Below are positions 1 through 64,000 of a DNA stretch of 64,000 bases, piece after piece. Below the pieces are notes generated by a model that did no database searches, was not told the DNA's origin, and saw only the letters and a list, made by a program, of their open reading frames with translations. Within the stretch, counting starts at the first letter, position 1. Each line of letters starts with the position of its first letter. The position numbers were made by a program, and so were the translations under genes. The DNA comes from Myxococcota bacterium. Its GTDB lineage: Bacteria > Myxococcota_A > UBA9160 > UBA4427. Location of the stretch: NCBI GenBank assembly GCA_965250285.1, contig OZ252299.1, forward strand, positions 5,504,001-5,568,000. Reading direction: 5' to 3'.

Positions 1-592
1 GGCTGCGCGAGGCGCCCGGGTGACGGGCGTGGATTTCTCGCTGCGCTCGATCAAGTACGCACGAGAAGTGGCCCGAGAGAAGAGTCTCGCAATCGACTAC
101 GTCCACCAGAACTACCTCGAGTTCGAAGCTACGGGTTCGTTCGATCTCGTTCTGATGATCATGTGTGACTTCTGCGCACTCAGCCCCGCCCAGCGCAGGC
201 ACATGCTCGCGAAGTTTCGGGACGTGCTTCGGCCCGGTGGTTCGGTTCTGCTCGACGTGTACTCGATGAACGCTTTCCATCAGTGTGAAGAAAGGCAGAC
301 CTTCGAGGTCAACCTGATGGATGGCTTCTGGTCACCGGACGAGTACTACGGGTTCTTGGGGACCTTCAAGTACGAACGCGAAGGGGTCTTGCTCGACAAG
401 TACACGCTGATCGACTCCACGGGCACGCGTGTCGTCTACAACTGGCTGCAGTACTTCAGCGCCACCGCGCTCGAAGCCGAGATCCGTGGTTCGGGCTTCG
501 AGGTCGAGGCGTTCTACGGCGACGTGGCCGGTCGGCCCTTCGACGCGGGCGGCGCCGAGTTCGCCGTCGTCGCGCGAAAGCGACGCGGCTGA
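1..592 (+). CDS. Class I SAM-dependent methyltransferase (5' partial)
   Basis: VTGVDFS, FDLVLMI and LRPGGSVLLD motifs; ORF runs off the window edge. Confidence 0.85.
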   Translation, partial: AARGARVTGVDFSLRSIKYAREVAREKSLAIDYVHQNYLEFEATGSFDLVLMIMCDFCALSPAQRRHMLAKFRDVLRPGGSVLLDVYSMNAFHQCEERQTFEVNLMDGFWSPDEYYGFLGTFKYEREGVLLDKYTLIDSTGTRVVYNWLQYFSATALEAEIRGSGFEVEAFYGDVAGRPFDAGGAEFAVVARKRRG

Positions 593-720
593 GAGGCAAA
601 GGGCGAGAGGGGGTCTCGACGCGTAGCCGCGTGGTAGGATCCTGCGTGTCGGCAGGCTAAAAGTGGCTATGCCATCGCTACGCGAGCAGCGGAGCCTCGA
701 TCTCGAGTCAGGAGGTCACG

Positions 721-1218
721 GTGGATCTCGATGCATTGGGCAACATCGGCGACTTCGTGGGCGGCCTCGCCGTCGTCGTCACGCTGATCTATCTCGCTTA
801 TCAGATCCGTCAGAACGGACGGCACGTGGAACAGGCCCTCGAAGTCTCTCGCGCGCAAGCCGTTCGCGAGACGCTGATCAATGATTGGACGCTCGAAGTT
901 GCACGCGACCCTGATTTGGCACGTCTCTACTCACGAGGCCTTCGCGATCCCGAGCAGCTGGCAGAGAATGATCTCGTCCGGTTCCTCTTCTTGATGGGCA
1001 CCGCCTTCGCGACGGTCGAGAAGTGTCTCTTGATGCACCAGCGGGGACTTCTCACCGACGAGCGTTGGAATGCTCAGTTGAGGACGCTCGGCATGTTCCT
1101 CGCCCAGCCGGGTGGCACCTACTACTGGAAGCGGTTCAGCTCGATGCATACGAGTGCCTTTGCGAGCGTGGTCGAGCAGGTCGCTCCAGGGATCGAGGCC
1201 TCGCTGCCCGCTGCGTAG
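721..1218 (+). CDS. Uncharacterised N-terminally anchored helical protein (family A, copy 1)
   Basis: GGAGG RBS; N-terminus DALGNIGDFVGGLAVVVTLIYLAYQIRQN; C-terminal PGGxxYW. Confidence 0.85.
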   Translation: MDLDALGNIGDFVGGLAVVVTLIYLAYQIRQNGRHVEQALEVSRAQAVRETLINDWTLEVARDPDLARLYSRGLRDPEQLAENDLVRFLFLMGTAFATVEKCLLMHQRGLLTDERWNAQLRTLGMFLAQPGGTYYWKRFSSMHTSAFASVVEQVAPGIEASLPAA

Positions 1219-1292
1219 TGCGGCAACCTTGCCAACGTCGAACGCTCGATGGTCGAGCGGGACGCGATGGCTCGACGAGGACTCGATCTGCC

Positions 1293-1739
1293 ATGCGAGA
1301 ATCGATCTCGGGCGGGTGTCTCTGTGGTGACGTTCGGTTCGAAGTCGTCGATCCTCCTGGCTCGGCATACCTCTGCCACTGCCGAAATTGCCAGAAGGCG
1401 CACGCCGCTCCCTATGCTGCTTTGATCATCGTTCAGCCAGCGCAGCTTCGACTCACTCGGGGTTCGCCGGTTCGCTACGAGCGCACGTCGGATAGCGGCA
1501 ACATGACTTTCCGTGAGTTCTGCGGCACGTGTGGCTCGCAGCTCTTCTCTGGCAACGTCGCCTTCGAGCAATTCAAAGCCGTGAAGATCATGACGTTCGA
1601 CGATCCGAATCGGATCGAACCCGATCGACACGTGTGGGTCGAGAGCGCCGTCGACTGGGTGTGCATGAACGACGGATTGCCCCGGATGGCCCAGCAACAA
1701 TCGACGGATGACTTCGTCGACGACCTGCCCGCGCCGTAG
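1293..1739 (+). CDS. GFA (CENP-V/Gfa) family zinc protein
   Basis: GGCLCG, CHCRNCQK and FCGTCGS motifs. Confidence 0.9.
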   Translation: MRESISGGCLCGDVRFEVVDPPGSAYLCHCRNCQKAHAAPYAALIIVQPAQLRLTRGSPVRYERTSDSGNMTFREFCGTCGSQLFSGNVAFEQFKAVKIMTFDDPNRIEPDRHVWVESAVDWVCMNDGLPRMAQQQSTDDFVDDLPAP

Positions 1740-2003
1740 AGCATGTTGCCCGTTCGTCGGCGCCGGCGGAGTCGGGCGGGATGCGATCGGTGCTCTCGAA
1801 GCCGGGCGGCTCCGGTCGCGCTCTGACCGTGCCGCTCGCGCTCGCGGCCGAGCAGGGTGGGCGGCCATACCGCGAGCCATCCCTCCTGTCTCACCGCGAC
1901 TTCTCGGCGACCCACCCGTGGTACGCTTCGCGTCTCCTTCGCGCCGATCGATTCGTCGGGAGCCCGGGACGAATCAAGTGGCGCCGACCGACGGGTGGCG
2001 CAC

Positions 2004-2477
2004 GTGTCGATCCAGGATCTCGGCAGTATCGGGGAGCTGGTCGCTGCCATCGCGACGGTGGTGACGCTCGTGTATCTGGCGATCCAGATTCGTGCGAACA
2101 CGCGCGCGCTCCGCTCGGAATCGAGGCGACATGAGCAGCAGGCCTCGAATCCGTTCTTGATGGCGATCGTCGAAAACGAAGATGTTGCGCGGCTCTTCGT
2201 TGCGGCTCTGTCTGATCCCGACTCGCTTTCGCCCGAAGACTCGGTGCGCTTCTCCCTCCTGCTTGGCCAGCATGTCGGGGCGGCAGCGCAGCATTACGAC
2301 GAGATCCTGCTCGGCTCGGCGTCCCGCTCGACGCTGGCCCGCCGAAGCCGGAGCATTGGAGTGTTCCTGAACACGCGGGGCGGGCGCCGGTTCTGGTCGC
2401 AGTACGCAGACCAGTACCCGGACGAGTTCCGCGAGTACGTCGAGAAGGAAGTCCTCAGGCGCTCGACGGTTGCGTGA
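2004..2477 (+). CDS. Family A protein, copy 2
   Basis: IQDLGSIGELVAAIATVVTLVYLAIQIRAN; GGRRFW; GTG start inferred from paralogues. Confidence 0.8.
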   Translation: MSIQDLGSIGELVAAIATVVTLVYLAIQIRANTRALRSESRRHEQQASNPFLMAIVENEDVARLFVAALSDPDSLSPEDSVRFSLLLGQHVGAAAQHYDEILLGSASRSTLARRSRSIGVFLNTRGGRRFWSQYADQYPDEFREYVEKEVLRRSTVA

Positions 2478-2684
2478 TCACATGGCAGTTTCGACCTGTC
2501 AGCGACTCGAACCGGAGCCTCTCTCGACTGCGCCGGATCTGGTCGGGGGAGGTCCCCTGCGCGCACACCGGACGCGAGCTATTTGGGGTCTTGGGCTCGA
2601 GGTCGCCTCGGGCTCGATGGCTGCGGGCGAAGCGGGCCCGCGATCAGGCTGCACCGATCGGGCGCCAAGCCGTGGGAGATCGTC

Positions 2685-3195
2685 GTGAGCGCACTCGCAA
2701 GGCTCGCATTCGTGCTGCTCGGCCTCTATCTGATGCTTGCGCCTTTCGGTGCGATCTTCTCGACGCTCCTGATCTTTCAGCAGTCTCCAGAGTTCGCCGA
2801 TCGGGGCGAGATCGAGGTCTGGCTGGTGGCGTGGTACGTGTTTCTGGTCGCCGCGCCGGGTGTCTTTCTGGTCGTGCGGGCGCAACGGATCGCGGAGTGG
2901 CTCTTCCCCGACGAGCCTCCCATCGACTCGGATGTCTCTTTTCGCACCGTCCTCCCGGCGCTCGTCGCGGCCGTTGGGATCTGGTTCGTGATCACGGGGA
3001 GCCATGGCTTCGCCGCCAAGCTGTACGCGATCGTCGTACCGGTGCCCGGTTTCGAACAGCTCTCGGGGTGGAGCGCGTGGGGAGTGGGCGACCTCACGAG
3101 CGCGGCCGTTCAGATCGGCATCGGGGTCTTCCTGGCTCTGCGCGCGCGCGGTCGCAGCGTTCCTGGCGCGCGAAGGTCGGTCTTCAGGAGACTGA
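2685..3195 (+). pseudogene. Membrane protein with apparent frameshift near 3150
   Basis: GGAG RBS and GTG start; about 4 TM segments; natural C-terminus (AVAAFLAREGRSSGD*) lies in another frame after a (CG)5 run. Confidence 0.6.
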
Positions 3196-3325
3196 CGTCC
3201 TGTTGCATCTGGCTCGCTCGCTCTGTCTCGCGAGAGGGGCGTGGTAGAGTCGAGTCGTCCAAGGCGTCATCGCCGCAGTGCTCAAGGCCGTTTGCCATTG
3301 AACGACGCCCCCTCGGTGGCAGGAG

Positions 3326-3640
3326 GTGGCCATCAGTCGGTACAAGTTCAAGCTGCCGACGAAAGGCACGCGGCGTCGTCGCTTGAAGTCGGATCGAACG
3401 CGGCTGACCTCACTCGGCGATCCGAATGCACCGCCGTCGCCCGATGGCCAACGCCCCGATGCGCTCCATGATGTGGCCTGGCGCGTACCGAGCTTCTCTG
3501 AGCTGCTCGCGTTCCTGATCATCGTCAGCGTGTTTGCGATCATCGTCGCGACGGCGACGTGCCCGGGCGAGCACATGTCGCTGCCGAAGGGGCCGACCGA
3601 CCAACCGGCCGAGCTCGTCAATGGCGAGGAGATGCGTTGA
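3326..3640 (+). CDS. Hypothetical single-TM protein
   Basis: One hydrophobic segment; stop overlaps the next ATG (TGATG). Confidence 0.5.
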
Positions 3641-4545
3641 TGCGCCTGCACGCGCTCGTTCTGGTCGGCCTCGCGGCTTGGTCCTGCTCGGCCTTCGAGA
3701 CTCGGCCGGCCGAAGGGAACCCCCCGCCCGAGTCGACCGCCGAGGTGGTTGCGATCGGTGATGTCGAGTGGGAGGCGCTCAACCCGGCAAGGGGCGATCA
3801 GAGCCCGAGGGCCGGCACGCTCTGGGGCGATCGCAACGCCGCCGTGCCCACGGGCTTTCTCGCTCGCTTCGAGGATGGCTTTTCGTCGCCGCCCCACATT
3901 CACAACGCGACCTACCGGGCCGTCGTGATCAGTGGGCTCATTCACAACGATGATCCCGAGGCCGCACCGATGTGGACGCCCGCTGGATCGTTCTGGACGC
4001 AGCCCAAGGGCGAGGTACACATCACCGCCGCCCAGGGCGCGAACAACATGGCGCTGGTCGAGATCGACGAGGGCCCGTACCTCGTCCGCCCGCCCAGCGA
4101 GGCCTTCGACCCCGGCGAGCGGCCCGTCAACCTCGACGTGTCGAACATCGTCTGGGTGACGCCCCTGGGCATGCCCGCTACAGCCGGCGGGCCAAAGCAG
4201 GCCTTCTTGTGGGGCCGCCTCGAACCGGGTGAGTCGAATGGCACCTTCCTCTCGCTGCCAGCAGGCTTCGAGGGGGCGATTCACAGTCGGGGCGACACGT
4301 TTCGGGCGGTCGTCATCCGGGGCCGACTGCAGGTCGGCGAAGCGGGGGGCGCTTCGCTCGAGCCTGGCAGCTACTTCGGCTCGAGGGGCGATGCGCTTCA
4401 TCGCGTCGCGGCGGCCCCCGGTGGCGACAGCGTGCTCTACATCCGAACCGATGGCGCATATGAGATCGTGCACCCGGATGGGCGCACGTCGGCCGCGTCG
4501 AATCGGTCGCCGGCGACTGAACGTGCGGCGGCGTCTGGCGAATGA
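3640..4545 (+). CDS. DUF4437 cupin-like lipoprotein
   Basis: Signal/lipobox; [28 protein letters not shown] and GSFWTQP motifs. Confidence 0.85.
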
Positions 4546-4591
4546 AGGTGGGTGGACACGCGCCTTTCTTCGAACGCATGGGGTGGCCTGA

Positions 4592-5353
4592 ATGACCGAT
4601 CGAGTCGCACGCATTCGGGCGCTTCTGAAGGGCATCGAGACCGGTGACCCCGACGCGGTCTCGGTGATCAGCCCGGCGCAGTACATTCAGCACAACCCGC
4701 AAACGCAGACGGGGCGCGAGGGGCTCGCCGCGCTCTTTGCGCGTCTGTCGAAGACGGCGCCGCGGGTCAACGTGGTTCGGGCGTTCGCCGACGGTGACTT
4801 CGTCTTCGGTCACACCGAGTACGACTTCGCGACCCGCCGAATCGGCTTCGAGGTGTTTCGTTTCGAGGGCGACTTTGCCGTCGAGCATTGGGACAACATT
4901 CAGCCGCGGCAGGGGCCCAACGCGTCGGGCCGAAGCATGGTCGATGGCCCGACGCGAGCGATCGACCTCGACCGAACCGAATCGAACCGTGCCCTGGTTC
5001 GGGCGTTCATCGAAGACGTTCGGATCGCGGGCGATACCGATCGACTCGACCGATTCATCCACGCACGTCACTACGCCGAGCACAGCCCAGACGCGGCCGA
5101 CGGCATCGCGTCATTGCGCGCGCGACTCGAAGGCGCGGCGAGCGGGTTGGATGCGGTGGCGTACACCCGACTTCACCGCACGCTGGCGTGCGGCAACTTC
5201 GTGCTCACGGTGTGCGAAGGCTCGCGCTCGGCGGTGCACACCGCGTTCTACGACCTCTACCGCGCCGAGGCCGACCAGATCGTGGAGCATTGGGATACCG
5301 TCGAAGCCGTCGCACCGCCCGAAGAGTGGGAGCACGACAACGGCAAGTTCTGA
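4592..5353 (+). CDS. Tandem SnoaL/NTF2-like domain protein
   Basis: YIQHNP and two VEHWD motifs; ends NGKF. Confidence 0.85.
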   Translation: MTDRVARIRALLKGIETGDPDAVSVISPAQYIQHNPQTQTGREGLAALFARLSKTAPRVNVVRAFADGDFVFGHTEYDFATRRIGFEVFRFEGDFAVEHWDNIQPRQGPNASGRSMVDGPTRAIDLDRTESNRALVRAFIEDVRIAGDTDRLDRFIHARHYAEHSPDAADGIASLRARLEGAASGLDAVAYTRLHRTLACGNFVLTVCEGSRSAVHTAFYDLYRAEADQIVEHWDTVEAVAPPEEWEHDNGKF

Positions 5354-5524
5354 CCGGATCGTCGGTGCCTTGTCGTATTCGCCCGAAAGCTTCGCGACGC
5401 CCGGGCTTGGTTCGATCGGCATCGCGTTATTGAGAGGGCGCGTGGTCGAGTCGCGCTCGTCATTCTCATGGCGCTGATCCCCCTCGCGGTCATCCTGCGC
5501 GGCGGCGACGCTGAGCAGGCCTAG
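5354..5524 (+). pseudogene. Startless C-terminal remnant of a membrane protein (possibly LysE-like)
   Basis: Stop-free 56 codons LVVFARKLRDARAWFDRHRVIERARGRVALVILMALIPLAVIL with no start or RBS. Confidence 0.35.
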
Positions 5525-5574
5525 TCCGGGTTCGACGAGCCTCGCATCGCCGACTCGACCGAGACGAGGCGAGG

Positions 5575-5608
5575 TCGCGCCCCGTGCCGGCATCGGCACG
5601 GGGCGCGA
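5575..5608. terminator. Perfect 15-bp hairpin (terminator- or REP-like)
   Basis: TCGCGCCCCGTGCCG-GCAT-CGGCACGGGGCGCGA; no U-tract. Confidence 0.5.
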
Positions 5609-5763
5609 TCGGGTCCGACGCACGCCGCCGAGCGCGCCGGGGCTTCGGCGAGACCGGGCCGTGATAGAATGTCGGGGTGTGAGGCGTTCGCAGCCGACGT
5701 GCCAGATCGGTGCCCGTCATCGCAAGGCGGTCGCTGCCCAGCGAACCAACCCAGGAGACACTC

Positions 5764-5997
5764 GTGGCCAAGACGCTTTCTCTCATGCTCGGCGTGCTCG
5801 CCTTGCTCGTCACCCCGCTCGCGGCCGCGGCGCACGGCGGCCACGGTGCGTCGCATCCCGGCGACAGCGCTGCGCACTATCTCACCGAGCCCGAACACGT
5901 GCTCGTCACGTTGCTCGCCATCGGCCTCGCGGGCGTCGGCGTGGCCTTTCTCGGCCGGCTGCGACCGCTGCGCTCGACGCGGGACGATCGTCGCTAG
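5764..5997 (+). CDS. Small His-rich membrane protein
   Basis: AGGAGA RBS and GTG start; signal peptide, AHGGHGASH, one TM segment. Confidence 0.7.
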   Translation: MAKTLSLMLGVLALLVTPLAAAAHGGHGASHPGDSAAHYLTEPEHVLVTLLAIGLAGVGVAFLGRLRPLRSTRDDRR

Positions 5998-6018
5998 TCG
6001 GCCGCTCCGGCCGCTGAT

Positions 6019-6426
6019 GTGGTCCGCCGCGCCCTCGTCTATTTCGCCTGTGCCTTCGGGTTGGGCTTCGTGCTCGGGGCGATCCGCGTCCCTTGGCTGG
6101 TGCCCCGGGTCGGCGAACGCGCGGCCGAGCTCATCGAGACGCCGATCATGTGGGCCGGCCTCTTCTTCATCGCGCGTTGGCTGATCCGCCGGTATCCGGC
6201 GCCGCGGCGCCTGCACCACCTCGGGTCGGGCGTGCTCGCCCTCGCGTTGATGATCGCGATCGAGTTCACGGTCGTCTTGTGGCTTCGGGGCCTCACGCTG
6301 TTGGACTACGTCGAGACGCGTGACCCGATCGCTGGATGGGTCTACGTCGTCTCGCTGGGGCTCTTCGCCGTCCTGCCGTGGGTACTTGCGAGGTCGAGTG
6401 GGCGCAGCGGCTCGGCGGAGGCCTGA
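6019..6426 (+). CDS. Four-TM hypothetical membrane protein
   Basis: GFVLGAIRVPWLVPRVGERAAELIE; four hydrophobic helices. Confidence 0.75.
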   Translation: MVRRALVYFACAFGLGFVLGAIRVPWLVPRVGERAAELIETPIMWAGLFFIARWLIRRYPAPRRLHHLGSGVLALALMIAIEFTVVLWLRGLTLLDYVETRDPIAGWVYVVSLGLFAVLPWVLARSSGRSGSAEA

Positions 6427-6520
6427 AGCTCGGCGGCGGCCCGTGTCGTCGGACCGCGCCGTGATAGCATCGTGACATTCGAGATGGTCTGATCCACCAA
6501 GCCGGATCCACGGGAGTTCG

Positions 6521-7027
6521 ATGCTCGACGCGCTCGGCAACATCGGTGACTTCATCGGGGGCATCGCGGTCGTGGTGACGCTCGTCTACCTGGCTGTGCA
6601 GGTGCGACAGAACACGCGCGCCGTCGATACGGCGAGCCGACAGGAGATCGTCGCCGGCTTCAGGTCGCACAATCGTCTCTATCTCGAGCCCGGGGCCAGC
6701 AACGCGTTCACGGCCGGCATGCGTCGCTATCCCGATCTGCCGCAAGAGCAGCTGAATCTGTATACGGCGATCCAGACCGATCACGCGCTCTTCTTTCAAG
6801 GGGCGTTCGCTCTGCACGAGGCCGGCACGCTCGAAGACGAGACCTACGAGGCCTATCTCGCCTACTTCTGCGCCTCGATCGCGACGCCCGGGGGCGCCCG
6901 GTGGTGGTCGGAGATCGGTCCGATCTTCACGCGGCGAATGGCCGAGGCCGTCGACCGTCGGGTCGCGGCGGGCGGGTTGGCCGACCTGCGCTCGCTCGAA
7001 ACGTTCCGCGAGCCGCTGGCCCCCTGA
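6521..7027 (+). CDS. Family A protein, copy 3
   Basis: DALGNIGDFIGGIAVVVTLVYLAVQVRQN; TPGGARWW. Confidence 0.85.
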   Translation: MLDALGNIGDFIGGIAVVVTLVYLAVQVRQNTRAVDTASRQEIVAGFRSHNRLYLEPGASNAFTAGMRRYPDLPQEQLNLYTAIQTDHALFFQGAFALHEAGTLEDETYEAYLAYFCASIATPGGARWWSEIGPIFTRRMAEAVDRRVAAGGLADLRSLETFREPLAP

Positions 7028-7228
7028 CCGATCGGCGAGCCACGTCGCCTGGCGGCCGCGGTTCTGGCCTGGCCTGCCCGCGCCCTCGGCCGATCTCAAC
7101 GGCAGCGCACGGCGCTCCCCATCTGGCGTAGACTCGCCGCAGAACGGGATGCTTGCGTCGTGCAACGCCCGAGCTGCGCGGTCGCACGGTCGCGTCTGCG
7201 CGAATCACCGACCGTGCTGGAGCAACTC

Positions 7229-7909
7229 ATGAGATCCGTCCTGGTCGCCCTCGCGATCCTCGTGCTCGTGCCGGCCTCGGTCGTTCACGCCGCCGACATG
7301 CCGATCTACGTGACGCCGCACTACGACTCGAACGGGCCGGTGGTGCGGGCGGGCGAGTTCAGCGACGGGCTCGCGACCACCGACCCGGCTGTGCTCGCTT
7401 CGACGCTCGCCGAGATGAAGGGCAGCTGGCCGACGCTGCAGGTCGCTCCGATGTACATCGCCGCGATCCGATCGTACGACCTCGGTGACCGCGACGGCGC
7501 CGTCTACTGGTTCTATGCGGCGCAGCATCGCGCGCGCGTCTTTCATGACGGGCTCGACCCCGAGAAGCTGGGGCCGATCGGGTCGCCCGCGTTCGAGCTC
7601 GACGCGGCGCACGGCGCCTTCTTTCAGCTCGCGGGCCAGTTCATCAACGGCTACGCGTTCTGCGATCTCGCGGCGCTCAAGCGCACGCTCGCGCAGGTCG
7701 TGTCGGATAGCGAGGCCACGCCCGACCTGACGAAGGCGTATCCCGATCTCACGTTTCAGGACGCGGCGCGCTTGAATGAGATCTCGGCCGAGACGTCGGC
7801 GGGGCTGCGGGGCTTCATCGACAGCCTCGATGCCGAGTATCCGGCGATCAAGGCCAAGCGAGATGCGTCGGGGGCCACGAAGCGATTCTGTGGGGCCGAT
7901 GCACCGTGA
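7229..7909 (+). CDS. Secreted hypothetical protein
   Basis: GGAG RBS; signal peptide ending VHA; helical domain with AVYWFYAAQ. Confidence 0.75.
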   Translation: MRSVLVALAILVLVPASVVHAADMPIYVTPHYDSNGPVVRAGEFSDGLATTDPAVLASTLAEMKGSWPTLQVAPMYIAAIRSYDLGDRDGAVYWFYAAQHRARVFHDGLDPEKLGPIGSPAFELDAAHGAFFQLAGQFINGYAFCDLAALKRTLAQVVSDSEATPDLTKAYPDLTFQDAARLNEISAETSAGLRGFIDSLDAEYPAIKAKRDASGATKRFCGADAP

Positions 7910-8008
7910 GTCGTCGCAGCGCGTGCGATTCGACGGGCGCGGCGGATGTACTCGACGCCGGTGACGCCGAGGCGCGACCGATGATGACAGGCAACCGAGG
8001 TCAACGTC

Positions 8009-9139
8009 ATGCCTGATTTCATGAGCGATCAGGCGGTGGTGGAGCGGATTCTCTCGCACGTGCGAGCGGGCACGACCGACGCCGGCGACGACGTCTGGCG
8101 AGAGCCGGTCGAGCACTACCGCAGCGAGGCGCGGTTTCAGCAGGAGCTCGCGCTGCTGCGTCGTCTGCCCGTCCCCTTCTGCCCTTCGGCCGCGCTCCGC
8201 AAGCCGGGCGACTACGTCGCGCGCGAGGCCGCGGGCGTCCCCATCCTGGCCGTTCGTGGTGAGGATGGGCAGGTGCACGCCTACCGCAATGCGTGCCGTC
8301 ACCGCGGCGCCGAGGTGGCGAGCGGCATGGGCTGCACCAAGGCGTTCGTCTGCCCGTATCACGGCTGGACGTACCGGCTCGATGGCCGACTCGCGGGTGT
8401 GCCGCACGAGCGCGGGTTTCCCGAGATCGACAAGAGCGCACACGGTCTCGTGCCCGTGCTCGCCCAGGAACGATCGGGGATCGTGTTCATCACGCAGAGC
8501 GGCGAGCCGAGTGCGGACGATCCCGGTGAGGGGCTGCCCGATCTGATCGGCGCCGATCAGGATCTGATCGACACCCACGACAACGAAGCCGACTTCAACT
8601 GGAAGGTCTCGATCGAAGGCTCGATCGAGGGCTATCACATTCGCTACGGGCACCCCGAGACGTTCTATCCCTACGGCTACGACAACCTGAACGTGGTCGA
8701 GCACAGCGGCCGCCACAGCCGCGTGACCTTTCCCTTTCGCCGGATCGAGAAGCTGGCCGACGTGCCCGAGGCCGATCGGCGCATCGAGGGGCGCGTCACC
8801 TACGTCTATCACCTGTTCCCGAACGCACTGGTCACGGTGCTATCGCATCACACGATTCTGGTCGTGCTCGAGCCGATCGCGCCCGGCCGCACGCGCAACG
8901 TCGCGTACTCGCTCGCAGACACCGGCGGTGACCCGGCTGCGATCGAGAAGGCCAAGCGCGACGCCCGGTTCGTGACCGATACCGGCGCGCCCGAAGACCG
9001 AGCGCTCGCAGAGAGCATTCAGCGAAACATGGAGAGCGGTGCGAACGATCACTTCACGTTCGGTCACTTCGAGAGCGCGGTCATCCACTTTCACCGCAAC
9101 CTCCGGGCGGCGCTCGGCGAAGACGACGCGACCGCGTAG
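8009..9139 (+). CDS. Rieske non-heme iron oxygenase alpha subunit
   Basis: CRHRG and CPYHGW Rieske ligands; EGYHIRYGH mononuclear Fe motif. Confidence 0.92.
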   Translation: MPDFMSDQAVVERILSHVRAGTTDAGDDVWREPVEHYRSEARFQQELALLRRLPVPFCPSAALRKPGDYVAREAAGVPILAVRGEDGQVHAYRNACRHRGAEVASGMGCTKAFVCPYHGWTYRLDGRLAGVPHERGFPEIDKSAHGLVPVLAQERSGIVFITQSGEPSADDPGEGLPDLIGADQDLIDTHDNEADFNWKVSIEGSIEGYHIRYGHPETFYPYGYDNLNVVEHSGRHSRVTFPFRRIEKLADVPEADRRIEGRVTYVYHLFPNALVTVLSHHTILVVLEPIAPGRTRNVAYSLADTGGDPAAIEKAKRDARFVTDTGAPEDRALAESIQRNMESGANDHFTFGHFESAVIHFHRNLRAALGEDDATA

Positions 9140-9253
9140 CCGGCCACGCCGACATCGAATGGTGTATCGTGCGTGGCGCCTCCGGCGCCGAGCCGAGAAG
9201 GGGCGCTTCGGCGCGTCGCGAAGCCGGCGAGCCACGATGCGAGAGCGCTTCAC

Positions 9254-9700
9254 ATGAACGTCACCGTGCGGATCATCTTGGCCTGTCTCGCCGGCATCGT
9301 CGCCGGCAGCGCGGTGAACATGGCGATCGTGACGATCGGGCCGATGGTCGTGCCCCCGCCGCCGGGCGTCGACGTGTCGGACGCCGAGGCGCTGGCCCGC
9401 GGCATTCACCTCTTCGAGCCACGGCACTTCGTCGCGCCGTTTCTCGCACATGCGCTCGGGACGCTGATCGGCGCCTTCGTGGCGTTCTGGGTCGTTCCTG
9501 CGCGCGGTCCCCTGGCTGCATTCGTGGTGGGCGGGTTCTTCTTCGTCGGCGGGGTGGCGGCCTCGTCGATGATCCCGGCGCCGGGGTGGTTCATCGCGCT
9601 CGATCTGCTCGGGGCGTACCTGCCGATGGCGTATCTCGGAGCCGTACTGGGGCGGCGCGCGTTGGGGGGCGGTGACGCGAGCGGGGCTGCCACCGATTGA
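9254..9700 (+). CDS. Hypothetical membrane protein
   Basis: Four TM segments; PFLAHALGTL and AYLPMA motifs. Confidence 0.75.
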   Translation: MNVTVRIILACLAGIVAGSAVNMAIVTIGPMVVPPPPGVDVSDAEALARGIHLFEPRHFVAPFLAHALGTLIGAFVAFWVVPARGPLAAFVVGGFFFVGGVAASSMIPAPGWFIALDLLGAYLPMAYLGAVLGRRALGGGDASGAATD

Positions 9701-9852
9701 CGTTCGCGTGAAGGGGTTCGTGCGGCGCTGAGGCGACACCGTGCCGTGATACGTTTCGGATTCTCGCCCGCGCGGGATCGGCCCCCGCGCTTCGGCCCAA
9801 GCTGCTCGGGGCCTGGTTCGGGGGCCTGCGAACTTTGAGGCACGCCCCACCG

Positions 9853-10689
9853 ATGACGCAAACAACCGATCCGTCGAACCCGCCCTACGTGCTGGGGCAT
9901 GCCGAACGTGAGCTCGCTCGACTGCGCCACCAGGCGCGCCTGCTCGAGCCGGTCACGCGAAGCTATCTAGTCGCAGCGGGCGTGGGCCCGGGCATGCGCG
10001 TGCTCGATGTCGGCAGCGGCACCGGCGCGGTGGCCTTTCTCGCGGCCGAGATCGTCGGCGATACCGGCGAGGTGATCGGGACCGATACGGCGCCGACGGC
10101 GATCGCCGAAGCCACTGACGAGGCGCGCAGCCGCGGTCTTGCGCAGGTTTGCTTCGTCGAAGGCGACCCGGCCGAGCTCGAGTTCGAAGGCCGCTTCGAC
10201 GCGGTCGTCGGCCGCTACGTGCTGCCGTTTCAGGCCCAGCCCGCCGTGATGCTGCGCGGTCTCGCCCGGCATCTGCGGCCCGGCGGGCTGCTCGCCTTCC
10301 ACGAGCCCGACTTCGGCGGTGTGAGATCGCTGCCGCCCGTGCCGCTCTACGACCGCGCGTGTCGGTGGATCATCGACACGTCGGCGGCGAGCGGACAATC
10401 GTGGAGCTTTCTCGCGCGGGTCGCGTCGGCGTTCGCTGACGCGCAGCTGCCGGCGCCCACGGTGCGTATGCAGACGCTCGTCGCGCGGCCCTCGCACGCA
10501 GAGGAGTGGCTGACCGCCGTCGCGTACATGGTCGAGTCGCTGCTGCCCGCCATGGAGCGGCACGGCATCGCGACCGCAGAAGAGGTCGATCTGCCGACCC
10601 TGCGCGACCGCTTGAGTGAGGCGGTCACTGCTGCGGACGGCGTCGTCGTCGGGCGATCCGAGCTCGGCATCTGGGCGCGCGTTAACTGA
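9853..10689 (+). CDS. Class I SAM-dependent methyltransferase
   Basis: VLDVGSGTG motif I; FDAVVGR; LRPGG. Confidence 0.9.
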   Translation: MTQTTDPSNPPYVLGHAERELARLRHQARLLEPVTRSYLVAAGVGPGMRVLDVGSGTGAVAFLAAEIVGDTGEVIGTDTAPTAIAEATDEARSRGLAQVCFVEGDPAELEFEGRFDAVVGRYVLPFQAQPAVMLRGLARHLRPGGLLAFHEPDFGGVRSLPPVPLYDRACRWIIDTSAASGQSWSFLARVASAFADAQLPAPTVRMQTLVARPSHAEEWLTAVAYMVESLLPAMERHGIATAEEVDLPTLRDRLSEAVTAADGVVVGRSELGIWARVN

Positions 10690-10823
10690 GGCACGTCTCG
10701 GACGGGTTTCAGACGCGGTTTCGTGTCGTATGGGGTGAACGCCTGCGTGATAGACTCGAAGGCACGGGTGGAGCTGTGTGTCAATCCGTCTGCTTCCGCC
10801 CCTCGCATCTGGAGGAGCCCTGC

Positions 10824-11138
10824 ATGCCCGATTCACTGTGGATGGGCCTCATGGCTTTGTCGCTGCCTCTGGGCATGATCGGGCTGTTCGTGCTCTGGAT
10901 GCAAGCCGGCAAACGAGGCGGGGTCTTCAAGTGGGCGTTCGTCGCGATCATCGTCGCGTTGATGTCGCTGATGATGTACGACGCTGCACACGATGTCGTC
11001 CGTCTAGCATCCGGAGATGCAACCACACGGTTCGGGGGCGGCTTCGGCGTCGTTCTCGACTTTCTGTGCGCGTGGTCGATGGGCCCCTTCATGGTCTGGG
11101 CCGTCACCGTGCGTGGGGTCTATCCGCCGTCGACGTAG
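10824..11138 (+). CDS. Small three-TM membrane protein
   Basis: GGAGGAG RBS; three hydrophobic helices. Confidence 0.7.
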   Translation: MPDSLWMGLMALSLPLGMIGLFVLWMQAGKRGGVFKWAFVAIIVALMSLMMYDAAHDVVRLASGDATTRFGGGFGVVLDFLCAWSMGPFMVWAVTVRGVYPPST

Positions 11139-11350
11139 CGGGTGCCGGGTCGGGTTCCGTCGGGTGTGCGGATCGAGCCCGAACCGCTGAGCCGGGCTGT
11201 CGCGCGGCGAGGCAGAGAGGTCGGCGTCGCGACACCGACGAACGGCTTCATCTGCGCTTCGCTGAAGCCGTGGCTCGACGGAGCGCCCGCGCTCGCACCG
11301 GGTGCGTGAGCCCGTCACACGCCGCGGCAGCCTTCCACGGCGGCCCCGGC

Positions 11351-11827
11351 TTGGGAGATCATCCACTGGGCGAATTCAGCGTGTCGTCGACTCTGGCCAC
11401 ATCGCCTTCGGCCTTGTGGCAGCACGCCGTGAGTCCTTCGGGCGTGAATCGCGAGTTTCGTCCGCTGCTGCGGATGACCTTTCCGCCGCACGTCACCGAT
11501 CTCACCGCAGGCGCCGAGCCGGGCCGACGGCTCTTTCGAAGCTGGATGCTGCTCGGCGGCGTCGTACCGGTCGAGTACGACGATCTCGCCTTCGAAGAAG
11601 TCGAGCCCGGCCACCGCTTTCTCGAGCGGTCTACGCTGCTCTCGCAGCGCGCATGGCAGCACGAACGCATCGTCGAACCCGTGGGCGACGGAGCGCGGCT
11701 CACCGACCGGGTCTCGTTCGCACCGCGGGTGTCGTGGCTCGATGGCCTGTATCGCGTCGTGTTTCTGGCCATCTTTCGCTGGCGGCACCGAAACGTGCGC
11801 GCGCTCTTTGGTGAGATCGAAGAGTGA
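11351..11827 (+). CDS. SRPBCC/cyclase-like protein
   Basis: GVNREFRPLLRMT, WQHERIV, LTDRVSF, FRWRHRN; start codon uncertain. Confidence 0.7.
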   Translation: MGDHPLGEFSVSSTLATSPSALWQHAVSPSGVNREFRPLLRMTFPPHVTDLTAGAEPGRRLFRSWMLLGGVVPVEYDDLAFEEVEPGHRFLERSTLLSQRAWQHERIVEPVGDGARLTDRVSFAPRVSWLDGLYRVVFLAIFRWRHRNVRALFGEIEE

Positions 11828-11985
11828 GAAGACCCGCTGCTTCGAAGGGATGGGCTCGGCGAGCGGCCAGCGCATGATCGAACTCGCACGCTGGGCTGGT
11901 CGTCGCTCGCGCTTGCAAGGCGCCGAGAAGCCGGTCTGGCCTGCTCGGCGCTGCATCTGGCCGATCGTGGCGGCAGCCGGCGGGG

Positions 11986-12414
11986 CTAGCTCGATTCGTC
12001 CGGGCCCGGCGGACGCCCCTCGAACGCGGGCAGGTCACCCCGAATCTCGTGCCAGACGGCCTTCTGTTCGATGAACGCGTGGCGAAATTCGCGGGTGCCC
12101 GGGTCGTCGTCGAGGACGCCGGGGTTGAGGATCACGAAGCCCGAGCCTTCGATCTCGACCGGGAGCGGTGAGCCGCAGCGGTCGCAGAACGAGCGGCGAT
12201 AGGCCGGTGGCGTGTCGAGCAGCGGCGCTTCGTAGGTGCGCACGCGCTCGCGGCCGCGCACCCACGTGAAGCCGGCGGCCGGTGCGAGCATCTCGGGCGA
12301 AGCAGCGCTGCCCGTCGCTTTTCGGCATCGCGTGGCATGACACAGTTGGATCGGCGTAAGGTCACCTTCGACGGCGAACGCGACGTCTCCACACAAGCAG
12401 CTGCCCTTCACCAT
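11986..12414 (-). CDS. GFA family protein
   Basis: GSCLCG, CHATRCRKATG (one Cys replaced by Ala), FCDRCGS. Confidence 0.88.
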   Translation of the reverse strand: MVKGSCLCGDVAFAVEGDLTPIQLCHATRCRKATGSAASPEMLAPAAGFTWVRGRERVRTYEAPLLDTPPAYRRSFCDRCGSPLPVEIEGSGFVILNPGVLDDDPGTREFRHAFIEQKAVWHEIRGDLPAFEGRPPGPDESS

Positions 12415-12624
12415 GCGACCCCTCCTGGTGGCGGTCATCGTGGCACGGCTGCGCGGGTCGCGCTCGGGTGGGCCGGTGGGGGGGCGGCGCCGTCGACGCC
12501 AGAGAGACCGGCGGCGCCTTCTGCCTGCACCCGTGCGTGATAGACTTCGTTTCGGTCACCGGTTGCCAGCGTCGATGCCAGAGGGGCGTTCGCTGGTGAG
12601 CGACGTTCATCGGGCGGATGCATC

Positions 12625-13107
12625 GTGGGGGCAGGGCCGGACTCGATCGATCCGGAGGGGGTCCTCGACGGGATCCGCTGGGGGGCGGTCGTCTTTGGCG
12701 TCGTCGTCGACCTCGCCGCGAGTCTCGTCGTGACGATCCCGATGCTGCTGATCCTGGCCGGCCCCGATGCGTTCTCGGAGAACGAAGCCATCGCGCAGGC
12801 GGCGCAGGCGCAGGCGCTCGAGTCGGATTTTGCGACGTTGGTCGGGGTCGTCGTCGGTCTCTTCTGCACCGTGATCGGTGCGTTCGTCGGTGCACGCCGC
12901 GCGGCCTGCCACTTCGTTCGCCACGGCGGCTGGATCGGCGTCGGGTCGCTCGTGCTCGGTGTCGCTCTGATCGCCATGCTGCCCCCCGAGCCGGCGTCGC
13001 CGCTCTGGGCCGACATGACGAGTCTGCTCGGGATCGTGCCCGCCGGCATGGCGGGCGGCCTGCTGGCGGCGTTCGTCAGCGGTGATGTGGATGAACGCGC
13101 CGACTGA
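12625..13107 (+). CDS. Four-TM hypothetical membrane protein
   Basis: Hydrophobic helix pattern and codon usage. Confidence 0.7.
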   Translation: MGAGPDSIDPEGVLDGIRWGAVVFGVVVDLAASLVVTIPMLLILAGPDAFSENEAIAQAAQAQALESDFATLVGVVVGLFCTVIGAFVGARRAACHFVRHGGWIGVGSLVLGVALIAMLPPEPASPLWADMTSLLGIVPAGMAGGLLAAFVSGDVDERAD

Positions 13108-13167
13108 CAGCGGCGTCTGGTGCGTGGGGCCGCGTCGCCCACGCCTGTTTCGACCGCGAGGGGCGTC

Positions 13168-13536
13168 ATGGAAGCACCCGAACATGTGACCGGGCTGAGC
13201 CTCGAATGGACGGGTCGTCATCACTCGGCCCAGGGCGACTTCGGCGATCTGTCGACCCATACGGTGACCTACGAGACCGACACGACCTGCTACGTCACGT
13301 CGGAGGGGCGACTCGTCGGCGAGGCGACCTACGTGTACGAACGGCTCGACGAGCAGGTCGGGGTCTGCATCTATCGGCCGAAGGTGTGGCAGGGCCGCAC
13401 CGACGCCGTGCTGCACGCGATCTTCAACTTCGCCGAGATGACCGATCGCGCCGTCGTGACGTCGGGTGGCCGCCCCTTCGCCGTCGCCGACGGGCGACTT
13501 CGGAGCGTGCCGACGCCGCCTCGCCCTGCCGATTGA
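13168..13536 (+). CDS. Small beta-barrel protein (MoaF/PAD-like, tentative)
   Basis: Beta-rich 122-aa ORF after GAGGGG RBS. Confidence 0.55.
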   Translation: MEAPEHVTGLSLEWTGRHHSAQGDFGDLSTHTVTYETDTTCYVTSEGRLVGEATYVYERLDEQVGVCIYRPKVWQGRTDAVLHAIFNFAEMTDRAVVTSGGRPFAVADGRLRSVPTPPRPAD

Positions 13537-13542
13537 GGGTCT

Positions 13543-14214
13543 GTGCAGATGACCTCGATTCCTTCGGCTGCGCTCTGTCTCGTGGCCGGCCTCATCGTGG
13601 GGTCAGCGTGCCTGGTCGCGCAGGGGCCGCTGCCCGGTGACGTGGGGGTCACGCACCTGCTTCAGGCGGGGCTCGGCGATGCGCCGCGCTGGGCGACATG
13701 GCTGACGAGGACCGCGAAGGCGCCGCTCGTGCTCGCGACGCTCGTCGTGTCGGTTGGGCTCGCGTTCATGCGAGGCGGACGCCGGGCCGCGGTCTTGCCC
13801 GTTGTGACGATCATCGCCGTCTACGGGCTCGATCCCCTGCTGCGTGCGGTCGTCTTCGCGCCCAAGCCGAGCGCCGACCTCGTCGCCGTGGCTGCGGCGA
13901 GCACGTCGTCGGGCGTGCCTTCGACGTTCGGTCTCGTGTACGGCGGGCTCTTCGGTGCGGTGTGCGCGACGCCGAGCGCGGGCACGGCGATGGCGAAGCT
14001 GGCGTCGGGGCTGAGCATCGTCTCGATCGTCGCGGGAGCGGCGGCGCGCATCGTGCTCGGCGGTCACTGGCTGAGCCAGCTCGTCGCGTCGGTGCTGCTG
14101 GCGTTCGCGCTGGTGCTCGCTCTCCAGGCCGCGCTTGGCGCCGTGGGCTTCGGTGTCGAGGCGGGGCCGGCGCCTGCCGAGTCGTCGGAGCCATCGGGTC
14201 GCCACCGCGAGTAG
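13543..14214 (+). CDS. PAP2-like membrane protein (degenerate motifs)
   Basis: GVPSTFG in place of PSGH; ARIVLGGHWLSQ in place of SRx5Hx3D. Confidence 0.65.
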   Translation: MQMTSIPSAALCLVAGLIVGSACLVAQGPLPGDVGVTHLLQAGLGDAPRWATWLTRTAKAPLVLATLVVSVGLAFMRGGRRAAVLPVVTIIAVYGLDPLLRAVVFAPKPSADLVAVAAASTSSGVPSTFGLVYGGLFGAVCATPSAGTAMAKLASGLSIVSIVAGAAARIVLGGHWLSQLVASVLLAFALVLALQAALGAVGFGVEAGPAPAESSEPSGRHRE

Positions 14215-14401
14215 CCCGCGGCGGGACCACGCGGTGGCGGTGCAGTGGCCGCGTGGAGCACGAGTCTTGGTTCGAGCCGAACGGGCCGCCTCGAGGCCGG
14301 GCGGTGCGCAGTTGCACCGCGGGCCCGTGGTAGCATCGAGCAGCTGATTCGAAGCGAAACGGGGCGGCACGGCGCCGACCCGCGCTCGACTTCGATCGCC
14401 C

Positions 14402-14929
14402 ATGGATGGAGCCGTGCGCGAGCTGCCGCCGCCCGAAGACGACGTCGACCGCAAGATCCTGGCCGATGTCGAGCGTGATGGCTGGCACGTGGTCACGGTG
14501 CCCGGGGGCGCGACGACGCCGGGCTGGGCGTACTCGATCGGGCTGCAACGCACGTTTTCTCACCCCGAAGTGATCCTCTTCGGCCTGCCGGTCGATCCCA
14601 TGCATCGCATGGTCGACGTGATCGGGGATGCGATTCGAGCGGGCGCGCGGTTCGACGCCCACTCGACCTCGACCGAGATCCTCGAGGGCTACACCTGTGC
14701 CTTCGAGCCGGTCGCCGCGCCTTGGTACGAGGTGTTCCTCGGCTACGCGGTCTGGTTTCACCAGGGGGTCGACTTTCCGGTCGTGCAGTGCCTGTGGCCC
14801 GATCAGGACGGGGCCTTGCCGACCGACGAGCGGTTCGATGCCGATCTGCTCGATCTGCAGCCGCTGCTCTGGCACACGACGGCCGAGGCCGCCCGGGCCG
14901 AAGCGATCCTGCACTCGATCGATCTCTAA
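14402..14929 (+). CDS. DUF4262 domain protein
   Basis: GWHVVTV, WAYSIGL, HPEVILFGL, QCLWPD. Confidence 0.85.
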   Translation: MDGAVRELPPPEDDVDRKILADVERDGWHVVTVPGGATTPGWAYSIGLQRTFSHPEVILFGLPVDPMHRMVDVIGDAIRAGARFDAHSTSTEILEGYTCAFEPVAAPWYEVFLGYAVWFHQGVDFPVVQCLWPDQDGALPTDERFDADLLDLQPLLWHTTAEAARAEAILHSIDL

Positions 14930-15122
14930 CGTTCGCGGCGCACACGCGCCTCGCGCCGAGCCAATGCGCGTCGGCTGGCCGAGCCAATGCACTGAGCGTC
15001 GCCTTCAGCGAGGCTCGGCTCGCAGTCGGTTCCGGTGCCACGCACGGTGCGTTCGGTCTGCGGCGCGTCGTGATCGCTTCGCGTCGTCCGCGCCGACAGG
15101 CGCTCGCGAGGTCGTGTCGAAC

Positions 15123-15700
15123 ATGCATCGCTCGGTGGCCTTCGTCTCTGCCGCGACGCTGCTCGTTGCGGGCGGGTTGCTCGTGGTCGACCGGGGAGGT
15201 CTCCTCGCGTGGCTCGGGGGCGTGCTGGGCGCGGGGCTACGCTCAAGGCCGCATTCCGACCGGCGCCGCGCGACGCGGTGTGGGCCGTCGCTGCGCTCGT
15301 TCTCTTCGGCGTCGCCTGGGGCACGGTCTGGTTCTACGTCGTGTCGACGTGGGAATCGGGTGAGGTGGTGCAGCTGACCCTCGCCGACAACCACGTCGCC
15401 CGCGTCTGGGTGCTCGACACCGAGGCGGGGCCGGCGATGTACTACGACGCACCCCCGCGCGTGGCCGAACTGCTGCTGGCGAGCGCACCGGTGACGATGA
15501 CGCGCAATGACGGCGACGTGCAGGGTTGCGCACGCGCTTCGCGCGTCGAGGCGCTGCCCGAAGCACGCGTGCAGCAGCTACTCGGTCGGATGCAGACCAA
15601 GTACGCGCATCGCAACACGGCGACCGCGGTCTACTATGCTCTTCTCGGCGTCAGGCGAAATCGCTTGGGCCTCGTGATCGAGATCGGCCCCTGCGACTGA
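15123..15700 (+). pseudogene. Membrane-anchored protein split by a frameshift near 15239
   Basis: TM N-terminus (MHRSVAFV...GAGL) continues in another frame as TLKAAFRP...EIGPCD. Confidence 0.6.
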
Positions 15701-15768
15701 CCCGACGACGGGCCACGCCGAACGCTGTGCGGTCCAGACCCTTCCACTTCAGATCGAAAGGATCTTCG

Positions 15769-16032
15769 ATGCGTCCGATGCTCGCGATCGCCGTCCTCGT
15801 CACCACGCTCGCGTTGAGCGCCCTCTGGCTCAGCCCGACTTCAGAGGCCGCCGTCGGCCCCTTCGGTGAGGCGAAGGTCAGGCTCTATTCGAACGGAGTG
15901 GTCGTCGGCGAGTGGCTCGCCGTCGGCCGCGGTCGCGTCGAGGGCGACACGTTCGTCTTTCCTGTGCGCAAGGGCTCGCGCGACATGGACGTGCGCATCA
16001 GCGGCACCTTCTCGTTCGAAGAGCAGCCGTAG
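15769..16032 (+). CDS. Small secreted beta-rich protein
   Basis: AAGGA RBS; signal peptide; ends VRISGTFSFEEQP. Confidence 0.7.
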   Translation: MRPMLAIAVLVTTLALSALWLSPTSEAAVGPFGEAKVRLYSNGVVVGEWLAVGRGRVEGDTFVFPVRKGSRDMDVRISGTFSFEEQP

Positions 16033-16095
16033 TCGCCGCTCGACGCGGGGCTGCATCCGACGAGGCCGTCGAACCAGCCGCTCGCCGAACCGCCC

Positions 16096-17466
16096 TCAGG
16101 CTTCGAGCGCGTGGGGCGGCGCTGCCCTCGGGTCGAGCTCGATCGAGACGCCCGAGACGTAGCGGCCCAGACGCGCGTCGACCTCGTCCCGGTCGGCGCC
16201 GGTCAGCATCACGGTCGCTACGGCGTCGTACGTACCCTCCGGTCCGGCGACGATCTCGCCCTCGTGCTTGATGAGTTCGGCCGCGCACTCGTTCTCGAAC
16301 GGCAGATCGTGTGGCAGCGCCACGCGCGTGATCTGCGACCGGGCTCCAGCGAGGAAGAAGTGGAGCAGGGCCGAGGCCGCCGGCGTCTCGTAGCAGCGCA
16401 GGTCGATCGGTGAATCGACCGCGATCTTCAGCGTCTGCTCGACGATGTCGACGCCGTAGCAGGTCTCGATCAGAGGCAGAACCGCCTCGCCGTCGATGCG
16501 GGCGTTGATCTCGTAGAGCTGCGGCCCGCGGTCGGTCATGACGGCGTCGAGGTTCACCGGTCCATCCGAGAGGCCGAACGCCGTGACGACGTCTTCAGCG
16601 AGCATTCGAAAGGCATGCTGATCTTCCCAACCGAGGCGGCTCGGAAACGCGAGCGTCGCGTAGCGATGATCCGACGAAGAGACGCACTGACCATCGGCGA
16701 TCGCGAAGAACACGATCTTGCCATTCTGTACGAGCAGCTCGATGCCGACGCGGCCCAGGCCGAAGGGCTCGAGTCGGGCGGCCGGCGCGAGATACTCTTC
16801 GAGCAGGAAGTTGGCGTGCTGCTCCGAGAAGTCGTCGAGCAGACTCTCGACCAGCTCGGCGGGGATGCGCGTCTGGATCTCGTGCAGCAGCGCATCGAAC
16901 GTCGGGATGATCTCGGCTTTGGTCGCGACGCGCCGGGTGGCGATCGATCCGGCGCCCTGTGCAGGCTTGAAGAAGGCGGGTGTGGGGAACCAGCGCGCCG
17001 CTGCTTCGGCCTCGTGTCGGTCGTCGAGGTGTACGAACCGAGGCACGGGCAGCCCCTTCATCTCGAGGATCTCGCGCATCATCGTCTTGTCGCGGCAGGC
17101 GACCGAACCCCACACGCTGTGGCCACAGTAGTCGAAGTCTCTCTGGAGCCGAGCCGTTGCCTCGCTGCGCTCTTCGATGAAGGTCACGATGCCGTCGAGC
17201 GGCTCACGGTCGATGTAGTGCTGTACGGCCGTATGGCAGGCGGCCTCGTCGGTCGGATCGACGGGCAGCACGGTCTGTGCGTACGCGGCTGCATCCGACC
17301 GGGCACTGCCGAGCAGCACGACCTCGACACCCAGCTCGCTCGCCCGTCGCACATGACCGCTCCCGCGCCGAGGCCATTCGTCGTCGCTTACGCCGACCAC
17401 CAGGACTCGCTTGCCCGCGAGCACGTCACCATCATCGAAATCAGACATCATGTTCGTTCTCTCCAT
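16096..17466 (-). CDS. ATP-grasp ligase (L-amino-acid ligase-like)
   Basis: DKTMMRE, KPAQGAGS, LLEEYL, YEINAR; start overlaps the upstream stop (TGATG). Confidence 0.85.
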   Translation of the reverse strand: MERTNMMSDFDDGDVLAGKRVLVVGVSDDEWPRRGSGHVRRASELGVEVVLLGSARSDAAAYAQTVLPVDPTDEAACHTAVQHYIDREPLDGIVTFIEERSEATARLQRDFDYCGHSVWGSVACRDKTMMREILEMKGLPVPRFVHLDDRHEAEAAARWFPTPAFFKPAQGAGSIATRRVATKAEIIPTFDALLHEIQTRIPAELVESLLDDFSEQHANFLLEEYLAPAARLEPFGLGRVGIELLVQNGKIVFFAIADGQCVSSSDHRYATLAFPSRLGWEDQHAFRMLAEDVVTAFGLSDGPVNLDAVMTDRGPQLYEINARIDGEAVLPLIETCYGVDIVEQTLKIAVDSPIDLRCYETPAASALLHFFLAGARSQITRVALPHDLPFENECAAELIKHEGEIVAGPEGTYDAVATVMLTGADRDEVDARLGRYVSGVSIELDPRAAPPHALEA

Positions 17467-18644
17467 CAGAAGTAGCTCTCGAGCTCTCCGGTTCGTCGCA
17501 CATCCAAGGTCACGCAGTGAAACCCGCCCCCCAGCTCGCGCCCATGTCGCAGCCGAAGCGGCAGCACGTCGATCCCCACGCCTTCGAGCTGCTCGATCAG
17601 CGCAGTCTGGTGCTGATCGACGACGGCCAGATCGGGCGACAGCATCAGCGTGTTCATGCCGAACCACTTCGAGGCCATGGGCGTGAGGCCGCTGTATCGA
17701 GGCTCGGCCATCTCGGGCGCGTAGAGCACCTGCCAGTCTCGAAGCGGCGCGGGCAGGTTGTCGGCATTCACGCGCTCGGGGTTGGCCAGCACCAGGCCGG
17801 GGCGCAGCAGGGCGAGCGTCGTGTCGATGTGCGCCGACGAGTAGAGATCGCGGCAGGCGTGAACGCGGTAGTCGGGGCCGAGCATCGATCGCAGCCAGGT
17901 GAGCCCCATCTCGTTGCCCGAGTCGGATACGAGATAGAACACGTCGCGCCCGGCCTTGATGACGTTCGCGGCGTCGAAGAGCGGCTCGGCGTTCGTGATT
18001 GCGCTGTCGGCGCCACTCGTGAAGTCGTACGCGTCGTCGGCGAGGATGGGGCGGGGTGCCGAGAGCCAACGCGCGCCGCTCTCGAGATACTCGGCCAGGA
18101 TCTTCTTGTAGGCCCAGGCTTCGAAGTAGCGTGAGCGAAAGACGTTGGGTGTTTCGATGATCGTGTCGCCGATCGAGAGCAGCACGTCACGGGGGCAGTA
18201 GGGGAAGTACCAGCCGCTCTCCCAGAGTGGAGTCTTGATCGTCTCGGTGTACTCGAGCGCTTCGGGTCGACGTACTCGGATGCCGAGCTTCTCGAGCTCA
18301 TTGGCGAAGATCGAAAGGTCTTCCTCGGTCTCCTCGATGATCCAATCGGGAAAGGCCGCTGCGCTCATGTCGCTGTAGATGTCGGGGGAAGCCTGCGACA
18401 GTGCGTCCATGCCGAGATCGTTCGGCAGTTGCGCGAACGCGGCCGTACCGACGATCACCTCTTCGAGCGGATCCCATTCATTGTGCGTTTGCACGAGGCT
18501 CTCGTGTGGCGAAGCGATTCGGGCGGTACACGGGATCGGTGGTGCCTTGTTGCAGTCGGTTCGTTCGCGGGTGTCGATCGGAAAGAGCTGTGCTGCGAAT
18601 GGATCGCTCGCAATCGGTTCAGCGGGAATATTCATGGATGACAT
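17466..18644 (-). CDS. Amidinotransferase (glycine/inosamine-phosphate amidinotransferase family)
   Basis: HNEWDPLEEVIVG, CPRD, FDAAN, HIDTT, GGGFHCVTLD (catalytic Asp/His/Cys). Confidence 0.93.
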   Translation of the reverse strand: MSSMNIPAEPIASDPFAAQLFPIDTRERTDCNKAPPIPCTARIASPHESLVQTHNEWDPLEEVIVGTAAFAQLPNDLGMDALSQASPDIYSDMSAAAFPDWIIEETEEDLSIFANELEKLGIRVRRPEALEYTETIKTPLWESGWYFPYCPRDVLLSIGDTIIETPNVFRSRYFEAWAYKKILAEYLESGARWLSAPRPILADDAYDFTSGADSAITNAEPLFDAANVIKAGRDVFYLVSDSGNEMGLTWLRSMLGPDYRVHACRDLYSSAHIDTTLALLRPGLVLANPERVNADNLPAPLRDWQVLYAPEMAEPRYSGLTPMASKWFGMNTLMLSPDLAVVDQHQTALIEQLEGVGIDVLPLRLRHGRELGGGFHCVTLDVRRTGELESYF

Positions 18645-19024
18645 TCGTTTCGAGCTCCCTTCATTGTTTCGCGTTCTCAACGCTCGAGATCAGCCTAAGC
18701 ACATGAAGGGGCTCGCAAGGCGAATCGCCATGGACTCGATCGAGCTCTGCCCTGCGCTGACGCCCGTCGAGACCGGGCGGTTCCCCGCCCGGCTCGTGGG
18801 CGACGCGTGTGCACGTGCAGCGTGGAGCACCGCGGCCGTGCGGTGTGTGTCCCATCAGGCGCGAATGGCCCATTGGCAGCGCAAGGCGCGCACGAAGTCG
18901 TTTCTTCGAAAGGCCAATTCAGAAGCCTTGCCGCGCCGCGATGCGGACACAGGCTTTCGCCATGAGGCCGGATGGGTGGCCCAACGGCGGCCGGCTCGCG
19001 GCCTCGAGTCGAGGAGGACAGGCG

Positions 19025-19316
19025 ATGCCGCAGATCCACACACTCACGGGCGAGGGTTGGCAGACCGGTGTGCTCGTCGACCCCGCGCCGCGCGGCGCTG
19101 CGACGCCCGCGCTCACGCCGACGCTCGGCGAGTACCCGATCTACGACGGTTCGCTGTACGAGATCATGGCCGGCGACTCGGAGCGCAACGAGCGTTTCTG
19201 CGAGGCGCTCGAACGCTACGCGAGAGATCGCGTCGTCCTCGACATCGGGACCGGGGCCTTCCTCTACTGGGCCCGCGAGAGCCTGCGCTTCGGCGCGCGC
19301 GAGGCCATCGCGATAA
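19025..19316 (+). pseudogene. Truncated PRMT-like SAM methyltransferase (N-terminal ~97 aa)
   Basis: GAGGAGG RBS; GEYPIYD...MAGDSERNERF...VVLDIGTG...GAREAIAI, cut off by the next gene. Confidence 0.75.
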
Positions 19317-19325
19317 GGACACGCC

Positions 19326-19799
19326 ATGAAGAAACTTGCGATCGTCGCGTTTGCCATCGGTTTGGTTCTGGCTTGCTCATCGAGCCGTCGAGAGGGTGTC
19401 GAAGACTTCGATCCGCAGGTTCAAACGGTCGACGTGTTCGGGCAGTGGGGCGTGGAGGATCGCGGCGGCGTGCTTCGGCTCGTCGTCGCCGCCGACACCC
19501 CTTCGGCCTCATCGAATGCCGCCTACCTGCAGTGGCTGAGCCTCAAGAAGGGACCGTTCACCTGGTGGCCCGATGAGGTCGTCGAGTCTCTTCACATCAT
19601 TGAGATCCCTGAATCTGTGCGGATCGTCGACGTCAAGCTGCCGCACTTCGTTCACGATGAGGGCCAGTTCGAGATTCACGGCGTCGGTCCCGATGGCGCC
19701 GTGTTCGTCTATTGCGGCACGTCGCACGAGCTGGGCACCTACCGAATCGAGCCCAGCGCTTGCCCGCTGCCACGAGAGGGCGCGCCCGAAGCGTCTTAG
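19326..19799 (+). CDS. Hypothetical lipoprotein
   Basis: AAGGA RBS; MKK...VLAC lipobox. Confidence 0.8.
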   Translation: MKKLAIVAFAIGLVLACSSSRREGVEDFDPQVQTVDVFGQWGVEDRGGVLRLVVAADTPSASSNAAYLQWLSLKKGPFTWWPDEVVESLHIIEIPESVRIVDVKLPHFVHDEGQFEIHGVGPDGAVFVYCGTSHELGTYRIEPSACPLPREGAPEAS

Positions 19800-19921
19800 C
19801 CGACCCGGCCGACCCGCAACCGGCACTCCGCGCGTGACGGGCCGGGCCGTTTGAGCGCCGAGCATGCCGGGGTACGATCGCTCCCGACAAGCGACTTCGC
19901 GTCGCTCGAAAGGAGCCGCTC

Positions 19922-20155
19922 GTGGTCATCGAGGCGTTCGGGTTCGCGTCGGTCTCGCTGATGGTTCTGTTCTATGCGCTCGAATCGAGGGCCCCGGTCT
20001 TCGTGCTGGCCTTTGCGGCGTCGTGCCTTTCATCGGCGACGTATGCGGCCCTCATCGAGTCGTGGCCGTTCGCGGCGGTCGAGTCGGTCTGGTCGGTGGT
20101 CGCGCTGCGGCGCTGGCTTCGGCTGTCGCGTGCAGCGGGTGAGGCGGTGGGCTAG
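19922..20155 (+). CDS. Small membrane protein
   Basis: AAGGAG RBS; MVLFYALE...WPFAAVESVWSVVALRRW. Confidence 0.75.
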   Translation: MVIEAFGFASVSLMVLFYALESRAPVFVLAFAASCLSSATYAALIESWPFAAVESVWSVVALRRWLRLSRAAGEAVG

Positions 20156-20211
20156 GCGTGGCCGAGGCGCCAGCGGCGGGCGTGCTTCGATGCCGCCGGG
20201 GAGGTTGGCCG

Positions 20212-20721
20212 ATGGGCCAGATCCATGGGCAGCACAAACCCTCGAAGAAGTCGAAGCTGGGCACGGGGTCTGCGCTCTTCACGTTGACTCTGTACCTGGC
20301 GCTTCTGCTGGCGCTGCGCGGTGTGTTCGGCGAGGTCGCCCTCGCGATTGCGTTTCCGGCCACGCTGGTCGCGATCATCGTGGTCCCGCTCTTTCGTGCC
20401 TACGTGTATCCAGCAGAGCCGCCGACACCGCGCGGTCGGCGCGTCGAGGTCGAGCGCGGCACGATGCGGCAATTCGATGACGACGCGCTCGTCGGATCGA
20501 TCGACCTGATGCAGCCCTTCGAGTACGAGATTCTCGATCGGCACCGTGCGCACGACTCGCTCTTTCGGGTCCATCAGCAGGGTGGGGCGCTCACGTTCTA
20601 CAATTCCGACCCGGGTGGTGCGGAGGCGGTTCGTGACGCGCTGCAGATCGAGTGGCCGAGGCCCGCGCGCGGGGCCAGTCGGAGCGTCGGCCCTTCGATC
20701 GAGGATGGGGACTTCCCTTGA
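20212..20721 (+). CDS. Hypothetical two-TM protein
   Basis: GGAGG RBS; two TM segments plus a soluble domain. Confidence 0.65.
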   Translation: MGQIHGQHKPSKKSKLGTGSALFTLTLYLALLLALRGVFGEVALAIAFPATLVAIIVVPLFRAYVYPAEPPTPRGRRVEVERGTMRQFDDDALVGSIDLMQPFEYEILDRHRAHDSLFRVHQQGGALTFYNSDPGGAEAVRDALQIEWPRPARGASRSVGPSIEDGDFP

Positions 20722-21125
20722 CCCGCTCCAACGACGTCGACAGCCGCAGTCGGTTGGGTCGCCGCAAGGGGGGCTGCCACTGCGGCCGAATCCGCTTCGA
20801 GATCGAAGCGCGCGAGCCGCTGGTCGCTTACGCGTGCAACTGCTCGATGTGCCATCGCGTCGGGTTCGTTCATCTGATCGTCGAAGGCGATGCGTTCCGC
20901 CTGACCGAAGGCGAGGATCTGCTCAGTACGTACACGTTCAATACGGGCACGGCCAAGCACTTCTTCTGCTCGGTGTGCGGCGTGAAGTCGTTTTACGTGC
21001 CTCGATCACATCCCGATGGCTACAGCGTCAACGTGCGTTGCCTCGACGACGTCGATCTCGGCGACGTACGGATCGAACCGTTCGACGGGCAGAACTGGGA
21101 AGCGAACGTCGACGATCTTCGTTGA
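20718..21125 (+). CDS. GFA/CENP-V family protein
   Basis: GGCHCG, CNCSMC, FCSVCGVKSFYVPRSHPDG. Confidence 0.92.
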   Translation: MTRSNDVDSRSRLGRRKGGCHCGRIRFEIEAREPLVAYACNCSMCHRVGFVHLIVEGDAFRLTEGEDLLSTYTFNTGTAKHFFCSVCGVKSFYVPRSHPDGYSVNVRCLDDVDLGDVRIEPFDGQNWEANVDDLR

Positions 21126-21231
21126 TGCGGGCCGAACCGCAACGCCATCCGATCGAGGTCGGTGTATGCTGGACTCGCAGTCGAACCGGTCGTCGGTGTG
21201 TGTCGAGGCACGCACGCAACCAGGGGTGCAC

Positions 21232-21711
21232 TTGACGATTCAAGATCTCGGGAGCCTCGGCGAGCTGGTCGCCGCGGCCGCGACCGTTGCGACGCTCGGT
21301 TATCTCAGCATCCAGATCCGCACGAGCAATCGACTCGCGCGCGCCGAGGCCTCGCGTAGCCCGAACAGCGATCTGAACGCGATCAACGGCGCATTCGGTA
21401 CGAACGCGGCATTCCTGGCAGCCCTGCGCCAGATTCTGACGGGGGCCGAGCGCGCCGACATCGATCCGCTCGACCGCTCGCTGCTCGACATGTACCTGCT
21501 GTCGGTGACGAACCTGCAGGAGCAGCTCTATCGCGAGCTCTGGGCGGGGGTGGTGGACGAAGAGGCGCTCGACTTCGGGGGCAAGGGCCTGTTCCTGCTG
21601 CCGTACTACCGCACCAGCTGGCCGATCTATCGAAACTACCTGACGAGCGCGTTCGTCGAGCAGTTCGAGCAGCGCTACGACCTCGATCCGACGATCGATG
21701 CGGTCGTGTAG
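21232..21711 (+). CDS. Family A protein, copy 4
   Basis: TTG start; IQDLGSLGELVAAAATVATLGYLSIQIR. Confidence 0.8.
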   Translation: MTIQDLGSLGELVAAAATVATLGYLSIQIRTSNRLARAEASRSPNSDLNAINGAFGTNAAFLAALRQILTGAERADIDPLDRSLLDMYLLSVTNLQEQLYRELWAGVVDEEALDFGGKGLFLLPYYRTSWPIYRNYLTSAFVEQFEQRYDLDPTIDAVV

Positions 21712-22023
21712 GTGAGGCCGAGAGCGCGGCCCGCGACGATTCGGCCCGCTCGCTGCCGGCCCGAGTGGCTCGGCCCCTGCGCGTCGACGGCGGACGGGTG
21801 AGGCTGCGGGGTCCACCGGGCGCCGGAGCGCTCCCTCTCGAGCGCGCACCGCGCAGCGAAGGGGTCGGCGCGAACCCATCGAGATCGTGTCTCCGCAAGG
21901 CGCATCCCACGGCCGGGCCAGATCGGTTGCGTGATAGGATCGAGGCCGATGAAGCGGAGTTCGAACGCGACATCGCCACGTTTCGCCCCAGAACGCCGCG
22001 CTCGGCGCGGTCAAGGAGCTGTC

Positions 22024-22488
22024 ATGCGCCCGAGCCTCGCGCTTCTCTTGGCGATCCTCTTCGTTTCGATTCCGATCCAATCCGCATCGACCGATGACGC
22101 GCCGCAGACGCCCGAGGCGTTGGCGCGCGAGCTGATTCGCATCAGCGGCGCGGTCGAGTCGACCGACGACATGATGGCGGCCTATGAAGGTCAGTTCCGC
22201 ATGGCGTTCCCCGACGTGCCCGCCGAGCTTTGGAGCGAGCTCTTCGCTTCGATGAACGCGAACGAGCTCGTCGAGCTCGTGATTCCGATCTACACGAAGC
22301 ACTACACGCGCGAAGATCTCGTCGGCCTGATCGAGTTCTATCAGTCGCCGCTCGGTCAGCGCCTCATCAAGGCCAACCCCGCCATCATGCAGGAGTCGAT
22401 GGCCGTGGGCATGGCGTGGGGGCAACAGAAGGCTGCCGAGGTGTTCGAGAGCCTGCGCGAGCGTGGCTACGAGCCCGTCAACATCTAG
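22024..22488 (+). CDS. DUF2059 domain secreted protein
   Basis: IYTKHYTREDLVGLIEFYQSPLGQRL; signal peptide. Confidence 0.88.
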   Translation: MRPSLALLLAILFVSIPIQSASTDDAPQTPEALARELIRISGAVESTDDMMAAYEGQFRMAFPDVPAELWSELFASMNANELVELVIPIYTKHYTREDLVGLIEFYQSPLGQRLIKANPAIMQESMAVGMAWGQQKAAEVFESLRERGYEPVNI

Positions 22489-22596
22489 CGGGGGACCTCT
22501 CCTATGACGCGCAGCGTGACTCGCATCCCGCCGATGAGCGTGAGCGAGATGTTCGGTGTGTAAGTCGCGGCGTCCAGCAATCACCGGGAAGCAACC

Positions 22597-23094
22597 ATGA
22601 ATGAAGTCGAGATCTGGGTCGAGAAGCAGAAGATTCACGAGCTCTGCGCGCGCTACACGCTCACCATCGATCGGCACGACATCGATGGTTGGGTCGATTG
22701 CTTCACCGAGGACGGTGTTTTCGGCTTCGGCGATCACGCGCTCAAGGGCCGGGAGAAGATCGCGACCTATGGCCGGGTGCATGCCCGAATCGGTTCGCGT
22801 CACCTGAACACGTCGCTGGTGTTCGAGCTCGATGCGAGCGGTGAGCGCGCGCGCGGTGAATCGACGACGGTCGTCGTGTTCATGACGCCCGAGGGCTATC
22901 GCGTCGCTTTTCTCGGGCGCTATGAGGACGAGGTCGTCAAGATCGACGGCGAATGGCGGTTCGCGCGTCGGTGGGTCGTGGCCGACGAGGTGCCCGACGA
23001 TCCGACCTTCGACATGCTGACCGCCGACCCAGCGCTGGCGCCCGTGGTGCAGCAGCTGCTCGACGCGTACGCGACAGAGGGTAAAGTCGAGTAG
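22597..23094 (+). CDS. SnoaL-like/NTF2 family protein
   Basis: ARYTLTID, CFTEDG, GRYEDEVVKIDGEWRFARR. Confidence 0.85.
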   Translation: MNEVEIWVEKQKIHELCARYTLTIDRHDIDGWVDCFTEDGVFGFGDHALKGREKIATYGRVHARIGSRHLNTSLVFELDASGERARGESTTVVVFMTPEGYRVAFLGRYEDEVVKIDGEWRFARRWVVADEVPDDPTFDMLTADPALAPVVQQLLDAYATEGKVE

Positions 23095-23158
23095 CGCGAA
23101 CTCGCGCGGGTCTCGCCGACGCGCGCGTTGTCGTCGACTGAACGTCTGATGCGCCTCG

Positions 23159-24733
23159 CTACTTCGAGGCTTCGGCCACGTACTTCGAGAGCTGCTCGAT
23201 CTGCTCGGGCGTGAGCGTGTGGTCGTAGGCGGGCATCGCGCCGACGCCCCCCGTGACCGCACTCTCGACGGTCGCGGCATCGGGCTTCAGGTCGTTCAGG
23301 TTGGGGCCGACGGCGCCCTGAGTGCCGGCGTCGGTCAGGGTGTGGCACACGCCGCAGGGGGGCTGGGCCGATTGGAAGATGTCGCGCCCGGCCTGGGCAT
23401 CGGCCGAGAGCGATGCCTTTGGCCGAGCGGCCGTTGGCTCTGCGGGCGGCGGCGCCGATTCGGCTGCGCTCGGTGATTCGGCGGTCGCACGCTCGGGCAG
23501 CTCGGCGACGAGATCGACGCGCAGCGCCGCGTCGAGCCAGCCGTTGTGGCCGTAGCCTCGCTCGTTCGGTTGGCTCGCGCGCGGTTGCACGTCGCCCCGG
23601 GCATCGGTCGCGCGTGAGGCGATCGTATACGTGCCCGGCTCGAGGTCGGTGGTATACGCGAACGTGCGCCACGCGTTGGGGCCGAGATCGGGGCCGACGA
23701 GCTCGGCCGACTGCCACGAGTCGCCTTCGTCGAGCGAGACGTCGACGCCCTGCACGCCGCGCTCCCCCGAGAGCGCGACGCCGTAGAACGTGACGCGGCC
23801 CGCGAGCGTCGGTGTGTCGTCGGCGCCCGGTCCGTTGATCCAGGATTTGACCGGCATGCGCCACATCGACGGCTGCGTCGGAGCGCCCGCTTCGCCGAGC
23901 GGTCGCATGCGATAGCCCGACTGCTGGATCTTGGCCGACGATTCGGTCGAGGTGGCTGCGATGCGGCGCACGTACTTGATGCTGTTGACGCCGTAGTACC
24001 CCGGCACGATGAGCCGCAGGGGGCCGCCATGCGTGAGCGGCAGCGGCTCGCCGTTCATCTCCCAGGCGAGCAGCGCGTCGTCGAGCGCCTTGTCGATCGG
24101 GATCGAACGCTCGACGACCAGGTCGTCGCGGTCGAGTCCGTCGGGTAGCGCTTCGCCCCCGGTCGACGTCAGGTACGGCTTGCCGCTCGTCACGCCGCCG
24201 AAGTGTTCGACCACCGTGCGCACGCGCACGCCTGTCCAGACTGCGCAGCCCGCCGCTCCCGTTCGCCACGGTGAGCCCGAAGGGTCGTGTTCGAAGAACG
24301 CGCGCCCGTTGCCCGAACACTGGAGCACCGCCCCCTCGGTGTCGATGCCGAGCCCCTTCAGCTCGGCCAGGGTGATCGAGCCGGGCTGGGCGACGCCCGC
24401 GACTTCGAGCGCCCATTCGTCGGGGTGCGCCAGGATGGTGTCGGACGGCATCGGCAGGTTGTTGCGAACGAAGAAGCGCGAGATCGGCGTGATGACGCTG
24501 CGGCCGATCTGCGAGCGGCGAACCTCGAGCGCCATCGGAGACCGGCTGTGCACGATGAAGGGCGCCGGGTCGAGCCCTCCGGGCCATCCCGACGTCGCGG
24601 GTGCCGCGGTCGACACCGTCGTCTGGTGGGCCGACGAGCCCGGCCGGCAGCCCGGCAGCGCGAGCGCTGCGCCCGTGGCGAGCATGGCCTGTAGAAACTG
24701 ACGTCGGCTTCGCGTGGGTCTTGCGACCTTCAT
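23159..24733 (-). CDS. Sulfite-oxidase-family molybdoenzyme fused to a C-terminal cytochrome c
   Basis: SRRQFL Tat motif and LPGC lipobox; FFVRNN, LQCSGNGR, HGGPLRLIVPGYYG; C-terminal CGVCH and GAMPAY. Confidence 0.9.
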   Translation of the reverse strand: MKVARPTRSRRQFLQAMLATGAALALPGCRPGSSAHQTTVSTAAPATSGWPGGLDPAPFIVHSRSPMALEVRRSQIGRSVITPISRFFVRNNLPMPSDTILAHPDEWALEVAGVAQPGSITLAELKGLGIDTEGAVLQCSGNGRAFFEHDPSGSPWRTGAAGCAVWTGVRVRTVVEHFGGVTSGKPYLTSTGGEALPDGLDRDDLVVERSIPIDKALDDALLAWEMNGEPLPLTHGGPLRLIVPGYYGVNSIKYVRRIAATSTESSAKIQQSGYRMRPLGEAGAPTQPSMWRMPVKSWINGPGADDTPTLAGRVTFYGVALSGERGVQGVDVSLDEGDSWQSAELVGPDLGPNAWRTFAYTTDLEPGTYTIASRATDARGDVQPRASQPNERGYGHNGWLDAALRVDLVAELPERATAESPSAAESAPPPAEPTAARPKASLSADAQAGRDIFQSAQPPCGVCHTLTDAGTQGAVGPNLNDLKPDAATVESAVTGGVGAMPAYDHTLTPEQIEQLSKYVAEASK

Positions 24734-25004
24734 CCGCGTTCCTCCATGCGAAAGCTTCGCATACACCGACGACGCATCCACGTGATCCGTTCCTCGGTTG
24801 CGGGCCGCCAAGCGTCGAGGTCGCGCATTGGACGCGCGCCCGCGCTGTCACGATCTGGGGGCAACCGACACAGGCCGAACCTGGTAGCCTTCCGACATCA
24901 TTCGATCTGGCTCGACGCGCCCGTTCAGGTCTGACGCGGGCGGGTGAGCGGCACGCTGTATGCCCGTGACATCGACGCGGGTCACACCGGCGAAGGAGTC
25001 TTCG

Positions 25005-25367
25005 ATGCTCGAACGCGTTCAAGGGCTGCCCGACCACGTGCTGGGCTTCTCGGCCAAGGGAAAGATCACGGCGTCGGACTACGAAGACACGCTCGTTCCC
25101 GCGATCGAAGCCGCGCTCGCGCAGGGTGGAAAGCTGCGCCTCTTCTACGAGATGGGTGCCGACTTCGAGGGCATCGAGATGGGAGCGGTGTGGGACGATG
25201 CCAAGGTCGGCGTGCGGCATCCCGCCGCCTGGGAGCGCGTTGCGCTCGTATCGGACGTCGAGTGGATCCGCGTCGTCGGCAAGGCCTTCGGCTTCGCGAT
25301 GCCCGGCCACGTACGGGTGTTCTCGAACGAAGAGGTCGACGCCGCCCGAAGCTGGATCGCCGAGTAG
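25005..25367 (+). CDS. SpoIIAA-like (STAS/SEC14) protein
   Basis: GKITASDY, WDDAKVG, WERVALVSDVEWI. Confidence 0.88.
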   Translation: MLERVQGLPDHVLGFSAKGKITASDYEDTLVPAIEAALAQGGKLRLFYEMGADFEGIEMGAVWDDAKVGVRHPAAWERVALVSDVEWIRVVGKAFGFAMPGHVRVFSNEEVDAARSWIAE

Positions 25368-25388
25368 GCGAGCTGGCAGAGGAGCCCC

Positions 25389-26078
25389 ATGCCCGACGCC
25401 GATCGCTCCGCGCAGCCCTATGAAGTCGAGTCGGTCGAGGTGATCGCCATGACGCCCGACCTGCGCGTCTCGGTCTTCACCCTGGCCGAGGGCCACGAGG
25501 TGCCGTGGCACGTGCACTCGAATGTCGTCGATACCTTCTATTGCTTGTCGGGTCGCATCTCGGTGCACCACGGGGCACGGCCGATCGTTCATCTGACCAA
25601 GGGCGAGTCGCACGCGGTGCCGGCCAGAACGCCCCATCGCGTCGAAGGCCCGGGGCGTTTTCTGCTCGTTCAGGGCATCGGTGCCTACGACTTCGTGCCG
25701 ACCGACGCGCCGAAGGCGGCTCGCGAGAGCGACGCGGATGTGCAGAACGATTCGAACCCCTTCGTGTGCGACATCGAGGCATTGACATCGGAGCAGCGTG
25801 AGCGACATGGCGCGCTGGCCCGACGGCTGCGTCCGCTGGTGCTCGAGTTCGTCGAGCTGGCCGGTGGCTACGCAGCCCGGTTCGATGCAGCGCCTGGGCG
25901 CCTGGCCGAGGTCGCCGAGTTCATGGAGCTCGAGCGCCTCTGTTGTCCGTTCTTCGTGCTCGAGCTGAAGGCCGAAGCCCCTGTCGAAGCGCAGGCCGGT
26001 GGGCTCAGCCTCATCGTGACCGGGCCCGAGGGCGTGAAGCCGTTCATTCGGGCCGAGTTCGCGATCCCCGGGGCGTAG
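25389..26078 (+). CDS. Cupin domain fused to a CCPFF-motif domain
   Basis: PWHVH...PHRV cupin; second domain FVCDIEALT...ERLCCPFF. Confidence 0.75.
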   Translation: MPDADRSAQPYEVESVEVIAMTPDLRVSVFTLAEGHEVPWHVHSNVVDTFYCLSGRISVHHGARPIVHLTKGESHAVPARTPHRVEGPGRFLLVQGIGAYDFVPTDAPKAARESDADVQNDSNPFVCDIEALTSEQRERHGALARRLRPLVLEFVELAGGYAARFDAAPGRLAEVAEFMELERLCCPFFVLELKAEAPVEAQAGGLSLIVTGPEGVKPFIRAEFAIPGA

Positions 26079-26157
26079 CGCCGAGAGGGCAACCCACACC
26101 GAGGGCGACTCGCTCGACCGCCGCGGGTCGCATCGAAGAGGCGAAGGGGCTACCAGC

Positions 26158-26667
26158 GTGGAGCACCGAGACACACTGCTGACGATCGCCGAGATCGCGA
26201 TCGCCCTGGCGGGCTTTGCGAGCATCGTGAGTGTGATCGCCCAGCGCGCCGAAGCGTCGGCGCGCGTCGCCGACGCACATCGGCTGCGCCTCATGCTCGA
26301 GGTCGCGCTTCGAAATGCTGGCTTCGCTCTGCTGCCGTTGCCGCTGCTCTCGACGTCCGGGTCGGATCCGCTCCTGTGGCGGGCCGCGAGCGGGCTCTAT
26401 CTCGTGATCGCCCTGCTGCACGGTGTGATTCGGCTCAAGACGCAGCGCGAGGTCGGGCCGCGTTGGTTCACGCTCACCGCGCAGATCTGTCTGGCGGCCA
26501 CGGCGGTCTTCTGTGTCGCCAATGTGTTCGGCGTAGCGGGTGAGCGCGCCTTCTCTCTATATCTCGCAAGTCTGCTCGTCGGGCTCTCGGTGTCGGGGAC
26601 GGCATTCATCGCGGTCGCTGCGTCGGCCCTGGGCCTGGCGCAGCCGACGACGCGCCAGGCAGAGTGA
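26158..26667 (+). CDS. Hypothetical membrane protein
   Basis: LLTIAEIAIALAGFASIV; about five TM segments. Confidence 0.75.
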   Translation: MEHRDTLLTIAEIAIALAGFASIVSVIAQRAEASARVADAHRLRLMLEVALRNAGFALLPLPLLSTSGSDPLLWRAASGLYLVIALLHGVIRLKTQREVGPRWFTLTAQICLAATAVFCVANVFGVAGERAFSLYLASLLVGLSVSGTAFIAVAASALGLAQPTTRQAE

Positions 26668-26668
26668 C

Positions 26669-27022
26669 ATGCAGCTGCGAACCAAGCGCATCTACGAGGC
26701 GGCGAGCGGCGGGGACGGGGTGCGCATCCTCATCGACCGTCTCTGGCCGCGGGGCGTCTCGCGCGACGCCGCTGCCATCGACCTGTGGGCGAAGGATCTC
26801 GCGCCCTCGAGTGAGCTGAGAACGTGGTACCAGCACGATCACGCGAAGTGGCCCGAGTTTCGCAAGCGGTACTTCGCCGAGCTCGACGGGAACCGCGAGG
26901 CGGTGGCCGACGTCGTTTCGATGATCGGCGATGGGGTCGCGACGATCGTGTTCGGCTCGAAAGAGACGGTGAAGAACAATGCGAGCGCCTTTCGTGAATA
27001 CCTCGAGGGGTTCGAGCCGTGA
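26669..27022 (+). CDS. DUF488 (YeaO-like) protein
   Basis: KRIYE, RILIDRLWPRGVS, LAPSSELRTWY. Confidence 0.9.
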   Translation: MQLRTKRIYEAASGGDGVRILIDRLWPRGVSRDAAAIDLWAKDLAPSSELRTWYQHDHAKWPEFRKRYFAELDGNREAVADVVSMIGDGVATIVFGSKETVKNNASAFREYLEGFEP

Positions 27023-27326
27023 CGCGTCGGCGCTTGGCGCCGGCCGGGCTTCGTGGCTGCTCGTGGCCGCATGCCTGTCGTTTTCTGCCGGCTGTGCGGT
27101 GAACGAGCTCGCGCACTGGAAGCGGGCCGAAGCCGACTACCGAAGCTGTGTCGAGGCGTACCCGAGCGAGCCGTCGCGTTGTGCAACGTACAAGGCCGAA
27201 GCGGGGCGGGCGGTCGAGGCGTACGAGCGCGCGGCCGACACCGACCGTTCGGCGGCGTGCCCGCACACCTGGGGCACGTGCGCGCACGATCGAGGACCCG
27301 CCCCAGCCTCGGACCCCGGCTGCTAG
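27019..27326 (+). pseudogene. Cys-rich lipoprotein, probable frameshift near 27050
   Basis: Coupled GTGA start (MTRRRLAPAGL) is out of frame with SWLLVAACLSFSAGC and the downstream domain. Confidence 0.5.
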
Positions 27327-27398
27327 CGGCGCGGCTCGAAGCGCGCGCGTGGTAGAGTCGACGGCGCTCGACCTGAAGGCAAGAGAGGCCGTCGTGTC

Positions 27399-28067
27399 AT
27401 GACCAAGGTACTGCTGACCGGCTACGAACCCTTCGGCACGACCCCGATCAATCCTGCCGAGCTCGTAGCGCGAGCGCTCGACGGCGAGACCATCGCCGAC
27501 GCGAAGGTGGTGTCGCGCATTCTGCCGAGCACGTTCTTCGAATCGATCGAGACGGTGGCCGCCGCGATCGAAGCCGAATCGCCCGACCTCGTGATCATGA
27601 TGGGTGAGTACGGCGGCCGCGCCACGATCACCGTCGAGCGCATCGCCCAGAACTTCAACGACTCGACGCGCTACGGGCTCGTCGACAATCGCGGCAAATC
27701 GATGCAGGACGAGCCGACCGTGCCTGGTGGTCCGGCCGCGTACTACGCGACGCTCCCGATTCGCGCGATGGTCAAGGCGATGCGCGAGGCCGGTGTGCCG
27801 GCCGACATCTCCGACGCGCCGGGCACGTTCTGCTGCAACCACCTGATGTACGGGATCCTTCACGTCATCTCGGATCGTGCGCTCGACATCCGGGCAGGCT
27901 GGATCCACCTGCCTCATCTGCCCGAGGTGGCTGCGCTGCCCGACAATCTCGGTGCGCCGAGCATGTCGGCCCAGACGGCGACAAAGGGGGTGCGAGTCGG
28001 GATCGAAGCGGCGCTGACCCACGCGCACGACATCACGGATCCGATCTCGTCGAGGCTTCAGATCTGA
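27399..28067 (+). CDS. pcp: Pyroglutamyl-peptidase I
   Basis: LLTGYEPFG, TVERIA, GTFCCN, GWIHLP (Glu/Cys/His triad). Confidence 0.93.
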   Translation: MTKVLLTGYEPFGTTPINPAELVARALDGETIADAKVVSRILPSTFFESIETVAAAIEAESPDLVIMMGEYGGRATITVERIAQNFNDSTRYGLVDNRGKSMQDEPTVPGGPAAYYATLPIRAMVKAMREAGVPADISDAPGTFCCNHLMYGILHVISDRALDIRAGWIHLPHLPEVAALPDNLGAPSMSAQTATKGVRVGIEAALTHAHDITDPISSRLQI

Positions 28068-28092
28068 CGCTCGTGTGGGTCACGAGGAGCCC

Positions 28093-28542
28093 TCAGCGCA
28101 AGACCGCACGCCTCCATTCTTCGGGCGGCACGTCGCGCAGATGCTCGAGGAAGCTCCAGCGGTGCCCCTCGAGATCGAGCGCTTCGTAGCGCCGATCGCC
28201 CCACGGTTGATCTTCGAGCGGCATGACGATCTGGGCCCCTGCGGCTTCGGCCCGGGTGCAGTGACCGGTGACATCGTCGACATAGGCGACGACCATCTGC
28301 GTGCGTGCCTCGAGCGTGGCCGGGCTCTGCAGATCATGCCCGCCGGCGCGGCCGACGATCACGATCCCGCTGCCGAGCTGCATTTCGGTCAGGATCACGT
28401 CGCCTTGGTCGGTTGCGACCCGCGCATCGGCCCGTTCGATGAAGCCGAAGGCCTGCGTGAGCCAGGCGATGGCGCCGGCGGCGTCGCGGTAGGCCAGACG
28501 GGGAAGGATCTGCGGAGTGCCTCGCGGTGGGTTGCTCACCAT
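28093..28542 (-). CDS. VOC/glyoxalase family protein
   Basis: AIAWLTQAFGF, DQPWGDRRY, DLEGHRW. Confidence 0.88.
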   Translation of the reverse strand: MVSNPPRGTPQILPRLAYRDAAGAIAWLTQAFGFIERADARVATDQGDVILTEMQLGSGIVIVGRAGGHDLQSPATLEARTQMVVAYVDDVTGHCTRAEAAGAQIVMPLEDQPWGDRRYEALDLEGHRWSFLEHLRDVPPEEWRRAVLR

Positions 28543-28747
28543 GCGTTCGCCTCCCGATGTGCCAATGGATCGCGCGCCGTGGAGCGCTCGTCGCGCACGA
28601 CCTCAGCGGCTGGTCTGCGCACGCGACGCACCGCATACTAGCCACGGCCGAACGCGATCGGTGCCGCCTCGCCGTGTCGTTCGACGCCATCGACCGATGC
28701 ACGAGCAAACGGGCCGACGCGATGGCCCGTAGCGAGGTGATCCCCCC

Positions 28748-29038
28748 ATGGATCTCAAGCTCTTCGCCACCGTCTTCGCGACGGTGTTCGTCGCCGAGCT
28801 CGGCGACAAGACGCAGCTCGCGACGCTGCTGTACGCATCCGACGGCGCGAACTCGCGGTGGACCGTCTTCGCGGCCTCGGCGATGGCGCTCGTGCTCGCC
28901 TCGGCCCTCGGCGTGCTGGCCGGATCGCTGGTCGCGCAGTTCGTGCATCCGATGGCGCTGCGCTGGATCGCGGGGCTCGGTTTCGTCGCCGTGGGCATCT
29001 GGGTGATCGTGAGCGGCGACGGTGCGACGGTCTCTTGA
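28748..29038 (+). CDS. TMEM165/GDT1 (UPF0016) half-size protein
   Basis: AELGDKTQLA signature. Confidence 0.92.
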   Translation: MDLKLFATVFATVFVAELGDKTQLATLLYASDGANSRWTVFAASAMALVLASALGVLAGSLVAQFVHPMALRWIAGLGFVAVGIWVIVSGDGATVS

Positions 29039-29120
29039 GACGCCTCGCCCGGGCGCGTGAAGTCACGCTCCCTGGCGACGAGGCCGCTGCGGGGCGAGAC
29101 AGAGAGGAAGTGAACGCGCG

Positions 29121-29612
29121 ATGACTCTTCAAGATCTCGGCAGCGTGGGCGAGCTCGTCGCGGCCCTCGCCACGGTCGCAACCCTTGCGTATCTCGCGCT
29201 GCAGATTCGGCAGAACACCGTACAGCTGCGCGACAACGCACGGGCGATCCGCTTGAGCGAGGTGCGCGCGGCGGCCGACGGTGAGATCGACTTTCGGCGC
29301 CTGCTGCTGACCGACCCGGAGGTCGACGATGTGTTCGATCGCGGCGTGCGGGGCGAACCGCTCGACTCGACGAGCGCTCGCCGATTCGGACATGCCCTGC
29401 TCGAGTACAGCCTGAGGTCGCAGGGTCGTTGGTATCTGGTGCAGCAGTCGATCTTGTCGCAGGCCTACTGGGAGCGCGTCTCTTCGTTCCACCTCGACTT
29501 CTTGAGCCAGGCGCTGGCCCGGCAGTGGTGGGCCGAGAACCGGTATCGATTCGATCCACGATTCGTCGAGGATCTCGATCGTCGCCTCGCCGAACGCGAC
29601 GCGTCGAGCTGA
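29121..29612 (+). CDS. Family A protein, copy 5
   Basis: LQDLGSVGELVAALATVATLAYLALQIRQN; RQWW...FDPRFVEDLD. Confidence 0.85.
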   Translation: MTLQDLGSVGELVAALATVATLAYLALQIRQNTVQLRDNARAIRLSEVRAAADGEIDFRRLLLTDPEVDDVFDRGVRGEPLDSTSARRFGHALLEYSLRSQGRWYLVQQSILSQAYWERVSSFHLDFLSQALARQWWAENRYRFDPRFVEDLDRRLAERDASS

Positions 29613-29733
29613 CGAAGTCGATCGGGCGCCCGAGTCGAACGCCGTCGCGCGAATCGAAACCGGAGCGTCGCCCCGAATCCCATCGCTCGCCGGCAGCCGA
29701 ATCGCAGAACCCACGAGAGAAGGAGTCGAGCCG

Positions 29734-30141
29734 ATGCGCGGAAGCTGTCTGTGTGGGGCCGTTCGCTACCGACTGAACGCTGAGCCCCAGTGGGCGCACA
29801 ACTGCCACTGCTCGCGATGCCGAAAGGCGACCGGGGCGAGCTTCGCTTCGAATCTCTTCGTGTCGCTGGATGCGCTCGAGTTCACGGAAGGCGAGGACCT
29901 CGTCCGTTCGTACAAGCCACCCGAAGCGGAGCGGTTCACGCACGCGTTCTGCGAGATCTGCGGCGGCGGCCTGCCGTTTCGCAACGAGGCGCGAGGACGC
30001 GCGGTGGTGCCGATGGGTAGCCTCGACGACGATCCTGGTCTCGCACCGAAGGCCCACATCTTCGTCGAGTCGCGGGCGCCGTGGCACGAGATCATCGACG
30101 ATCTCCCGCGGCACCCCGAGGCGCTCGGCTCGGGCAGGTAG
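29734..30141 (+). CDS. GFA family protein
   Basis: GSCLCG, CHCSRCRKATG, FCEICG. Confidence 0.92.
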   Translation: MRGSCLCGAVRYRLNAEPQWAHNCHCSRCRKATGASFASNLFVSLDALEFTEGEDLVRSYKPPEAERFTHAFCEICGGGLPFRNEARGRAVVPMGSLDDDPGLAPKAHIFVESRAPWHEIIDDLPRHPEALGSGR

Positions 30142-30169
30142 CGGGCCTCTCCACGATCCGCGGTGCCAG

Positions 30170-30287
30170 GGCCGGGGCAGGCGGGGGCACCGTGCTCAGA
30201 CATTCTCGGCGCGACCCACCAGGGAAGTTCGTATGGTGCGCCCGTCGCGCCTGCGAACTGCGCGCGGTCCCCCCGCCTGCCCCGGCC
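30170..30287. repeat. 118-bp nested inverted repeat (MITE-like or structured RNA)
   Basis: 30-bp arms 30170-30199 and 30258-30287 (27/30 complementary), plus inner 8-bp and 5-bp stems. Confidence 0.7.
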
Positions 30288-30547
30288 TCGGGACGCTTCC
30301 GTTTCACCGCCGCACTCTCCGTCAGGAAGCGCTCGCGGCGAGTGGCCTAGCCCTTCCGCTTCCACGCCTCACCCTCGAACGTCTAGCGGGAAGCCATCGA
30401 GTTCAGCGCCCAGAGCTGTTCTCGCATGCGGGGAGTGAGGTCTGCAGAGCATCCCTAGCGGGGTCGCATGCTCTAATCCACCCTTCGGTTTGGACGGTGC
30501 GCAGCTTGGTCGAGCGCGGCCATCGACTCGCCCGGGAGCCGGCGCGC

Positions 30548-30979
30548 ATGGAAGAGGGCAAGCGGATCTATCGAGGAGTGCCCGAGTCGGCTCGTGCGCT
30601 GCAGGACTATCTCGAGCAGCACGGTGTCGAGTCGGTTCTCGAGAGCCATGAAGAGATCGGGGTGCGCAGCCGTACGCGGATGCTGGCGCGGCAGGACGTG
30701 ATCGTGGGGGCCGAGCATCGCGCGCGCGCCGAAACCCTGCGCGATCAGTGGCAGACGTCTACGGCGCTACGGGCGCGCGGGTTGTCGCGTCGCGCGGCCG
30801 GCGTGATCATGGGCAGCCTCATCCCGGTGGGCGTGTGGTTCGTGTGCGAGCGCCTCGCTCTGGACGGCGTGCCCGAGTTCACACTCGAGCGAGGGATCGG
30901 CGTCTGGTTCGTGACGGTGGTCGTGCTCGGACAGATCGAATCGCAACGCCGGGCGGCCGAACGCATCGAGATGCCGTGA
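30548..30979 (+). CDS. Hypothetical membrane protein
   Basis: GGGAG RBS; soluble N-domain plus two TM segments. Confidence 0.65.
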   Translation: MEEGKRIYRGVPESARALQDYLEQHGVESVLESHEEIGVRSRTRMLARQDVIVGAEHRARAETLRDQWQTSTALRARGLSRRAAGVIMGSLIPVGVWFVCERLALDGVPEFTLERGIGVWFVTVVVLGQIESQRRAAERIEMP

Positions 30980-31048
30980 GCGGGCCGGGCGCGGCCGGGA
31001 GATGAAGCCACGGATACGCCGCTTCGCAAGATCCTGACGATCGGCAGC

Positions 31049-31471
31049 ATGGCGCTCGCGTTCGTCTTGCTGGGTGATGGGCTCGCCATGCTGCTGCCTG
31101 GCCCCACGAGCGCAGTCGGCGGGCTGGCGTTGATGCTCGTGGGGCTCATGTGGCTGGTCCTCGCCATGCCGCGCCTGCTCTCGACCGAGGGGCGGCCGTT
31201 CACGGCGATCCTCGTCGCGCGATTCGGGCTGCTCATGGTGCCGCCGCTGGGTGCCCTCATGGCCGGGATCTGGTGGCTCTCGACCCCCGAGGCGCTGTCG
31301 CGCTGGTTTGCCGTTGCGTGGGGCGTCGTCTGGGCGGGCTGTGTCGGGCTTTCGGCGGTCGTGCGTTGTCCGAGCTGCGGGCATCTCTTCAGTCGCCGGG
31401 GGCTTCGGTTCGAGGTTGCCTCGTCGTCATGTCCGCACTGTGGCGCGAACCCGCGAGGCGGGGTCGGGTAG
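31049..31471 (+). CDS. Membrane protein with C-terminal zinc ribbon
   Basis: Four TM segments, CPSCG and CPHCG; start uncertain. Confidence 0.7.
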   Translation: MALAFVLLGDGLAMLLPGPTSAVGGLALMLVGLMWLVLAMPRLLSTEGRPFTAILVARFGLLMVPPLGALMAGIWWLSTPEALSRWFAVAWGVVWAGCVGLSAVVRCPSCGHLFSRRGLRFEVASSSCPHCGANPRGGVG

Positions 31472-31615
31472 ACGGCACCGATGGGGCCCGATAGCGAGAA
31501 GGCGGAGGGGGCCGCGTGGTAGCATCGCGGTGTCACGTCGCTGGCGAGCGCGCGACCAACCGAACGCTCGTTGGGTGATGTGAGCCCTCGCAACGTCCAG
31601 ATAAGGGCCAACGTC

Positions 31616-32176
31616 ATGGCCTACACCCTGCGCGCCGTCGGCGAAGCCGATCTCGACCGTCTCTTCGACCTGCTCTCGATCCCCGACGTGTACGCGTACT
31701 TGAGCGACGGCGTCGCGCCCGACCGCGCGATCGTCGCGGCCTGGGTCACCGAGGCGTTGCAGGCCGCCCCGCCGCAGGGTCTGTGGATTCTCGAGGAGGC
31801 GCCGGGCGAGGCCGCGGGCTGTGTTCGGCTCTCGGCCGTCGAGGACGGCTCGGCCTCGGCCGAGCTTACGTACGTGCTGCACCCGTCGGTCTGGGGCCGC
31901 GGCCTGGCGACGACGATGAGCCGCACGGTGATCGCGCGAGCCTTTGAAACCCCGACCTGTCAGACGATCTTTGCGGGCGCCGACGCGCCCAACGCGCGGT
32001 CGATCGAGGTCATGAAGCGACTCGGCATGCGCGCATGGCGCGAGGTCAGCTATCCAGCCGGGCTCGGGGTCGAATATCTGCTGCACCGCGACGCGTTCGA
32101 TCCGACCGCGCCGAAGCTCGCCTGGGCAGAGCGCTTGGCTCGAGGGCTGTGTGGCAGTCTGGAAAGAGAGGGATGA
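31616..32176 (+). CDS. GNAT (RimJ/RimL-like) acetyltransferase
   Basis: ELTYVLHPSVWGRGLA; NARSIEVMKRLGM. Confidence 0.88.
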   Translation: MAYTLRAVGEADLDRLFDLLSIPDVYAYLSDGVAPDRAIVAAWVTEALQAAPPQGLWILEEAPGEAAGCVRLSAVEDGSASAELTYVLHPSVWGRGLATTMSRTVIARAFETPTCQTIFAGADAPNARSIEVMKRLGMRAWREVSYPAGLGVEYLLHRDAFDPTAPKLAWAERLARGLCGSLEREG

Positions 32177-32177
32177 C

Positions 32178-32525
32178 GTGGCCGATGACGTCGACGACTT
32201 CTTCTCGCGATACGAAGCCGAGGTGCGAGAGACCGCCCGTGCACTGCGCGCAGCGCTTCGTCGCATCGCGCCGGACGCGAACGAGACGCTGCACGTCGGC
32301 TGGAAGTGCGTTTCGTATGGAACCGCCAAGAAGTTCTGCGCCATCGCCCCGCACACGAGCTCGGTCAATCTGCAGTTTCATGCGGGGGCTGCGCTCGACG
32401 ATCCGCGCGGGTTGCTGACCGGCACCGGCAAGTCGATGCGACACGTGAAGCTCGTCGCGGCGAAGGACGTTCGGCGGGCCGGCCTCGCGAAGTTGATCCG
32501 TGAGGCGGCGAAGCAGGCCGGCTAG
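32178..32525 (+). CDS. DUF1801 (YdhG-like) protein
   Basis: LDDPRGLLTGTGKSMRHVK. Confidence 0.88.
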   Translation: MADDVDDFFSRYEAEVRETARALRAALRRIAPDANETLHVGWKCVSYGTAKKFCAIAPHTSSVNLQFHAGAALDDPRGLLTGTGKSMRHVKLVAAKDVRRAGLAKLIREAAKQAG

Positions 32526-32561
32526 CCGCGCCAGCGCTCGGCGCGGCAGGAGGAGGCGCGC

Positions 32562-32843
32562 GTGCAGTTTGCCAAGCGATTGCGACCGCTCGTACAGAGC
32601 GGCGAAGTCACCTGCAGCGTGCGCATCTGGAAACAGCCGCGTGTCAAGGTCGGGGGGCGATACGCTCTGCCGCCGGGTGAGATCGAGGTGCTTTCGATCA
32701 CGGGCCTCACGCGAAGGCAGCTCACCCGTGAGCTGGCGATTCGCTCGGGCTTCGAGTCGGTCGACGACCTGCTCGAGATCGCGCAGCACGGCACGGGCGA
32801 GTGCATCTTTCTCGTCGAGTTCTGCTACCACGATCCCGTGTAG
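32562..32843 (+). CDS. ASCH-like small protein
   Basis: GEVTCSVRIW, KVGGRY, SGFESVDDL; AGGAGG RBS. Confidence 0.75.
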   Translation: MQFAKRLRPLVQSGEVTCSVRIWKQPRVKVGGRYALPPGEIEVLSITGLTRRQLTRELAIRSGFESVDDLLEIAQHGTGECIFLVEFCYHDPV

Positions 32844-32934
32844 GCGAGTCGCCGCCGCGATTGATCGGTGCACGTCGAAAGGGGCATACTCGTGAGGTCG
32901 GCGCGGTCGCTGGCCGCGAGCCAACCCCTGGGAG

Positions 32935-33381
32935 ATGAAGGTGGACGATTCGATCCTCAGCCGTGTCACCGAAGAGGTCGAGGGGCTGCACGCCTTCTTC
33001 GTCGAGTGGTTCTCGGGGCGTTCAGCGGAGGGCGACTTCGAGTCGGGCTTCTCCGTGCGATTCGCCGAAGACCTCGTGTTCATTCCGCCGGCGGGCACGC
33101 TGCTCGGGCTCTCGGATCTCTCGTCAGCGGTCCATGCAGGGCACGGCTCGAATGCCGAATTCCGGGTCCAGATCCGCAACGTGCGGATCCATCGCGAATT
33201 TGGTGGGTGCGTGCTCGCCACCTATGAAGAGTGGCAGCGCAACGCGCTCGCCTCGACGCCGCCCGACAACGCGCGGCTCGCGACGGTGCTCTTTCGCATG
33301 GGCGATCGCCTCGAGTGGCTGCACATTCACGAGACGTGGCTGCCGGCCGAGGTGATGGCGCAGGGCCCGTACGACTTCTGA
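32935..33381 (+). CDS. NTF2-like (DUF4440-like) protein
   Basis: LHAFFVEWF, LATYEEWQ, WLHIHETWL. Confidence 0.8.
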   Translation: MKVDDSILSRVTEEVEGLHAFFVEWFSGRSAEGDFESGFSVRFAEDLVFIPPAGTLLGLSDLSSAVHAGHGSNAEFRVQIRNVRIHREFGGCVLATYEEWQRNALASTPPDNARLATVLFRMGDRLEWLHIHETWLPAEVMAQGPYDF

Positions 33382-33442
33382 GCGCGAGGCCAACCCGCTC
33401 GCGCGCGTCTGCGCGCGACATCGACGCAAGAGGAGAGGGTTC

Positions 33443-33889
33443 ATGCTGCCCATCGAAGCCGTCAACCACGTCGGGATCCGCGTGGGCGAGAAGGAGCGTT
33501 CGGTGGCGTTCTATGGAGGCCTCGGCTTCGAGCTCGTTCGCGATGCCGGCTTCGAGTCGGGGCATCCCGTGATCATGCGTCACGCGTCGGGGGTCGTGCT
33601 GAACCTGCTCGGGCCCGCGAACGCAGTTGACGGGTCGAACATCTTGATGGACGTCCCCGAGAAGCACCCGGGCATCACGCACGTCGCGCTGACCGTCTCG
33701 TCGCTCGAACGCACGCGCGCCTTCCTCGCCGAGCACGACATCGAGATCACGGGCTCGTTCTCGTTCGGGGACATGTCGGCCGTGTTCATCCGCGACCCCG
33801 ATCGCAACGTGATCGAGCTCGATGCCTATTGCGGGCCCACCGAGGCCCACCCCACCGACGGCTCGGGCTACTCGAATCATCCCGACTGA
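33443..33889 (+). CDS. VOC/glyoxalase family protein
   Basis: VNHVGIRV, THVAL, FIRDPDRNVIEL. Confidence 0.9.
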   Translation: MLPIEAVNHVGIRVGEKERSVAFYGGLGFELVRDAGFESGHPVIMRHASGVVLNLLGPANAVDGSNILMDVPEKHPGITHVALTVSSLERTRAFLAEHDIEITGSFSFGDMSAVFIRDPDRNVIELDAYCGPTEAHPTDGSGYSNHPD

Positions 33890-33925
33890 CGGCGCTGCGA
33901 CGCCGGCGGAACGATCGGAGCCTGC

Positions 33926-34357
33926 ATGAAGGCCACGTCGCTCGTACTCGGCCCGCTGCAACAGGTCGCGCTCTCGGTGCGCGACCTCGATCGCAGCGTC
34001 GCCTTTTTTCGCGATGGCGTTGGCCTGGAGCAGATCGCCGTGATCGACCCGCCCGGCATCGCGTTCTTTCGCCTCGGTGAGACGCGCCTGCTGCTCGAGC
34101 GCAGCGCATCGGTCTCGCCCGGCGCGGCCACGCTCTACTTTCGTGTGGCCGACATCGACGCTGCCCACGCTGCTCTCCGGGCGCGCGGGATCGAGTTCGA
34201 GCAACCGCCGCATCTGATCCACAGAGACGATTCGGGGACGTTCGGCGCGGCCGGCGAAGAAGAGTGGATGGCCTTCTTCAAGGATCCCGACGGCCACGAT
34301 CTCGCGATTGCGGCGCGCATGCGGGGCCGGACCGGAGCCGGAGAGCGACCGCGGTGA
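33926..34357 (+). CDS. VOC/glyoxalase family protein
   Basis: QVALSVRDLDRSVAFF, WMAFFKDPDGH. Confidence 0.9.
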   Translation: MKATSLVLGPLQQVALSVRDLDRSVAFFRDGVGLEQIAVIDPPGIAFFRLGETRLLLERSASVSPGAATLYFRVADIDAAHAALRARGIEFEQPPHLIHRDDSGTFGAAGEEEWMAFFKDPDGHDLAIAARMRGRTGAGERPR

Positions 34358-34450
34358 CGATCGTGGCCTTCGACGCCGCTCGTTTCGGTGACGTGGTCGA
34401 GCTGTCACTCAAGGCCTGGGCCCCGTCTTCGTGTCGCTTCGAAGCGAGAG
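34354..34450 (+). pseudogene. N-terminal remnant of a GNAT-like gene
   Basis: Coupled GTGA start; TIVAFDAARFGDVVELSLKAWAP then frameshifted VFVSLRSE, after which coding character is lost. Confidence 0.45.
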
Positions 34451-34750
34451 GCTGCCCGCGGCGGCGAGGCGCGCAGCCCTGAGGCTGGCAAACGAGCGGA
34501 AGCTCGAATTCGGTCAGAACGCCGCATCCGCCGAGGGATCGCGCGCGCACCCCGCCGGTCTCTCGCGTGCCAGCGATCGACCGATCGCTGGGGCCTCTCG
34601 GCCACGCGTGTTCTCGGACGAAAGCAGCCTGCGCTTCGGCCGTTAGGCGGCTTCGGCTTCGCAGGTCGATTCGAGCTGTTCCAGCGATGGCTGCTCTACA
34701 CTCGGCGCCGTCAGTCGCTCGCGAACTCGCGCGGGCGCTCGGAGGTTCTC

Positions 34751-37153
34751 ATGGCACGGCTTCTCTTTATGGTCTCCCTTCTCTTCATCATGGCGTGCGA
34801 TTCGCCTTCGTCCGATCCGACCGAGGCTGCGGCCCCCGAGACTGAAGAGCAGGCCGAGACGGCCGGCATCGAGACGGTCGATGGCGTGATGGTCAAGCAC
34901 GTGCCGGGCTTCGGCGGCGTCATCGCGCGGAGCTACGACGACAGCGAAGAGTGGTGGCCGCCCTACGTCGAGCCCGAGGCCGACGCGCCGAACGTGATCA
35001 TCTTCTTGCTCGACGACGTCGGCTTCGCTCAGGTCGGCAGCTTCGGCGGGCTGATCGAGACCCCGAACATCGATGAGCTCGCCGAGAACGGCCTGCGCTT
35101 CAACAACTTCCACACGACGGCGCTCTGCTCGCCTTCTCGGGCCTCATTGATGGCCGGTCGCAATCCGCACTCGATCGGCCTCGGCAGCCATGCGCTCACC
35201 GCCATGGGTTTCCCGGGCTACAACGCGGTCATGCCGCCGTCGGCGAAGTCGGTGGCGAACTACCTGCAGGAGGCGGGCTACGTCAACTATGCGATCGGCA
35301 AGTGGGATCACACGCCGCTCTACGAGGTGTCGCAGGTGGGGCCCTTCGACCGCTGGCCGAGTGGCGAGGGCTTTCAGCACGCGTACACGTACATGGCGGC
35401 CGACGTGCATCAGTTCGTGCCGGTCATGTGGAACGACCACACCCCCGAGCCCTATCGCAAGTCGGTGCATCTCGATCAGGATCTGGCCGACAAGGCGATC
35501 GAGTGGATCACGGGTCACAAGTCGATCAAGCCCGATCTGCCGTTCATGATGCTCTGGGCCTCGGGCTCGATGCACTCGCCGCATCACGCACCCGACAGCC
35601 ACATCGACAAATACGCCGGCCAGTTCGACGAGGGTTGGGACGTCGCCCGCGAGAAGATCATCGAGCGCCAGAAGGCCCTGGGCATCATCCCGGCCGACAC
35701 GGTGCTGACCGAGCGCATCGACGACATCCCGGCGTGGGATTCACTCACGGATGAGGAGAAGAAGCTCTACGCGCGGCAGATGGAGGTCTTCGCCGCGCAG
35801 ATGGAGTGGGTCGACCTGCAGATCGGCCGGGTCGTCGACGAGCTCGAGCGGATCGGCGAGCTCGACAACACGCTGATCTTCGTTACGGCCGACAACGGCG
35901 CGAGTGGCGAGGGTGGCCTGGCGGGCACGTTCAATGAGACGTACGTGCTGAACGGGCTTCAGACGCCGCTGCAGGACAACCTCGACAACTTTGAGGTGTG
36001 GGGCACGGCGGCGAGCTACCCGCACTACCACGCGGGCTGGGCGATGGCCGGCAACACGCCCTTCCGGTACTTCAAGCAGAGCGAGCATCGCGGCGGTCAG
36101 CAGGATCATCTCGTCGTGCACTGGCCGAAGGGGATCGAAGCCAAGGGCGAGATCCGGAGCCAGTATCACCACATCACCGACATCGCGCCGACGATCCTCG
36201 AGGCGGCGGGGGTCGACGTGCCCGAGAGCTACCACGGTGTCGAGCAGCAGCCGATGGACGGTGTCTCGATGATGTATGCGTTCGATGCGCCCGACGCGCC
36301 GAATCGCAAGGAGCGCCAGTACTACGAGATGTTCGGCAACCGCGCGATCTGGGTCGACGGCTGGAAGGCGGTCACGATCCACGCGAACCGCATGCCCTGG
36401 GAGCTGGCCGTGACGCTGCCTTTCGATCAGGACAAGTGGGAGCTCTACCACGTCGCCGAAGACTTCTCGGAAGCCCACGACCTCGCGGATCAGAACCCCG
36501 AGAAGCTGAAGGAGCTGATCGAGATCTTCGACGAAGAGGCGTGGAAGTACAACGTGTACCCGCTCTACGACGACATGATCGCGCGCGTCGCGAGCCAGCA
36601 GGATCGGCTGTTCGGCGACAAGAAGGAGTTCGTCTATTTCGCGCCCGGCGCGGTGCGCATCGCCGAGAAGTCTTCGGCCCCGGTCAAGAACCGAGCGCAC
36701 ACGATCGAGACGAAGCTCGATCTGAAGGGCGGCGAAGAAGGTGTGATCCTGGCCGTGGGCGGCATGACCGGCGGCTTCGCGCTCTTCGTCAAGGACGACA
36801 AGCTCTATTACGACTACAACTATCTGAACGGCGTCCACTACGTGCTCGAGTCGCCGAAGCTCGAGCCGGGTGAGGTCGAGGTGAAGTTCAACTTCATCAA
36901 GACCCAGGATTTCGGGGGCACCGGCGAGCTGTTCGTGAACGGCGAGAAGGTCGACGAGGTCGAGATGCCGCTGATGCACATCAGCACCTACTCGCTCGCC
37001 GAGACCTTCGACATCGGTCGCGACACGGGCACGCAGGTCTCGGCGCTCTATGCCGATCCATTCCCCTACGACGGCGCGCTCGATCGCGTGACGATCCGAA
37101 TCGGCGACGGGGCCGAGGTGCCGCCGCGCGTGCTGGGAACGGGCGTCTACTGA
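34751..37153 (+). CDS. Arylsulfatase (formylglycine-dependent), lipoprotein
   Basis: GGAGG RBS; IMAC lipobox; LLDDVG, CSPSR, GKWDH, DNG. Confidence 0.95.
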   Translation: MARLLFMVSLLFIMACDSPSSDPTEAAAPETEEQAETAGIETVDGVMVKHVPGFGGVIARSYDDSEEWWPPYVEPEADAPNVIIFLLDDVGFAQVGSFGGLIETPNIDELAENGLRFNNFHTTALCSPSRASLMAGRNPHSIGLGSHALTAMGFPGYNAVMPPSAKSVANYLQEAGYVNYAIGKWDHTPLYEVSQVGPFDRWPSGEGFQHAYTYMAADVHQFVPVMWNDHTPEPYRKSVHLDQDLADKAIEWITGHKSIKPDLPFMMLWASGSMHSPHHAPDSHIDKYAGQFDEGWDVAREKIIERQKALGIIPADTVLTERIDDIPAWDSLTDEEKKLYARQMEVFAAQMEWVDLQIGRVVDELERIGELDNTLIFVTADNGASGEGGLAGTFNETYVLNGLQTPLQDNLDNFEVWGTAASYPHYHAGWAMAGNTPFRYFKQSEHRGGQQDHLVVHWPKGIEAKGEIRSQYHHITDIAPTILEAAGVDVPESYHGVEQQPMDGVSMMYAFDAPDAPNRKERQYYEMFGNRAIWVDGWKAVTIHANRMPWELAVTLPFDQDKWELYHVAEDFSEAHDLADQNPEKLKELIEIFDEEAWKYNVYPLYDDMIARVASQQDRLFGDKKEFVYFAPGAVRIAEKSSAPVKNRAHTIETKLDLKGGEEGVILAVGGMTGGFALFVKDDKLYYDYNYLNGVHYVLESPKLEPGEVEVKFNFIKTQDFGGTGELFVNGEKVDEVEMPLMHISTYSLAETFDIGRDTGTQVSALYADPFPYDGALDRVTIRIGDGAEVPPRVLGTGVY

Positions 37154-37237
37154 TCGAGCAGCATGATGCCGGAAGCGGGCGTCGACTGATCGAGCCGCGC
37201 GGTGCTGGGAACGGGCGTCTACTGATCGAACCGCGCG
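37130..37237 (+). repeat. 3 x 36-bp tandem repeat of the sulfatase 3' end
   Basis: Units at 37130, 37166 and 37202; units 1 and 3 identical over 28 nt; TGA kept in all three. Confidence 0.9.
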
Positions 37238-37353
37238 GTCGGCGGGGCGGTGCCGCCGCCTCTGCCTCTGCGCCCGCCCCCGCCCGCTTTGGCGGGCGGC
37301 CGGGCGGTGCCCCCACCGCGGCGCGAGGGCGCGGCGCGACATAGAATTGTCGC

Positions 37354-38274
37354 ATGCCCAGTCTGCCCGAGCGCTCTCGAATCTATCAGTGCCACCACTT
37401 CGACGGAACGCGTTGGGACTATCTCGAGCGGCGCCCCGACGACATCATCATCGCCACGTCGTACAAGGCCGGGACGACCTGGACCCAGGCGATCGTGGCG
37501 CATCTGCTCTGGCCGGGTGGCGACCTGCCGGCGCCGCCCTCCGTGCTGTCGCCGTGGCTCGACATGCGAGCCGTTCCGCTCGAGGTTGCGCTCAACGAGC
37601 TGAAGGCCCAGGCGCATCGGCGCTTCATCAAGACGCACCTGCCCTTCGACGGCATGATCTACGACGAGCGCTGGAAGTATCTCTACGTCGCGCGGGATGC
37701 ACGCGATGTCTTCATGTCGCTGTGGAACCACTACACGAACATGACCGACGAGATCAAGGCGCTCTTCAACACGCTGCCGGGCCGCGTCGGCGACCCCTTC
37801 CCCGAGCCGCCCGACGACATCCACACGTTCTGGCGCGACTGGATGACCAAGGGCTGGTTCGACACCGATACCGACGGTTACCCGTACTGGTCGCACCTCA
37901 CGAACGTGCAGTCGTGGTGGGATGTCCGAGATCGGCCGAACATCCAGCTGATTCACTACGCCGACCTGCTGGCCGACACCGAAGGGGAGATGCGCCGCAT
38001 CGCCGACTACCTCGAGATCGACGTGCCCGAAGATCACTGGCCGTCGATCGTCGAAGCGGTTTCGTTCAAGAACATGAAAGAGAAGGGCGAGGTCTATGCA
38101 CCCGCCGGCGGCACGATGTGGAAGGGCGGCGCCAAGACGTTCCTGCACAAGGGCACGAACGGGCGCTGGCGCGAGGTGCTCTCCGACGAAGAGCTCGAGC
38201 TCTACGATGCCGCGTGCGATCGGGCGCTCTCGGCCGATTGCCGAGCGTGGCTCGAGACGGGCGGAACGGTCTAG
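37354..38274 (+). CDS. Sulfotransferase (Sulfotransfer_1 family)
   Basis: SYKAGTTW PAPS loop, IKTHLP, RDARDVFMS, KGTNGRW. Confidence 0.92.
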   Translation: MPSLPERSRIYQCHHFDGTRWDYLERRPDDIIIATSYKAGTTWTQAIVAHLLWPGGDLPAPPSVLSPWLDMRAVPLEVALNELKAQAHRRFIKTHLPFDGMIYDERWKYLYVARDARDVFMSLWNHYTNMTDEIKALFNTLPGRVGDPFPEPPDDIHTFWRDWMTKGWFDTDTDGYPYWSHLTNVQSWWDVRDRPNIQLIHYADLLADTEGEMRRIADYLEIDVPEDHWPSIVEAVSFKNMKEKGEVYAPAGGTMWKGGAKTFLHKGTNGRWREVLSDEELELYDAACDRALSADCRAWLETGGTV

Positions 38275-38678
38275 GTCGTCAGAACGGGCTCTTCGGCAGG
38301 CACCGGCGCGGGCGGCCGCTCGTCGAGCCAGGCGCGCGCCATGCGCACGTCGCGAAACACCTGGTAGTCGATCTCGAGATTGATCGCGAAGGCCGTGAAC
38401 ATGCGGGCGACGCCGAAGTGCAGGTCGCTCTCGGCAACGATGGCGACGCGGCTGCCGTCCCAGATCTCGATCAGACGCTCGACCTCGAGCAGCATCTGAC
38501 GCAGTTCACCGGTCGCACTGGGGCCTTCGACGGACGGGCGCACATCCCAGAGGTAGCGCCGCGCGCCGCGCCAGTCGGTCTCGCGAATGAGCTGGATCAT
38601 CTCGGCGACCTCGAAGGTCGGGCCGGGGGTGAGGATCCAGAGCTGCTCGGCGGCGTCCCACCGCGATTCGATCGGCAC
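38271..38678 (-). CDS. Hypothetical STAS/SpoIIAA-like protein
   Basis: RVAIVAESDLHFGVARMF, VFRDVRMARAWL. Confidence 0.7.
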   Translation of the reverse strand: MPIESRWDAAEQLWILTPGPTFEVAEMIQLIRETDWRGARRYLWDVRPSVEGPSATGELRQMLLEVERLIEIWDGSRVAIVAESDLHFGVARMFTAFAINLEIDYQVFRDVRMARAWLDERPPAPVPAEEPVLTT

Positions 38679-38778
38679 ATGTGCAGGGTACCGCGATGTG
38701 TGGCGATCTGTCTCGAAATCCGGTGGACCTGTGACACATTGATGGATCGCGCGAGTTCGCGCCCTCGAGCGGGCCGCT

Positions 38779-39477
38779 TCATTCCGCTCGAATGCGATCG
38801 CGTCTGCGAATCTGACGCTCGACGTCCGCCCGAATTTGGAAAAGGGCCTCTCCCCATACTGCTTCGACGCTGCCCCGATACGCAGACTCGGTGAGTGTCA
38901 CTAGTTCGCGCGCGTGTTCGACGGCGCGCTCGTGCAGGGTCGCCGCGGGTTCGAGTGCATCGAGAAACCCGGCCGCCGCCGCTTCTTCGGGCCCGGCCGT
39001 CCGGCCGAGGGTCGTGAGCGCATGCAGCCGTCGTCGGTCGAGGCGCTGGCGCGCGAGCACGGCGGGCAAGGTGGGCAGCGGCATGCCGAGCCGCTGCTCG
39101 GTGAAGCCGACCTGGTAGCTGCCCGGCGAGCCGAGGCGGATGTCGGACACGAGCAGCAGCATGGCGCCTGCGGCGACCGCGTGGCCTTCGCACGTCGCCA
39201 CCACCCGGGTCGAGCTCTCGAGCGTCTCGAGCAACAGCTCGCCCATGGCTGCGAGCAGCGCTTCACGGGCCTCTCCGCCGGCAGCGAGCGCCGCGTTGTC
39301 GAGCCCGGCGCAGAACGCGTCGCTTCGGCCGCGCAGGACGACCACCGGTGCGTCGGGGTCGAACGCAAGCGCCTCACGGAGCGCTTCGACCGCTTCGAGC
39401 GTCAGCGCATTGGGTCGACCCGTGTCGAGGGTGACGAAGCGCAGGGGCGGCGCGCGATCGACGTGGACAGGCTGCAT
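38779..39477 (-). CDS. Enoyl-CoA hydratase/isomerase family protein
   Basis: AFCAGLD, GHAVAAGAMLL. Confidence 0.88.
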   Translation of the reverse strand: MQPVHVDRAPPLRFVTLDTGRPNALTLEAVEALREALAFDPDAPVVVLRGRSDAFCAGLDNAALAAGGEAREALLAAMGELLLETLESSTRVVATCEGHAVAAGAMLLLVSDIRLGSPGSYQVGFTEQRLGMPLPTLPAVLARQRLDRRRLHALTTLGRTAGPEEAAAAGFLDALEPAATLHERAVEHARELVTLTESAYRGSVEAVWGEALFQIRADVERQIRRRDRIRAE

Positions 39478-39522
39478 GGCGGGGGCTCCGGTGCGGGAGG
39501 GCCTCATGGTAACGTCCTCGGG

Positions 39523-40269
39523 GTGACGTCTGGCCCGCAGCTCTACGGCGATCTCGCCGCCTGGTGGCCGCTCTTCTCGCGGCCCGAAGAGTACGTCGAA
39601 GAGGCTGCCTTCTTCGCCGAGCGACTCGGCGAGGCGTGCACCGGGGCAGCGACGACCCTGCTCGAGCTCGGGAGCGGCGGGGGCAACAACGCCTCGCACA
39701 TGAAGTCGCGGTTCGAGTCGACGCTGGTCGATCTCTCGCCGCAGATGCTCGAGGTCAGCCGTGCCCTCAACCCCGAGTGCGATCACGTCGAAGGCGACAT
39801 GCGGCGAGTGCGGCTCGGCCGCACGTTCGACTGCGTCTTCGTGCACGACGCGATCGCGTTGATGACGACCGAGGCCGATCTTCGGGCCGTGTTCGAGACG
39901 GCTTTCGCCCACTGCCGCCCGGGTGGCGCGGCGCTCTTCGCCCCCGACCACGTGCGCGAGACCTTCGCGCCGGCGACCGACGACGGGGGCCACGACGCCG
40001 ATGGGCGGGGGGTGCGGTTTCTCGAGTGGTCCTTCGATCCAGATCCCGCCGATCGCACGATCATCACCGACTACGCGATCCTGCTGCGAGACCGGGGCGG
40101 TGAGACGCGTGTGGTGCACGATCGACACGTCGAGGGGCTCTTCGCCCGGGCCGACTGGCTGCGCTGGCTGCGCGAAGCTGGCTTCGAGCCCGACGTGGTT
40201 CGCTTCGATCACTCGGATCTCGAGCCGGGCAGCTACGAGATCTTCGTCTGTCGCCGGCCCGAAGACTGA
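39523..40269 (+). CDS. Class I SAM-dependent methyltransferase
   Basis: LLELGSGGG, GDMR, CRPGG. Confidence 0.9.
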   Translation: MTSGPQLYGDLAAWWPLFSRPEEYVEEAAFFAERLGEACTGAATTLLELGSGGGNNASHMKSRFESTLVDLSPQMLEVSRALNPECDHVEGDMRRVRLGRTFDCVFVHDAIALMTTEADLRAVFETAFAHCRPGGAALFAPDHVRETFAPATDDGGHDADGRGVRFLEWSFDPDPADRTIITDYAILLRDRGGETRVVHDRHVEGLFARADWLRWLREAGFEPDVVRFDHSDLEPGSYEIFVCRRPED

Positions 40270-40289
40270 GGGGCAACGAGGAGGGAAGC

Positions 40290-40760
40290 GTGGGGGTTCG
40301 AATCGAAGAGGCCGACCTCGGCGACCCGGTGCACGCCGCGGCCCTGGTCGACCTGATCGACGGCTATGCCCGCGGGCCCGGCGGGCAGAACGCGCCGCTC
40401 TCGGCGCACGCGCGCGAGGCGATGGCCGAGGGGCTGCGGGCCCATCCCAAGGCACGGGTGCTGCTTGCCTGGGAGGGCGACGAGGCGGTGGGCGTCGCGG
40501 TCTGCGTCGAGGGGTTCTCGACGTTCGCCGGCCAGCCGACCATCAACATCCACGATCTCTCGGTCGCCGATGCGCATCGGGGCCGCGGCATCGGCGGCGC
40601 CCTGATCGATCGCGTCGTCGAAGACGTCGAGGCGATCGGTGGCTGCAAGGTCACGCTCGAGGTGCACGACTCGAACGAGGGCGCGAAGCGGCTGTACGAA
40701 CGCAAGGGCTTCGGCCCCTGGTCACCGGCGACGTTCTTCGTCAGTCGCTATCTCGAGTGA
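40290..40760 (+). CDS. GNAT acetyltransferase
   Basis: INIHDLSV, HRGRGIG, KVTLEV, LYERKGF. Confidence 0.9.
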   Translation: MGVRIEEADLGDPVHAAALVDLIDGYARGPGGQNAPLSAHAREAMAEGLRAHPKARVLLAWEGDEAVGVAVCVEGFSTFAGQPTINIHDLSVADAHRGRGIGGALIDRVVEDVEAIGGCKVTLEVHDSNEGAKRLYERKGFGPWSPATFFVSRYLE

Positions 40761-40819
40761 GCCGGCACGTGCATCGACAACCCGGGTCGATCCGACCCGA
40801 CCAGCTCCGGGGTCTCTGG

Positions 40820-41476
40820 ATGTCAATCAGCTCATCGCGCCTCGGCGCACTCGTTCTGTTCGTCGGCTCGGTCGCCGCGATCATCGGCGCGCCCGACGTC
40901 GCGCGCGCTGGCTTCGACCGCCTGTGTCCGCTGCTCGACCACGAAGAGCATCGAGAGCTGCAGGATCTCGAGCTCTCCCTCGAGCTCGCTCGCACCGAGC
41001 TGCGGGCGCGCGAGCGGGTCTTCGAGATGGTCGAGGCATTGTGGCAGGTGCGCGCGGTCGAGCAGGAAATCTACCTCGACTATCGCCGTCAGCGCGATCG
41101 AACGCGGGTCCGCGTCGATCGCATCGAGACCGAGATCGAGCAGCAGCAGACGGTCGTCGCCCAGTACGACCTGATCTGCGATGGCCGCAAAGCCAGCGCC
41201 GCCAATGCCGAATCGACCGCAGAGATCGACGCGCTGAACGAGCGCTACCGCGAGCTCGAGTGCAAGCTGCTCGGCTACGACGTCGCCATCGCCGAGGTCG
41301 ACTACGCCTTTCATTCGGCGGTGCTCGAGGCGACGAAGACCCTGAATCTGGGCAACGTGAAGTCGAAGTTCGACCTGGTGCTCGACGAGGCCGATGCCGC
41401 GCAGGCGAAGTCGCGGGTCGAGGGCTATCGCCGACGAGCGCGCGGCTGCCGGGCACAGCTCGAAGGCGGCGGCTGA
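40820..41476 (+). CDS. Secreted coiled-coil hypothetical protein
   Basis: Signal peptide ending ARA; heptad helices; four Cys. Confidence 0.7.
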   Translation: MSISSSRLGALVLFVGSVAAIIGAPDVARAGFDRLCPLLDHEEHRELQDLELSLELARTELRARERVFEMVEALWQVRAVEQEIYLDYRRQRDRTRVRVDRIETEIEQQQTVVAQYDLICDGRKASAANAESTAEIDALNERYRELECKLLGYDVAIAEVDYAFHSAVLEATKTLNLGNVKSKFDLVLDEADAAQAKSRVEGYRRRARGCRAQLEGGG

Positions 41477-41590
41477 TCCGCCGCGGGCATGGCTCCGCCG
41501 CGGCTGTCACTCCGCCGCGGCTCGGTCACTCCGCTGCGGCTGCTACTCCGCTGCGGTGGTTACTCCGCCGCGGCTGCTATTCCGCCGCGG
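41477..41590 (-). repeat. 7 x ~17-bp tandem repeat of the flavoprotein 3' end
   Basis: TCCGCYGCGG cores at 41477, 41494, 41511, 41530, 41547, 41564 and 41581. Confidence 0.9.
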
Positions 41591-43031
41591 CGCTGCGACC
41601 CGCGCGGCGGCCGAAGTAGGTCGACTCGCCGATGCAGGTGCCGCTCGAGTAGCCCGTGCCATCCTGGGCGATGTTGGCGGCGCAGGCCCCGACGACGTAG
41701 AGGCCGTCGATCGTCGAATCGTCTGCGCGCTGGGCGTGGCCATCGATGTCGCACTTGAGGCCGCCGAGCGCGAAGCCGACCCAGAACCCCTCGCCGACGT
41801 TCGCACAGAGGGCGGCGAACGGCGCCTTCTCGAGCGGGCGCATCCACTTCGCGCCCTTGTGGAACTCGGTGTCGTCGCCGGTGACGGCCGCTTCGTTGTA
41901 CTTGCGCATGGTCTCGACGAGGTTGCCCTCGGGCATGCCGAGATCCTTCTCCATCTCTTCGAAGCTCTCCCACACGTCGACGACCTCGTAGCCGCCGTAC
42001 ATCGGGCGATCGAAGATCGACTCATCGACGATCATGTAGGCGATGCCGTCGGGCTGGTCGGTGGTCAGGATGCTCGAGCGCGAGTGATACGAGTCTTCGG
42101 CGACATAGCGCTTGCCGAGCTTGTTCACGAGCACGCCGAAGAGCAGCGTCTGCGGCGGATAGAAGGGGCTCGTGATCAGCGCGCCGTCCATGTGGCGCAG
42201 CACCCCGCCGGCGGCCTCGCCCATCTTGTGGGCGGCGCCGTCGCAGAAGGGCGTGTGCTGCTTGGTAATGCGCTCGTCGGCCAGCTTCGGCGTGTACTTC
42301 TTCAGCATCTCGGGGTCGCCGGTGTAGTGACCCGCCGCGAGGATCACGGCCTTGTTCGCCTTGATCGTGTGGTCGGCCCCGTCCTTCTTGTACTGCACAC
42401 CCACGATGCGGTCGCCGTCGCGGACGAGCTGCTGCGCCGCCGCGTCGGTCACGATATCGACGCCGAGCTCCTTGACCTTGGCGATCAATACTTCCATCAG
42501 CTTCGCGCCGCCGCCCTCACCGGGCTCGGCCACCTTGTGGCCGCGCGGGGCCGGCTTGGCCTTCTCGCGGTAGGGCCAGACCTCTTCGTTGCCCGACCAG
42601 ATCAGGCAATCGTCGGTCATCTGCAGGACGTCCTTCTCCTTCACCATGGTGTCGGTGAAGGGCACACCCTGCTCGACCAGCCAGTCGAAGTGCGAGACGC
42701 TCTCGTCGCAGTAGGCGCGAATCTTGTTCTCTTCGGGCTCGGGCGTGACCGCGAGGAGGTACTGGTACATGTCCTCGACGTCGTCCTCGATGCCGACGGC
42801 CTTCTGCACGCGCGTCCCGCCACCGAGGTAGAAGTGGCCGCCGGCGTTCGACGTGAGACCGCCGCCTCCGCTCGCGCGCTCGAGCACCGTGACCTTCGCG
42901 CCGGCACGTTGCGCCTCGATCGCGGCGCACGAGCCTCCGGCGCCGAGACCGACGATCACCACGTCGGCTTCACTGTCGAAGCTCGAGACGTCCGAAGCGG
43001 GAATGACGCCGTAGGAAGATGCGTTGGCCAT
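41577..43031 (-). CDS. FAD-binding oxidoreductase (ketosteroid dehydrogenase/fumarate reductase flavoprotein family)
   Basis: VVIVGLGAGG, LGGGTRVQ, GYSSGTCIG. Confidence 0.88.
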   Translation of the reverse strand: MANASSYGVIPASDVSSFDSEADVVIVGLGAGGSCAAIEAQRAGAKVTVLERASGGGGLTSNAGGHFYLGGGTRVQKAVGIEDDVEDMYQYLLAVTPEPEENKIRAYCDESVSHFDWLVEQGVPFTDTMVKEKDVLQMTDDCLIWSGNEEVWPYREKAKPAPRGHKVAEPGEGGGAKLMEVLIAKVKELGVDIVTDAAAQQLVRDGDRIVGVQYKKDGADHTIKANKAVILAAGHYTGDPEMLKKYTPKLADERITKQHTPFCDGAAHKMGEAAGGVLRHMDGALITSPFYPPQTLLFGVLVNKLGKRYVAEDSYHSRSSILTTDQPDGIAYMIVDESIFDRPMYGGYEVVDVWESFEEMEKDLGMPEGNLVETMRKYNEAAVTGDDTEFHKGAKWMRPLEKAPFAALCANVGEGFWVGFALGGLKCDIDGHAQRADDSTIDGLYVVGACAANIAQDGTGYSSGTCIGESTYFGRRAGRSAAAE

Positions 43032-43239
43032 CGAAGAGAATCCTGTTCGTGTGCTGGTTCCGATGTGCGGAAGCGGGCTGGATGGGGCGCGAAATCAAGC
43101 GCGCGGGCAGCGAGTTTATCACACGGTCGATCGCGCCCGGACGCCACGCGCGCCGCTCGCGGCCGGCCGATGTGGACGTAGGGGGGGAGCCCTCGCGAAG
43201 CTGGACAACCCGACTTCCGTCGCGGCTAAGGCACCGGCT

Positions 43240-44196
43240 TCAGCGCCACGCGTCGATCCGGCTCAGCACCGCTTCGGCCTCGGCGGCGACGCGACGAACG
43301 ATGTCACCCGCCGGCTCGAGGTCGTGGATCGCCCCCACCCCCTGTCCCGCCGGCATGCACGTTCGACTCGGGTCGGTCATGTCGTCGTCCATGAAGCCGA
43401 GCAGGCCATCGGCCGTCGACTGTCCCATCTGCTCGGGGAAGGGCAGGGCCTGCTCGCCCGATCGTTCCTTCTTCTCGACGTACTCGTTGGTCAGCACGCG
43501 CATCGGTTTGCCCGAGTAGAACCGCGTGATCGCCGTCTCGTGTCCGCCGCAGTCGCGTAGCCGCTGCTTGTACGTCTGGCCGGCGCGCGCCTCGGGCGTG
43601 GCGATGAAGCGCGTCCCCATCCAGCAAGCCTGGGCGCCGAGCGTCAGCGCAGCCGCGAGGCCGCGGCCGTCGACGATCGAGCCGGCGCCGATCACGGGGA
43701 TGTCGACCGCATCGACGACCTGAGGGATCAACGCCATGCCGGCGATGCGCCCCGTGTGGCCGCCGGCCTCGGTGCCCTGGGCGATCACGGCGTCGCAGCC
43801 CGCGTCCTCGGCGGCCCGCGCGTGCGAGACCTTGCCGATCACGGCCATGACCTTGAGCCCCGCGTCGTGGCAACGCTCGACCAGCGGGCCGGCGACGCCG
43901 AGCCCCGTGATGAACGACGACGCCCCTTCTTCGATGATCGTGTCGATGCAGGCGAGCATCGTGTCGGGCAGGGCGGCCAGCATGTCGACGCCGAACGGGC
44001 CGTCGGTGAGCGCGCGCGTCCGGCGCATCTCGGCGCGGATCATCTCGGGGTCGCCGACGGCCATGCCGAGCGTGCCGTAGCCGCCGGCGTTGGTGACCGC
44101 GGCGCACAGCTCGGCGTACGCGACCTCGCCCATGCCGGCGAGGAAGACCGGGTGCTCGATGTCGAAGAGGTCGCAGACAGGGGTGCGCAGGGGCAT
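43240..44196 (-). CDS. Nitronate monooxygenase/FabK-like flavoprotein
   Basis: AQGTEAGGHTG, WMGTRF, MPAGQGVG. Confidence 0.92.
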   Translation of the reverse strand: MPLRTPVCDLFDIEHPVFLAGMGEVAYAELCAAVTNAGGYGTLGMAVGDPEMIRAEMRRTRALTDGPFGVDMLAALPDTMLACIDTIIEEGASSFITGLGVAGPLVERCHDAGLKVMAVIGKVSHARAAEDAGCDAVIAQGTEAGGHTGRIAGMALIPQVVDAVDIPVIGAGSIVDGRGLAAALTLGAQACWMGTRFIATPEARAGQTYKQRLRDCGGHETAITRFYSGKPMRVLTNEYVEKKERSGEQALPFPEQMGQSTADGLLGFMDDDMTDPSRTCMPAGQGVGAIHDLEPAGDIVRRVAAEAEAVLSRIDAWR

Positions 44197-44398
44197 GCAG
44201 TCTCCTGGGATCGGCCGCGGGCGGCAGGCCCGCGGTCGAATCGGCCGGTTCGGCGGCGTTTGATGTGGGCGCGCGCGTCGCTTACGCTTCGGGACACTAT
44301 CTCACGAACGCATTCGAATCGTGAAGGTTCGCGCGGCGGCGCCGGGCGAGGGGGCGACCCCCGTCCAGGCTGAACCCGCGCCAGCGAGGATCCCCATC

Positions 44399-45880
44399 GT
44401 GACGACGAGCAATGAAGACAGAGCGCCGGTGATCATCGGCATTGGTCAGGTGCTGCAGCGCGTGGACGACCCGGCCCAGGGCGTCGAGCCGCTCGAGCTC
44501 ATGGCCCAGGCCCTCGAGGCCGCCGCCGACGACTGCGGCGCGAAGGACATCCTGGCGCAGGTCGACGACGTGCGCGTGATTCGCGGTGTCTGGGGCTATG
44601 GCGACCCGGCGCGCGAGCTGACGAAGCGCTTCGGTGCGCCCGACGCGACGACGGTCGGCAGCCTCTACGGCGGCAACACGGTGCAGCAGTGCGTGAACGA
44701 TGCCGCACAGCTGATCCTCGCCGGCGAGCGCGAGATCGTCTGGATGGCCGGCGGTGAGAACGGCCGCAGCCATGCCGCGGCCAAGCGTCTGGGCGCCGAG
44801 ATCCCGGCCGTCGAGGCGCCCGGTGTGCCCGACCGCCTGCTGCCCGGCAGCGCCGACATGCACCACGCCGCCGAGAAGGACATCAAGCTCTTCTCGCCCG
44901 TCGCTCAGTACGCGCTCTACGAGTCGGCGCTGCGCCACGCCAACGGCGAATCGCTCGAGGCGCACCGAGCGCGCATCGCCGAGCTGTGGGCGGGCTTCAG
45001 CCAGGTGGCGAAGGAGAACCCGAACGCCTGGCTGCGCGAGGGCTACACGGCCGAAGAGGTCGGCGGCGTCGGCGACGACAATCCGATGATCGCGGTGCCG
45101 TACCCGCGGCGCATGAACGCGAACAACCGCGTCGACATGGGCGGTGCGTTGATCCTCACGTCGGCGGGTCGCGCGCGCGAGCTCGGCGTGCCCGAAGACA
45201 AGTGGGTGTACGTGCACTCGGGCACCGATGCGAGCGACATCCTGACCTCGAGTGAGCGCTGGCTGCTCAACGAGTCGCCCGCGATGCGGATCGGCGGTCG
45301 TCGCGCGCTCGAGCTCGCGGGGCTCACCCCCGACGAGGTCGATCACGTCGACCTCTACAGCTGCTTTCCGTCGGCGGTGCAGATCGCGGCGCAGGAGATC
45401 GGGATCGGCTTCGACCGCCCGCTGACCGTGACGGGTGGCCTGACCTTCGGCGGTGGACCGCTCAACAACTACGTCATGCACTCGGTCGCGCGGATGGTCG
45501 AGGTGCTGCGTGCCGACCGCGGCGCGAAGGGGTTCGTCACGGGCAACGGTGGCTACCTGTCGAAGCACGCGTTCGGCGTGTACTCAACCGAGCCGCCCGC
45601 GAATGGCTTCGCCTACGAGGACGTGCAGGCCGAGGTCGATGCGGCGGCGAGCAAGCGCAAGGTCGAGATGAACTACGTCGGGCCCGTCGAGATCGAAGCG
45701 TTCACCTCGGTCTTCGCCGACGGCCAGCCAGCGCACGGGTTCATCGCCGGGCGCACGCCCGACCAGGCGCGCGCGTGGTGTCGCGTCGAAGATGCCGAAA
45801 CGCTCGCGATCATGGTCGAAGAAGATCTCTGCGGTCGCACGGCGCGATTCGAGGGCGAAGGTCGGATCACGCTCGACTGA
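44399..45880 (+). CDS. Thiolase-like protein (acetyl-CoA acetyltransferase family)
   Basis: DLYSCFPSAV, TVTGGLTFGGGPLNNY, GGYLSKH. Confidence 0.88.
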   Translation: MTTSNEDRAPVIIGIGQVLQRVDDPAQGVEPLELMAQALEAAADDCGAKDILAQVDDVRVIRGVWGYGDPARELTKRFGAPDATTVGSLYGGNTVQQCVNDAAQLILAGEREIVWMAGGENGRSHAAAKRLGAEIPAVEAPGVPDRLLPGSADMHHAAEKDIKLFSPVAQYALYESALRHANGESLEAHRARIAELWAGFSQVAKENPNAWLREGYTAEEVGGVGDDNPMIAVPYPRRMNANNRVDMGGALILTSAGRARELGVPEDKWVYVHSGTDASDILTSSERWLLNESPAMRIGGRRALELAGLTPDEVDHVDLYSCFPSAVQIAAQEIGIGFDRPLTVTGGLTFGGGPLNNYVMHSVARMVEVLRADRGAKGFVTGNGGYLSKHAFGVYSTEPPANGFAYEDVQAEVDAAASKRKVEMNYVGPVEIEAFTSVFADGQPAHGFIAGRTPDQARAWCRVEDAETLAIMVEEDLCGRTARFEGEGRITLD

Positions 45881-46241
45881 GGCGCCGGCTTGGCCCCCGG
45901 CCGGTCGGCTTCGGCCCTGCATGTCGGGATGACCCCGGCAACGTGAACGTGCCGCGGAATTTGCGTGGCGCGGCGGCGTCGAACCCGCTGTGCTTGCGCA
46001 TGTGCGCCCTAGAACCGATTCGAGGCGCGACGCAGCATTCCGAGGCGTGGCGGAACCGGTGCCGCTGTCGTTGCATCTCAAAGAAGCGGCGACGATGCTG
46101 CGCGGCACGTCGGGCGTCGTTCGAGTGAGTTTCGGACGCCCGAGTCGGCCCTGCGCAGACCGCCCCCCGACGTCGCCTCGAGGGCCCGCTCGGGCTCAGA
46201 TGTGCCTCGTCCGCCCCAGGAGCCCTCTCGTGGCCCAACGC

Positions 46242-47186
46242 ATGTCATCGACGCGCCCGCCGACGCACCGCGCCGGCAAGAGCGCTCCCGTGGCCAAGAA
46301 GGCCCGGGCGAAGGCAGCCGTGGCGCGCGGGCGTCAGACCCTCGAGAACCTGTGGGAACGCTCGACGGGCGCTCGCGCCGCCCTGCCGGCCCACCCCGAC
46401 TTCGTGCCCCATTTGTGCTTGGTTCGGACGCCCCGACTGCCGATACCTCCGAAGACCATGGGCCGCGAGATCACCGTCGCCAGCTACAACGTCCACCGCT
46501 GGACGGGCATGAACGGTCGGGCGAAGCCCGATCCGGCGCGGGCGTGCTTCGTGATCAGCGAGATGGATTTCGACGTGATCGCCCTGCAAGAGGTGATCCG
46601 CCCCTACGAAGGCGAAGAGGATCCGCTCGAGCGTCTCTGCGACGAGCTCGGCCTGCACCTCGCCTTCGCCGTGTCTCGGCTGCACCGCTACGGCCAGCTC
46701 GGCAACGCGATCCTGTCGCGGTTCCCCATCAGCGGCATCTCGGTGCTCGACATCTCGCACTCGCGGCTCGAACAGCGCAGTGCGCTCGCCGCGCAGTTTC
46801 ATGGCCCGGCCGGCAACCTCGGCGTCGTCGCGACGCACCTCTCGCTCGTCGACCGCACCCGGCACCGACAGGTGCAGGCGCTGCTCGAGCATCCGCAGCT
46901 GAACGCGGGGCCGGCGGTGCTGGTCGGCGATCTCAATGCCTGGCGCAAGTGCAGGGCCAGTCGTTCACTCGAAGAAGAGCTGCATCGGCACAACAACGTC
47001 GAATGGCCGGCGACCTTCCCGGCGGCCCGCCCGCTGCTCGCGCTCGACCGCATCTATGCGCGCGGCGCCGACGTGATGGAGGTGTCGACGCACGACACGC
47101 GCGCCGCACGTCGAGCGAGCGACCACCTGCCGGTGGCCGCCCGCGTCGAGGTCAAGGAAGCGCCCGCACTCGTCTACAAGGACTGA
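46242..47186 (+). CDS. Endonuclease/exonuclease/phosphatase family protein
   Basis: SYNVH, ALQEV, GDLN, LDRIY, SDHLP. Confidence 0.92.
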   Translation: MSSTRPPTHRAGKSAPVAKKARAKAAVARGRQTLENLWERSTGARAALPAHPDFVPHLCLVRTPRLPIPPKTMGREITVASYNVHRWTGMNGRAKPDPARACFVISEMDFDVIALQEVIRPYEGEEDPLERLCDELGLHLAFAVSRLHRYGQLGNAILSRFPISGISVLDISHSRLEQRSALAAQFHGPAGNLGVVATHLSLVDRTRHRQVQALLEHPQLNAGPAVLVGDLNAWRKCRASRSLEEELHRHNNVEWPATFPAARPLLALDRIYARGADVMEVSTHDTRAARRASDHLPVAARVEVKEAPALVYKD

Positions 47187-47270
47187 GTCGCCCGCGCGCT
47201 CGTGCGCCCATCCGCGCCTCGCGCCGCTGGGCACCCCCTCTCCCCGTTTCGCACCCCCGCGGCCACCCCG

Positions 47271-48653
47271 TCAGATCTGGATCGATCGCCAGGCGCCCGA
47301 CCGAAAGCGCCAACGCAGCAACCCGGCGAGCGCCACGATGTAGACGCTGCCCCCGATCCACGCCCAGAAGAGTCCGCCCTCGTAGTGCACGCCCAGCAGC
47401 CAGGCGAGGGGCACGAAGAGTGCCCACGCCAGCAGGAAGCGCATGAGGAACGGCGTCGAGGTGTCGCCGGCGCCGCGCAGCGCGCCGTCGGTCACGATCG
47501 CCCAGGCGTCGAAGAGCTGAAAGAACGCGCCGATCGCGAGCAGCGGGCCGCCGAGCCGAAGCACGTCGGTGTCGGTGGTGAAGAGCGAGATCAGCAGACC
47601 CGGCGCTGTCAGGAAGAGCGCCGCGATGCCACCGCCGAGCAGCGTCGCGAGCCACATCCCCGACGCGTAGCTCTTCCACACCGCGGGCTCCTCGCGGCTG
47701 CCGATGTAGCGCCCGACGAGCGTCGACACGGCGATGCCGATGCCCGAAGCCTGCATGAACGAGAGCGAGAGCAGGCTGATGAACGCCTGGCTCGCCGCCA
47801 TCTGGGCATCGCCCATGCGCGCGACGAAGAGCAGGAACACCGCGAACGACAGCATCTCGAGCAGCCACTGCGCGCCGATCGGCAGACCCGTGCGGATCAG
47901 CCGCCGGATGCGACCGAGGTCGGGCACCGCCGGCCGCGTGCCGTAGCGCTCGCGCATGCTGCGCCGCGTGAACACCAGCACGAACACGAGGGTGCCGAGC
48001 CACTGGGCGATCGAGGTCGCGAGTCCGGCGCCGACGACACCCATCTCGGGCATGCCGAGCTCGCCGAAGATCAGCGCGTAGTCGAGCACGACGTTGCAGA
48101 CGACCGAGAACGCGATGATCCACAGCGGCGTGCGGGTATCGCCGAGGCCGCGGAAGAACGACGAGAACACCATGTTCGCGACGTCGGCGGGCACGCCGAA
48201 CGCGCGCATCGACATGTAGGCCGCGGCGAAGGGCGCCATCGTCGGGCCCGGATCGAGCCACGCGATGACTTGATCGACGCCGAGGTAGAGTGTGGCGCCG
48301 AAAGCGGCCGTGACGGGCACGATGGTGCCGAGCCACTGCCAGGCCCAGACGCCGCAGTCACTGGCTTCGCCGGCGCCGTCGGCTTGCGACACGAAGGTCT
48401 GCACGACGGTCGCCGCGCCCATCCAGAAGCAGATGAGGGTCCACGTCCAGATGCCGCCGAACCCGACGGCGCCGAGCTCGGTGGCGCCGAGGCGGCCGAC
48501 GAACATGCTGTCGATCACGCCCATCAGCGTCACCGAGAGCTGGGTGGCGACGACGGGCAGCGCGAGCACGACGACTTCGCGCATGCCGCCGCGCCCATTC
48601 AGCAGGGCGTCTGCGCGCGTGTCGATCGATCGCGTATCGAGGGGATGGGACAT
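47271..48653 (-). CDS. MATE family efflux transporter
   Basis: About 12 TM segments; RGLGDTRTP and LRGAGDT repeats. Confidence 0.93.
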   Translation of the reverse strand: MSHPLDTRSIDTRADALLNGRGGMREVVVLALPVVATQLSVTLMGVIDSMFVGRLGATELGAVGFGGIWTWTLICFWMGAATVVQTFVSQADGAGEASDCGVWAWQWLGTIVPVTAAFGATLYLGVDQVIAWLDPGPTMAPFAAAYMSMRAFGVPADVANMVFSSFFRGLGDTRTPLWIIAFSVVCNVVLDYALIFGELGMPEMGVVGAGLATSIAQWLGTLVFVLVFTRRSMRERYGTRPAVPDLGRIRRLIRTGLPIGAQWLLEMLSFAVFLLFVARMGDAQMAASQAFISLLSLSFMQASGIGIAVSTLVGRYIGSREEPAVWKSYASGMWLATLLGGGIAALFLTAPGLLISLFTTDTDVLRLGGPLLAIGAFFQLFDAWAIVTDGALRGAGDTSTPFLMRFLLAWALFVPLAWLLGVHYEGGLFWAWIGGSVYIVALAGLLRWRFRSGAWRSIQI

Positions 48654-48942
48654 GAAGAGCTCCAGAGTTCTCGGTCTTTCGTTCGGGGCGTCTCGCTCGC
48701 CCCGATCGACCGGCTCAGGAGCTCGGGGTCATGGGGCGGATGCTTCCGGCGTGCGCTCGCCAAGCGGCCTGGCGCAGGGCTTCGCGGGAACGACGACGAA
48801 CGTCGTGCCAGCGGTCCAGTTCGCGGCCGGCCGGGCGGGCTTGTGGTTGGGGATGGAATTCATCCGGAAGGCTCCCATGAATGGCGGGAGGGTACACCGC
48901 TTCGCGGCGACGGCAATCGGCGGACGCCCGGTTCTCGTCGGT

Positions 48943-48981
48943 CGAACCCGAACCCGAACCCGAACCCGAACCCGAACCCGA
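48943..48981. repeat. (CGAACC)6 perfect hexamer microsatellite
   Basis: Six exact units plus CGA in a divergent intergenic region. Confidence 0.95.
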
Positions 48982-49126
48982 CGCCGCCGCCGCACCCGTC
49001 GGGTGTATGATTGGAATCGGCGGAGCGGCCCGGCTTGACGCGATGCGCGACGACCGGGCCGGCTCGCCGATCGAGCAAACGCCCGGCGCACCCGGCCCTG
49101 GCCGTGAAGCGCCCGAGGAACCCGTC

Positions 49127-49591
49127 GTGTCGGACGATCGAGAGAAGCTCAGCTATTCGGAGCGCGACCGGCTGCGCCAGGAGCGCGCCAAGGGGTATGA
49201 CACACCGCGGGGTCGCGGCGGACGCCAGCGCCAGACCCAGGCTCGAGACGCCGCGCTCAAACAGGCCGAGTCGATCTTCTCCGAAGAGGGGAAGGGCGAG
49301 CGCGGCGACGAGCTGGCCAAGGCGGTGCGCGCAGCGCACGGCACGGCCGAGCTGCCCGAAGCCTGCCATGCCTTCGTGGCCGAGTTCGGGCTGCCGAAGA
49401 GCGTCGACCTGCTTCAGGTCTTCATCGACACGTCGGACGCCACGTTGATCGTGCCCGCACTCGAAGCGTTGCTCTCGCGCAAAGAGGCGGGGGAGCTCGA
49501 GATCAGCTCGGGACTGCGCAGTCAGCTGCGCATCCTCGCCGAGGATCCCGACGACGACATCGCCGGTCTCTCCGAAGATCTGCTCGACTGA
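49127..49591 (+). CDS. Hypothetical helical protein
   Basis: GAGGA RBS and GTG start; charged N-terminus and helical C-terminus. Confidence 0.7.
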   Translation: MSDDREKLSYSERDRLRQERAKGYDTPRGRGGRQRQTQARDAALKQAESIFSEEGKGERGDELAKAVRAAHGTAELPEACHAFVAEFGLPKSVDLLQVFIDTSDATLIVPALEALLSRKEAGELEISSGLRSQLRILAEDPDDDIAGLSEDLLD

Positions 49592-49718
49592 CCGACGCGA
49601 AATCGACGCCCTGAATCCGCGCCCTAGTTCCACGCTCTGATTTCACGCCTGGGGGCGCTCGTGCGGGCGTGCGCCTCGTCCCCCGCGGCGTGCGGCCCGA
49701 GGTGTTACCCTCCGCTGC

Positions 49719-50156
49719 ATGGCGCACGAGATCGAAAAGGCTGCTCTGGCCGCGTACCTCGAGCAGCACAATCTCAAGCACACGCGACAGCGCGACCTGA
49801 TTCTGGTCGCGTTCCTCGAAGCGACCGGTCACATCACGAGCGAGCAGCTGCATCAGCAGATTCGTGAGCGCGACCCGTCGATCGGCTACACGACCGTCTA
49901 CCGGACGCTCAAGCTGCTCGTCGACGCCGGGCTGGCGCAGGCGCGCCACTTCGACGACGGCATCACGCGCTACGAGATCGAGCACGAGCACCACGACCAC
50001 CTCGTGTGCACGCGCTGCGGCAAGATCGAAGAGTTCGAGTGCCAGATGATCGAGTCGGCCCAGAACGACATCGCGAAGAAGTACAACTTCCAGGTGCTGC
50101 GCCATCGCCACGAGCTCTACGGGCTGTGCCCCGATTGTCAGGATCCGAAGAGCTGA
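49719..50156 (+). CDS. fur: Fur family transcriptional regulator
   Basis: TRQR, TVYRTL, HHDHLVCTRCG, CPDC. Confidence 0.93.
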   Translation: MAHEIEKAALAAYLEQHNLKHTRQRDLILVAFLEATGHITSEQLHQQIRERDPSIGYTTVYRTLKLLVDAGLAQARHFDDGITRYEIEHEHHDHLVCTRCGKIEEFECQMIESAQNDIAKKYNFQVLRHRHELYGLCPDCQDPKS

Positions 50157-50211
50157 GCGCGCGTCCGTGCGGCCCGGACATCCCGCAACCCGAAGCAAGG
50201 TGACTGCCGAC

Positions 50212-51930
50212 GTGTCGAAGCGACGAGCTGGAGCGCTTGGTTGTCTTCTGGTGCTCGTCGCGGCGCTGCTCGCGGCGGGCTGCCGAACGCGGAGCGAAGG
50301 GGGCGAAGAGCGGCCGCCTCGGCTCGTGGTGGTGATCGCCATCGATCAGGGGATCCCCGAGCGGCTCGACCCGTCGCTGCCCGGGGGCCTCGGCCGTCTG
50401 GCGCGCGAGGGGCGGGTCTTCACAGACGCCGCCCACGAGCACGCCCGCACCGAAACGTGCCCGGGCCACGTCGTCATGCTGACCGGCATGCAGCCGGGTC
50501 GGGCCGGCATCCCCGGCAACCGGTTCATCGTGAACGGCACCCGCGAGGTGCGGTACTGCGTACAGGAGGACGGGCCCGACGGGCGCCTGCTCGTGTACGA
50601 AGACGGCTTCGACGTGCAGGGCGGCGCGGCCGACGCACCCCACGCGACCCCGCCCGGCGCCGGTCGCTCGCCGCGCCAGATTCGCGCCGACGCGCTCGGC
50701 GACTGGATGAAGACGCGCTGGCCGGAGGCGAAGGTCTTCAGCGTGTCGGCGAAGGATCGCGCCGCCATCGCGCTCGGCGGTCAGGCCCCCGACGCGGCCT
50801 ACTGGCTCGACCGGAGCGGCTCGGGGGCATTCACGACCAGTCGCTACTACATGCCAAGCCTGCCCGTCTGGGTGTCGACCTGGGCGCGGGTGCGCGTGCT
50901 GCAGGGCCTGCCCGCCGACTGGGACTATCGCCAGCTCGAGTTTCCGCCGACGATCCGCGAAGACGATGATCCCTACGAGAGCGACCGCTTCAGCCGGGTC
51001 GCGCCGCATCCGGTCGTGAGCTCCGACCCCGAGCAGAGATCGCTCGGGCCGGTCGAGGTCTCGCCCTGGCTCGACACCAAGACCCTCGACTTCGCCCTCG
51101 AGCTCGCCGAGCGCGAAGGGCTCGGCAGTGACGCGACGCCCGACCTGCTCGCCGTGTCGCTCTCGGGCACCGACATCATCGGACACCACTACGGTCCGTA
51201 CAGCCAGGAGGCGTGGGCGGCGATTCGCCGGCTCGACGACGACCTCGACGGCTTCATCCGCGAGATGAAGCGCCGCGCCGGGCGCGACGAGCTGCTCGTC
51301 GTGTTGAGCTCGGATCACGGCGTGCTGCCCGTGCCCGAGCACTGGGCCCGCTACGGCGGTGAAGATGCGCCGTGCCCGATCGAGGGGGGCCGGATCCGCC
51401 CCGAAGATCTCGAGCAGCCGATGCGCGACGTGCTGATCGGCGCGTTCGGCGAGGCGGGCGACGCGCTCTGGGTGCGCGACGACTACACCTTCGGGTTCGA
51501 CGCCGAGGGGCTCGAGCGCGAGGGCATCGAGCTCGCGCACGCGATTCGGGTGGCCCGCGTGGCGCTCGAGGCGTCGCCGGCCATCACGCGCACGTGGACA
51601 CGGCCCGAGCTGATGACGCGACAGGCCGACACCGATCCCTACGCGCAGCTCTATCGCAATCAGCTCGCCGAGGGCCGCGGCGGTGACCTCTTCGCCCAGC
51701 CTGTGCGCGGCTGCCTGGTGACGCACTGGACGACGGGCACCAGCCACGGCTCGCCCCACGACTACGACCTCGACGTGCCGCTCGTGTTCTGGGGGCGGGG
51801 CGTCGAGCGCGGCTCGGTGCCCGGGCGGGCCGCGCCGGTCGACATCGCGCCGACGTTGGCCGAAGCCATCGGTCTCGATCTGCCGACGGGGCTCGACGGG
51901 CGCCCGCTGCCGCTCGTCGACGCGCGCTAG
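50212..51930 (+). CDS. Alkaline phosphatase superfamily lipoprotein (PafA-like)
   Basis: AAGC lipobox; IDQ, TETCPGH (Thr nucleophile), KDRAA, DIIGH, SDHG, SHGS. Confidence 0.9.
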   Translation: MSKRRAGALGCLLVLVAALLAAGCRTRSEGGEERPPRLVVVIAIDQGIPERLDPSLPGGLGRLAREGRVFTDAAHEHARTETCPGHVVMLTGMQPGRAGIPGNRFIVNGTREVRYCVQEDGPDGRLLVYEDGFDVQGGAADAPHATPPGAGRSPRQIRADALGDWMKTRWPEAKVFSVSAKDRAAIALGGQAPDAAYWLDRSGSGAFTTSRYYMPSLPVWVSTWARVRVLQGLPADWDYRQLEFPPTIREDDDPYESDRFSRVAPHPVVSSDPEQRSLGPVEVSPWLDTKTLDFALELAEREGLGSDATPDLLAVSLSGTDIIGHHYGPYSQEAWAAIRRLDDDLDGFIREMKRRAGRDELLVVLSSDHGVLPVPEHWARYGGEDAPCPIEGGRIRPEDLEQPMRDVLIGAFGEAGDALWVRDDYTFGFDAEGLEREGIELAHAIRVARVALEASPAITRTWTRPELMTRQADTDPYAQLYRNQLAEGRGGDLFAQPVRGCLVTHWTTGTSHGSPHDYDLDVPLVFWGRGVERGSVPGRAAPVDIAPTLAEAIGLDLPTGLDGRPLPLVDAR

Positions 51931-52030
51931 CCACGCTGCTCGCCGACATGGGCTCGTTGCGTCGCTCGCCAGAACGCGCGCGCGAGCGGCGCCGCTCAAG
52001 GCGGCCCGCTGATCCACCGATCCAGGGGGC

Positions 52031-52189
52031 ATGGCCAAGCACGAAGTCGTCTGTCCGATCTGCTCCGCCGACGTCCCTCTCGCGGGGGACGAAGCGCGCG
52101 ACGAAGAGGTCTTCTGCGGGGTCTGCGGCGCCACGCTCAAGCTGACGGCGCCGGCCTCGGACGACGACTGCGAGGCCGAGGAAGACTGA
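52031..52189 (+). CDS. 52-aa LysW-like zinc-ribbon protein (absent from the ORF track)
   Basis: MAKHEVVCPICSADVPLAGDEARDEEVFCGVCGATLKLTAPASDDDCEAEED*; two CxxC motifs and an acidic tail. Confidence 0.8.
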   Translation: MAKHEVVCPICSADVPLAGDEARDEEVFCGVCGATLKLTAPASDDDCEAEED

Positions 52190-52227
52190 GCCGAACCCGT
52201 CGCCCGCGAGGGCCGCGTGCGCAGGCC

Positions 52228-52303
52228 GGTCGTCTAGCCCGCGGAGCGCGGCAGCGTTGCTTCGAGGTCGTCTAGCCCGCGTAGCGCGGCAACGACGCTT
52301 CGA
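52228..52303 (-). repeat. 2 x 38-bp duplication of the rfbC 3' end
   Basis: 52228-52265 vs 52266-52303, 34/38 identical, TAG retained, GGTCG at the junctions. Confidence 0.9.
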
Positions 52304-52826
52304 GGTCGGCCAGCGGCGCCGCCTCGGCATCGCGCGCCGAGAGCGTCGGCGCTTCGATCGGCCAGTCGATGCCGATGGCCGGATCATCCCAGCGCACGAC
52401 CAGCTCACAATCGGGCGCGTACAGGTCGCTGCACTTGTACTCGAAGTCGGCGAACTCGCTCGTCACCGCGAAGCCGTGGGCGAAGCCCGCGGGCACGTAG
52501 AGCTGATGCTGATTCTCGGCGGTCAGCTCGGCGCCGACCCACTGCCCGAAATGCGGTGAGCCGACCCGAACGTCGACGGCGACGTCGAAGACCGAGCCCT
52601 GCAGCACGCGCACGAGCTTGGCCTGGGCCTTTGGATGCTGCAGGTGCAGGCCGCGCAGCGTGCCGGCGGCCGAGCGCGAGTGATTGTCCTGCACGAAACG
52701 CGCGTCGAGGCCGGCTTTGGCGTAGCGCTCGGCGTGATACGTCTCGATGAAGAAGCCGCGGGGGTCGCGGTGGACGTCGGGCTTCACGAGCACGACGCCC
52801 GGCAGGCGCGTCTCTTCGACCTTCAC
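52272..52826 (-). CDS. rfbC: dTDP-4-dehydrorhamnose 3,5-epimerase
   Basis: [28 protein letters not shown]. Confidence 0.96.
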
Positions 52827-53707
52827 GGCGGTGATCCGTCGAGGCCTTCGGCGAGGCGCCAGAGATAGTCACCGTAGGCGTTCTTGCGCATCGGCTCGGC
52901 CAGCGCGCGCAGCGCGGCGGCGTCGATCCAGCCCTTGCGATAGGCGATCTCTTCAACGCACGAGATCTTGAGACCCTGGCGCTCCTGGATCGTCTGGATG
53001 AATGCTGACGCCTGATGCAGCGACTCGTGGGTGCCGGTGTCGAGCCACGCCGTGCCGCGCCCGAGCAGCTCGACGTGAAGGTCGCCGCGCTCGAGATAGG
53101 CGAGGTTCACGTCGGTGATCTCGAGCTCGCCGCGATCGCTCGGAGCGAGGCGCCGCGCGATGTCGACGACGTCGGCGTCGTAGAAGTAGAGCCCGGTCAC
53201 CGCGTAGGGTGACCTCGGCTTGTCGGGCTTCTCTTCGATCGTCTCGGCGCGCCCGTCTGCGTCGAAGCTCACCACGCCGTAGCGCTCCGGGTCCTTGACC
53301 TGGTAGCCGAACACCGTGGCGCCCTGCTTGCGGTCGGCGGCGCGCTTGAGTGACTCGACGAAGCCGTGGCCGTAGAAGACGTTGTCGCCGAGGGCGAGGG
53401 CGACGGGGTCGTGGCCCACGAACCCGGCGCCGATCAGGAAGGCCTGGGCGATGCCCTCGGGCGCCTCCTGGGTGGCGTACTGCAGGTCGACGCCGATTTG
53501 CGAGCCGTCGCCGAGCATGCGGCGGAAGGGCTCCTGATCGTGGGGTGTCGTGATGATGAGAATGTCGCGGATGCCCGCCAGCATCAGCGTCGCCAGCGGG
53601 TAGTAGATCATCGGCTTGTCGTAGAGCGGCAACAGCTGCTTGCTCACGCCCTTCGTGATCGGGTAGAGGCGCGTCCCCGATCCACCTGCCAGGATGATGC
53701 CCTTCAT
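52823..53707 (-). CDS. rfbA: Glucose-1-phosphate thymidylyltransferase
   Basis: [34 protein letters not shown]. Confidence 0.97.
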
Positions 53708-53967
53708 CTGCGCCCTCTCGAGGCCCTGGTGTGACGGTGCCCCGGTGCTCTCGAGGCGATGGTGTGAAGGCGCCTCGAGCCCCTCGATCGCGAGAGGGCA
53801 GGCAAGCTAGGTCATTTTCGGGGGGTGTGCGGCGTCGGCGCCTGGCGCGCCGCGCGGCACGGAAGCCGGCCGCCGGAGCGCGCCGGAGCCGGTTCCGCTG
53901 ATGCGCTCGGGTCGGTGCGGCGCGCGGCCGGCCGTCCCCGAGGTCGTTTCGATCGTTGTGCCTCGCT

Positions 53968-54204
53968 TCAGCCGACCATGCGGTGGATCGGCGTGTCGCG
54001 GAAGTTGCCGATCAGCTTGACCCTGCCGGTCTCGAGCATGTGGAAGACGGTGGCGATGATCTCCTGCTCGTCGTCGGTGACGTCGGCGACGGCTTCGACG
54101 AGCTCGAGCAGCGTGAGATGCTGGGGCTCTTCGTGTGCAATCGGCTCGACGTCGTACATGGTGGGACTGTGCTCCACATGGATCCGATGAACCTTCGCTG
54201 CCAT
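53968..54204 (-). CDS. Small hypothetical protein
   Basis: GGAGG RBS; TLLELVEAVADVTDDEQEIIATVFHMLETGRVKLIGNFR. Confidence 0.8.
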   Translation of the reverse strand: MAAKVHRIHVEHSPTMYDVEPIAHEEPQHLTLLELVEAVADVTDDEQEIIATVFHMLETGRVKLIGNFRDTPIHRMVG

Positions 54205-54341
54205 GACACCCTCCCTCTCTTCGTCCCGGTCGCGCGACTTCGATGTCGTCGCGCCTGCCGGGTGTCTCCAGTCTTCGGGTTGCCTCTGTCTCTTATCGGC
54301 CGCCCCGTGCGGCTGGGTTGACTTCCGATGACCTTTTGAGA

Positions 54342-54357
54342 TGCATCAAGCGTGCCC
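54342..54357 (-). promoter_or_regulatory. sigma54 (-24/-12) promoter
   Basis: GGGCACG-CTTG-ATGCA on the minus strand matches TGGCACG-N4-TTGCA with correct GG-N10-GC spacing. Confidence 0.65.
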
Positions 54358-54549
54358 ATCCCGTGGGAATCTCACTGGAACGAGCTGGTACGGAGATCCG
54401 GGCACTTGGCGCATTGGGCGCATGTGATCGAGCGCTCAAAATCCCGCTCGAGTGACGAATTTGGGACGCCGCCTGTCGGATTTCGTTCGTGTGTGGCGAT
54501 CCCCTCGCTCGAGGCGCTGAGCGGCTCGAGAGCGCGAATTCAGCGGGAT

Positions 54550-56079
54550 TCAGACGCCGCCGTCGGCCCACCTTCCGGCGCCCTCGTCGCGGTAGGCGAG
54601 CGCCTCGGCCATGTGGGGCTCGCCGAGGCGGGTGACGCCTTCGAGATCGGCCACGGTGCGCGCCACGCGCAGACAGCGCCGGGCGGCGCGGGCCGACAGC
54701 CCCAGCCCATCGACGGCGCGGGCGAGCAGCCGACGCGCCGCCGGCTCGGTTGCAACCGAGGCTTCGAGGTCGCGGTCGACCAGCCGGGCGTTCACGCAGC
54801 CCGCGCGCTCGAGCTGGCGGCTGCGGGCGCCCTCGACGACGGCGCGCAGCTGCCTGGTGCTTGTGCCGCGGGTGCCCGTATCGAGCGCACGCCAGCGCAC
54901 CGGCGGGACCGCCACATGCAGGTCGATTCGGTCGAGCAGGGGGCCCGAGAGCCGGCGGCGGTAGCGCGCGATGGCGGCGTCGTCGCAGCGGCAGTCGCGC
55001 ACACCACTTCGGTGGAACCCGCACGGGCAAGGGTTCGCGGCGGCCACCAACATGAAATCGGCCGGCAGACGTGTGAGCCCTTCGGCGCGCGCGATCTGGA
55101 TCTCGCGTTCTTCGATCACCTGGCGGAGCGCCTCGAGACAGCGGCGGTCGAACTCGGGCAGCTCGTCGAGAAAGAGCACGCCGTGGTGTGCGAGCGAGAT
55201 CTCGCCCGCGTGGACCGGGCGCCCGCCGCCGAGCAGGCCCGCGCTGCTCGCCGTGTGATGGGGCGCGCGAAACGGTCGCTCGACGAGCAGCGGCCGATCG
55301 GGTGGGAGCAGACCGGCGCTGCCGTGGATGCGACTCGCTTCGATCGCCTCGGTGCGGGCCAGCGGCGGCAAGAGCCCGGGCAGGCGCTTCGCGAGCATCG
55401 TCTTGCCCGCCCCCGGCGCGCCGTGCAGGAAGAGTCCGTGCCCGCCCGCGGCGGCGATGACGAGCGCGCGCTTGGCGTGCTCCTGGCCTCGAATCTCGGA
55501 GAGGCACGGGCCCGGATCACGCGATTCGCTCGTGTCTTCGAGGGGTTCGAGCTCGACGCGGTCGAGCGCTTCGCCCCCGAGCAGATACGCGACCACGTTC
55601 GCAAGGTGCGGTGCTGCGCGGATCGCGACCCGGGCACCGGCGGCCGCCTGGCGCGCGCATGCGGCACCGATCACCAGCTCGCGCGCGCCGGTCGCCTCGA
55701 GGGCCAGCGCGAGGGCGAGGGCACCGGGGACAGGCCGGACCCGCCCATCGAGCGCGAGCTCGCCCACGAACGCCCGCCCTTCGACCGCATCGCTCGGAAT
55801 CTCGCCCGCGGCCGCCAGGATGCCGACCGCGATCGCGAGGTCGAGACCGGCGCCGCCCTTTCGGAGCGACGCCGGCGCCAGGTTGACGGTGACGCGGCGG
55901 TCGGGAAAGCGCCGATCGATCGCGCGGATCGCGGAGCGAACCCGGGCCGCGCTCTCGCGCACCGAAGCTTCGGCGAGACCGACGATGTCGATGCGCGGCA
56001 GCTGACTGCTGAGAACGACCTCCACTTCGACGGGCACCCCGTCGATGCCATGCAGAGCGGCGCTCGTGACCCGCGACAT
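54550..56079 (-). CDS. comM: ComM/YifB Mg-chelatase-like AAA+ ATPase
   Basis: VNLAPA, GAPGAGKT, PFRAPHH, LFLDELPEF, NPCPCG, SGPLLDRID. Confidence 0.95.
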   Translation of the reverse strand: MSRVTSAALHGIDGVPVEVEVVLSSQLPRIDIVGLAEASVRESAARVRSAIRAIDRRFPDRRVTVNLAPASLRKGGAGLDLAIAVGILAAAGEIPSDAVEGRAFVGELALDGRVRPVPGALALALALEATGARELVIGAACARQAAAGARVAIRAAPHLANVVAYLLGGEALDRVELEPLEDTSESRDPGPCLSEIRGQEHAKRALVIAAAGGHGLFLHGAPGAGKTMLAKRLPGLLPPLARTEAIEASRIHGSAGLLPPDRPLLVERPFRAPHHTASSAGLLGGGRPVHAGEISLAHHGVLFLDELPEFDRRCLEALRQVIEEREIQIARAEGLTRLPADFMLVAAANPCPCGFHRSGVRDCRCDDAAIARYRRRLSGPLLDRIDLHVAVPPVRWRALDTGTRGTSTRQLRAVVEGARSRQLERAGCVNARLVDRDLEASVATEPAARRLLARAVDGLGLSARAARRCLRVARTVADLEGVTRLGEPHMAEALAYRDEGAGRWADGGV

Positions 56080-56199
56080 CACGCGCCCGCCCGCTGGGTT
56101 CGCGGCGCCAGCGCGTGTGACGCGCGTTGGCGAGACGAACGAGAAACGGTGACGCGCGTCGCCAGGCTGCGGCGCGCCGCGCTCGAAGAGAACGAAACG

Positions 56200-56410
56200 A
56201 ATGAGAAGGACAGAGCCTGGGGTCCCCGGGACCGGGGAGCGAGCGCCAGGGTGGGGGGCTCGCAGGACCGCATCGAAGGGGGGCGTTCGTGCCGGGATGC
56301 GGATGGAACTGAAGGCAGGGCCCCCAGGGAGAGGCCCTGCCTTCATCGACTTTTGATAAGCCCCGCGAGGAGCGGGCCTGTCAGACGGGATGTGGCTCGT
56401 TTCTGGAGCA
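56200..56410. ncRNA. Candidate multi-hairpin small RNA
   Basis: Successive stems including a perfect 13-bp stem at 56310-56345; 11 GGA triplets on the + strand. Confidence 0.35.
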
Positions 56411-56509
56411 TGTGTCACTGAAATTGCGCAGAAGCCGAAAGAAACACCAAGGTGTGAGAAAAGGGGACGCGGGCGCGTTAGCTTCGCGGCCTCGGGGGTG
56501 AGACCACAA

Positions 56510-57940
56510 GTGCGAGCTTCGAGGAGGCGCAGGCGATCCCGTCGGGGACGCTCGGCCGGCCGAGGACCGGGCCCCGCTCAGGCGTCGCGCCCGACTGGCG
56601 AGAGCGGCAGCGAGCCTGGCGGAGAGCGTGGCAGCGAGCGCTCGGGCGACCCGATTCGCCCGCTGCGACCCGCGCTCGCCGGGCGCTCGGCGGCGCAGCC
56701 CGCGTCGTCGCCGCGTCTGCGTGCGCGCGCAGACGCAGGGCCGGGGCACGGCCCGGCGACCCCCGCGCCGCGACCGGGCCGCCGCGCGTTTCGAATCGGC
56801 GGCCTCGTGATGGCCGGGCTGCTGCTCGCACTGGCCTGTCAGAACCGCGACGCCCGGCAGCCGGCTGATCTCTCGTCGCATGCGTCGATCGAAGCGATGA
56901 GCGCCGTGGCGTTCGACGGCGCCCGCGCGACCGAAGACCTCGAACGGCTCGAAGCGCTGGACGCCGCGGGGGGCCCCGATCGCAACCCGGGCAAGGCCCG
57001 AGCGCTGATCCGGCGCGCCGTGAAGCGCGCGGGCTTCGAGGTCGAATACGTCGAGACGCCGCTTGCGCTCGACGCTTCGGTCACGGGCGCCCAAGTCGAG
57101 CCGCAGACCCTCACGCATGTCGTCGCGCGCCGCGAAGGCGGCTCGACCGACGTGATCCTGCTCGTCGCACCCTATGACACGCCCGCCCCGCCGGCGCTGG
57201 GACCGTCGGCTTCGGGGGCGAGCGTGCTGGTCGAGCTCGCCCGCCTCGACGAGGCGGTGCGCGATGCCATCGGCGATCAGCCCTTCACCCTCGTCCTCGC
57301 CTTCGTCGAGGGCGATGCGCTCGGCGACGAAGCATCACGCGACGACCCGCGCCGCGCGTATCCGGGCACGGCGGCGTTCGCGCGCGGCTGGCTCGAAGCG
57401 CATCCGGGTGAGGACGTGCGGCTCGCGGTGTGGATCGACCGGGTCGGTGCACCCCAGGTCGAGATCGCGCGTGACCTGCACTCGAATCGTGCCTACCGCG
57501 AGACGTTCTTCAGCGTCGGCGAGCAGCGCGAGCTGCAGCCGACGTTCATTGCCGCGCGGCCGCTCTCGGCGCCGCCCGGTGGGCACCTCGCGCTGCAGGC
57601 CGAGGGCTTCTCGCCGGTCGTCGCGCTGATCGGCGAACCCACCCCGGCCACGCTGGCCGGCGCACCCCGCGGCGCGGCCGCCGGCGCGCCGCGGCTGGCG
57701 AGCCCGACGAGCCTGGCCGCGGTCGGCGAGGCCACCTGGTGGGGGATCGTCGAGATCTCCGATCGGCTCGCGCGCATCGATGCGTTCCGGGTCGATCCCC
57801 TCGGCGGGGGCCCCGGCTCGCTCGAGCTGCCCGGCGCGAACGAGCCGATCCGCCCGAATTCGACGGGCGAGGCGGCCGACGCCGTGGAGCCCGGGCCGAG
57901 CGCCTCGGCCAGCGACGACGCGCCGGCCTCGCCCCGCTAA
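56510..57940 (+). CDS. M28 peptidase-fold lipoprotein with degenerate metal ligands
   Basis: LALAC lipobox; LLVAPYDT, SASGASVLVELAR, FVEGD; start uncertain. Confidence 0.65.
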   Translation: MRASRRRRRSRRGRSAGRGPGPAQASRPTGESGSEPGGERGSERSGDPIRPLRPALAGRSAAQPASSPRLRARADAGPGHGPATPAPRPGRRAFRIGGLVMAGLLLALACQNRDARQPADLSSHASIEAMSAVAFDGARATEDLERLEALDAAGGPDRNPGKARALIRRAVKRAGFEVEYVETPLALDASVTGAQVEPQTLTHVVARREGGSTDVILLVAPYDTPAPPALGPSASGASVLVELARLDEAVRDAIGDQPFTLVLAFVEGDALGDEASRDDPRRAYPGTAAFARGWLEAHPGEDVRLAVWIDRVGAPQVEIARDLHSNRAYRETFFSVGEQRELQPTFIAARPLSAPPGGHLALQAEGFSPVVALIGEPTPATLAGAPRGAAAGAPRLASPTSLAAVGEATWWGIVEISDRLARIDAFRVDPLGGGPGSLELPGANEPIRPNSTGEAADAVEPGPSASASDDAPASPR

Positions 57941-57992
57941 CGCCCCGCGCATCACCGCCGCATCTCGGCCGCGGCCTGGGCCGCGCTGTGGG

Positions 57993-58060
57993 GCCCGAGT
58001 TGCCGATCGTCGGGCGTCGCGCCGGGCAGCCCGAGGTGCCGATCGTCGGGCGCCGCGCCG
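57993..58060. repeat. 2 x 32-bp direct repeat (36-bp period) with internal hairpin
   Basis: GCCCGAGKTGCCGATCGTCGGGCGYCGCGCCG at 57993 and 58029. Confidence 0.85.
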
Positions 58061-58173
58061 AGAGGCGGTGAGGCGACTATGTTTGTCGCCCTCTCTCGCT
58101 GCGCCAGCCTCGGCGGCGCTCGCACCTGGACACCGCCCTGCCGCTCTCACGACTCCATTCCGCCCGGCGACCC

Positions 58174-59556
58174 GTGTCGCGTCGCACGCCCCGGCGCGGC
58201 CGCGTGCCCGGGTTCTGGGCACGGCTCTCCATCGGCGTGTGCACGAGCGTGTGCGTGGGTCTGGGCGGAGCAGCCTGGGGGCAGACGCCCGAAGCGCCTG
58301 TCGCGTCACCCGAAGCGCCTGTGGCATCGCCCGAAGCGCCCGCGGCGTCCCCGGAGAAGGCCCCGGTGACGATTCGCATCGCCTACCCCGACCCGGGCGC
58401 CACCGTGCAGGGTCGCACCACGATGGCGCCGGTGCGCGGCGAGGTGCAGTCGGGGTCGGGTGAGACGACCGACTTCGACGTGTTGCTCGCGATCGACGTG
58501 TCGCACTCGACGCGGTTCCCGAGTGGCATCGACGTCGACAGCGATGGCGACACGGGCTTCAACCCGAAGATGGAGCTCGTTGCGCCGGGCACCTATCCCG
58601 AGGACATGGTGTGTACCGACGCCGACGACACCATTCTCGCGGCCGAGATCGAGGCGTCGCGCCAGCTGCTCGAGGTGCTCGATCCCGAGCGTACGCGGGT
58701 CGGTGTGATCGTCTTCTCGGGGGCCGTCGACCCCGAGACGGGCAAGCGGGTCGCGAGCGACCAGCGCGATGCGCTGGTCAAGGCACCGCTCACGAACGAC
58801 TTCGAGCATGTGCGCGACGTGCTCGAGCAGGTGCTCGACGAGGGTTCGTACGGTGCGACGAACTTCGCGGCGGCGCTGCAGCTCGGCGTGATCGAGCTCG
58901 CGGGCCTGTCACGCAGCTACAGCGAGCCCCGGCCCGAAGCGCGCAAGGTGATGCTCTTTCTGACCGACGGCGTGCCGACGTTCCCGTTCGGCAAGGGCGC
59001 GAGCGCCGATCCCGAAGACACCGAGGCGGCGATCAACGCGGCGCGGCTCGCGCGGCGCGCGGGCATCACCGTCAACGCGTTCGCGCTCGGTCGGCACGCG
59101 CTCACGAAGCCGCTGGCGTTGACCGAGATCGCGCGCATCACCCGGGGCACGTTCACGCCCGTGCTGAACCCGGGCGACATCACGACGTTCTTGCAGGGCA
59201 TCACCTTCGCGAACGTCGATGACGTGATCGTGACGAACCTGACGACGGGCGACGTCAGCTTCGACGTGCAGCTCGCACCCGACGGATCGTTCACGGGCAT
59301 CGTGCCCGTGCGCATCGGTGAGAATCGCATCGAGGTCGCGGCGCTCGCGAGCGATGGCGGCGAGGCGCGGATCGAGCTCGACTTCACGTTCGAGGAGTCG
59401 GGGCTGACCGAGCGCGAGCTGGCGCTCGAGCTCGAGCGCATCCGCAACCGAAACAAGGCATTGATGCGACTGATCGAGCAGCAGCGCATCGAAGCGTTCC
59501 GCGAGCGACAGAAGAAGCGCGTCGAGATCGAGGTCGAGGAGCGCGAAGGACAATGA
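58174..59556 (+). CDS. Secreted vWA domain protein
   Basis: MIDAS DVSHS, GATNF, LTDG; PEAPVAS repeats after the signal peptide. Confidence 0.88.
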   Translation: MSRRTPRRGRVPGFWARLSIGVCTSVCVGLGGAAWGQTPEAPVASPEAPVASPEAPAASPEKAPVTIRIAYPDPGATVQGRTTMAPVRGEVQSGSGETTDFDVLLAIDVSHSTRFPSGIDVDSDGDTGFNPKMELVAPGTYPEDMVCTDADDTILAAEIEASRQLLEVLDPERTRVGVIVFSGAVDPETGKRVASDQRDALVKAPLTNDFEHVRDVLEQVLDEGSYGATNFAAALQLGVIELAGLSRSYSEPRPEARKVMLFLTDGVPTFPFGKGASADPEDTEAAINAARLARRAGITVNAFALGRHALTKPLALTEIARITRGTFTPVLNPGDITTFLQGITFANVDDVIVTNLTTGDVSFDVQLAPDGSFTGIVPVRIGENRIEVAALASDGGEARIELDFTFEESGLTERELALELERIRNRNKALMRLIEQQRIEAFRERQKKRVEIEVEEREGQ

Positions 59557-60503
59557 ACGTCGTTGGAGAGGACAGGCGCGTGGCAGAGCGGACGAAGCTG
59601 CACGAAGCAGTGGTGGGCGAGGACGAGATCGACGAGCTCGGGCACATGAACGTCCGGTTCTATCTCGTGAAGGCGCTCGAGGCGTCGAGAGCGTTGGCCG
59701 AGCATGTCGGGCTCGGCCGCGAGGCCGTCGCCGAGCGGGGCGGTGTGCTCGAGCTGCGTGACGCGTGGACCCGACACCGCGCCGAGCAGCTGGTCGGTGC
59801 GCGGCTCGAGGTGCATGGCGGCGTGCTCGACGTGCGCGCCGACGGGCTGCGCGTCTATCACGACCTGGTGAACCCTGCGAAGGGCGAGCTCGCCGCGAGC
59901 TTCGTGCAGGCCTTCGTGCTGCGCGACGCGACCACCAGGGCGCCGATGCCGCTGCCCGAAGACGTCGCGGCCCGGGCGGCCGGCGCAACGGTCGACTGGC
60001 CCGAGCACGGGAGACCCCGCACGATCGATCTCGATACGAAGCCGACCGCGCCGGCGCTCGAGCTCGTCGTCGAGCGCGACCTCGCGATGCGCAAGCCGAG
60101 GGTGATCGGCGACGACGAGTGCGGCGAAGACGGCGTGTTTGTCGCCAACCGATACCAGGAGCTCTTCTGGGCGGGCGAGCCCGCGCAGCCGCGCGACAAC
60201 GACAGCTGGCTGATCGATCTCGAGGGGGGTGGCCAAATGGGCTGGGCGACGCTCGAGAGCCGGGGCGTGCTGCACGCACTGCCGCGCGCGGGCACGCGCA
60301 TCCAGAGCTTCGGCGCCGAGGTGCAGCTCGCCGCGAAGACCTCGTATCGGCACCACTGGGTGTTCGACGTCGACTCGCGCGAGCTGCTCTGCACGAGCTC
60401 GATCGTGAATCTTGCGTTCGACATCGGGGCCCGTCGCGCCATCGAGATCCCCGAGCGTGTGCGGGCGGGGCTCGAACGCGTCTTCTGTCCAGATCTGCTC
60501 TGA
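59553..60503 (+). CDS. Double hotdog thioesterase family protein
   Basis: IDELGHMNVRFY; second hotdog-like domain. Confidence 0.82.
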   Translation: MNVVGEDRRVAERTKLHEAVVGEDEIDELGHMNVRFYLVKALEASRALAEHVGLGREAVAERGGVLELRDAWTRHRAEQLVGARLEVHGGVLDVRADGLRVYHDLVNPAKGELAASFVQAFVLRDATTRAPMPLPEDVAARAAGATVDWPEHGRPRTIDLDTKPTAPALELVVERDLAMRKPRVIGDDECGEDGVFVANRYQELFWAGEPAQPRDNDSWLIDLEGGGQMGWATLESRGVLHALPRAGTRIQSFGAEVQLAAKTSYRHHWVFDVDSRELLCTSSIVNLAFDIGARRAIEIPERVRAGLERVFCPDLL

Positions 60504-60764
60504 GCCCGGCGGCGATGCGGCCGCAGAACCGGCAAGGAACGCGCAGCGAGAGACCCACGAGCGCCCCGCCGCGACACACGAAGCTCGGGTATCTTTGAGG
60601 GCCCGCCGAGCCCGTGCACGAGCACGCCGGCGAGCGCCCATCGCCGAATTGGCTGGCTCGCGCGCGTCGACGCCATCGGAGCGATCCGACGAGCACGCAA
60701 GCCGAAGATCCGAAACCGAACCCACACCCTAGACCGAACACAGCAGGGAAGAGAGACGACCGAC

Positions 60765-61988
60765 ATGGCCGACACGAAAGAAGAGCTCGAAGCGTTCCGC
60801 GCCGAAGCGCGCGCCTGGATCGAAGAGAACTTTCCGCCGTCACTCAAGGGGCGCGCGGGTGCCGTGATGCGATCGGAGACGATCGATGCATCCGAATCCG
60901 AGGCGCTCGCCTGGGGCAAGGTGCTCGGCGAGAAGGGCTGGGCGACGCCGACGTGGCCGGCCGAGTACGGCGGCGGTGGTCTCACGCAGCGCCAGGCCAA
61001 GGTGCTCGAGCAAGAGATCGATGCGGCCGGCGCGTTCAACCCGCTGATCCGCACCGCGGGCATGGGCATCACGATGGTGGGCCCGACGATCCTCGAGTAC
61101 GGCACCGAGGAGCAGAAGAAGCAGCACATCCCGCCGATCTGTCGGGGCGAGGTGTTCTGGGCGCTCGGCTACAGCGAGCCGAACGCGGGCAGCGACCTCG
61201 CGTCGCTGCAGTGCAAGGCCGAGGACATGGGCGATCACTGGAAGGTGAACGGCCAGAAGACCTGGACGTCGGGCGCCGACGTCGCCCAGTGGATCGGCTG
61301 CCTCGTGCGCACCGACTTCGACGCGCCGAAGCGCGACGGCATCAGCTTTCTGATCCTCGACATGAATCAGCCGGGCATCGAGACGCGGCCGATCCAGCTG
61401 ATCGGCGGTTCGTCGCCCTTCTGCGAGACGTTCTTCAACGATGCAGTGACGGGCAAGGATCAGCTGCTCGGCCCGTTGAACGGCGGCTGGACGGTGGGCA
61501 AGCGCCTGCTGCAGCACGAACGCCAGAGCCAGACCACGGCCGGCGCCGGCATGGCGGGCGGCGGACCGAAGAAGCCGCTGCGTGAGTTGGCGAAGGACTA
61601 CGTCGGCGTCGACGAGCAGGGCCGACTGGCCGACCCCGAGCTGCGCACGAAGCTCGCGGCCCACATGATGGATGCGAAGGCGCAGTCGCTCACCATCGAG
61701 CGCGTCTTCGCCGAGTCACGCGGCAACGCGAAGGTGAGCGCCGCGGCGTCGATCCTGAAGAACGCGGCGAGTGACGTCGCGCAGACGCGCGCCGAGCTGA
61801 CCGTCGAGCTCATGGGCCACCAGGGTCTTGGCTGGGAGGGCGAGGGCTTCGAGAACTTCGAGCTCGCCGCCGTCCGCGGATGGTTGATGGGCAAGGCCGT
61901 CTCGATCTATGGCGGCTCGGCCGAAGTCCAGAAGAACATCATCTCGAAGAACATCCTCGGCCTGCCCGAGAACACGCAGCGCGGCTGA
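60765..61988 (+). CDS. Acyl-CoA dehydrogenase
   Basis: YSEPNAGSDLASL, NGQKTWTS, IYGGSAEVQKNII. Confidence 0.95.
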   Translation: MADTKEELEAFRAEARAWIEENFPPSLKGRAGAVMRSETIDASESEALAWGKVLGEKGWATPTWPAEYGGGGLTQRQAKVLEQEIDAAGAFNPLIRTAGMGITMVGPTILEYGTEEQKKQHIPPICRGEVFWALGYSEPNAGSDLASLQCKAEDMGDHWKVNGQKTWTSGADVAQWIGCLVRTDFDAPKRDGISFLILDMNQPGIETRPIQLIGGSSPFCETFFNDAVTGKDQLLGPLNGGWTVGKRLLQHERQSQTTAGAGMAGGGPKKPLRELAKDYVGVDEQGRLADPELRTKLAAHMMDAKAQSLTIERVFAESRGNAKVSAAASILKNAASDVAQTRAELTVELMGHQGLGWEGEGFENFELAAVRGWLMGKAVSIYGGSAEVQKNIISKNILGLPENTQRG

Positions 61989-62031
61989 TTCAGGCCGCCT
62001 CTCGCAGGCAGCCCCGGAAGGACAAGACATC

Positions 62032-63168
62032 ATGGCAGCATTGACCGAAGAGCAGCAGCTCCTGAAGGACCAGGCCGCGACCTGGGCGAAGGAGGAGTCG
62101 CCCGTCGCGAAGTTCCGCGAGATGCGCGACAGCGACAACGCGCAGGGCTTCGAGCCCGGCACGTGGTCGGCGATCGCCGAGCTGGGCTGGGCCGGCATCC
62201 TCACCCCCGAAGAGTTCGGTGGCGTCGACATGGGCTTTCTCACCTTCGGTGTCGTCGCCGAAGAGCTGGGTCGCCAGCTCGTCGCCTCGCCGCTCGTCGC
62301 GTCGGCCCTCGCCGGTGCGTCGGCCCTGATCGTGGCCGGCAATGACGATCAGAAGAAGGCCTGGCTGCCGAAGGTCGCCGAGGGCTCGGCGATCGTGACG
62401 CTCGCGATCGACGAAGGCCCGCGCCACGCGCCCCATGGCGTCGCGCTCACGGCCGAGAAGAACGGCGACGGCTACGCGCTGCGCGGTGCCAAGTCACAGG
62501 TGCTCGAGGGCATGACCGCCGACGCGTTCGTCGTGTCGGCGCGTACGGGGGGTGCGCCCGGCGAGGCCGAGGGCATCAGTCTCTTTCTCGTCGAGGCCGA
62601 CGCCGCCGGTGTCGAGCGCAAGCGCGTGGCGACCCTCGACAGCCGTGGCTACGCGACGGTGTCGTTCGATGGCGTCCAGGTCGGCGCCGCCGCGCTGCTC
62701 GGCGCCGAGGGCGAGGGCGGTGCGTTGCTCGACGCGATCCTCGATCGCGCACGGGCGGGGCTCGCGGCCGAGATGCTCGGCGTCGCATGTCAGAGCTTCG
62801 ACATGACCCTCGACTACCTCAAGAACCGCGTGCAGTTCGGTCAGGTCATCGGGGGCTTCCAGGCCCTCGGTCACCGCGCCGCCGATCTCTATACCGAGAT
62901 GGAGATGGCGCGCTCGTGCGTCGAGGCCGCGCTGCAGGCGATCGACGCGGGATCGGACGACGTGGCGAAGCTGTGCTCGCTCTCGAAGGCCAAGGCGGGC
63001 GACTTCCTCTACCACATGTCGAACGAGCTCATTCAGATCCACGGCGGCATCGGCATGACCGACGAGTTCGACGCGGGCCTCTACCTGAAGCGTGCCCGCG
63101 CGCTCGAGGCGACGTGGGGCAATCGCGCGTTCCACCGAGACCGCTACGCGAGGCTGCACGACTTCTAG
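62032..63168 (+). CDS. Acyl-CoA dehydrogenase (partner subunit type)
   Basis: RVQFGQVIGGFQA, QIHGGIGMTDE. Confidence 0.93.
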   Translation: MAALTEEQQLLKDQAATWAKEESPVAKFREMRDSDNAQGFEPGTWSAIAELGWAGILTPEEFGGVDMGFLTFGVVAEELGRQLVASPLVASALAGASALIVAGNDDQKKAWLPKVAEGSAIVTLAIDEGPRHAPHGVALTAEKNGDGYALRGAKSQVLEGMTADAFVVSARTGGAPGEAEGISLFLVEADAAGVERKRVATLDSRGYATVSFDGVQVGAAALLGAEGEGGALLDAILDRARAGLAAEMLGVACQSFDMTLDYLKNRVQFGQVIGGFQALGHRAADLYTEMEMARSCVEAALQAIDAGSDDVAKLCSLSKAKAGDFLYHMSNELIQIHGGIGMTDEFDAGLYLKRARALEATWGNRAFHRDRYARLHDF

Positions 63169-63207
63169 GGCTGGCTCCGTGCGGGGTTCGGCGCGTGGCG
63201 GCGGCAC

Positions 63208-64000
63208 TCACCGTGCGCCGTGGCGAGCCCCCTCGCGCGCGGCTGGATCCTGGCGGTAGAAGCCCTCGAGCACGCCGTAGAGCTCGGGGTGGTGCGAGCG
63301 CAACGCCTTCGGTCGATCGAAGAACAGCTCGGTCACCACCGCGAAGAACTCGGCCTCGTTGGTCGCACCGTAGGGATCGAGCAGGTCGTGGCGCCCCCGC
63401 TCGGTCAGCTCGCGCAGGGCGAGATACTCGCGCGCGCACACCTCGACCCAGCGGTCGTACTCGTCTCGGTCGTGGAGCGGCGGCGTACCGTCGGCGGCGC
63501 CGTCGAGCATGTCGAGCTTGTGTGCGAACTCGTGGAACACGACGTTGTGGCCCTTCTCGGGGTGCCGCCCGGCGCGCTTGACCGCATCCCAGACGAGGAT
63601 CACCGGGCCCCGCAGCTGCGCTTCGCCGAGAATCGGCAGCGCGCCGCGGGTCGGTTCGCGCGGCACCTCGAACGCGCCGAGCTGCTGGGGCGGGATCACG
63701 ACCGTCGACGGGTAGACCAGGATCGACGCGACGTTTCGGTAGAGCTCGTCGTCGAAGCCGAGCAGCAGCAGGCAGGCCGAGGCCGCGATCGTGACGCGAA
63801 TCTCGTCGTCGAGGTCGAGCCCGCCGCAGCCTTCGAACTGTTTCTCGGCCACGAAGATCTGCGTGAGGTCGCGCAGGCGCTGCCGTTCGTCGTCGTCGAG
63901 CCACGCGGCGTGGGGCACGTTGCGCGCCAGGATCGCGTCCCAGGCGTCGGGGAACGGCGTTTCGAGCACCTTGCGGCGGCGGCGGTCGCGGAACCAGCGA
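63208..64000 (-). CDS. M90 (MtfA-like) zinc metallopeptidase (5' partial)
   Basis: HEFAHKLD, YGATNEAEFFAV. Confidence 0.9.
   Translation of the reverse strand, partial: RWFRDRRRRKVLETPFPDAWDAILARNVPHAAWLDDDERQRLRDLTQIFVAEKQFEGCGGLDLDDEIRVTIAASACLLLLGFDDELYRNVASILVYPSTVVIPPQQLGAFEVPREPTRGALPILGEAQLRGPVILVWDAVKRAGRHPEKGHNVVFHEFAHKLDMLDGAADGTPPLHDRDEYDRWVEVCAREYLALRELTERGRHDLLDPYGATNEAEFFAVVTELFFDRPKALRSHHPELYGVLEGFYRQDPAAREGARHGAR

Follow-up and report, generated by a model that had tools for sequence, protein, structure and literature searches.

The first 34,450 positions of the window (the whole stretch of 64,000 nucleotides of Myxococcota DNA analysed here) would, with good probability, constitute the oldest and distal half of a chromosomal integron array of ~75 kb, in which the extended -10 motif of attC is likely to act as the promoter of the next cassette and to have been selected after decay of the recombination arms. 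This reading is drawn from sequence comparison. The whole locus is one continuous, co-oriented array that runs from an integron integrase (IntI) through 49 intact attC sites and an eroding zone into the window, with rising G+C (Table 1).

The intI gene is located 41 kb to the left of the window, and the intact attC sites follow downstream of it, with the eroding sites between these and the window. An earlier note on this DNA had reported neither attC nor integrase; this holds inside the window for intact attC, of which pattern search, HMM and covariance model found none (the best covariance-model match, of 22.5 bits, is partial), but not for the relics at 3202-3307 and 5642-5713, nor for the intI gene and intact array directly to the left. 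The very eroded integron array that the note had offered as one possibility is what the locus contains, whereas accretion by an unidentified mechanism is refuted by the note's own test because intI and attC sites are present. Counted from attI, mean attC HMM bits per 10 kb are 82, 82, 72, 21 and 11, and almost nil afterwards, while G+C climbs from 0.57-0.64 to 0.68 and GC3 from 0.76 to 0.85 (genome, 0.88); these gradients agree with the polarised module gain that had been proposed as a check. Strand and gene size remain unchanged from the intact array through to the window. Since intI heads the continuous array, the whole locus is not a CALIN (an attC cluster without neighbouring intI), although a further cluster of that type is present in the same genome. 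A sequencing-run contig over the eroding zone and positions 1-2000 of the window shows no differences, but is possibly this genome's own source and hence non-independent; no strain indels are listed in three runs of one study containing this stretch.

Table 1. Features of the integron locus. Positions are those of the window unless preceded by C1 (contig) or L001.
Feature	Position	Strand	Remarks
intI	C1 5,462,777-5,463,781 (L001:4777-5781)	as array	TIGR02249 (integron integrase) 439 bits, cut-off 265; full profile covered; 0 stop codons
Candidate attI core	near C1 5,463,990		GTT ~210 bp past intI, matching R'' at end of first cassette
Intact attC sites (n=49)	C1 5,464,424-5,490,072		pattern search, HMM
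Eroding attC sites (n=18)	C1 5,490,660-5,502,610
attC cluster of CALIN type	C1:109237-114100
Distal tail	1..34450	+	~50 former cassette genes, short and mostly co-oriented; no intact attC
attC relic	3202..3307	+	motif at 3242; nhmmer E 3.7e-4 genome-wide; flank score 92, background maximum 57 (394 sites)
attC relic	5630..5718	+	motif at 5662; nhmmer E 9e-4 genome-wide; covariance model E 2.4e-4; flank score 71
attC relic	9700..9830	+	motif at 9747; flank score 68, exceeding every one of 394 background sites; junction alignment p 0.007
Weak attC relic	24874..24960	+	motif at 24882; 12.9 bits with broader 159-sequence HMM; right-flank score 49, background maximum 45
13 extended -10 motifs (span 632..31525)	632, 1919, 3242, 5662, 6462, 9747, 10748, 12538, 14328, 21932, 24882, 27350, 31517	+ (0 on -)
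Family-A genes (n=5)	721-1218, 1995-2477, 6521-7027, 21232-21711, 29121-29612	+	no Pfam match
DUF488 gene	26669..27022	+	homologue in G079 (63% identical) is a cassette with attC on either side
Gene with own-array paralogue	20212..20721	+	46-52% identical paralogue in intact cassette 29.6 kb left of window
Two longer genes	16096..18494	-	ATP-grasp protein; 342-aa protein without Pfam match at 1e-6
Molybdopterin oxidoreductase with cytochrome c domain	23159..24685	-
Dispersed ~315-bp repeat, MITE-like	30146..30460		34 BLAST matches elsewhere in genome, 77-93% identity

The intact attC sites are uninterrupted and 129-135 bp long, with AAC in R'' and GTT in R'. Their L''/L' stem contains two extra-helical bases, columns 16 and 23 being unpaired; 97.7% of cells are paired, and eight pairs show changes on both sides, amounting to 64 doubly changed cells compared with 15.8 in shuffles. 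Free folding of one attC bottom strand gave an alternative structure as the energy minimum instead of the canonical hairpin, so that the recombinogenic fold is not its predicted ground state. A plus-strand ORF fills at least 60% of the cassette in 41 of 49 cassettes, and start codons lie at a median of 16 nt past the crossover. Cassettes of equal length and ORF layout recur at several array positions, which would be compatible with past shuffling, IntI being the putative catalyst of excision and insertion. A consensus scan detected no Pc; one TAnnnT hexamer ~50 nt upstream of the candidate attI is a candidate for it.

The variable loop of every intact attC carries TGnTAnnnT on the top strand (49/49; none on the bottom strand), ~63 nt ahead of the crossover. 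Twelve different hexamers occur, of which only T, A and T are constant; an alignment of 37 attC sites has the invariant loop columns G33, T53, G54, T56 and G101, with A57 and T61 at least 90% conserved. The extended -10 consensus of sigma-70 promoters is TGn followed by TAnnnT, and the motif, which lies upstream of a gene and points towards it, matches such a promoter in sequence. Outside the arrays, 355 of 392 copies (91%) are intergenic, as against 11-17% for three control patterns and 50% for the hexamer minus the T of TG; intergenic DNA makes up 13% of the genome. Of 61 tRNA/tmRNA calls, 7 have the full motif and 30 have TAnnnT (within 120 nt), many of these 12-36 nt upstream. Because it is so strongly intergenic elsewhere and precedes tRNAs, TGnTAnnnT is likely to be the extended -10 promoter of the host, and each intact attC is likely to supply a promoter for the next gene. 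No canonical TTGACA/TATAAT promoter was found in 6.3 kb of intact array, and TTG at a spacing of 15-19 accompanies 6/53 intact-array motifs compared with 20/394 background motifs. The promoter-like motifs that had been taken as evidence against classical cassettes are part of the attC of this lineage, and the cassettes remain promoterless in the classical sense, as judged from their ORF starts close to the crossover.

The motif recurs among relatives, being present on the top strand in 100/163 intact attC sites of 22 genomes and on the bottom strand in one. Ten family genomes contribute 58/93 (0 bottom, 3.2 in shuffles), or 48/79 when G016, which was partly used to train the model, is set aside, and twelve others, drawn from the family, the order and the class, contribute 42/70 (1 bottom, 2.2 in shuffles); p values are overstated throughout because attC copies and related genomes are non-independent. 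The full motif is missing from 35/93 and 28/70 sites, and in G029 from all ten, each of which has TAnnnT. A structure-only attC finder recovers it in 33/47 sites on the top strand and in none on the bottom strand, and attC sites beside integrases of unrelated taxa lack it (0/44). Its distance differs by attC type (25-30, 45 or 60-70 nt). On balance we lean, by a small margin, towards a class-wide two-in-one attC that would serve as recombination hairpin and, through its loop, as housekeeping promoter. The promoter would have been placed more than once in differing attC types, and the array would be a conveyor to permanent genes in which all cassettes are expressed and shuffling tunes expression, as genes become paired with attC promoters of greater or lesser strength. 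If true, each cassette would be expressed at any position.

When the segments of the 18 eroded sites are masked one at a time, the five key bases of the motif are all kept in 10, whereas R'', L'', L' and R' are kept in 1, 1, 4 and 1, respectively; for A/T bases the figures are 52/72 in the motif versus 80/180. This contrast is inflated, since the sites were found with a profile that includes the motif and the terminal segments align less well. A gene-anchored test, significant at 13/17 junctions, gives retention values of 0.71 for the motif, 0.76 for L', 0.63 for L'', 0.46 for R'', 0.49 for R' and 0.63 for other positions, so that the motif is retained no better than L'; 2/44 window junctions pass this test. 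Such retention of L', together with the lack of a -35 element, would suit an eroded integron tail whose attC motif is an A/T-rich patch without promoter function, involved in loop melting or host-factor binding and surviving through chance and ascertainment. A melting aid is plausible given that long variable loops are reported to hinder attC extrusion (PMC8946536). Nevertheless, a mere patch would not account for conservation of precisely T-G-n-T-A-n-n-n-T with variable inner bases, for the strand asymmetry among the relatives, for the identical motif marking intergenic and tRNA-upstream DNA across the genome, or for its different placement in different attC types, and we consider this explanation unlikely.

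Positions 1-34,450 of the window contain 12 strict copies of the motif on the plus strand, where ~0.1 would be expected, and none on the minus strand, and positions 34,451-64,000 contain none. The promoter-like motif described in the earlier note is therefore real, but with 12/44 plus-strand genes still carrying it, it belongs to a minority of modules rather than to many. The strict attC form is found in 12/13 window motifs compared with 38/394 elsewhere in the genome. With the motif itself excluded, the flanks outscore background (p ~1e-4), three of them exceeding every background site; for 6/13 the total flank score has an empirical p >0.05, left flanks alone give p 0.16, and several motifs, for example those at 10748 and 31517, show no flank signal. 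The next start codon follows at a median of 80 nt, as in intact cassettes, and 10/13 motifs lie 60-120 nt upstream of a start compared with 106/327 (p 0.002). Sequence, flanks and spacing of the window motifs agree with those of the attC core, and the motifs are probably attC cores that remained after the recombination arms had decayed. The genes themselves are former cassettes that are likely to be immobile now. One could accept such an origin for the genes and still assign their promoters to the host, as newly arisen or gene-borne elements unrelated to attC, given that the motif is a general extended -10 element of the host and that the flank signal is incomplete, as described above. This we regard as improbable in view of the attC-specific context of the motifs, the three flanks above all background scores, the start-codon spacing that fits attC geometry, and the intermediate states present in the eroding zone.

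Gene calls over positions -271 to 34,450 comprise 50 genes, 45 on the plus and 5 on the minus strand, with a median of 458 bp and 41/50 at 250-900 bp (the caller skips a few, such as an ORF at 2682), and the 25 genes beyond are longer (median 957 bp) and mixed (16 plus, 9 minus), in agreement with the earlier description of both regions. The repeated families are likewise recovered, namely five family-A genes and, among 50 proteins scanned at E<=1e-6, four GFA, three glyoxalase/VOC, two SnoaL/NTF2-like, two methyltransferase and one GNAT protein, the third NTF2-like member falling below detection at that threshold. By contrast, the broken remnants claimed at junctions were not confirmed: compared with the genome's own proteins, 15 gaps yielded nothing but stretches of whole genes that the caller had left out and a dispersed repeat. 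A leading-strand bias, raised as a source of the polarity, is ruled out by a genome-wide leading-strand share of 55.7% and by the rarity (0.33%), elsewhere in the genome, of 50-gene windows that reach at least 85% co-orientation with a median length of at most 550 bp. Gene order, whose conservation would likewise have spoken against a dedicated system, is conserved in none of the five relatives searched, where only single-gene matches on other contigs or in other orders occur.

Window families are found as attC-flanked cassettes both in relatives and in the genome's own intact array. Family A has 127 homologues out of 242 candidates, almost all without a name, and those in relatives adjoin attC sites or sit between them; a 74-bp stretch common to two of the family-A genes is 79% identical. 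A comparable tail is seen on contig 21 of G005, where attC sites occupy the first 20 kb and the next 80 kb, without detectable attC, carries the motif 27 times on the array strand and once on the opposite strand, together with homologues of window genes in a different order. Several other relatives have short tails or none, G016 and G038 (contig 5) among them. Around 12 integrases in ten genomes of genus g14, several of them at contig ends, a strict finder detected no array, and the model produced few matches.

The two reverse genes at 16096..18494 likely represent a later non-cassette insertion, and the molybdopterin oxidoreductase gene is likely not a cassette. Together with the MITE-like repeat, such long reverse-strand genes show that other insertions took place, and one might take the window for a separate insertion hotspot, built through some other, unknown mechanism and adjoining the integron by chance, all the more as intact attC sites are absent and the relic signal is weak past ~10 kb. 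This appears very improbable to us: the gradient from intact to eroded attC and on into the window is continuous, strand and gene size are alike throughout, the window families are attC-flanked cassettes elsewhere, and relics at 3202, 5642, 9747 and 24874 already weaken the proposal. Moreover, a dedicated junction repeat is lacking among the 20 largest direct-repeat families of the window, the largest being gene-family starts or chance. No tRNA, tmRNA or Rfam element was detected in it.

For the eroded integron array that we favour, the following course can be envisaged. IntI would place new cassettes at attI and displace older ones outward, as in integrons generally. RNA polymerase carrying the housekeeping sigma factor would begin transcription ~55 nt before each crossover and continue through L' and R' to reach the next ORF. 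Genes far from attI would then be expressed no less than near ones, and reshuffling would change how strong the promoter of a gene is, not whether the gene is expressed. Mutations in the R'' and R' cores would put an end to excision. On such a conveyor, the arms would decay and the gene be locked in while its attC-born promoter remained, and a useful cassette would thereby become an ordinary chromosomal gene.

In the standard integron model, a large array is a cheap, silent memory of which only the part near Pc is expressed, and an array with a promoter in each attC would, if true, break this rule for a whole lineage. Given that one single-contig genome displays an ordered series from new cassette to fixed gene, the long-standing question of how cassettes turn into stable chromosomal genes becomes testable. 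Tools based on attC would overlook about half of the array, for which the conserved motif offers a tracer of former cassettes.

No lineage-wide attC-borne promoter was found in the literature searched, most subscription papers being outside its coverage. The locus resembles sedentary chromosomal integrons of the Vibrio superintegron type (Cury et al. 2016, PMC4889954) in its IntI tyrosine recombinase, its many near-identical attC sites of ~130 bp, which form a long array and have long variable loops, its one short ORF per cassette just past the crossover and its low G+C near attI. It differs from them in that intI lies on the cassette strand and that about two thirds of the array length have eroded or absent attC. 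The window alone resembles a decayed CALIN (PMC4889954), whereas the whole array has an intact integrase at its head. Co-orientation of intI and array is shared with Treponema-type integrons (PMC11014356), the likeness noted here being one of orientation; the promoters reported there reside in gene-less cassettes rather than in attC. A promoter is also brought to the attC junction by group IIC-attC introns with outward promoters (PMC3001079), where it belongs to the inserted intron, whereas the intact attC sites here are uninterrupted. The general model has cassettes without promoters that fall silent as their distance from Pc grows (PMC8946536), whereas here a conserved extended -10 motif is present in every intact attC. 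Promoter cassettes of Vibrionaceae superintegrons (Blanco et al. 2024, PMC11014356, which cites the transcription start-site map of Krin et al.) similarly provide internal promoters for distal cassettes, and some starts were mapped inside attC. However, those are special gene-less cassettes, and the scattered starts are described as possibly spurious A/T-driven initiation, while the motif here keeps a fixed position within attC sites that are G+C-rich and is conserved at the level of single bases. A comparable arrangement is that of DAT722 (Michael and Labbate 2010, PMC2945992), where a sigma-70-type promoter overlapping attC drives the downstream cassette, with qPCR support. There, the promoter bridges attC at one junction, whereas here the whole motif lies within the loop, at all 49 intact sites and with recurrence across the class.

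The short, co-oriented gene array claimed in the earlier note is real: between -271 and 34,450 (negative coordinates lie left of base 1 of the window) a self-trained gene caller places 50 genes with a median length of 458 bp, 45 of them on the + strand and five on the - strand, and to the right of 34,450 the genes are longer and mixed in orientation (25 genes, 16 + and nine -, median 957 bp), bearing out the change placed near 34.7 kb. The genome is a single contig of 6.25 Mb with 68.6% G+C, and cumulative GC skew identifies + as the leading strand at the window. A leading-strand effect nevertheless does not account for the strand bias, since the leading strand carries only 55.7% of all genes in the genome, and equally short, co-oriented stretches make up 0.33% of the 50-gene windows elsewhere. 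Five genes of family A, four GFA and three VOC genes were recovered as described, whereas Pfam assigns two SnoaL (NTF2-like) genes rather than three, together with two methyltransferases and one GNAT, among the 50 genes scanned, and the broken remnants reported at junctions were not confirmed. Family A encodes a protein of ~160 aa whose N-terminus is conserved and which has no Pfam match; it is very common as a cassette family in the lineage and also occurs in arrays of relatives (loci L103, L104, L108, L109 and L115). The few long reverse-strand genes and a MITE-like repeat are likely to be later insertions, and one reverse-strand pair, of slightly lower G+C, may represent a small biosynthetic insert. 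The window's right half contains short tandem or REP-like repeats.

Features of the array and its surroundings (window coordinates unless prefixed G000:C1, the contig of the genome that holds the window)
Feature	Position	Strand	Details
Integron integrase, 334 aa	-41,223 to -40,219	array strand (co-oriented)	TIGR02249, 439 bits
49 intact attC sites	-39,576 to -13,928		behind integrase and inferred attI
~280-bp cassette bodies	-36960, -34645, -33228, -32277, -29990, -28261, -27863, -26005, -20172
18 degenerate attC sites	-13,340 to -1,400		HMM; 13 at E<0.05
ARAGORN "tRNA-???" call	-3268 to -3181 (G000:C1:5500732-5500819)		overlaps eroded attC
Family-A genes (five)	721, 1995, 6521, 21232, 29121
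attC relics (two sites)	3202-3307, 5642-5713		HMM
ATP-grasp gene and 342-aa gene	16096-18494	-	342-aa gene without Pfam match at 1e-6
Dispersed ~315-bp repeat, MITE-like	30146-30460		34 BLAST matches elsewhere in genome, 77-93% identity
Short tandem or REP-like repeats	37130-37234, 41466-41608, 52228-52303		periods 36, 17, 38 bp
Second attC cluster, 5 intact and 1 eroded sites	G000:C1:109237-114100		all with TGnTAnnnT

The earlier note had found neither attC sites nor an integrase and offered two readings, gene accretion by an unidentified mechanism or a very eroded integron array. Indeed, the window contains no intact attC site, tRNA or Rfam element, but an integrase and an attC array lie directly to its left, and the builder is an ordinary integron. 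In an alignment of 37 attC sites (28 from this array and nine from the relative G016), 97.7% of cells in the R and L stems are paired, with 64 double-sided changes versus 15.8 in shuffles. A single + strand ORF is found in 41 of the 49 intact cassettes and starts a median of 16 nt past the crossover, leaving no space for a promoter of the cassette's own. With distance from attI, the mean HMM score per 10-kb step falls from 82 through 82, 72 and 21 to 11 bits, while G+C climbs (about 0.60 to 0.68), as does GC3 (0.76 to 0.85; genome, 0.88). One public contig, possibly the genome's own source, crosses the eroding zone into the window with no differences. Taken with the attC sites and this continuity, the gradients argue that the window is the old end of one array of ~75 kb, and we regard its integron origin as close to certain. 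The ARAGORN call within the eroding zone is probably false. Cassette bodies of ~280 bp are repeated many times along the intact array (extracted as loci L001 and L002); most lack a long + strand ORF, and they are possibly gene-less or RNA cassettes. The second attC cluster in the genome has an attI-like core, near 108.8 kb; tblastn detects no integrase or integrase remnant there, and the cluster is by inference a CALIN that the distant IntI would serve.

The window's genes were once cassettes. In the relatives G037, G079 and G016, family A, DUF488 (63% identical), GFA and VOC homologues adjoin attC sites or sit between them, and an intact cassette of the array itself encodes a 46% identical paralogue of the gene at 20,212. 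None of the five relatives searched shares the gene order. The window alone no longer contains mobilisable cassettes.

All 49 intact attC sites carry the motif TGnTAnnnT on the top strand, at offset 50–52 and 62–68 nt before the crossover, and none carries it on the bottom strand. The hexamer exists in 12 variants among 47 distinct sites, and an alignment built without regard to the motif has few conserved loop columns, five of which are motif bases. TGnTAnnnT is the consensus of extended -10 promoters, which was checked here against the genome: outside the two arrays, 355 of 392 copies are intergenic, whereas three control patterns are intergenic in 11–17% of cases and the hexamer lacking the T of TG in 50%, and the motif lies within 120 nt upstream of seven of 61 tRNA/tmRNA calls. 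Thus, it behaves as a host extended -10 promoter element. No -35 element is evident at the attC motif, and one is also rare at host copies (20/394). Many attC loops also contain a second, weaker AATCG-like patch (51–64% conserved; model positions 42–46 of alignment A2) ~5–10 nt upstream of TG, possibly another promoter element or a site for factor binding.

Within the family, 34 of 68 genomes have integrase matches and 43 have matches to the attC model. In a phylum-wide sample, the attC model finds matches in 21 of 141 genomes, 17 of these in the same class. Counting only matches with both cores intact (51/144 family matches and 30/100 from further genomes were dropped as eroded or short), the motif is present on the top strand of 58/93 sites from ten family genomes (bottom, 0) and 42/70 sites from 12 further genomes (bottom, 1), where shuffling predicts 2–3, although the training sites of the model carried the motif. 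With a structure-only finder, family loci gave 33/47 on the top strand and none on the bottom. In unrelated taxa, none of the 44 attC sites near integrases carries the motif (14 of 58 matches dropped). Many sites of relatives lack the full motif, and related genomes are not independent. The distance from motif to crossover differs by attC type (25–30, 45 or 60–70 nt), and this differing placement suggests that the motif may have been acquired repeatedly. In two integrons from unrelated taxa (L013:13054-20718 and L016:9784-15226), attC arrays without the full motif likewise lie beyond the 3′ end of intI and share its strand; co-orientation alone thus does not imply an attC promoter.

Positions 1–34,450 contain 12 copies of the strict, attC-type form of the motif on the + strand, where about 0.1 per strand per 34 kb would be expected from the 38 copies in all other parts of the genome outside the arrays. 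With the motif and 3 nt on either side excluded, the flanks of the window motifs are more attC-like than those of 394 background sites (p about 1e-4); no background site scores as high as 3242, 5662 or 9747, and the same scoring gives no attC-like signal at 10748 and 31517. Ten of the 13 window motifs lie 60–120 nt before a start codon, versus 106/327 elsewhere, and the motif precedes 12/44 plus-strand genes of the window, versus 216/5,177 elsewhere. These comparisons indicate that the window motifs derive from attC. As only 12 of 44 genes have one, most old cassettes have lost the motif too, or are read from upstream.

When each segment was masked in turn, the motif retained all its key bases in ten of the 18 eroded sites, L′ in four, and R″, L″ and R′ in one each; the profile that detected these sites includes the motif. 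A weaker, gene-anchored test (13 significant junctions out of 17) put retention at 0.76 for L′ and 0.71 for the motif; L″ and other positions stood at 0.63 and the cores at 0.46–0.49. The full motif remains at six of the 13 significant junctions and both cores at none. Together, the two tests leave no doubt that the cores are lost, whereas it is likely, not proven, that the motif is preferentially retained. The relative G005 repeats this pattern: attC sites occupy the first 20 kb, and the next 80 kb contain 27 motifs on the array strand and one on the opposite strand. The tails of G016 and of contig 5 of G038 are short.

Locus anatomy, the gradients, and the conservation, strand and position of the motif are direct observations. 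In the mechanism we propose, IntI would insert cassettes at attI, as in integron biology generally, so that distance from attI reflects age. Each attC would serve as promoter for the cassette after it, with transcripts beginning about 55 nt ahead of the crossover, and because attC travels with its upstream cassette, reshuffling would re-pair genes and promoters. Mutation of the cores would freeze a cassette, and selection for its expression would then keep the promoter. The account as a whole, comprising the integron tail, an attC-borne promoter motif and its retention after decay of the arms, appears probable to us on the sequence evidence.

In the features tested, the locus matches a sedentary chromosomal integron. 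Reviews present cassettes as mostly promoterless, with 5′ leaders, toxin-antitoxin cassettes and gene-less cassettes as exceptions (PMC8876359, PMC8946536, PMC4889954, PMC3607928). Searches of open-access article texts turned up no case in which a lineage as a whole conserves a promoter within the attC loop. The nearest precedents are a promoter of Vibrio DAT722 that bridges just one attC (PMC2945992) and scattered transcription starts in attC, judged possibly spurious (PMC11014356); relative to these, what appears new here is the putative attC-borne promoter motif, together with a visible path from cassette to fixed gene.
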